Of a DNA stretch of 14,744 nt, positions 1 to 14,744 are shown in pieces (positions within the stretch are counted from its first letter, which is position 1; every line of letters starts with the position of its first letter). The position numbers were made by a program, and so were the translations under genes. The stretch is from Candidatus Nanohaloarchaea archaeon (lineage in GTDB: Archaea > Nanohalarchaeota > Nanosalinia > Nanosalinales > Nanosalinaceae): NCBI GenBank assembly GCA_041640075.1, contig JBEQAY010000001.1, positions 1 through 14,744 on the forward strand, read 5' to 3'. The notes beneath the pieces were generated by a model. The model did no database searches. It saw only the letters and a list, made by a program, of their open reading frames with translations, and was not told where the DNA came from.

Positions 1-92
1 AAATCGACATCTGGAAACCTTTCTCAGTACCCACGTACAAACTTCTCTCCGACGATATAAATAAATTCCACAAAAACAGCGAAAACAGGACA

Positions 93-108
93 AGGAAACT
101 TTTTTATT
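93..108 (+). promoter_or_regulatory. Putative BRE + TATA element for a leaderless or short-leader transcript of 131..847
   Basis: AGGAAACT followed by TTTTTATT. AGGAAACT ends 30 nt upstream of ATG 131, which fits archaeal promoter spacing. Confidence 0.5.
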
Positions 109-130
109 GGTTAGTAGTCACAAGAGGACT

Positions 131-847
131 ATGGAAGAGGTCGATGAATTTCTCTCGTCAGAAAGGTCCAGAAGAGAAGTACTAGCCGGAGCAGGCTCAG
201 CAGCCGTAGCAGCAATTGCAGGATGCTCAGGCGACGAAAACAATAATACCGAAAACCCTGGTTCAAACAGTACAGACGGAGCTACAGATGAACCAGGCTC
301 CGGAGAGGAAAGCGATCCGACAGGAACAGAAGGAGGCAGTTCCGGGACAGAAGACGGGAACCAGAGTACTGGAGAAGGAAACAGCGGTACAGAAGAAAGT
401 GGACCTGAGAGTTACGACGATGACGAGTCTCAAGCTGAAATTGAGGGCGAGGATATACTCACCAATAATTATTTAGGCTGGATAGAATTCGAAGATCCAA
501 GTGAACAGCTTCCCCAAGATAATTACAGCATCGAGGAGTATCCATCACTCGCTGCACTTATTTCAGAAGACTCAGAATCAAGTGAGGCTAATTTTAACGT
601 ATATGAGGATGACTTTGAAACTGTTTACTTTATGTGGTTGGAAGATGGAGATTTAGAAGGAGATGGTATAGGTATACTGATTCAAGGTGTAGAGGATTTC
701 GATGGCCAGATACATCAGGATTACAGTGGCAGTCATACTGACCAAGGAGCAGATCTAGAAGGCATCCTTAGAAACGTAGTTGAAGGATACAATGATGTTT
801 CTCCAAACTTGGATGAAGAATATGCGGAAATCCTAGGTGCGAACTAA
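131..847 (+). CDS. Acidic secreted lipoprotein with Tat-type signal and lipobox, low-complexity S/G/T/E/N linker and C-terminal globular domain of unknown function
   Basis: The ORF track starts at TTG 107, but ATG 131 is preferred because TTG 107 overlaps the TATA-like element. The N-terminus SRREVL-AGAGSAAVAAIAG-C shows twin Arg, a hydrophobic stretch and the lipobox AIAGC. A D/E/G/S/T/N-rich linker follows, with N-x-S/T sequons NNT, NST, NQS and NYS. Confidence 0.8.
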   Translation: MEEVDEFLSSERSRREVLAGAGSAAVAAIAGCSGDENNNTENPGSNSTDGATDEPGSGEESDPTGTEGGSSGTEDGNQSTGEGNSGTEESGPESYDDDESQAEIEGEDILTNNYLGWIEFEDPSEQLPQDNYSIEEYPSLAALISEDSESSEANFNVYEDDFETVYFMWLEDGDLEGDGIGILIQGVEDFDGQIHQDYSGSHTDQGADLEGILRNVVEGYNDVSPNLDEEYAEILGAN

Positions 848-1951
848 TCAACAGCTTCCAGACGCATCGGGCGCCTCCAAGTTAGTAATGACTATGAAAG
901 GATGGATTGTGTTTGCCTTTAGGCTTCCAGCAGCCTCTATATCAGGATTTCCAGGAAGCCTATCAAATTCAGCGCTGTAATACTGAGATCCTCTATCATT
1001 CCAATCATTTCCAGGGCCCTGTTCATTTATGTTTTTACCTACATTTATCTGTATATAACCTTCTGTTCCAGGACAAAGCTTCCATTCCTTTACATCACGA
1101 TCTCTCCAACCATGTCCATCACTGTAAGGAGGATTACCTATATCAGCAAAACCTTCAGCCGTAATGCTATCTTGTCTAGCAGCAGGATCCGCACCAATAA
1201 CGGTCAAAGTTCCTATAGGGCCCTCATCAGTATGGTGAGTGTAGGATTCGTCTGGCACCATACATTCGCCATCTAAAGGTCCGCTACCAAAATCATCCGG
1301 GTGTTCATCCATGCCAAGCCCCCTACGTCCTCCACCCGCTCCCGGGCCAGCGTGTAGGTATCTAATCACATTTGGTACAGTTTCATCTGTGACGTAAAAG
1401 GTGAAATCACCACTGGTTGAGCCTCCAGTGTGTTCATCGTATGCCACGCAAGGGCCTAATCTCACACCATCGGAACCGCTATTTTTTTCGGTAATCGTGA
1501 AGTCTCGTTTTGAATATTCTCCTTCCTGATCATTTATCCAGAAGTCATCTTCTCTGACAAACTCTTCAGCTTCCTCCCAGGCACCCTGTGACAAAGGTAG
1601 TTTGTTTTCAACTCCGTAGCAGTTGAATTCACTTTTTCCACTGTATGACTCGTTTAGTTCTTCAAAGTCATTATGTCTATTTGTATCATCTCTAACTTCT
1701 TCCCATGACGCCCAGTAGGTTGCTCCACCAACAGTTGTTCCTTTCTCGAATCCTCCGGCTTCAGGTGTGCATTGGTATCCTGTGTACGTTGCCCACATTA
1801 TGAACTGTGTCATTGCCTCTGTGTTGTTTATCTGTGCTCCGCGGGCGCCTGCGTTCTGTGCAGCGTCTACTGTCCCTAGCAGGAAGGCTGCTAGCGGGCC
1901 GGCGAATAAGAATACCAGTACTATTCCGAACATGACCTGTATAACGTTCAT
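848..1951 (-). CDS. Membrane-anchored extracellular protein, putative minor pilin or tip adhesin
   Basis: 367 aa. N-terminal hydrophobic helix (VIQVMFGIVLVFLFAGPLAAFLLG) is followed by an amphipathic helix and then a G/D/aromatic-rich domain with 6 Cys and N-glycosylation sequons (NNT, NES). It lies directly after a pilin-like gene (TAA-ATG) and downstream of the ATPase/platform pair. Confidence 0.65.
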   Translation of the reverse strand: MNVIQVMFGIVLVFLFAGPLAAFLLGTVDAAQNAGARGAQINNTEAMTQFIMWATYTGYQCTPEAGGFEKGTTVGGATYWASWEEVRDDTNRHNDFEELNESYSGKSEFNCYGVENKLPLSQGAWEEAEEFVREDDFWINDQEGEYSKRDFTITEKNSGSDGVRLGPCVAYDEHTGGSTSGDFTFYVTDETVPNVIRYLHAGPGAGGGRRGLGMDEHPDDFGSGPLDGECMVPDESYTHHTDEGPIGTLTVIGADPAARQDSITAEGFADIGNPPYSDGHGWRDRDVKEWKLCPGTEGYIQINVGKNINEQGPGNDWNDRGSQYYSAEFDRLPGNPDIEAAGSLKANTIHPFIVITNLEAPDASGSC

Positions 1952-2119
1952 TTATATCATACCTGCTGTAAGGCCGCTTAGTTGTGATAGCATTGCGTTT
2001 GCGATTTGTCCGCCTCCTATTATGTCTGTGGCGACTAGAAGTATTCCTGCTCCAAGCATCAGTGCGAGTAGGAGTATAGCTATCTCCCAGAACATCTGGC
2101 TGTTTCCTTTTCTTTTCAT
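1952..2119 (-). CDS. Small type IV pilin-like protein (55 aa) with class III-like signal peptide; not in ORF track
   Basis: Translated by hand: MKRKG|NSQMFWEIAILLLALMLGAGILLVATDIIGGGQIANAMLSQLSGLTAGMI*. It has a basic leader ending KG, then a ~20-aa hydrophobic helix. Glu is at +7 rather than the common +5. Its stop abuts the ATG of 848..1951. Confidence 0.75.
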   Translation of the reverse strand: MKRKGNSQMFWEIAILLLALMLGAGILLVATDIIGGGQIANAMLSQLSGLTAGMI

Positions 2120-2126
2120 AGTCGGG

Positions 2127-2213
2127 TCATATCACTTCTGCTGTCCAAATGTTGTACATCAGCCAGGCCATGCCTAGTCCTACAGCGACTGCAACTATCT
2201 CTTGGGTTTTCAC
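2127..2213 (-). CDS. 28-aa single-helix membrane micro-protein (putative); not in ORF track
   Basis: GTG start; MKTQEIVAVAVGLGMAWLMYNIWTAEVI*. It fills the gap between a TATA-like element (about 23 nt upstream) and the pilin-like gene (7-nt gap), and is almost entirely one hydrophobic helix. Confidence 0.5.
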   Translation of the reverse strand: MKTQEIVAVAVGLGMAWLMYNIWTAEVI

Positions 2214-2235
2214 GTTTTAGGGTTTCCTGTTCTTC

Positions 2236-2251
2236 GATAAAAAGCTTACCG
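2236..2251 (-). promoter_or_regulatory. Putative TATA-like promoter for the 2213->848 pilin-like gene run
   Basis: Minus strand reads GGTAAGCTTTTTATC, with the TTTTTAT ending 23 nt before GTG 2213. Confidence 0.4.
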
Positions 2252-2270
2252 GGTTTTTGTTCCTCTGAAA

Positions 2271-4445
2271 TTATACTTCCATTCCGGTGATTGCCCCTCC
2301 GAACATGACAGATACCAGCATCATTGTCACGGCATAGAGAATTACACCTATCATCATGACCTTTCCTATAAACGTGTTCTTGTAGGTGAGGTTTTCTCCA
2401 TGGACAATCTTCATATAGAAGGTTCCAAGTATGAACAGAAGCTGGATAAGGTATATCCCGACGACGAACTGAAGTAGCTCTGGAGGGATGGCCTCGTCCA
2501 GACCTTCCATCATTCCTCCAAGACCTCCGCCTCCAAGTCCTCCTGCACCCGCTGCGCCACCCGCTCCGTCTACCTCTGGAACCGATTGAGAGAGCTGATA
2601 CATGGCAGTTATAATCGTCTGGCTCATTCCTACCGCGACACCTGAGATAACGGGTGAAAGCATGTATGCCAGGAGCTGTATGGTGGTTGTCGACTCCTCC
2701 ATCAGGTCATTAAGCGTTTCCTCGGTCTTGTGGACGTCTTGAAGGTATCTAGATATGGTAAGCATGGTCTCAGCTGCCATGCCTGTCCCTTTCTTGGAGG
2801 ATTTCATTATAGCTGTCATAATCGTATCAATCATCTGGCTTGGGAAGTCACGCAGTGAACCGTACTTCTCGTCGAAAATAGCCTGTTCAAAAGTCATCCC
2901 CATCTTCTCAATATTTCTGTATGACTCCTGGAAGAGACTGGATATCTCAAGATCCTTGGTCGCTTCAGCAGCATCCTTCAATGCTATCTCGATAGGCGTA
3001 CCTCCTGAAACTTTGTTACCAAGCTCGAAAAGTGCATTAGGGAACTCAGACTCCATCTGTTCTATCCTGGACTCAGCTTCACGCCTTGATATAGTTCCAA
3101 GATACTTAGAAAGCCCTATACCAAGACCCAGCCCAACTATTATACTGACAGAACGTGTAAGCATAATAACAGGATTCAAACTTTCTTCTCCAGAGAGGAA
3201 TATGGTTGGCGTCGAAGCCGGGTCGACACTGGAAACCGGATATACCTCCGGAAATATCAGGTAACCGATCCACCCCCAGAGAGAAATCAGAATGAAGACT
3301 AAGGCGCCTAAAGGCCACGTAGGAATCCAGTGCGTGTCGCCGAATATATCCAGTTTGTACTTTCCTAGAGGAGGCATTGTATCATCGTTTACAGGCTGTG
3401 ACGAAACTGTAGGAGGTCTGGAGCTCAGTACTCTCTGCATGAAAACCCACAGGAATCCTGGAAGCATTATATTGAATACAATGAATAGATGCATCGGTGT
3501 AATCGCTCCACCCATGAATACAGAGATAAGCGGGAGCATGATCATGCCAAGTACTGGAAGCATAGCTCCCATAGCGTTTATAACCATTACAGGCGTCTTC
3601 AGTCCCTGTGCATAGTGCTTCATTTTCTCCTGAGTCCCATCCAGGATGTTATCTATGGAGTCCTGAAGCATGTCAGACCGGCGTCCATCATCTGATTCAT
3701 TCATTGCTGCCTTGATCAGGTTCAGAGACTCAAGGAAGTCCTTATTGAAATCCTTCCAGGTTTCAGTATAGTTTTCCAATGATTCCTCGATAGTATTGTA
3801 TTTACCAACCTCTACATCCCAAAGAACACCTTTGAGATCATGTGAAACCGGTCCCTGGAGGTTCAAAGCTGCAAACCTTACTGCGCCTTCAAGATTGGGC
3901 GACGAGCGCATGTATACGACCATATATAGTATCGCAAGAATCATCTCTCCTGAGCTCTCGATGACCTTGTTCTGGGCGGCAAACTTTGGTTTATAGAACA
4001 TATATGCGCCTGCACCGATAGGAGCTATGAGAGATATCAACATGAGAGAGGTAGGTATAAACGGTCCGAGAATCATGTTAAAAATGAAAGCAAAGGCCCA
4101 AATGAAGAAAGAGAAAACCCCAACACCTACAGCGCCTGAAAGTACCTGTCCAGGAGTCAAATTCCATCCAAGAAGATTTAAAGATGGGTTGAGCTGCTCT
4201 TGAATTGAATCGTCTGCTTCAAGACTAAATAAACCCGCCATCTTATAGCAGAGCTTTTCATAAGTATTTTGTTCCTGGGCTCGCTCTTCCTCCTCTTTAT
4301 ATTGTTTGTATTTACGTGAATAACCTCTCTTATTCGATCCTGTGTTGTACGGTGGACGCTGTATATCTCTGTCTAGATTATTAACTATTTCATTGATCTT
4401 CTCCTCTTTCGCTTCCCTCCTTTTCTCTTCGTCAGACCTTGACAC
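2271..4445 (-). CDS. Type IV pilus / T2SS-F family membrane platform protein (TadC/PilC/ArlJ-like, two F domains)
   Basis: 724 aa, polytopic. Two cytoplasmic F-type domains are visible (ILAILYMVVYMRSSPNLEGAVRFAA and EFPNALFELGNKVSGGTPIEIALKDAA), each followed by TM helices. It is adjacent to the ATPase. GTG start with AGGTG RBS 6 nt upstream. Confidence 0.88.
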   Translation of the reverse strand: MSRSDEEKRREAKEEKINEIVNNLDRDIQRPPYNTGSNKRGYSRKYKQYKEEEERAQEQNTYEKLCYKMAGLFSLEADDSIQEQLNPSLNLLGWNLTPGQVLSGAVGVGVFSFFIWAFAFIFNMILGPFIPTSLMLISLIAPIGAGAYMFYKPKFAAQNKVIESSGEMILAILYMVVYMRSSPNLEGAVRFAALNLQGPVSHDLKGVLWDVEVGKYNTIEESLENYTETWKDFNKDFLESLNLIKAAMNESDDGRRSDMLQDSIDNILDGTQEKMKHYAQGLKTPVMVINAMGAMLPVLGMIMLPLISVFMGGAITPMHLFIVFNIMLPGFLWVFMQRVLSSRPPTVSSQPVNDDTMPPLGKYKLDIFGDTHWIPTWPLGALVFILISLWGWIGYLIFPEVYPVSSVDPASTPTIFLSGEESLNPVIMLTRSVSIIVGLGLGIGLSKYLGTISRREAESRIEQMESEFPNALFELGNKVSGGTPIEIALKDAAEATKDLEISSLFQESYRNIEKMGMTFEQAIFDEKYGSLRDFPSQMIDTIMTAIMKSSKKGTGMAAETMLTISRYLQDVHKTEETLNDLMEESTTTIQLLAYMLSPVISGVAVGMSQTIITAMYQLSQSVPEVDGAGGAAGAGGLGGGGLGGMMEGLDEAIPPELLQFVVGIYLIQLLFILGTFYMKIVHGENLTYKNTFIGKVMMIGVILYAVTMMLVSVMFGGAITGMEV

Positions 4446-4458
4446 ATTTCACACCTGT

Positions 4459-6726
4459 CTAGTCCACCTGTCTGTCCAGCCATTCCTTCCACCTGGCATA
4501 GATTCTTTCAGTATCCTGCTCACCGTACTCCTCTGTCACCCGGTTTGAAAGAATGTGATACCTCTGGTTACATTTTGACACGAATTCGGCTTCCAGAAGC
4601 TCGTCATTACCTGTCTCCTCAGCTTTCTCAACTATCGCCTCTTTAATCTTCTTCCTGAGCTGGATATCATCCCATACAGCCTCCCAATTATTCTTGTAAC
4701 CCTTGATATTATCTGCAATCCTGCTGATAATCTCTGACTCTCCATTGAGGAGAGTATCAGTTGGCACAAGTTCGTCCTTGTTGCTGTCGTACCGCATAAG
4801 TTCAACAAAAGCGTCCTCCTTCAGTGGATCTTCCTCCCACTCCTTTCTGACCTCAGTGATGCCCGTTACACGTCTGTACGTTTCGAGTCCATCAGGGCTT
4901 CTGATCTTGTTGACTGAGACGATGATGTCGGTAGCCTTGAAGGAAGTTCTCGGCACGTTCAGGTCGTTCACCACTCTATCGAATACGGAGTATGCATCCT
5001 CTCCGTGGATTGTTCCTCCAACAAAGTTCGCTACAGCCCCAACACGCATAGCTTCATACAGCGCCTGGGCTTCATCAGATCTTACCTCTCCAATAATCAG
5101 TGCTGAGTCTCCAAGGCGCAGAGAGGTCCTGATAGCATTGTCTGCGCTCATCTCGCTTTCTACCTGAGTAATTACGGAACGGGATTTCATCCTCTCGATA
5201 TTGTAGCCTAGATCCTTCATCTGAGGTATAGGAAGCTCTAATGTGTCCTCTACAGTGACAATCCTGTGGTTTTTCATGATCTCAAGCATCGCTGCCGACA
5301 TCAGGGATGTTTTTCCTGCTCCTCGTGTTCCTGCAAAGAGATGTGACCTGTTCCCATCCACCAGGAAAGATAGGACGGCTGCACCGATGCTGTTGATAGT
5401 ATTGTTTTTGATGAAAAGTGGTAGTGTCCAAATACGGGATCTGTGGCGCCTTAATGTGAATGCTAGGCCTTCTGGGCTTAGATTTTCTTGTATTACTGCT
5501 ACACGTGCTTTTCCACCTTTAACCTCTGTTTCTGTGTCCAGTACCGGGTTTGCTTCGTCCAGAGGTCTCCCTGACTGTATCCTGAAACGTGTAGCCCATG
5601 ATTCTGCCTCTTCCTTTGTAGGTATCAAATTGGTTTCACAGTCCTCAAAGTCCTGATGAGTTAGGTATATAGGTGATTCCCCAATAGGAGAGTTGATGTA
5701 GATATCCTCCACCTTTGGGTCTGATATAAGTAGTTCTAGAACTCCTAGACCTGAGGTATAGCGGTTCAGTATCCCTGTAAGTGCTTCAAGTTCGTCAAGT
5801 GACAGATCCAGGCCCATCTGGTTGGCGATGTCACGTAGCATATCACGGCCGATGTTCTGGAAGACCTCCTGCATCCTGTCAGGCTGGGCGAACTCTCCCT
5901 CCTCTGGTTTGTGTGAGGCCATGAATCTTCTTGCAGCGTCCAGAAGTTTGTACTTCTCCTCCGGTAGATTGAATTCTGGCGGGTTGACATGGTAAACCGG
6001 TCTGGTCTGATCCGGTACCTCGTAAATCGAGACCTCAACATCTCCCTGAACATCGTATCTCGCCTTCTCCTCACCTCTCTCTGGAGGCAGGGACATGTAC
6101 TTTGTAAGCATAAAGTTCGGCCTGACCAGTGGGTGGAAGAATTCCCTGTAGATCTCCCTGTCGCCGACATGGTATCCGGTCAGGTAGTCCTGTGCCTTCT
6201 GGATCATCTCGCATTCTTCTAAGGTATTCATCACAGGGTTGATGACATCCTGGATGAAGTACTTGAGACAGCGCTTCTGCTGCGGGTAAGCGTGCTCCTG
6301 ATCCTGCTTCATATGTCTCTTTTTTCTTCTCAATTCGACGTACGCTCCTACAGGATCTCTTCTTAACTGGTCGAAAACTGTTTTCTGGACCTCAGGCAGG
6401 TGTTTCTCATAGAGCTGGCTGCATTTATCACGCTCTATGTCCTGGGATAGATACCCTTGAGATGAAATACTTCTTATAGCCTCTGCTATCTCTCTTAAAA
6501 GCCTTATCTGATCTTCTTCATATTCGTATTCTCTTGATTCTGATAATACTACGTTTCCTGCTTCCGGTATCTCCTGTAGAATGTTTATAACACGCGACAT
6601 CACTTCAGGGTAGTCCTCTATGGATGCTCCGTAGATCGAGCCGAGCATATTGATTTCGACGGTGCCTGTGTCGTCGTCGTATTCGTACTCGAATACGTCC
6701 TTGTTTTTTACGTCCATACCTAACAT
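4459..6726 (-). CDS. Type II/IV secretion system ATPase (VirB11/TadA/PilB/ArlI superfamily), type IV filament assembly motor
   Basis: 755 aa. Walker A GTRGAGKT, Asp box VEDTLEL, Walker B LIIGEVR, His box GTIHG, and typical N2-domain motifs (LLISDPKVEDIYINSP, TLRRH). The start may be ATG 6726 or ATG 6717. Confidence 0.95.
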   Translation of the reverse strand: MLGMDVKNKDVFEYEYDDDTGTVEINMLGSIYGASIEDYPEVMSRVINILQEIPEAGNVVLSESREYEYEEDQIRLLREIAEAIRSISSQGYLSQDIERDKCSQLYEKHLPEVQKTVFDQLRRDPVGAYVELRRKKRHMKQDQEHAYPQQKRCLKYFIQDVINPVMNTLEECEMIQKAQDYLTGYHVGDREIYREFFHPLVRPNFMLTKYMSLPPERGEEKARYDVQGDVEVSIYEVPDQTRPVYHVNPPEFNLPEEKYKLLDAARRFMASHKPEEGEFAQPDRMQEVFQNIGRDMLRDIANQMGLDLSLDELEALTGILNRYTSGLGVLELLISDPKVEDIYINSPIGESPIYLTHQDFEDCETNLIPTKEEAESWATRFRIQSGRPLDEANPVLDTETEVKGGKARVAVIQENLSPEGLAFTLRRHRSRIWTLPLFIKNNTINSIGAAVLSFLVDGNRSHLFAGTRGAGKTSLMSAAMLEIMKNHRIVTVEDTLELPIPQMKDLGYNIERMKSRSVITQVESEMSADNAIRTSLRLGDSALIIGEVRSDEAQALYEAMRVGAVANFVGGTIHGEDAYSVFDRVVNDLNVPRTSFKATDIIVSVNKIRSPDGLETYRRVTGITEVRKEWEEDPLKEDAFVELMRYDSNKDELVPTDTLLNGESEIISRIADNIKGYKNNWEAVWDDIQLRKKIKEAIVEKAEETGNDELLEAEFVSKCNQRYHILSNRVTEEYGEQDTERIYARWKEWLDRQVD

Positions 6727-6760
6727 TGTTATTCGAGCATTGGTAAAAGGTTAGGTAGAT
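6727..6760. promoter_or_regulatory. 34-bp divergent intergenic region (putative overlapping bidirectional promoter)
   Basis: Only 34 nt separate the ATPase ATG (minus strand) from ATG 6761 (plus strand). Minus strand has CCTTTTACC; plus strand has an AGGTAG RBS-like element before ATG 6761. Confidence 0.4.
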
Positions 6761-7204
6761 ATGCCGCAACAGCAGAACATCATAAACCAGGTTGTTGACC
6801 GGGTTAACGACTTCAACCGTAGAGTCCGAGATCTGGAAGAGAAGATCAGAAACCTCTCTGCAAGAGTCGACGCTTTGGACGATACAGTGATGAACAAGAC
6901 GGAGCAGAACAGTGATGATATCCAGAGCCTGGAGAACGACATGGAGGAGATCAGTGACCGGATGGCAAACATAGAGGTTGACATCAAGAACATCAACAGG
7001 GAGAAAAGGAAGTTTGTGACCTCCCAGGAACTGGATGAGATCGAGAACTACATGGATCTCATGAACCCTATCCACTCCTCATTTATGACCGAAAAGGAGT
7101 TCGAGGAGAAAATGGATGAGGAAGGATATATTTCCGAGGAAAAAGTGGAGAAGATGATTGAGGAGAAACTTGAGCAGGTTGCAGGAACTGACAATCAAGG
7201 TTAA
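6761..7204 (+). CDS. Acidic coiled-coil protein (147 aa), predicted trimeric alpha/beta coiled coil
   Basis: Continuous heptads over about aa 8-84. RhxxhE trimerisation motifs RVRDLE and RMANIE. Three (F/Y)-h-(T/S) motifs: FVTSQEL, FMTEKEF, YISEEKV. No TM segment. Confidence 0.85.
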   Translation: MPQQQNIINQVVDRVNDFNRRVRDLEEKIRNLSARVDALDDTVMNKTEQNSDDIQSLENDMEEISDRMANIEVDIKNINREKRKFVTSQELDEIENYMDLMNPIHSSFMTEKEFEEKMDEEGYISEEKVEKMIEEKLEQVAGTDNQG

Positions 7205-7248
7205 ATACCCGGAGAACATAAAATTTTGATAGCTAGAAGATAAGAGGA
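7196..7248 (+). promoter_or_regulatory. Putative promoter (CAAGG-TTAAATA) and RBS (AAGAGGA) for 7255..8112
   Basis: TTAAATA at 7201-7207 is preceded by purine-rich CAAGG. AAGAGGA at 7242-7248 is 6 nt before ATG 7255. Confidence 0.45.
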
Positions 7249-7254
7249 TTTGAA

Positions 7255-8112
7255 ATGGATTTCAAGCTCTTTGGACGTCTGAAAGACGACGATGGAGGAG
7301 GCGGCCAGAACAACTCCGCTGATAAACCAAGTCAGAGACAGCAACAGAATCAAGGAATGAATCAGATGGGAGGAGGCGGAGACGTAGGCAGAACAGTCAG
7401 CTCCATGTTCGACCAGGGATATTCAGAAGAGGAAATCCGAAACGAACTGCAGGGACAGTACAGTTCAGAACAGATAAACAGAGCGATAAACAACGCAGTC
7501 ACATCCTCCGCAACAAGCGGAGACCAGGATCAAGGAGGACCACAACCAATGAGCCCCTACCAAGAAGAAGACGATACACCAGATCCCTCAAACCAGGGAC
7601 AGAACCAGCAGAATCAAACACAACCGCAGCAGACCCAGCAACAGATATCCAACCAGGGGCAGGGCCAACAGCAGCAGGCACTGATGCAGGGATCAGGGGG
7701 GAACCAGGTTGACCCTCAGGTAGAGGAGCTTATCGAAACAATAATTTCAGAGAACTTCCAGAAAGTGGAACAGGAGTTCCAGAACGTTTACAGCGAACTT
7801 GATGTTATAGCAGAGGAACTTGAAGAACTGGAGGAAAGAGTACATGATCTTGAAGTACGGGATGACGAAGATCAGAAGGAATTCGTGGAAAAGATGGATG
7901 AGGTCGAGCAACATATTGACTCCTACGAATCAAGAATCGGAGGACTGGAAAAGGCATTCCAGCAGATGCTTCCATCACTCGTAGACAACATCAGAGATCT
8001 AACTGGTCTAGTCCAGGAGATCAAGCAGGAGCAAGGTATAGAAACAGACTCAAGTGTCTCAAGTCAAGAAGTCAAGGATGTAGATATGGATGCGTTCAGC
8101 AAGCAGGACTAA
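7255..8112 (+). CDS. Acidic protein with small helical domain, Q/N/G-rich disordered linkers and C-terminal coiled coil (285 aa)
   Basis: N-terminal MDFKLFGRLK, Q-rich linkers and a helical motif (VSSMFDQGYSEEEIRNELQGQYSSEQINRAI). Heptads over about aa 155-258 contain the RhxxhE motifs RVHDLE and RIGGLE. Confidence 0.85.
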   Translation: MDFKLFGRLKDDDGGGGQNNSADKPSQRQQQNQGMNQMGGGGDVGRTVSSMFDQGYSEEEIRNELQGQYSSEQINRAINNAVTSSATSGDQDQGGPQPMSPYQEEDDTPDPSNQGQNQQNQTQPQQTQQQISNQGQGQQQQALMQGSGGNQVDPQVEELIETIISENFQKVEQEFQNVYSELDVIAEELEELEERVHDLEVRDDEDQKEFVEKMDEVEQHIDSYESRIGGLEKAFQQMLPSLVDNIRDLTGLVQEIKQEQGIETDSSVSSQEVKDVDMDAFSKQD

Positions 8113-8168
8113 AAAATATATTACTCCTTCTTCAACTTCCTCAATTTCCAATTAATTTCTGAAATAAC
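8110..8168. terminator. Convergent intergenic region, probable T-rich archaeal terminator(s)
   Basis: Lies between convergent stops 8112 and 8168. The plus strand is pyrimidine-rich, and an A6 run at 8111-8116 reads T6 on the minus strand. Confidence 0.3.
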
Positions 8169-8659
8169 TATGACTTGGTTGTCTGCTGGACAATCAAGAG
8201 GAAGAACACAAGAATTAGAATAGGCATTATCACATCGTTGAAAACACTCTGCGTCTCCCCAATCAGATTGTCAATATCAATGTATGTAACTACAACTGTG
8301 ACAAATGATACAACAAATATAGTTACCGCAAAGTATCTAGGAGTACCGCCCTCAGCATACTCGTTGATATCGTAACCAGCCATCGCCACCAGAACCATGA
8401 AACCAAGCAGGCCAAAAAGACCGAAAGTAATCGCGGCCGCAAAGTTAGTGAATATACCTGCTGGAGCAAACTGGTTTATGCCAATAATAGAGAGAAAAGC
8501 CATTGCCAACGCTATAGAGCCGTTTACCTGTGTCTCTCCACTTACAACTTCATATTTCTCTAGAAGACCGTAGCTCACTGAAAGAACAAGAAGCCATGGG
8601 AGAAATAGGCGGAAGCCCATTTCCACCATGGTTTCAACGATGATCTCGAAGGCGGCCAT
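8168..8659 (-). CDS. Polytopic membrane protein (163 aa, ~5 TM), paralogue of 8673..9305
   Basis: Hydrophobic throughout. Motif GFRLFLPWLLVLSVSYGLLEK...QVNGSIALAMAFL. GGCGTGAT RBS-like sequence upstream. Confidence 0.85.
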   Translation of the reverse strand: MAAFEIIVETMVEMGFRLFLPWLLVLSVSYGLLEKYEVVSGETQVNGSIALAMAFLSIIGINQFAPAGIFTNFAAAITFGLFGLLGFMVLVAMAGYDINEYAEGGTPRYFAVTIFVVSFVTVVVTYIDIDNLIGETQSVFNDVIMPILILVFFLLIVQQTTKS

Positions 8660-8672
8660 CCAATATCACGCC

Positions 8673-9305
8673 TTATCCGTCATCATCACTGTCTCCGCCT
8701 AGCTCCTGAGTAAACAGCTTCTCTAGGAGGCTGTCCTCATCTCCATTTTCTGATGGATCTTTCATGGACCACCAGAGCAGCCCCAGTATCAGGATTATGA
8801 ATATCACTCCCGTATTTAGCGACCAGTTCAGGAATCCAAATACTGCGTTGAGTATCTGGTTCTGACTTTGGACTGGTAGGAGTGATGCGTTTAGTCCTCC
8901 TGATACTACGAATAGTGCTGCTATGAACAGTGCGGCGATGCCGCCCCAGATTCCGGTTCCCATGTTTTCCAGTTCGATTCCGAACCATCCAAGCATGACC
9001 AGCAAGCCCAGGAATCCTACCATCAGCACAGTAAATCTTCCGAGGTACTGTGTGAAGAACTGCTGGTACGCTGGATTCATCACTATAAACCTGGATGTGA
9101 AGAAGGCGAAGGCTATAGACAGAATAGCAGAGAACTGTTTCGCTCGCCCTTTATCGTCAAGTATCTGCTCCGAAACCTTCCTCAGCATGAAGAAGAATAT
9201 CGCATAGGTTATTACGAAAGGTAGCAGCCCTGTGAAAAACCCTATGTTCTCTAAGGACTGCATTAGTTGTCCGAATGAACCTGCGCCTTCAAACAGACTC
9301 GCCAT
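8673..9305 (-). CDS. Polytopic membrane protein (210 aa, ~5 TM) with acidic tail
   Basis: Motif GFFTGLLPFVITYAIFFFMLRK...KQFSAILSIAFAFF. GGTGA RBS upstream; 4-nt gap from the previous gene. Confidence 0.85.
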   Translation of the reverse strand: MASLFEGAGSFGQLMQSLENIGFFTGLLPFVITYAIFFFMLRKVSEQILDDKGRAKQFSAILSIAFAFFTSRFIVMNPAYQQFFTQYLGRFTVLMVGFLGLLVMLGWFGIELENMGTGIWGGIAALFIAALFVVSGGLNASLLPVQSQNQILNAVFGFLNWSLNTGVIFIILILGLLWWSMKDPSENGDEDSLLEKLFTQELGGDSDDDG

Positions 9306-9309
9306 TCAG

Positions 9310-9564
9310 TTATTCACCGTCCACATCCCATTTCTCGTATACAGCGTTCTTGATCAACCATAGCTCTCGGCCTATGATCATGAGAGCCAGCATCGTGACC
9401 CATGGCTCTATTGTGTTGCCAAGATCGAGGAAGCTTACAGAGCCTGGTGAAACGAATAGGACATAGATTGAGACAAAGATCGCCCCAAACGAGAGAACTG
9501 CAATCAATACTTCATCGATCCAGTTCTCGACCTCGTAGAGGTAGCGGTGTAGCTTCTTATCCAT
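9310..9564 (-). CDS. Small 2-TM membrane protein (84 aa)
   Basis: Two hydrophobic helices (VLIAVLSFGAIFVSIYVLFV; PWVTMLALMIIGRELWLI). Its ATG overlaps the upstream stop (TAATG), with GGAGGT RBS upstream. Confidence 0.8.
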   Translation of the reverse strand: MDKKLHRYLYEVENWIDEVLIAVLSFGAIFVSIYVLFVSPGSVSFLDLGNTIEPWVTMLALMIIGRELWLIKNAVYEKWDVDGE

Positions 9565-9701
9565 TAGAAATTACCTCCCATTCCGCCACCGCCAAACTTG
9601 CTTTGGATTTTAGCTCCAATATATCCAATCGCCAGCCCGGCGATAAGAACTGTTGGATTATTCATTGCTTGGGTCATTATAGCACTTGCGCTGAAAGCCA
9701 T
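9564..9701 (-). CDS. 45-aa single-TM protein with glycine-zipper-like helix and Gly/Phe tail; not in ORF track
   Basis: Translated by hand: MAFSASAIMTQAMNNPTVLIAGLAIGYIGAKIQSKFGGGGMGGNF*. GAGGTA RBS lies 8 nt upstream, there is a strong TATA further upstream, and it has a TAATG overlap with the next gene. Confidence 0.8.
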   Translation of the reverse strand: MAFSASAIMTQAMNNPTVLIAGLAIGYIGAKIQSKFGGGGMGGNF

Positions 9702-9740
9702 ATTTTTAATACCTCTATACCATTACGTTGTCTTTCCTCC

Positions 9741-9756
9741 TTTATATAATTAAAAC
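9741..9756 (-). promoter_or_regulatory. Strong TATA box for the 9701->8168 membrane-protein operon
   Basis: Minus strand reads GTTTTAATTATATAAA about 40-55 nt upstream of ATG 9701, leaving room for a short leader that contains the GAGGTA RBS. Confidence 0.6.
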
Positions 9757-9780
9757 CCGAACGTCACAATGCCTAAGAGT

Positions 9781-12168
9781 CTATTCGAACATATCCATGC
9801 CATTAACCAAATCAAGCTCCTCAGAGATATCTTGATAGATCAATTCTTCCTTTTCGTTGATGTCTTTTATTTTAGCGTGAATTTCCTCAAGCATTTCTGT
9901 AGCATCGCTCTTTTCAGGTAGCTCTCTCTGGTGCTCATGCAGTATCTCAAGAAGTTGCTGCACTCTCCGATCTTCCTTGCTCTCGACCTTTGCAACCTGT
10001 CCAAGAAGCTCTGTCTCGTGTCTATCTTCTTTAGATACCTTCTCAAGCAGATCTTCTGCTGCTTCCAGCATCTCCTTCCCCTTTCCTTCAGAGAATTCCT
10101 GCATGTAATTATAGACTTCTTCTTCATCAAGCATACTCATCTCCATCCTGAATTCCTTCATAGCTCCCTCTCTGTATTCCTCAGGGATATCATCCAGATC
10201 ATTTTTCAGTTGCTCAATCCTTCCATGAATCCTCTGCCAGCCGTCAGCCATTCGCTCTACTTTCTCGTAAACTTCTCTGAAATCTTCTACTGCCTGGAAG
10301 AAGTCTTTCTCTTCACCATCCTCCTTCTCAACCTGTCTTGAAATAGAGTCATCTATCTCCCCGAGCCTGCCCAGTATCTGATGAACTACCTCATCGAGAG
10401 TTCCATCCAATCTATGTTTCTCCCCGTCATGGGTAAATTCTGTGTTAACTTCAGGCCTACCCCACTCAAAGTCTCCATCAAGATCAGATTCCACGGCTTG
10501 AAGTGCCTTACCCACATACTCTAGGGTACTCTCTATCTCCTCATCTTTCTTTATATCATCTTTTTTGTTATCTTTCAGCTCGTCAAGTTCCATTCCTGTC
10601 TGTTCCAGTTCTTTCTTAAGCTGCTCGAACTCCTTGGATAGATTATTCTTGTCCAGAGAGCTGAAATGATCCTCCAGAATGTGATCTATGTCTGTTACAG
10701 CACGATCAACCTTGCGAGTCTTTTCACGTTCTATATCACTTACATAGCCGTACTCTTCATCCTCCATCTGCTCAAGTTTGCTCTCAAGATGTTCAGCACT
10801 CTCCACTTTCTCCAAGGTGTTCTTTATCCTTCTATCCATTATCAGAATATTTTCGATATCGGTTGCCTCCAGTCTCTCTATCTCTTCTGAGGTTCTTACC
10901 ATCTTACTGTATTCTTCGGTTACACTTTCAACCATTTGCTTCTCTCTTCCATCCGGAAAAGCATCACCTAACCGTTTAAGGAATTCGTGAGGTCTTACTG
11001 AGGCTCCGTGCTCATGTCCTTCAATTCTTGAACGAAGCTGCTCATCTTCCCCCGCAACATGGTCAACAACACTGAAGCTCTGCTGCATGATGTTGTGGGC
11101 TCTTTCAAAGGCCTCAATCATCCAGGCCTCCTGTCTTAAAATCTGCTCTGAATCTGATTTAAGTTCGAAAGTCTCCTCCTCTTCAGACTCAACCTTTTGA
11201 AGTATAGCATCCATATTCTGTTCTATTATATCGTTATCAGCGTCACTACTTTTTATTTCCGAAGCTATATCCTCTGCTATCTGCTCCCTGTCCTCAAGCT
11301 GCTGTATATTAAGTCTTACCTTCATAAGCTGCAGGAAAATATTCTCATTACGTTCTACTAGACCTGCAAGGTCTTCAAGAGTATCTCTTTTACCTTCAGC
11401 CTCTTCAGAGGCATTGGATGCAAGAGGTTTGAGTACCTTTGTATTGATTTTCTGAAGATCTTCAAGTGCATGAGCTAAGCCATATCTGTTGCTCCGGGAA
11501 TATGTACTGCTACTGTATCCTATACCCCAGTCATCGATGGCCTTGGAAGCGGACTCAAAATCCAGTCCCTGCATCCCCGAGTCAAGCCCCGACTCCTGAA
11601 CTCCATATGGATCATCTCCAATAATAATTTTCTCGACATCAGTACGGCGCAAATCCGCGAGATTATCTGGCAGTTGGCGGTGAAGATTATCTATAAACGT
11701 CAGAACCCTGTTTAAACGGTGAGTCCAGTCTCCTATAACCTCTTCTTCCCCAGACTCAACATCCAGTTCTCTTTCAAGCTCATCAACAGCCCGCTGCATA
11801 TCACTCCTGTTCCTCTCCATGATGTCTCTCAGAGAACCTCCATACCTGGTAGACGACATTAGTTTTTCAACATCCTTGATAAGGACCTGAATACCTCCTG
11901 TTTCTCCACCTCTGTATTCATTGATTGTCTCCTCTCCAATAGAATGGTCGGACATCTGATCAAGCCATTCACCTTCAGCTTCTTCAGCATTCTGGGGGAA
12001 ACTTACCTCATGATTTGATATATCTAGCACCAGCTCAGGTTTTGGTTTAAGATCTCCTGACTCTATACGCTCTTGGATCTCACTTGAACCACCAATTGAT
12101 GTAAAACCGGATTTAACATCCGAAAGCTTATCCATCAAACCTTTATCGCCGTCTTCTTGATCAGCCAT
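9781..12168 (-). CDS. Large acidic soluble coiled-coil protein (795 aa), function unknown
   Basis: E/D/K/L-rich heptad pattern over most of its length. No TM segment, signal peptide or Walker A motif. It shares aligned blocks with 12209..13957. Confidence 0.88.
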   Translation of the reverse strand: MADQEDGDKGLMDKLSDVKSGFTSIGGSSEIQERIESGDLKPKPELVLDISNHEVSFPQNAEEAEGEWLDQMSDHSIGEETINEYRGGETGGIQVLIKDVEKLMSSTRYGGSLRDIMERNRSDMQRAVDELERELDVESGEEEVIGDWTHRLNRVLTFIDNLHRQLPDNLADLRRTDVEKIIIGDDPYGVQESGLDSGMQGLDFESASKAIDDWGIGYSSSTYSRSNRYGLAHALEDLQKINTKVLKPLASNASEEAEGKRDTLEDLAGLVERNENIFLQLMKVRLNIQQLEDREQIAEDIASEIKSSDADNDIIEQNMDAILQKVESEEEETFELKSDSEQILRQEAWMIEAFERAHNIMQQSFSVVDHVAGEDEQLRSRIEGHEHGASVRPHEFLKRLGDAFPDGREKQMVESVTEEYSKMVRTSEEIERLEATDIENILIMDRRIKNTLEKVESAEHLESKLEQMEDEEYGYVSDIEREKTRKVDRAVTDIDHILEDHFSSLDKNNLSKEFEQLKKELEQTGMELDELKDNKKDDIKKDEEIESTLEYVGKALQAVESDLDGDFEWGRPEVNTEFTHDGEKHRLDGTLDEVVHQILGRLGEIDDSISRQVEKEDGEEKDFFQAVEDFREVYEKVERMADGWQRIHGRIEQLKNDLDDIPEEYREGAMKEFRMEMSMLDEEEVYNYMQEFSEGKGKEMLEAAEDLLEKVSKEDRHETELLGQVAKVESKEDRRVQQLLEILHEHQRELPEKSDATEMLEEIHAKIKDINEKEELIYQDISEELDLVNGMDMFE

Positions 12169-12180
12169 GGTAAATACTGT

Positions 12181-12206
12181 TTATAACTTATTGAAAAGAG
12201 TTTCCT
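12181..12206 (-). promoter_or_regulatory. Putative promoter of 9781..12168
   Basis: Minus strand reads AGGAAACTCTTTTCAATAAGTTATAA. AGGAAACT ends exactly 30 nt before the ATG, as it does upstream of ATG 131. Confidence 0.4.
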
Positions 12207-12208
12207 AA

Positions 12209-13957
12209 TCAGGTATATCTCGTATCTCCTTCACCCAGCCAGTCTCGGAGATCTTCACCTATCTCACTAGCTATCTTGTTTTGACCTTCATTCTCAGCAG
12301 CCTCACCAAGAATACTTTCCATCCTTCCGTACACTTCCCTTTCCTCATCTTCAAACTGATTAATCATTGTCTCCATCTCATCATGCAACGTAGAAATCTT
12401 GTCTATAATATCACTCATGATCGCGGCTCCATCTTCAAGGATGTCATTATCTATGGCGGGAGGAGTATCAGCCTGCGAATTTCCAAAGGCATCTCTAAAT
12501 CTAATAACTGTATCTTCCAACCCGGACTCCCACTTCAATTCCTCCTTTAGTTGCTCTATTTCTTTACCATCGTATTCCAAAAATCTTGAAGTCGTTCCCA
12601 AAACAGATTCTATTTTTGACTCAATCTCTGACTCATAGTCCTCCAGCTGGCTTATTATATCTTCAACCTTCTTTTCCTCACTTATCATGCTCTCGGATGC
12701 GTTATGAAGCTTCTCAAGTTTCCCTTTCTCCTCTATGGCTTCCATCTTTTCAGAATCTTCCTCAAGTTCTTCAAGAATATTAATCATCTTTCTAATCAAA
12801 GACTGAGCTCTTATAGCTTTCTCAACCACATTTTCAAAGTCCTTTGTTGCCTCAGCAAGATCACCAGATTCATCTTGATAATCTTTTTCTGCAATTCTCA
12901 AATCCTCCTGAATCTTCTGAATATCCTCTTCAATACCACCTAAACCATACTCCGAAGGTAGATCCACCTCATCGATATCAGCTTCAAAATTAGGATCGTT
13001 GATATCCAAACTGCCTTCAATAAATCTCTTTACTTGATTTTTACTGTAGGTGCCAGAACCGGTGTTTATAATCTCGCCACGACTAGGATGATCAACTATC
13101 CACGTAGTAACTTCACTACCTCCATTGGCAGCTGTCTCAAGGTAAAGTCTCACCCTCTTAATCCTGTTCCCAATGTCTGAAAGTCTTGCTTCTTCATCAC
13201 TCTCGTCTCTAACAGCATTAGCATAATCTCTGTGAGCTTCCTCAAGTCTGTCTCCCATGGCTTCAAAATCTTCTCCTAGATCGGGTGCTACCGCTTTCAT
13301 CAACTTAACTGTATTTTCAAACTCTTTCTCAGCATCCTGTAGATTTCCTTCCTCTGCATCTTTCTCTCCGCCCCGCATGCTTTCATAGGCCTGTCCTATT
13401 CTATCAGCAGCTCCAGAAAGCGCTTGATCCGCACCTACCTGTTTACCAGCCTCTTCTACCCCTTTTGCACCTGCTCTTAATCCAAGAGCGCCAGAAAAAG
13501 GGATGCTGCCCAAAGCTGCGCCTCCACCACCTAAGATAACGAAAGCAGCCGCAGCCACAAAGCCAAGGCCTAGTGCCAAAGTAATTAGTGATTGAAAACC
13601 ATTAACTATACCAGCGCTACCTGCTCCGAACGTACCAGCAATAGTAAACAATACAGATAATACCGCCACTAGATTTCTTCCATCACTCCCTCCAAACAAG
13701 TCTCTGTCGGATATATAAGATGAGCGCTCAGAAGCGGAACGGAACAGTATCTTGAAAATCATATACACAGAAAGATTCATGAAGGCAAAAGTTGCCAAGA
13801 AAGCCATCAGATTCGTCATGTTACCTTCTATCCCTAGAACCTGGGTAATCAGAGGTATAACACCTACAAATCCTTGACTAGAATCAGTAATTGCCGCTAC
13901 CGAGAAAGGGGTTACTGCAACCGCTGACAACAATAACCTGACCAATCTCCTTGGCAT
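12209..13957 (-). CDS. Membrane-anchored acidic coiled-coil protein (582 aa)
   Basis: Signal-peptide-like N-terminus (MPRRLVRLLLSAVAVTPFSVAA), about 3-4 hydrophobic helices in aa 30-160, a G/A-rich segment, then about 400 aa of acidic heptad-rich sequence. An AT-rich TATTTAAG element ends 24 nt upstream of the ATG. Confidence 0.88.
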   Translation of the reverse strand: MPRRLVRLLLSAVAVTPFSVAAITDSSQGFVGVIPLITQVLGIEGNMTNLMAFLATFAFMNLSVYMIFKILFRSASERSSYISDRDLFGGSDGRNLVAVLSVLFTIAGTFGAGSAGIVNGFQSLITLALGLGFVAAAAFVILGGGGAALGSIPFSGALGLRAGAKGVEEAGKQVGADQALSGAADRIGQAYESMRGGEKDAEEGNLQDAEKEFENTVKLMKAVAPDLGEDFEAMGDRLEEAHRDYANAVRDESDEEARLSDIGNRIKRVRLYLETAANGGSEVTTWIVDHPSRGEIINTGSGTYSKNQVKRFIEGSLDINDPNFEADIDEVDLPSEYGLGGIEEDIQKIQEDLRIAEKDYQDESGDLAEATKDFENVVEKAIRAQSLIRKMINILEELEEDSEKMEAIEEKGKLEKLHNASESMISEEKKVEDIISQLEDYESEIESKIESVLGTTSRFLEYDGKEIEQLKEELKWESGLEDTVIRFRDAFGNSQADTPPAIDNDILEDGAAIMSDIIDKISTLHDEMETMINQFEDEEREVYGRMESILGEAAENEGQNKIASEIGEDLRDWLGEGDTRYT

Positions 13958-14008
13958 ATACCTGTAATTAACTTTTAATGACTTAAATATTGAAGGTTTC
14001 CATGACTT

Positions 14009-14455
14009 CTAACTGAAGGCCTGCCAGAGAACCCAGAGAAATGCCGCCACTATAGCAAAGAAAAACACGTAACTAATTGTGCCGAACAGAACAGCGATGT
14101 AGTCCTGGAAAACTTGGAAATACGGACTTGGAACAATCATCCCTGTAACTGCCAGAGACATCAGCATCGAGTACTTTCTGACACGCTTCTTTTCCGCACT
14201 CCTTGAACCCGCGACAAGCAGTCCGTCATCGTCTGCATAAGAGAATGAAAGTGCTTTCTCAAACCCTCTCTGAAAGATGATTGCTATCAGAAGAAACGGA
14301 GCAACAAAATTTGTCAGAGCAGTCCTTGGATCCTCCAGCGAGTCATAGAAACCTTCGGTGGCCGAGTAGCTGAAGAGGTCTCCATGAAAACCTGAACCCA
14401 GGCTTGCAAAAATAAGTACAAGGAAGAAAATCGAGAGCAGTCTTTTACTCTCCAA
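14009..14455 (-). CDS. Membrane protein (~148 aa) with signal-peptide-like N-terminus and the paralogous membrane-hairpin domain
   Basis: The ORF track starts at 14587, but that overlaps the upstream gene by 143 nt. In-frame TTG 14455 (MESKRLLSIFFLVLIFASLGSG...) has a GGTGA RBS 8 nt upstream and overlaps the upstream gene by only 11 nt. Motif LTNFVAPFLLIAIIFQRGFEK...RKYSMLMSLAVTGMIV. Confidence 0.75.
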   Translation of the reverse strand: MESKRLLSIFFLVLIFASLGSGFHGDLFSYSATEGFYDSLEDPRTALTNFVAPFLLIAIIFQRGFEKALSFSYADDDGLLVAGSRSAEKKRVRKYSMLMSLAVTGMIVPSPYFQVFQDYIAVLFGTISYVFFFAIVAAFLWVLWQAFS

Positions 14456-14744
14456 AGTCCATGTCACCGCCGCCGAAGTCATCGTCTCCGCCACCAGCGT
14501 CACCGCCGAAGTCTCCTCCGCCGCCTCCACCGGAGCCAAAGCCGCCTTCACGGACTTTTTCGATATAAGCCGGGATAACCTCGTCAATCATGAAACCTGC
14601 GAAGAGACCCGTACCCGCAATAACAGCAAACCTGGCCATCGTCTCAGATAGCCCAACGTTACTGGCAACAACACTTGTTAAACCGATAGAAGCAAGATAA
14701 CCTATCACCGCCGCCAGCGGAAACGCCAGATACTTCCACGGATC
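14445..14744 (-). CDS. Small membrane protein with Gly/Asp/Phe-rich C-terminal tail (5' end truncated by window edge)
   Basis: The frame is open to the window end: DPWKYLAFPLAAVIGYLASIGLTSVVASNVGLSETMARFAVIAGTGLFAGFMIDEVIPAYIEKVRE followed by the tail GGFGSGGGGGDFGGDAGGGDDDFGGGDMDFGE*. Two TM helices are visible. Confidence 0.8.
   Translation of the reverse strand, partial: DPWKYLAFPLAAVIGYLASIGLTSVVASNVGLSETMARFAVIAGTGLFAGFMIDEVIPAYIEKVREGGFGSGGGGGGDFGGDAGGGDDDFGGGDMDFGE
14448..14548 (-). repeat. Imperfect coding repeat (GGC/GGA-rich; GACTT(C/T)GG x3) encoding DFG(G) units
   Basis: The plus strand shows CACCGCCGCCGAAGTC, CACCGCCGAAGTC and CCAAAGTC copies, which translate to GDFGG, DDFGG and MDFGE. 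Confidence 0.55.

Follow-up and report, generated by a model that had tools for sequence, protein, structure and literature searches.

A type IV pilus-like locus of a Nanosalina-like nanohaloarchaeon with candidate internal partners of the filament motor

Results

Gene content of the locus

We analyzed the first 14,744 nucleotides of contig JBEQAY010000001.1 (C1) in the assembly GCA_041640075.1 of Candidatus Nanohaloarchaea archaeon, and we refer to this whole stretch as the window. The assembly is 89% complete, and genome-wide absences are to be read on that basis. Among named records the closest is Candidatus Nanosalina sp. VS9-1, whose ATPase is 90% identical to the one encoded here, which bears out the DPANN origin that a preliminary description had proposed from the sequence. 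From position 848 to the end of the window we found only parts of a type IV filament system, helical acidic proteins and small membrane proteins, with open reading frames of the sizes and at the places which that description gave. It had also held that metabolic and informational genes are missing, and a scan of 15 proteins gave no match to such a family above the curated cut-off. The features are as follows.

848-1951, minus strand: g02, 367 aa, acidic, one N-terminal hydrophobic helix; candidate pilin-like or secreted subunit
1952-2119, minus strand: g03, 55 aa, small prepilin-like protein
2127-2213, minus strand: putative gene of 28 aa, one hydrophobic helix by eye
2271-4445, minus strand: g04, 724 aa, two-domain PilC/TadC/FlaJ-type membrane platform
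4459-6726, minus strand: g05, 755 aa, ATPase of the secretion superfamily, extended at the N-terminus by ~290 residues
6761-7204, plus strand: g06, 147 aa, acidic and soluble coiled-coil protein; gene oriented divergently to that of the ATPase
7255-8112, plus strand: g07, 285 aa, soluble; N-terminal motif, helical domain, Q-rich linker, C-terminal coiled coil
8168-8659, minus strand: g08, 163 aa, membrane protein with five hydrophobic segments; paralogue of g09
8673-9305, minus strand: g09, 210 aa, membrane protein with five helices and an acidic tail; paralogue of g08
9310-9564, minus strand: g10, 84 aa, small membrane protein
9564-9701, minus strand: g11, 45 aa, small, weakly hydrophobic; Gly-rich tail in relatives
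9781-12168, minus strand: g12, 795 aa, soluble, acidic and helical, lacking transmembrane (TM) segments; paralogous to the tail of g13
12209-13957, minus strand: g13, 582 aa, signal peptide, three TM helices, ~400-residue helical tail
14009-14482, minus strand: g14, ~157 aa from the start common to relatives (longest open reading frame 14009-14587, 192 aa)
14445-14744, minus strand: g15, partial, cut by the window end; two TM segments, Gly/Asp-rich tail

Since the window ends at an N-run in C1 with duplicated flanks, g15 is whole in the genome, at ~100 aa. The proteins g06, g07, g12 and g13 are acidic (D+E 0.20-0.26; pI 4.05-4.44).

The filament motor

Upon analysis of g05, we obtained a match to Pfam T2SSE at 53.1 bits (cut-off 24.9), and its relatives in the PDB are afGspE (2OAP, 6e-27), FlaI (6e-21) and CpaF (8e-18), all of which align from query residue ~290 onward. 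The P-loop residues G465, G470, K471 and S473 as well as E492/D493 were invariant across 17 orthologues. The platform protein g04 matched Pfam T2SSF at 27 bits (cut-off 25.2), contains two T2SSF-like repeats (3537-3932 and 2643-3023) and has ten hydrophobic segments by hydropathy. For comparison we used 24 related loci, which come from nanohaloarchaeal or other archaeal records except for one metagenome-assembled genome record titled Colwellia polaris; g04 adjoins the ATPase in 21 of them by tblastn. The locus thus pairs a PilB/FlaI/TadA-type ATPase that has intact nucleotide-binding motifs with an adjoining polytopic PilC/TadC/FlaJ platform, as expected of a type IV filament system. For the prepilin peptidase (family A24), the best match in this 89%-complete genome was C22:10201-10551, which is sub-threshold at 19.6 bits (cut-off 26.5). 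Identity of g05 ranges from 71 to 93% across 23 nanohaloarchaeal loci and is 53% in locus L018; the ATPase is among the most conserved genes here, and inteins interrupt some relatives' copies.

The locus was described beforehand as a type IV filament system other than an archaellum, and our scans agree: g05 scored 150.5 bits on the NCBIfam FlaI model against a cut-off of 550, and the genome holds no archaellin family match. The archaellin model PF01917 found nothing at E<=0.01 in the 89%-complete genome and does match in four archaeal control genomes. For ArlH the sole match was the P-loop of the ATPase (17.7 bits against a cut-off of 215). We therefore rejected an archaellum identity, for which the FlaI equivalog, archaellins and ArlC/D/E or ArlH were all wanting. 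A second ATPase of this genome, on contig C10, scores higher on the FlaI model than g05 does (403.5 vs 150.5 bits).

Pilin-like genes

Among the pilin-like genes of the window, only g03 begins, by eye, as archaeal class III signal peptides do: basic residues precede a Gly, after which comes a hydrophobic stretch (residues 13-31). The larger g02 has a single hydrophobic segment (residues 6-24) and no basic-Gly motif. Its family was found by tblastn in 3 of the 24 related loci and by iterated profile in 20 loci including its own, and against the gene in the corresponding position of locus L003, g02 shows 41% identity over aligned residues. In relatives, about ten more pilin-like open reading frames lie downstream of the platform, judged by eye from the N-termini in L017, where they begin with the same pattern of basic residues, Gly and hydrophobic stretch as g03, and some have large heads; further pilin-like genes are lost here at the contig start.

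A close strain pair, L007/L008, allowed us to compare rates of divergence. Its downstream pilin-like genes are only 47-65% identical, and Alba, which follows the main pilin-like block, is 100% identical. Omega was 0.01 for the ATPase, 0.04-0.10 for g06-g09 and 0.06-0.09 for g13-like genes, which are 82-91% identical. Together these values indicate that the pilins are the fastest-diverging genes.

Accessory genes beside the motor

The preliminary description had tied its proposal of a joint apparatus to synteny of the genes at 6761-14744 with this ATPase. In relatives these genes are indeed syntenic with it, with g06-g10 flanking the ATPase in 21-24 of the 24 loci, and lack of synteny thus fails to refute the proposal. 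By tblastn, g06 adjoins the ATPase in 24/24 loci, g07 was found in 22/24, and g08, g09 and g10 were each found in 21/24; the g11 family was found by iterated profile in 22 loci including its own. Related loci that are missing distal genes end before the distal position. The families kept beside the motor are the soluble coiled-coil proteins g06 and g07, the five-helix proteins g08/g09 and the small membrane proteins g10, g11 and g15.

Neither g06 nor g07 has a hydrophobic segment by hydropathy. The g06 family yielded only sub-threshold matches to coiled-coil Pfam models (DUF7310 in 20/23 members, TPR_MLP1_2 in 11/23). The coiled coil of g07 is restricted to the last ~130 residues and is preceded by the Q-rich linker, a small helical domain and, at the N-terminus, a conserved motif. 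This family is widespread: we found g07 in 59/70 genomes of the phylum, in 27 of 28 high-quality genomes, and in 697 representative clusters at E<=1e-10. FlaC_arch reached 25.4 bits on g07, below its cut-off of 27.8, and was sub-threshold in 18/22 family members; in the genome scan with this model another open reading frame outscores g07 (22.5 vs 17.7 bits).

When the family alignments of g08 and g09 were compared by hhalign, the two proteins proved to be paralogues (98.4% probability, E 5.1e-15, 163 columns), although the composition of TM and coiled-coil segments can inflate hhalign scores. The g09 family, for which Pfam has no entry, comprises 167 relatives, some of them named Aenigmatarchaeota or Nanoarchaeota, and none of the 120 matches listed carries a Pfam domain. 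An AlphaFold2 model of g09 (pLDDT 71) found no convincing match in fold searches, with a best Z of 7.2 and no Foldseek match at E<=0.001. The small g11 is weakly hydrophobic, its maximum 19-residue hydropathy being 1.23.

A second sample consists of 23 metagenome loci that were retrieved with a g09-like profile of non-halophilic origin. There, a g07-like gene lies directly beside the g09-like gene in 14/23, a g06-like gene follows in 7 of 8 loci with room, and an ATPase orthologue follows in turn in 5 of 6 with room. The block g09-like/g07/g06/ATPase thus occurs on non-halophilic DPANN contigs in the order and orientation of the window. This divides the earlier claim of a lineage-specific apparatus: it holds for g10, g11, g14 and g15, whose models matched 0/23 non-halophilic loci and, for g14, whose named relatives are nanohaloarchaeal, but the g06, g07 and g08/g09 families reach other DPANN lineages. 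Taken as a whole, it is gene order, and gene order alone, that makes the accessory proteins candidate partners of the motor; on these grounds g06-g09 are probably true partners.

For the remaining genes the same evidence can be read differently. Only g06-g09 might belong to the machine, with g12-g16 and perhaps g10/g11 being fast-evolving, lineage-specific neighbors of unrelated role, as the 0/23 result for g10, g11, g14 and g15, the purely nanohaloarchaeal names among the 53 relatives of g14, and the failure of tblastn to find g12 in any of the 24 related loci would suggest. Yet in most nanohaloarchaeal loci long enough to cover them, these genes still sit between g11 and the locus edge, members of the g13 family turn up by profile in 21 loci including its own, and g15 was found by tblastn in 15/24. 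Moreover, g15 and g10 are 84% and 79% identical to their L003 counterparts, and all of these genes share the strand of g08-g11 with short gaps. We consider unrelated neighbors an unlikely account of these genes, albeit the one that fares best among the alternatives.

A family of membrane modules and helical tails

The genes g12, g13 and g14 appear from sequence comparison to form one expanded family built from a module (signal peptide and three TM helices) and/or a long helical tail. Module and tail are fused in g13 and occur singly in g14 (module) and g12 (tail). By hhalign of families, g14 aligned with the N-terminus of g13 (94% probability, E 1.4e-7, 66 columns) and the g12-like family aligned with the g13 family (96.7% probability, E 3.3e-10, 138 columns), scores to which the caution on composition given above applies. 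The g13-family profile collected 38 open reading frames, 1-4 copies per locus, and such iterated profiles may have drifted. The module g14 was found by tblastn in 14/24 related loci. The tail protein g12, which has no hydrophobic segment by hydropathy, aligns with positional counterparts in L003 and L004 at 22-23% identity. The preliminary description counted g13 among the long acidic coiled coils; its signal peptide and three TM helices show that it is more than that.

Loop charges place the tail of g13 inside the cell. The first loop carries 3-5 K/R and the second 0-1 in those 8 of 17 g13-family members in which three post-signal TM segments were detected, and the g14 family shows the same pattern. 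This topology is based on a crude hydropathy window together with the positive-inside rule, applied to proteins of an acidic proteome, and the full pattern holds for only those 8/17 members. Between two same-genus genomes with 90%-identical ATPases, g12, g13 and g16 are only 23-37% identical; such low identity would also fit exposed or dispensable proteins.

The helical proteins of the locus had been described at the outset as trimeric coiled-coil fibers. We find that reading unsupported, since the tails are placed in the cytoplasm by hydropathy and K/R counts, g06, g07 and g12 carry no export signal, and it is the pilins that diverge fastest. A trimeric state, in turn, is not something that sequence reveals. 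Extracellular attachment fibers displayed or exported by the machine, made of g12, g13 and perhaps g06/g07, do draw some backing from the literature, where Hamm et al. (PMC11291902) suggested such a role from a predicted structural resemblance of their coiled-coil proteins (CCPs) to reovirus sigma-1 and detected CCPs by proteomics. The fast divergence of g12 (23% identity) and g13 (31%) beside an ATPase at 90%, and the variation of the g13 family from 1 to 4 copies per locus, are in keeping with this. However, g06, g07 and g12 lack both a signal peptide and a TM segment, and the g13-like genes of L007/L008 are under purifying selection at the omega and identity values given above, the pilins being the genes that are replaced. 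The AlphaFold2 model of g13 is all-helical but poor (pLDDT 57; 30-50 in the membrane part), and a Foldseek search with it returned only generic helical repeats at TM-scores <=0.13 and no sigma-1. External fibers are accordingly quite improbable, and we infer that a motor-side scaffold is the likelier role for the helical proteins.

Discussion

Relation to published loci

We conclude with little doubt that the locus is most of the conserved type IV pilus-like cluster named 'Locus 2', here in a Nanosalina-like nanohaloarchaeon. Hamm et al. 2024 (Nat Commun, PMC11291902) describe 'Locus 2' of cluster-2 DPANN archaea, Nanohaloarchaeota included, in which coiled-coil protein genes are grouped with those for an ATPase and a platform. 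The window likewise holds a CpaF-like ATPase, a TadC-like platform and a coiled-coil gene, and the genome, which belongs to cluster-2 DPANN, carries 'Locus 1' as well. The latter has its counterpart in a second locus on C10 of this genome, where we found GatE, a thermosome as the chaperonin, a coiled-coil gene, pilins, FlaF/PilA-type genes and the ATPase noted above; since the C10 locus fits 'Locus 1', the window corresponds to 'Locus 2'. The main text of that study names CpaF, TadC and CCPs, and its supplementary data may list neighbors. Absent from the main text are the five-helix paralogues, the small membrane proteins and the module-plus-tail family, which the supplement may include. Our g06 is probably the published CCP. 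The nucleoporin-type sub-threshold matches (TPR_MLP1_2) in the g06 family fit the 'nucleopore domain' that Hamm et al. mention.

This kind of locus has therefore been published, and the warning in the preliminary description that its novelty needed checking was well founded. Reva et al. 2023 (PMC10266531) had also reported large ATPase/platform operons from cultivated nanohaloarchaea (SVXNc_1003-31, BNXNv_1067-93), in which as many as 22 genes are hypothetical and which by their description resemble the window in setting a filament ATPase and platform among hypothetical genes. They liken these operons to euryarchaeal archaellum operons; the window, in contrast, fails on FlaI, archaellins and FlaC. 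The euryarchaeal pili classified by Makarova, Koonin and Albers 2016 (PMC4858521), above all subclade 4F, as described there, combine an ATPase and a TadC-like platform with numerous pilins and a coiled-coil protein inside the cell, features that they share with the window. A 4F system would be expected to pair its ATPase with a coiled-coil partner of the arCOG07564 type. The PilB3_N model gave no match, and no DUF7310 score in the genome exceeded 19.5 bits (cut-off 40); the DUF7310 model matched in 12/14 control genomes.

What the machine might be

Some type IV filament systems work as secretion or uptake machines, and the locus could in principle encode such a pseudopilus-type secretion or DNA-uptake device rather than an adhesive pilus. 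Xie et al. 2022 (PMC9563170) do speculate on DNA import through pili for a related order. Against this, family scans found no DNA receptor- or channel-like protein at the locus, and the roughly ten pilin-like genes of relatives, some large-headed, fit adhesive filaments better, which makes secretion or uptake very unlikely in our view.

Cell division or membrane remodeling deserves mention on account of the non-halophilic sample, in which seven of the 23 loci have a g09-like gene and no g07, g06 or ATPase despite room, and in which L043 keeps g09-like and g07-like genes with no ATPase. In L034 and L036, which are among these seven, as well as in the motor-bearing L039, three paralogous membrane genes lie 2-3 genes from a canonical ftsZ (Tubulin 1.4e-45 plus FtsZ_C). 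That the five-helix paralogues and g06/g07 serve such a function and merely adjoin the ATPase is nevertheless the least probable reading, for halophilic and non-halophilic lineages alike preserve the gene order g09-like/g07/g06/ATPase. In type IV pilus loci of haloarchaea, Makarova et al. 2016 (PMC4858521) describe both ftsZ-like genes and a coiled-coil protein inside the cell, and an ftsZ neighbor is thus no argument against a pilus role.

On balance, the explanation we favor is a 'Locus 2' motor accompanied by internal, membrane-anchored partner proteins rather than by external fibers. In this model, the ATPase hexamer would drive the platform, and pilins would be assembled into a surface filament for host contact. 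On the cytoplasmic side would lie g06, g07 and the helical g12 and g13 tails, which together with g08-g11, g14 and g15 may form a membrane-anchored scaffold around the motor. For the g12/g13 family, a cytoplasmic scaffold role is tentative, somewhat short of an even call.

In its action such a scaffold would resemble the archaellar ArlX or ArlCDE rings, or PilM/N/O in bacteria, with no homology to either. ArlX in Crenarchaeota and ArlC/D/E in Euryarchaeota are the scaffolds of the archaellum motor. Like the scaffold we propose, they are cytoplasmic, partly membrane-anchored coiled-coil proteins beside a FlaI-type ATPase; unlike those systems, the window has a FlaC_arch match that is sub-threshold (25.4 vs 27.8 bits, g07), no archaellins and no ArlH. 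In the alignment subcomplexes PilM/N/O and GspL/M of bacteria, small paralogous membrane proteins that carry coiled-coil segments connect the ATPase in the cytoplasm with the envelope. We found no similarity of sequence or fold to these, and g08/g09 have five helices rather than being bitopic. A bolder version, which we put forward as speculation with the odds against it, is that the DPANN-wide coiled-coil pair and five-helix paralogues and the nanohaloarchaeal module/tail family make up a cytoplasm-side, membrane-anchored cage round the motor, a third independently evolved archaeal scaffold after ArlX and ArlCDE.

With this kind of locus already published, the window alone adds little. The analysis contributes a parts list with testable predictions, in which DPANN-wide accessory genes are separated from nanohaloarchaeal ones and paralogues among them are named. 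It predicts that the big helical proteins are inside the cell and that the pilins, as the fastest-diverging parts, are probably the exposed ones. To our knowledge, every cultivated DPANN archaeon requires direct contact with a host cell. Being near-universal in the phylum, as judged from g07 in the high-quality genomes, and having a highly conserved ATPase, the locus is a prime candidate for the contact organelle. If the cage exists, it could hold the motor at a narrow site of host contact or help to open a cytoplasmic bridge.

Motor genes and edges of the cluster

An ATPase, a platform protein and pilin-like substrates, all of the type IV filament class, share the locus with a fixed group of companion genes. 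Open reading frames were found at the positions given in the preliminary description, and no metabolic or informational family is matched above its cut-off by any of 15 proteins, in line with that description. The features discussed first are as follows.

107-847, forward strand: g01, 246 aa, very acidic (D+E 0.26)
2271-4445: g04, two-domain platform, 724 aa, T2SSF at 27 bits over two repeats
4459-6726: g05, ATPase, 755 aa, Pfam T2SSE at 53.1 bits

Alignment of g05 to afGspE, FlaI and CpaF begins only at residue ∼290. The 290 residues before it are conserved in 257 relatives, and among the matches listed (120) the named ones are nanohaloarchaeal. Over its whole length, g05 has a mean column identity of 77% across 17 orthologues, and 53% identity to non-halophilic forms. 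The separation from the archaellum made at the outset stands: g05 scores 150.5 bits against the FlaI equivalog model (cut-off 550), compared with 403.5 bits for the ATPase on contig C10 of the same genome, and no match to the archaellin family was found in the genome. For the coiled-coil-type protein g07, FlaC_arch was also rejected (25.4 against a cut-off of 27.8 bits, and just under it in 18 of 22 relatives as well); since another ORF scores higher in the genome scan, we read this match as coiled-coil likeness and not as membership. PilB3_N was an Atlas lead at 0.79, yet has no match in the genome scan, and DUF7310 was dropped as a family name. The genome holds a third T2SSE-family ATPase ORF (C38:4481-4867, 610 aa, 32.9 bits), and its match to a prepilin peptidase is below threshold only. 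When the ATPase (residues 1-754) was predicted in complex with the N-terminal part of g07 (residues 1-115), ipSAE was 0.00 in two runs without controls, which is neutral on binding.

Nanohalobium-like relatives and some others have a longer ATPase ORF, of 1118-1943 aa (related loci L020:6632-12463, L021:9611-13363, L022-L026 and L050:12490-16830), with an insertion of ∼495 aa directly after the Walker B "VED". Because it carries LAGLIDADG-type motifs and a terminal His-Asn, we assign this insertion by its motifs as an intein; Pfam domains on the enlarged relatives are LAGLIDADG_3, Intein_splicing and Hint. The window's g05 has no intein.

The window's 14,744 bases open contig C1 of a genome of 0.98 Mb, 46% G+C and 89% completeness. 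Past position 14744 runs a stretch of N (about 14745-14860) that is an unmerged scaffold join: ∼130 bases on each side encode the same N-terminal part of the small protein g15, so g15 is whole in the contig. At the other edge, the genes that follow the platform in the congeneric locus L003 (15976-22234; further pilin-like genes, Alba and a phosphoglycerate-mutase-like gene) have no tblastn match in this assembly. Probably the contig begins inside the cluster, and the remainder is unassembled. In the product of the first gene, g01, a twin-arginine-like motif and a Cys behind an Ala-rich hydrophobic stretch give a lipoprotein-like look; g01 has no tblastn relative in 24 related loci and lies outside the conserved cluster. 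Past the window, C1:17500-30500 is ∼13 kb of extra sequence relative to the related locus L017, between a g16-type gene and a diphthine-synthase-like gene; one of its products is a 2023-aa protein bearing a signal peptide. A promoter and terminator scan returned 5 hits against 5.6 expected, which is chance level; the models are bacterial and the host is an archaeon, hence the count is not meaningful.

Conservation across nanohaloarchaeal loci

A scan for the ATPase with one genome per species yielded 24 loci, nearly all labelled Nanohaloarchaea, the nearest being Candidatus Nanosalina sp. VS9-1 at 90% ATPase identity. The window proteins were searched against these loci by tblastn, and identities to L003 were taken over aligned residues.

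Conservation of cluster genes (loci matched by tblastn; identity to the L003 counterpart)
g05, ATPase: 24/24; 90%
g06, soluble coiled-coil-type protein: 24/24; 78%
g07, soluble coiled-coil-type protein: 22/24; 72%
g04, platform: 21/24; 74%
g08, five-helix membrane protein: 21/24; 71%
g09, five-helix membrane protein: 21/24; 50%
g10, small protein: 21/24; 79%
g15, small protein: 15/24; 84%
g14, membrane module alone: 14/24; 48%
g11, small protein: 6/24; 70%
g13, membrane module with helical tail: 4/24; 31%
g02, pilin-like: 3/24; 41%
g03, pilin-like: 1/24; 36%
g12, tail alone: 0/24; 23%
g01: 0/24
g16, next gene past the window: 37%

That the distal genes are unrelated, fast-evolving neighbours of the motor is a reading that we consider unlikely. 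With iterated profiles, own locus counted, g11 was detected in 22 loci, the g13 family in 21 and g02 in 20. Where the distal genes are missing, the contig stops sooner. The accessory genes are syntenic with the ATPase across loci, as the preliminary description required of a single apparatus. Of 70 genomes from the phylum, 59 have g07, among them 27 of the 28 with a completeness of 90% or more.

Companion genes beyond the phylum

For the g09 family 167 relatives were found, without a Pfam domain among the matches listed, and some are named Aenigmatarchaeota or Nanoarchaeota. A profile built from twelve non-halophilic g09-family proteins retrieved 23 metagenome loci. In 14 of them a g07-like gene directly adjoins the g09-like one, in opposite orientation; a separate g06-like gene comes next in 7/8 loci with room for it, followed by a long-form ATPase in 5/6 with room for that. 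On the other side of L031 lie the platform and several pilin-like genes in a row. Seven further loci with enough sequence carry g09-like genes, most of them two or three copies, and no g07, while two are too short to judge its presence. Models of g10, g11, g14 and g15 matched none of the 23 loci. Because g06-, g07- and g09-like genes recur on non-halophilic loci and g10, g11, g14 and g15 do not, we regard g06, g07 and the g08/g09 family, from gene content, as companions of this ATPase throughout DPANN, and g10-g16 as nanohaloarchaeal additions. The g07 profile reaches 697 representative clusters at E ≤ 1e-10, and in the Atlas it lies closest to clusters of unnamed Nanobdellota families.

The sole above-threshold name seen for the g07 family is a V-SNARE N-terminal match in a non-halophilic member (L039:10607-11338, reverse strand; 31.4 against 25.9 bits), which is probably a coiled-coil artefact. 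At three non-halophilic loci (L039:5477-9762, L034:5274-9918 and L036:0-4338), three paralogous g09-like membrane genes lie near a canonical ftsZ (Tubulin, FtsZ_C), at two to three unknown genes' distance, with or without motor genes.

Loci of this kind are already in print, as the preliminary description had cautioned. For cluster-2 DPANN, Hamm et al. 2024 (PMC11291902) describe a pair of conserved type IV pilus-like loci that include coiled-coil proteins, and give FlaF, PilA, GroEL, GatE and Mpg for Locus 1. The window is very probably its Locus 2, since the Locus 1 set sits on contig C10, which carries GatE, a thermosome, a 222-aa coiled-coil protein, pilin-like genes and a 569-aa ATPase. 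According to Reva et al. 2023 (PMC10266531), filament genes lie within large operons that also encode as many as 22 hypothetical proteins.

Paralogy and topology of the accessory proteins

The preliminary description's paralogous membrane complex proved right in substance. By hhalign, g08 and g09 match at 98.4% probability (E 5e-15, 163 columns), and g14 matches the first part of the g13 membrane module at 94% (E 1.4e-7, 66 columns) with the same loop pattern. Matches of this sort can score too high on transmembrane and coiled-coil composition, and drift of the iterated profiles is possible. On this comparison, g08 and g09 are assigned as paralogues. For g12 there is no tblastn match even in the relative with 90% ATPase identity; its positional counterparts in L003 and the related locus L004 align with it, and the three jointly match the g13 tail (96.7%, E 3.3e-10, 138 columns). 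Past the window, g16 (C1:15034-17457) has one N-terminal transmembrane helix, and a counterpart of it is matched by the g13-family profile.

Members of the g13 family have only 10-27% identity to the window copy and keep architecture more than sequence: a signal peptide with an Ala-rich cleavage-type motif at its end, a short segment, three transmembrane helices and ∼400 helical residues. The claim of long acidic coiled coils needs trimming. Acidic helical genes are present (g06, g07, g12 and g13, D+E 0.20-0.26), but in g07 the coiled coil covers the C-terminal third only, and g13 is a membrane protein carrying a helical tail. Hydrophobic segments number five each in g08 and g09, four in g13, three in g14, two in g15 and one each in g10, g02 and g03. 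Neither ATG17-like nor ZorA families fit g13, both being far under their cut-offs, and a MotA/ExbB/TolQ-like identity for the module of signal peptide plus three helices, which has that topology, is unsupported, with no Pfam match of this kind in 15 g14-family and 17 g13-family members. Foldseek with the g09 model (pLDDT 71) found nothing at E ≤ 0.001, and the best VIA-align hit (Z 7.2, a helical hairpin of 63-69 residues) is under the chance level of helical bundles. Hits of the g13 model (pLDDT 57) were limited to helical repeats, designed or TPR-like, and their TM-scores did not exceed 0.13.

We found no hydrophobic stretch in g06, g07 or g12 (maximum 19-residue hydropathy -0.19, 0.47 and 0.29). 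A crude hydropathy scan located all three post-signal helices in 8/17 g13-family members, and these have 0-1 K/R in the last 15 residues before the first helix, 3-5 in the first loop of ∼27 residues and 0-1 in the short second loop; the window copy has 0, 5 and 0. The same loop holds 2-9 K/R in the ten g14-family members for which the crude scan gave four or more hydrophobic segments. Applied to these counts, the positive-inside rule, a simple method, predicts a cytoplasmic g13-family tail. The proposal that the long coiled-coil proteins form external fibres, as the preliminary description had it, can point to their fast drift; given this topology, it seems rather improbable.

Divergence between strains

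In the closer pair of loci L007 and L008 (ATPase 99% identical), all the accessory genes have an omega of 0.04-0.14, indicating purifying selection, and their two g13-like genes have 0.09 and 0.06. Each pilin-like gene after the platform is only 47-65% identical (L007:14745-21385, L008:14748-21450), while 100% identity and a dS of 0.03 are seen for Alba, past the main pilin-like block. Since such identities stand beside near-identical neighbours, the pilin cassette would be the part swapped or driven apart between strains, which suggests that it is mosaic or replaced. Judged by sequence, such divergence would be expected of exposed subunits. Although the helical proteins also drift fast, they do not follow this pattern.

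Proposed working

We propose that the ATPase powers the platform and that pilins would be assembled into a surface filament, plausibly used for host contact. The soluble proteins g06 and g07 and the g12/g13 tails would lie beneath the membrane, held by g08-g11 and g13-g15, and with these anchors might form a scaffold around the motor like ArlX/ArlCDE or PilMNO, to which it would be analogous, not homologous. The machine could instead be a secretion or uptake device, a reading that we consider distinctly improbable. Least probable of all is a division or remodelling role for the membrane paralogues with g06 and g07, genes that recur beside the long-form ATPase.

Taken together, the locus is real, strongly conserved and a further member of a published kind. 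The interest that remains lies in its uncharacterised companion set and in the testable prediction that these proteins would sit on the cytoplasmic side.

Follow-up and report, generated by a model that had tools for sequence, protein, structure and literature searches.

How DPANN archaea attach to their hosts and feed on them is an open question, and in the parts of the literature examined the proteins of their contact structures are left unnamed. A nanohaloarchaeal DNA stretch of 14,744 nucleotides (the window) carries a set of membrane protein genes next to components of a pilus-type motor. The question raised by this locus is whether these genes are diverged copies of one domain and, if so, which machine their products belong to.

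Organization and transcription of the locus

The initial annotation described four diverged copies of a membrane helical hairpin encoded in a single gene run. The four ORFs (A to D) and the eight helices quoted for them were all located on the minus strand. The features of the region are the following:

2271–4445, minus strand: TadC/T2SSF-type platform protein, 724 aa (PF00482, 27 bits, cut-off 25.2)
4459–6726, minus strand: CpaF/VirB11-type secretion ATPase, 755 aa (PF00437, E 2.6e-14)
6761–7204, plus strand: 147-aa coiled-coil protein, seen in 36 loci
7255–8112, plus strand: 285-aa coiled-coil protein, facing A in convergent orientation; tends to occur together with the membrane family
8168–8659, minus strand: A, 163 aa, five-helix protein of an unnamed DPANN membrane family; closes the gene run
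8673–9305, minus strand: B, 210 aa, five helices, paralogous to A; acidic tail at the C-terminus
9310–9564, minus strand: 84-aa membrane protein, directly upstream of B, conserved (25 loci)
9564–9701, minus strand: 45-aa single-helix ORF (18 loci), likely head of a 45aa-84aa-B-A operon
9741–9747, minus strand: TATA-like box, predicted to drive the 45aa-84aa-B-A unit as its promoter
9781–12168, minus strand: E, 795 aa, soluble acidic helical protein without a transmembrane (TM) helix, in a hypervariable slot; outside the family
12209–13957, minus strand: D, 582 aa, predicted signal peptide, three TM helices and an acidic coiled-coil-like tail of ~420 aa
14009–14455, minus strand: C, about 148 aa (start uncertain), predicted signal peptide and three-helix domain, tailless; remote paralogue of A/B

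Linkage to the neighbouring CpaF/TadC/coiled-coil pilus locus, the main functional clue, had not been drawn on in the initial annotation.

The four genes are indeed co-directional, but their run is split by three other genes (coding the 795-aa soluble, the 45-aa and the 84-aa proteins) and by conserved TATA-like boxes. Such a box lies at −42 to −53 upstream of the 45-aa gene in all but one of 18 loci (17; coding controls, 1.3%) and before D in 19 of 27 loci; upstream of the window's own D the pattern is unmatched, a variant being visible by eye. A single operon for A, B, C and D was rejected, as TATA-like boxes precede D and the 45-aa gene in most loci. The four genes are thus probably not one operon, while the 45-aa gene likely heads an operon with the 84-aa gene, B and A. 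Homologues of the 84-aa protein adjoin the array of family genes in two further loci (L083 and L091). When evaluated by HHalign as a fifth copy, this protein, which is not counted here among the paralogues, scored 7.6% against the A N-terminal half, 38% against the A C-terminal half and 0.15% against the B C-terminal half. For E, neither the fetched loci nor the rest of the genome contained a homologue at E<0.01, and no Pfam family scored above its cut-off. Its origin as a detached tail of D was discarded: there were just weak BLAST matches (E about 1e-3) among acidic helical proteins and none with phmmer.

Relationships among the membrane proteins

Profiles of the four proteins were compared all-versus-all with HHalign after removal of signal peptides, the background being 40 column shuffles that preserve the TM layout. 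Mutual similarity beyond these shuffles was found for A and B (99.6%, z=39) and for B and C (90.4%, E 1.4e-6, z=11; reached by 0/40 shuffles). The direct A–C comparison gave 0.5%, a level reached by 6/40 shuffles. An HMM of the N-terminal half of the family, seeded with 96 database proteins that excluded those of the window and iterated for 5 rounds, recruited C at round 2 (iE 1.4e-7), while no reversed or own-genome decoy among 6462 sequences passed 1e-3. The C profile, in turn, matched five-helix members at 6e-6 and 8e-5. At the level of sequence profiles, A and B are clear paralogues and C is a remote paralogue of both. The proposal of four paralogous copies is therefore sustained for three of them, D falling below significance.

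The D family scored 0.3%, 0.9% and 1.2% against the other three families in HHalign, and D was absent from the matches of the N-half HMM after 5 rounds; its HMM iE was 0.97. D also lacks the helix-1 proline. The D2-type proteins, which occupy the slot of D in other genomes, match the C family at 89% and the D family at 36–46% (z=6.9), a comparison in which an unrelated control pair gives 24%. The link of D to the family is transitive only, as it runs via the D2-type proteins. A higher D–D2 score (96.7%), obtained with signal peptides included, was set aside since these align generically. Assignment of D as a fourth copy of the domain is plausible considering its architecture, its gene slot and the transitive D2 match. 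It evolves rapidly (27% identity to the counterpart in a same-genus genome, compared to 71% for A), occurs only among loci of the window's own taxonomic family and has two paralogues on contig C3. The coiled-coil "stalk" attributed to D is real in its periodicity, but the tail is predicted to be cytoplasmic and is fast-evolving.

In the tree, A and B fall into distinct clades, supported at 0.95 and 0.99 and comprising 13 genomes apiece. Paralogues emerged repeatedly across lineages, some of them via recent duplication, which speaks against a universal fixed set of subunits.

Domain architecture, topology and structure

The shared unit is not a helical hairpin but spans three TM helices. This domain is found in the five-helix proteins (A, B) and in proteins composed of a signal peptide and three helices with or without a tail (C and, in layout, D); the family thus comprises five-helix, split (3+2) and signal-peptide/three-helix/tail forms. 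This modularity, with three-helix forms extending the five-helix family, is new here, and it brings into the family some of the long, variable acidic proteins encoded at the nanohaloarchaeal locus, the membership of D being plausible only. No description of the membrane family was found in the literature searched, which was mostly without subscription papers.

In 71 non-nanohaloarchaeal members the mean number of K+R residues in loops 1 to 4 and in the C-terminal tail is 3.6, 0.2, 2.5, 0.5 and 2.8, respectively. The N-terminus is predicted to lie outside, and loops 1 and 3 as well as the C-terminus inside. Three TM1/TM2 positions have small residues in 99–100% of members. In the 71 members none of the TM helices has a conserved charged or amide residue at its middle; the only conserved polar sites, aspartate/asparagine, are found at helix ends.

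MotA/ExbB/TolQ-type proteins and other ion channels have a conserved membrane-embedded charged residue. An ion-conducting channel or MotA/ExbB-like energiser of the pilus machine, D forming the stalk, would account for small multi-helix paralogues next to a motor and for the long coiled-coil tail of D. The lack of a conserved mid-membrane charge makes an ion channel unlikely, and D makes a poor candidate for its stalk, being fast-evolving and lineage-confined, with a TATA-like box of its own upstream in most loci; we consider this reading highly improbable. As regards the fold, structure searches with the A and B models gave generic helical matches only, which speak neither for nor against a MotA/ExbB/TolQ-type protein. 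Of the hetero-oligomeric membrane ring or channel put forward initially, membership of the subunits in one complex remains reasonable, given at least two copies in 47/47 positive genomes outside the order, the A and B clades and the small-residue face, while a ring would be conjectural and an ion channel is opposed by the TM helices themselves.

AlphaFold2 models had a pLDDT of 67.5 for A and of 83.8 for B (pTM 0.57), an N-terminal helix preceding TM1 in the latter. The high local confidence yet low pTM of the B model suggests that a single chain does not form a compact bundle by itself. Complex prediction for A+B scored 0.00 in both runs with the partner fold uncertain, and is evidence neither way. 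No Pfam or NCBIfam family was above cut-off for A, B, C or D, and at most six of 110 family members matched any one Pfam family (DUF2070) at E 0.001. A sequence search of the PDB yielded no solved-fold match (best E 0.037), Foldseek with the A and B models returned nothing at E 0.001, and ESM Atlas matches were to unnamed archaeal clusters only. The best VIA-align scores (A: Z 8.3, 82 aligned, rmsd 2.8; B: Z 7.8, 60 aligned, rmsd 1.9) sit in the generic helical-bundle range and, for these models, show neither a match nor a new fold.

Distribution and linkage to a pilus-type locus

An HMM survey of archaea identified the family in 107 of 301 genomes. Outside the order, its five-helix form was found in 47 of 231 sampled archaea, all with genomes of 0.5–1.6 Mb, with 2–7 matches in each; named relatives belong to Nanohaloarchaea, Aenigmatarchaeota and Nanobdellota. 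The 285-aa coiled-coil profile also matched in 45 of these 47 genomes. Each of the 43 outside genomes whose coiled-coil match has E ≤2.3e-12 carries the family. These counts are to be read with the profile deriving from loci picked by family presence and with kin genomes not being independent. The family is absent from 17 genomes with a weak coiled-coil match (E 1.3e-10 or worse).

The 285-aa coiled-coil gene adjoins the array in 39 of 40 nanohaloarchaeal loci. In other genomes adjacency was seen in 21 of 33 within the fetched stretch and in 2 more by coordinates; it was not seen in the remaining 10, some of which are contig ends. The array is convergent with this gene and not co-transcribed in the window, and lies downstream of the coiled-coil genes on the same strand in loci L067 and L097. 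Its linkage to the pilus genes persists through inversion and reordering in several lineages.

As a family that is multi-copy in many tiny symbiotic archaea and usually beside one pilus-type motor, these proteins probably belong to that machine as membrane components not characterised so far. By this guilt by association, A, B, C and probably D, as carriers of the three-helix domain, would serve as accessory subunits in the membrane for the DPANN pilus-type machine encoded next to them, a reading to which we assign a probability of about 0.58. The ATPase, the TadC platform and the two coiled-coil proteins would form the machine, and the family its membrane accessory subcomplex. A and B may pack against each other via their small TM1/TM2 residues and so build a hetero-oligomeric collar or scaffold that surrounds the platform, a role to be favoured over ion conduction. 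The three-helix forms would be additions of particular lineages, transcribed separately, and would tether variable coiled-coil tails in the cytoplasm at the same site. Judging from the literature on such loci, host attachment is the likely job of the machine.

Two other readings bear on this linkage. The paralogues might themselves assemble, at the site of host contact, into a hetero-oligomeric conduit, a portal that passes proteins, lipids or solutes, and adjoin pilus genes as both serve attachment. Multiple copies in every positive outside genome, the packing face on TM1/TM2 and the low pTM of the B model are consistent with it, as are the envelope-embedded cones with a 20-nm portal seen by cryo-ET in Nanobdellota, whose component genes are not named in the part of that report consulted (PMC11420986). 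The TM helices have no conserved polar lining, the tight linkage is specifically to the coiled-coil/ATPase/TadC block, and nothing in the present data ties family genes to the cone or portal; such a conduit appears unlikely. Somewhat less likely still is a membrane-shaping, polarity or division scaffold of these very small cells, with the pilus link reflecting ancient gene order only. The helix before TM1, the low monomer pTM in the model, the array's own predicted promoter and its separation in up to 10/33 genomes would suit a scaffold, but linkage outlasts inversion and reordering, and presence follows the coiled-coil gene in nearly all positive outside genomes. More speculatively, DPANN archaea could have a host-contact portal of their own whose modular wall consists of the five- and three-helix paralogues. 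The CpaF/TadC motor would lie at its centre or power it, and fast-evolving tailed subunits such as D would tune it per host lineage. This is a long shot; if true, it would represent a new secretion/feeding apparatus and give the cryo-ET attachment structures a molecular identity. A family with 2–7 copies in reduced genomes, tied to one motor and without a named family or solved-fold match, provides a short target list for proteomics, localisation and structural work.

In bacterial PilMNOP and Tad systems, inner-membrane accessory subcomplexes lie beside the platform and the ATPase. The window proteins may be functionally analogous as membrane accessories, but no sequence relationship was found, and they are polytopic with cytoplasmic tails. 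The closest described loci are the type IV pilus loci with coiled-coil proteins (CCPs) conserved in cluster-2 DPANN, whose Locus 2 combines ATPase, TadC and coiled-coil genes (Hamm et al. 2024, PMC11291902). The window resembles Locus 2 in that a nanohaloarchaeal genome combines a CpaF-type ATPase and TadC with a pair of coiled-coil proteins, and in a range covering Nanohaloarchaeota, Aenigmarchaeota and Nanobdellota lineages. The CCPs there are orthologues of NAR1_03220 and NAR1_01690, to which the two conserved, widespread coiled-coil genes of the window may correspond. In contrast to the window, a membrane paralogue array is not mentioned in the main text as available ("membrane protein", 0 matches); Supplementary Dataset 13, with ten genes on each side of every CCP, may include family genes. 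Archaeal T4F systems, such as subclade 4F with the coiled-coil arCOG07564, likewise join a core ATPase and platform to lineage-specific membrane and coiled-coil accessories, but a multi-copy 5-TM/3-TM family is not described in the portions of these accounts consulted (PMC4858521; PMC13705601). According to the part of the latter that was seen, Nanobdellati T4F genes are mostly scattered, whereas the block in the window is ordered.

Gene organization and transcription signals

The genome that carries the window (0.98 Mb, completeness 89%) encodes on the minus strand, in reading order, a small Gly/Asp-tailed protein, C (~148 aa), D (582 aa), E (795 aa, a soluble protein), a 45-aa ORF, an 84-aa ORF, B (210 aa) and A (163 aa), whose nearest named homologues are nanohaloarchaeal. 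Facing the 3′ end of A head-on are two plus-strand genes for coiled-coil proteins of 147 and 285 aa. Pfam assigns two genes divergent from this pair to a secretion ATPase (PF00437) and to a platform protein of TadC type (PF00482). Two small features recur in related loci:

Window 14445-14744, minus strand: two-helix protein with a Gly/Asp tail, ~90 aa, conserved immediately ahead of C in 16 loci
Window 9564-9747, minus strand: ORF of 45 aa with one helix and a Gly-rich end, conserved in 18 loci, and its upstream region

The ~90-aa gene overlaps the start of C, whose initiation codon is thus uncertain. The 45-aa ORF stands first, ahead of the genes for the 84-aa protein, B and A, and a GAGG motif is usually found upstream of it. 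A TATA-like box precedes the 45-aa gene in 17 of 18 cases and D in 19 of 27 (coding controls 1.3%), but is rare ahead of B (5/37) and A (3/40). This pattern points to a core operon with B-A as its last genes and to separate transcription of the variable genes upstream; the array, initially annotated as a single gene run, is therefore probably not one operon. Identities within the genus are 90% for the ATPase, 75% for TadC, 71% for A, 48% for B, 47% for C and 27% for D, and E has no orthologue in the same-genus genome. Eight other loci have an ATP-grasp (RimK-like) gene, absent from the window, in the variable slot that precedes the 45-aa gene; four of six scanned match an ATP-grasp Pfam family. 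Speculatively, its product could modify acidic tails. Examples are:

L025:8896-9954, ATP-grasp slot gene
L027:10020-11114, ATP-grasp slot gene
L028:8854-9942, ATP-grasp slot gene
L031:10077-11120, ATP-grasp slot gene

A family built on a three-helix unit

One alignment per gene was made from 39 related nanohaloarchaeal loci and the profiles were compared after removal of signal peptides, with TadC segments, neighbour genes, reversed alignments and TM-preserving shuffles as controls. A against B scored 99.6% (z=39), B against C 90.4% (z=11) and A against C 0.5%. An HMM of the family N-half, seeded on 96 database proteins excluding the window's own, was iterated over 6462 sequences (half of them reversed, 1804 own-genome ORFs included). 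It recruited C at round 2 (iE 1.4e-7) and 20 of 20 C orthologues by round 3, with no decoy below 1e-3 in this set; reciprocally, the C profile matched five-helix members at 6e-6 and 8e-5. Taken together, these sequence comparisons identify A, B and C as one family. Three of the four paralogous copies originally proposed are thereby upheld; for D, which scored 0.3-1.2% against the A, B and C profiles, paralogy is plausible.

The shared unit is not the helical hairpin first described but three helices, as the family alignments reach through TM3. A natural boundary is marked by a lineage in which the protein is split into ~100-aa three-helix and ~65-aa two-helix parts: L083, L084, L091 and L092 each encode the ~100-aa protein, followed in the first three by a two-helix protein of 62-70 aa. 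Next to the array, other DPANN loci carry three-helix-plus-tail genes of their own; the pooled profile of such proteins, from a set chosen by eye, bounded with the iterated HMM and hence not fully independent, scored 94.5% against B, 72.7% against C and 0.1% against D. In a FastTree phylogeny of 124 members (20 loci omitted against redundancy), whose deep nodes are weak, A and B form separate clades across 13 genomes, another lineage has fixed trios and further lineages show recent duplications.

Among 71 non-nanohaloarchaeal five-helix members the mean K+R counts of loops 1-4 and the C-tail alternate (3.6, 0.2, 2.5, 0.5, 2.8), which predicts an N-out, C-in topology. Near-invariant sites are the TM1 proline, two TM1 leucines and three TM1/TM2 positions occupied by small residues. 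In the middle of the membrane these 71 members conserve neither charged nor amide residues, which makes an ion channel very improbable; the initial annotation had envisaged a membrane ring or channel. AlphaFold2 models reached pLDDT 83.8 and pTM 0.57 for B, and 67.5 and 0.48 for A.

D as a probable family member

A D-like gene comes after C in 19 of 20 loci. By our own grouping ten of the 19 are of a second type (D2) and nine of the window's type (D1). D2 scored 89% against C, and five of 16 same-slot D2 proteins were recruited by the N-half HMM by round 5. D1 against D2 reached only 36-46%, over helix 1 (control pair 24%), the window's D was never recruited, and a merged C+D2 HMM matched it at iE 0.97. 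D has the same layout and gene slot but lacks the helix-1 proline. On balance we consider it a probable family member. Its tail (26% D+E) has helical/heptad periodicity in 11 of 14 segments (at most 2 of 60 shuffles), in keeping with the coiled coil previously proposed as a stalk; its position after TM3 and the family K+R logic, however, predict that it is cytoplasmic.

A second cluster lies on another contig of the same genome (L061:6791-14855). Besides two D paralogues of 704 and 266 aa it encodes an acidic protein of 488 aa and two helical ones: the larger, of 790 aa, matches a metallophosphoesterase weakly, and the smaller, of 372 aa, has no Pfam match at 1e-5 and bears an HxH...SxxD motif that we take to be JAB/MPN-like.

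Distribution, linkage and proposed role

The B profile retrieved 2296 clusters at 50% identity. A broad profile matches 107 of 301 genomes: 46/49 in the window's own taxonomic family, 13/20 elsewhere in the order and 47/231 other archaea. Each of these 47 genomes measures 0.5-1.6 Mb and has 2-7 matches, and the 285-aa coiled-coil profile matches in 45 of them; named relatives are Aenigmatarchaeota and Nanobdellota. A weak coiled-coil match with the membrane family absent was found in 17 further genomes. Small genomes with weak coiled-coil matches alone (G078, G101, G143, G164, G205, G224 and G300; 0.6-1.1 Mb, E 1e-6 to 1e-10) possibly represent a lineage whose membrane genes have diverged or are absent.

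Among 40 nanohaloarchaeal loci, 39 have the array directly next to the 285-aa coiled-coil gene, at a median distance of 28 bp. A further 33 genomes were compared: L066, plus 32 picked from the 47 because coordinates were listed for them. One fetched stretch contains both array and coiled-coil gene in 21 of the 33, and in 19 of these also the ATPase gene; coordinates link another two, and in ten no link was seen. Conserved CpaF/TadC/coiled-coil loci across cluster-2 DPANN, with coiled-coil proteins reported as expressed, are described in the portions of Hamm et al. 2024 (PMC11291902 and its preprint) available to us. The membrane array is not mentioned in those portions, although Dataset 13 may list its genes, nor is it described in the main-text portions available for PMC4858521, PMC13705601, PMC6393860, PMC5898192, PMC9258230, PMC8204110 and PMC11420986. 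Our literature search found no description of this family.

The comparisons show homology, multiple copies and linkage, and a membrane complex is probable. A and B would pack via their small-residue face into a membrane subcomplex that cooperates with the coiled-coil proteins, TadC and the ATPase. C- and D-type proteins may be lineage-specific additions placing variable cytoplasmic tails there. We assign this reading a probability of about 0.58; the array would then be an apparently undescribed, modular family of membrane accessories to a DPANN pilus-type machine. That it forms an independent host-contact conduit seems unlikely, and an unrelated shaping scaffold slightly more so.

After TadC, window 848-2119 (minus strand) holds 55-aa and 367-aa single-helix ORFs, pilin/adhesin-like by eye, that differ strongly among genomes (33% identity within the genus for the 367-aa one). 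The ATPase ORFs of L039, L044, L051 and L053 measure 1248-1943 aa against ~755 elsewhere, possibly owing to intein insertions.
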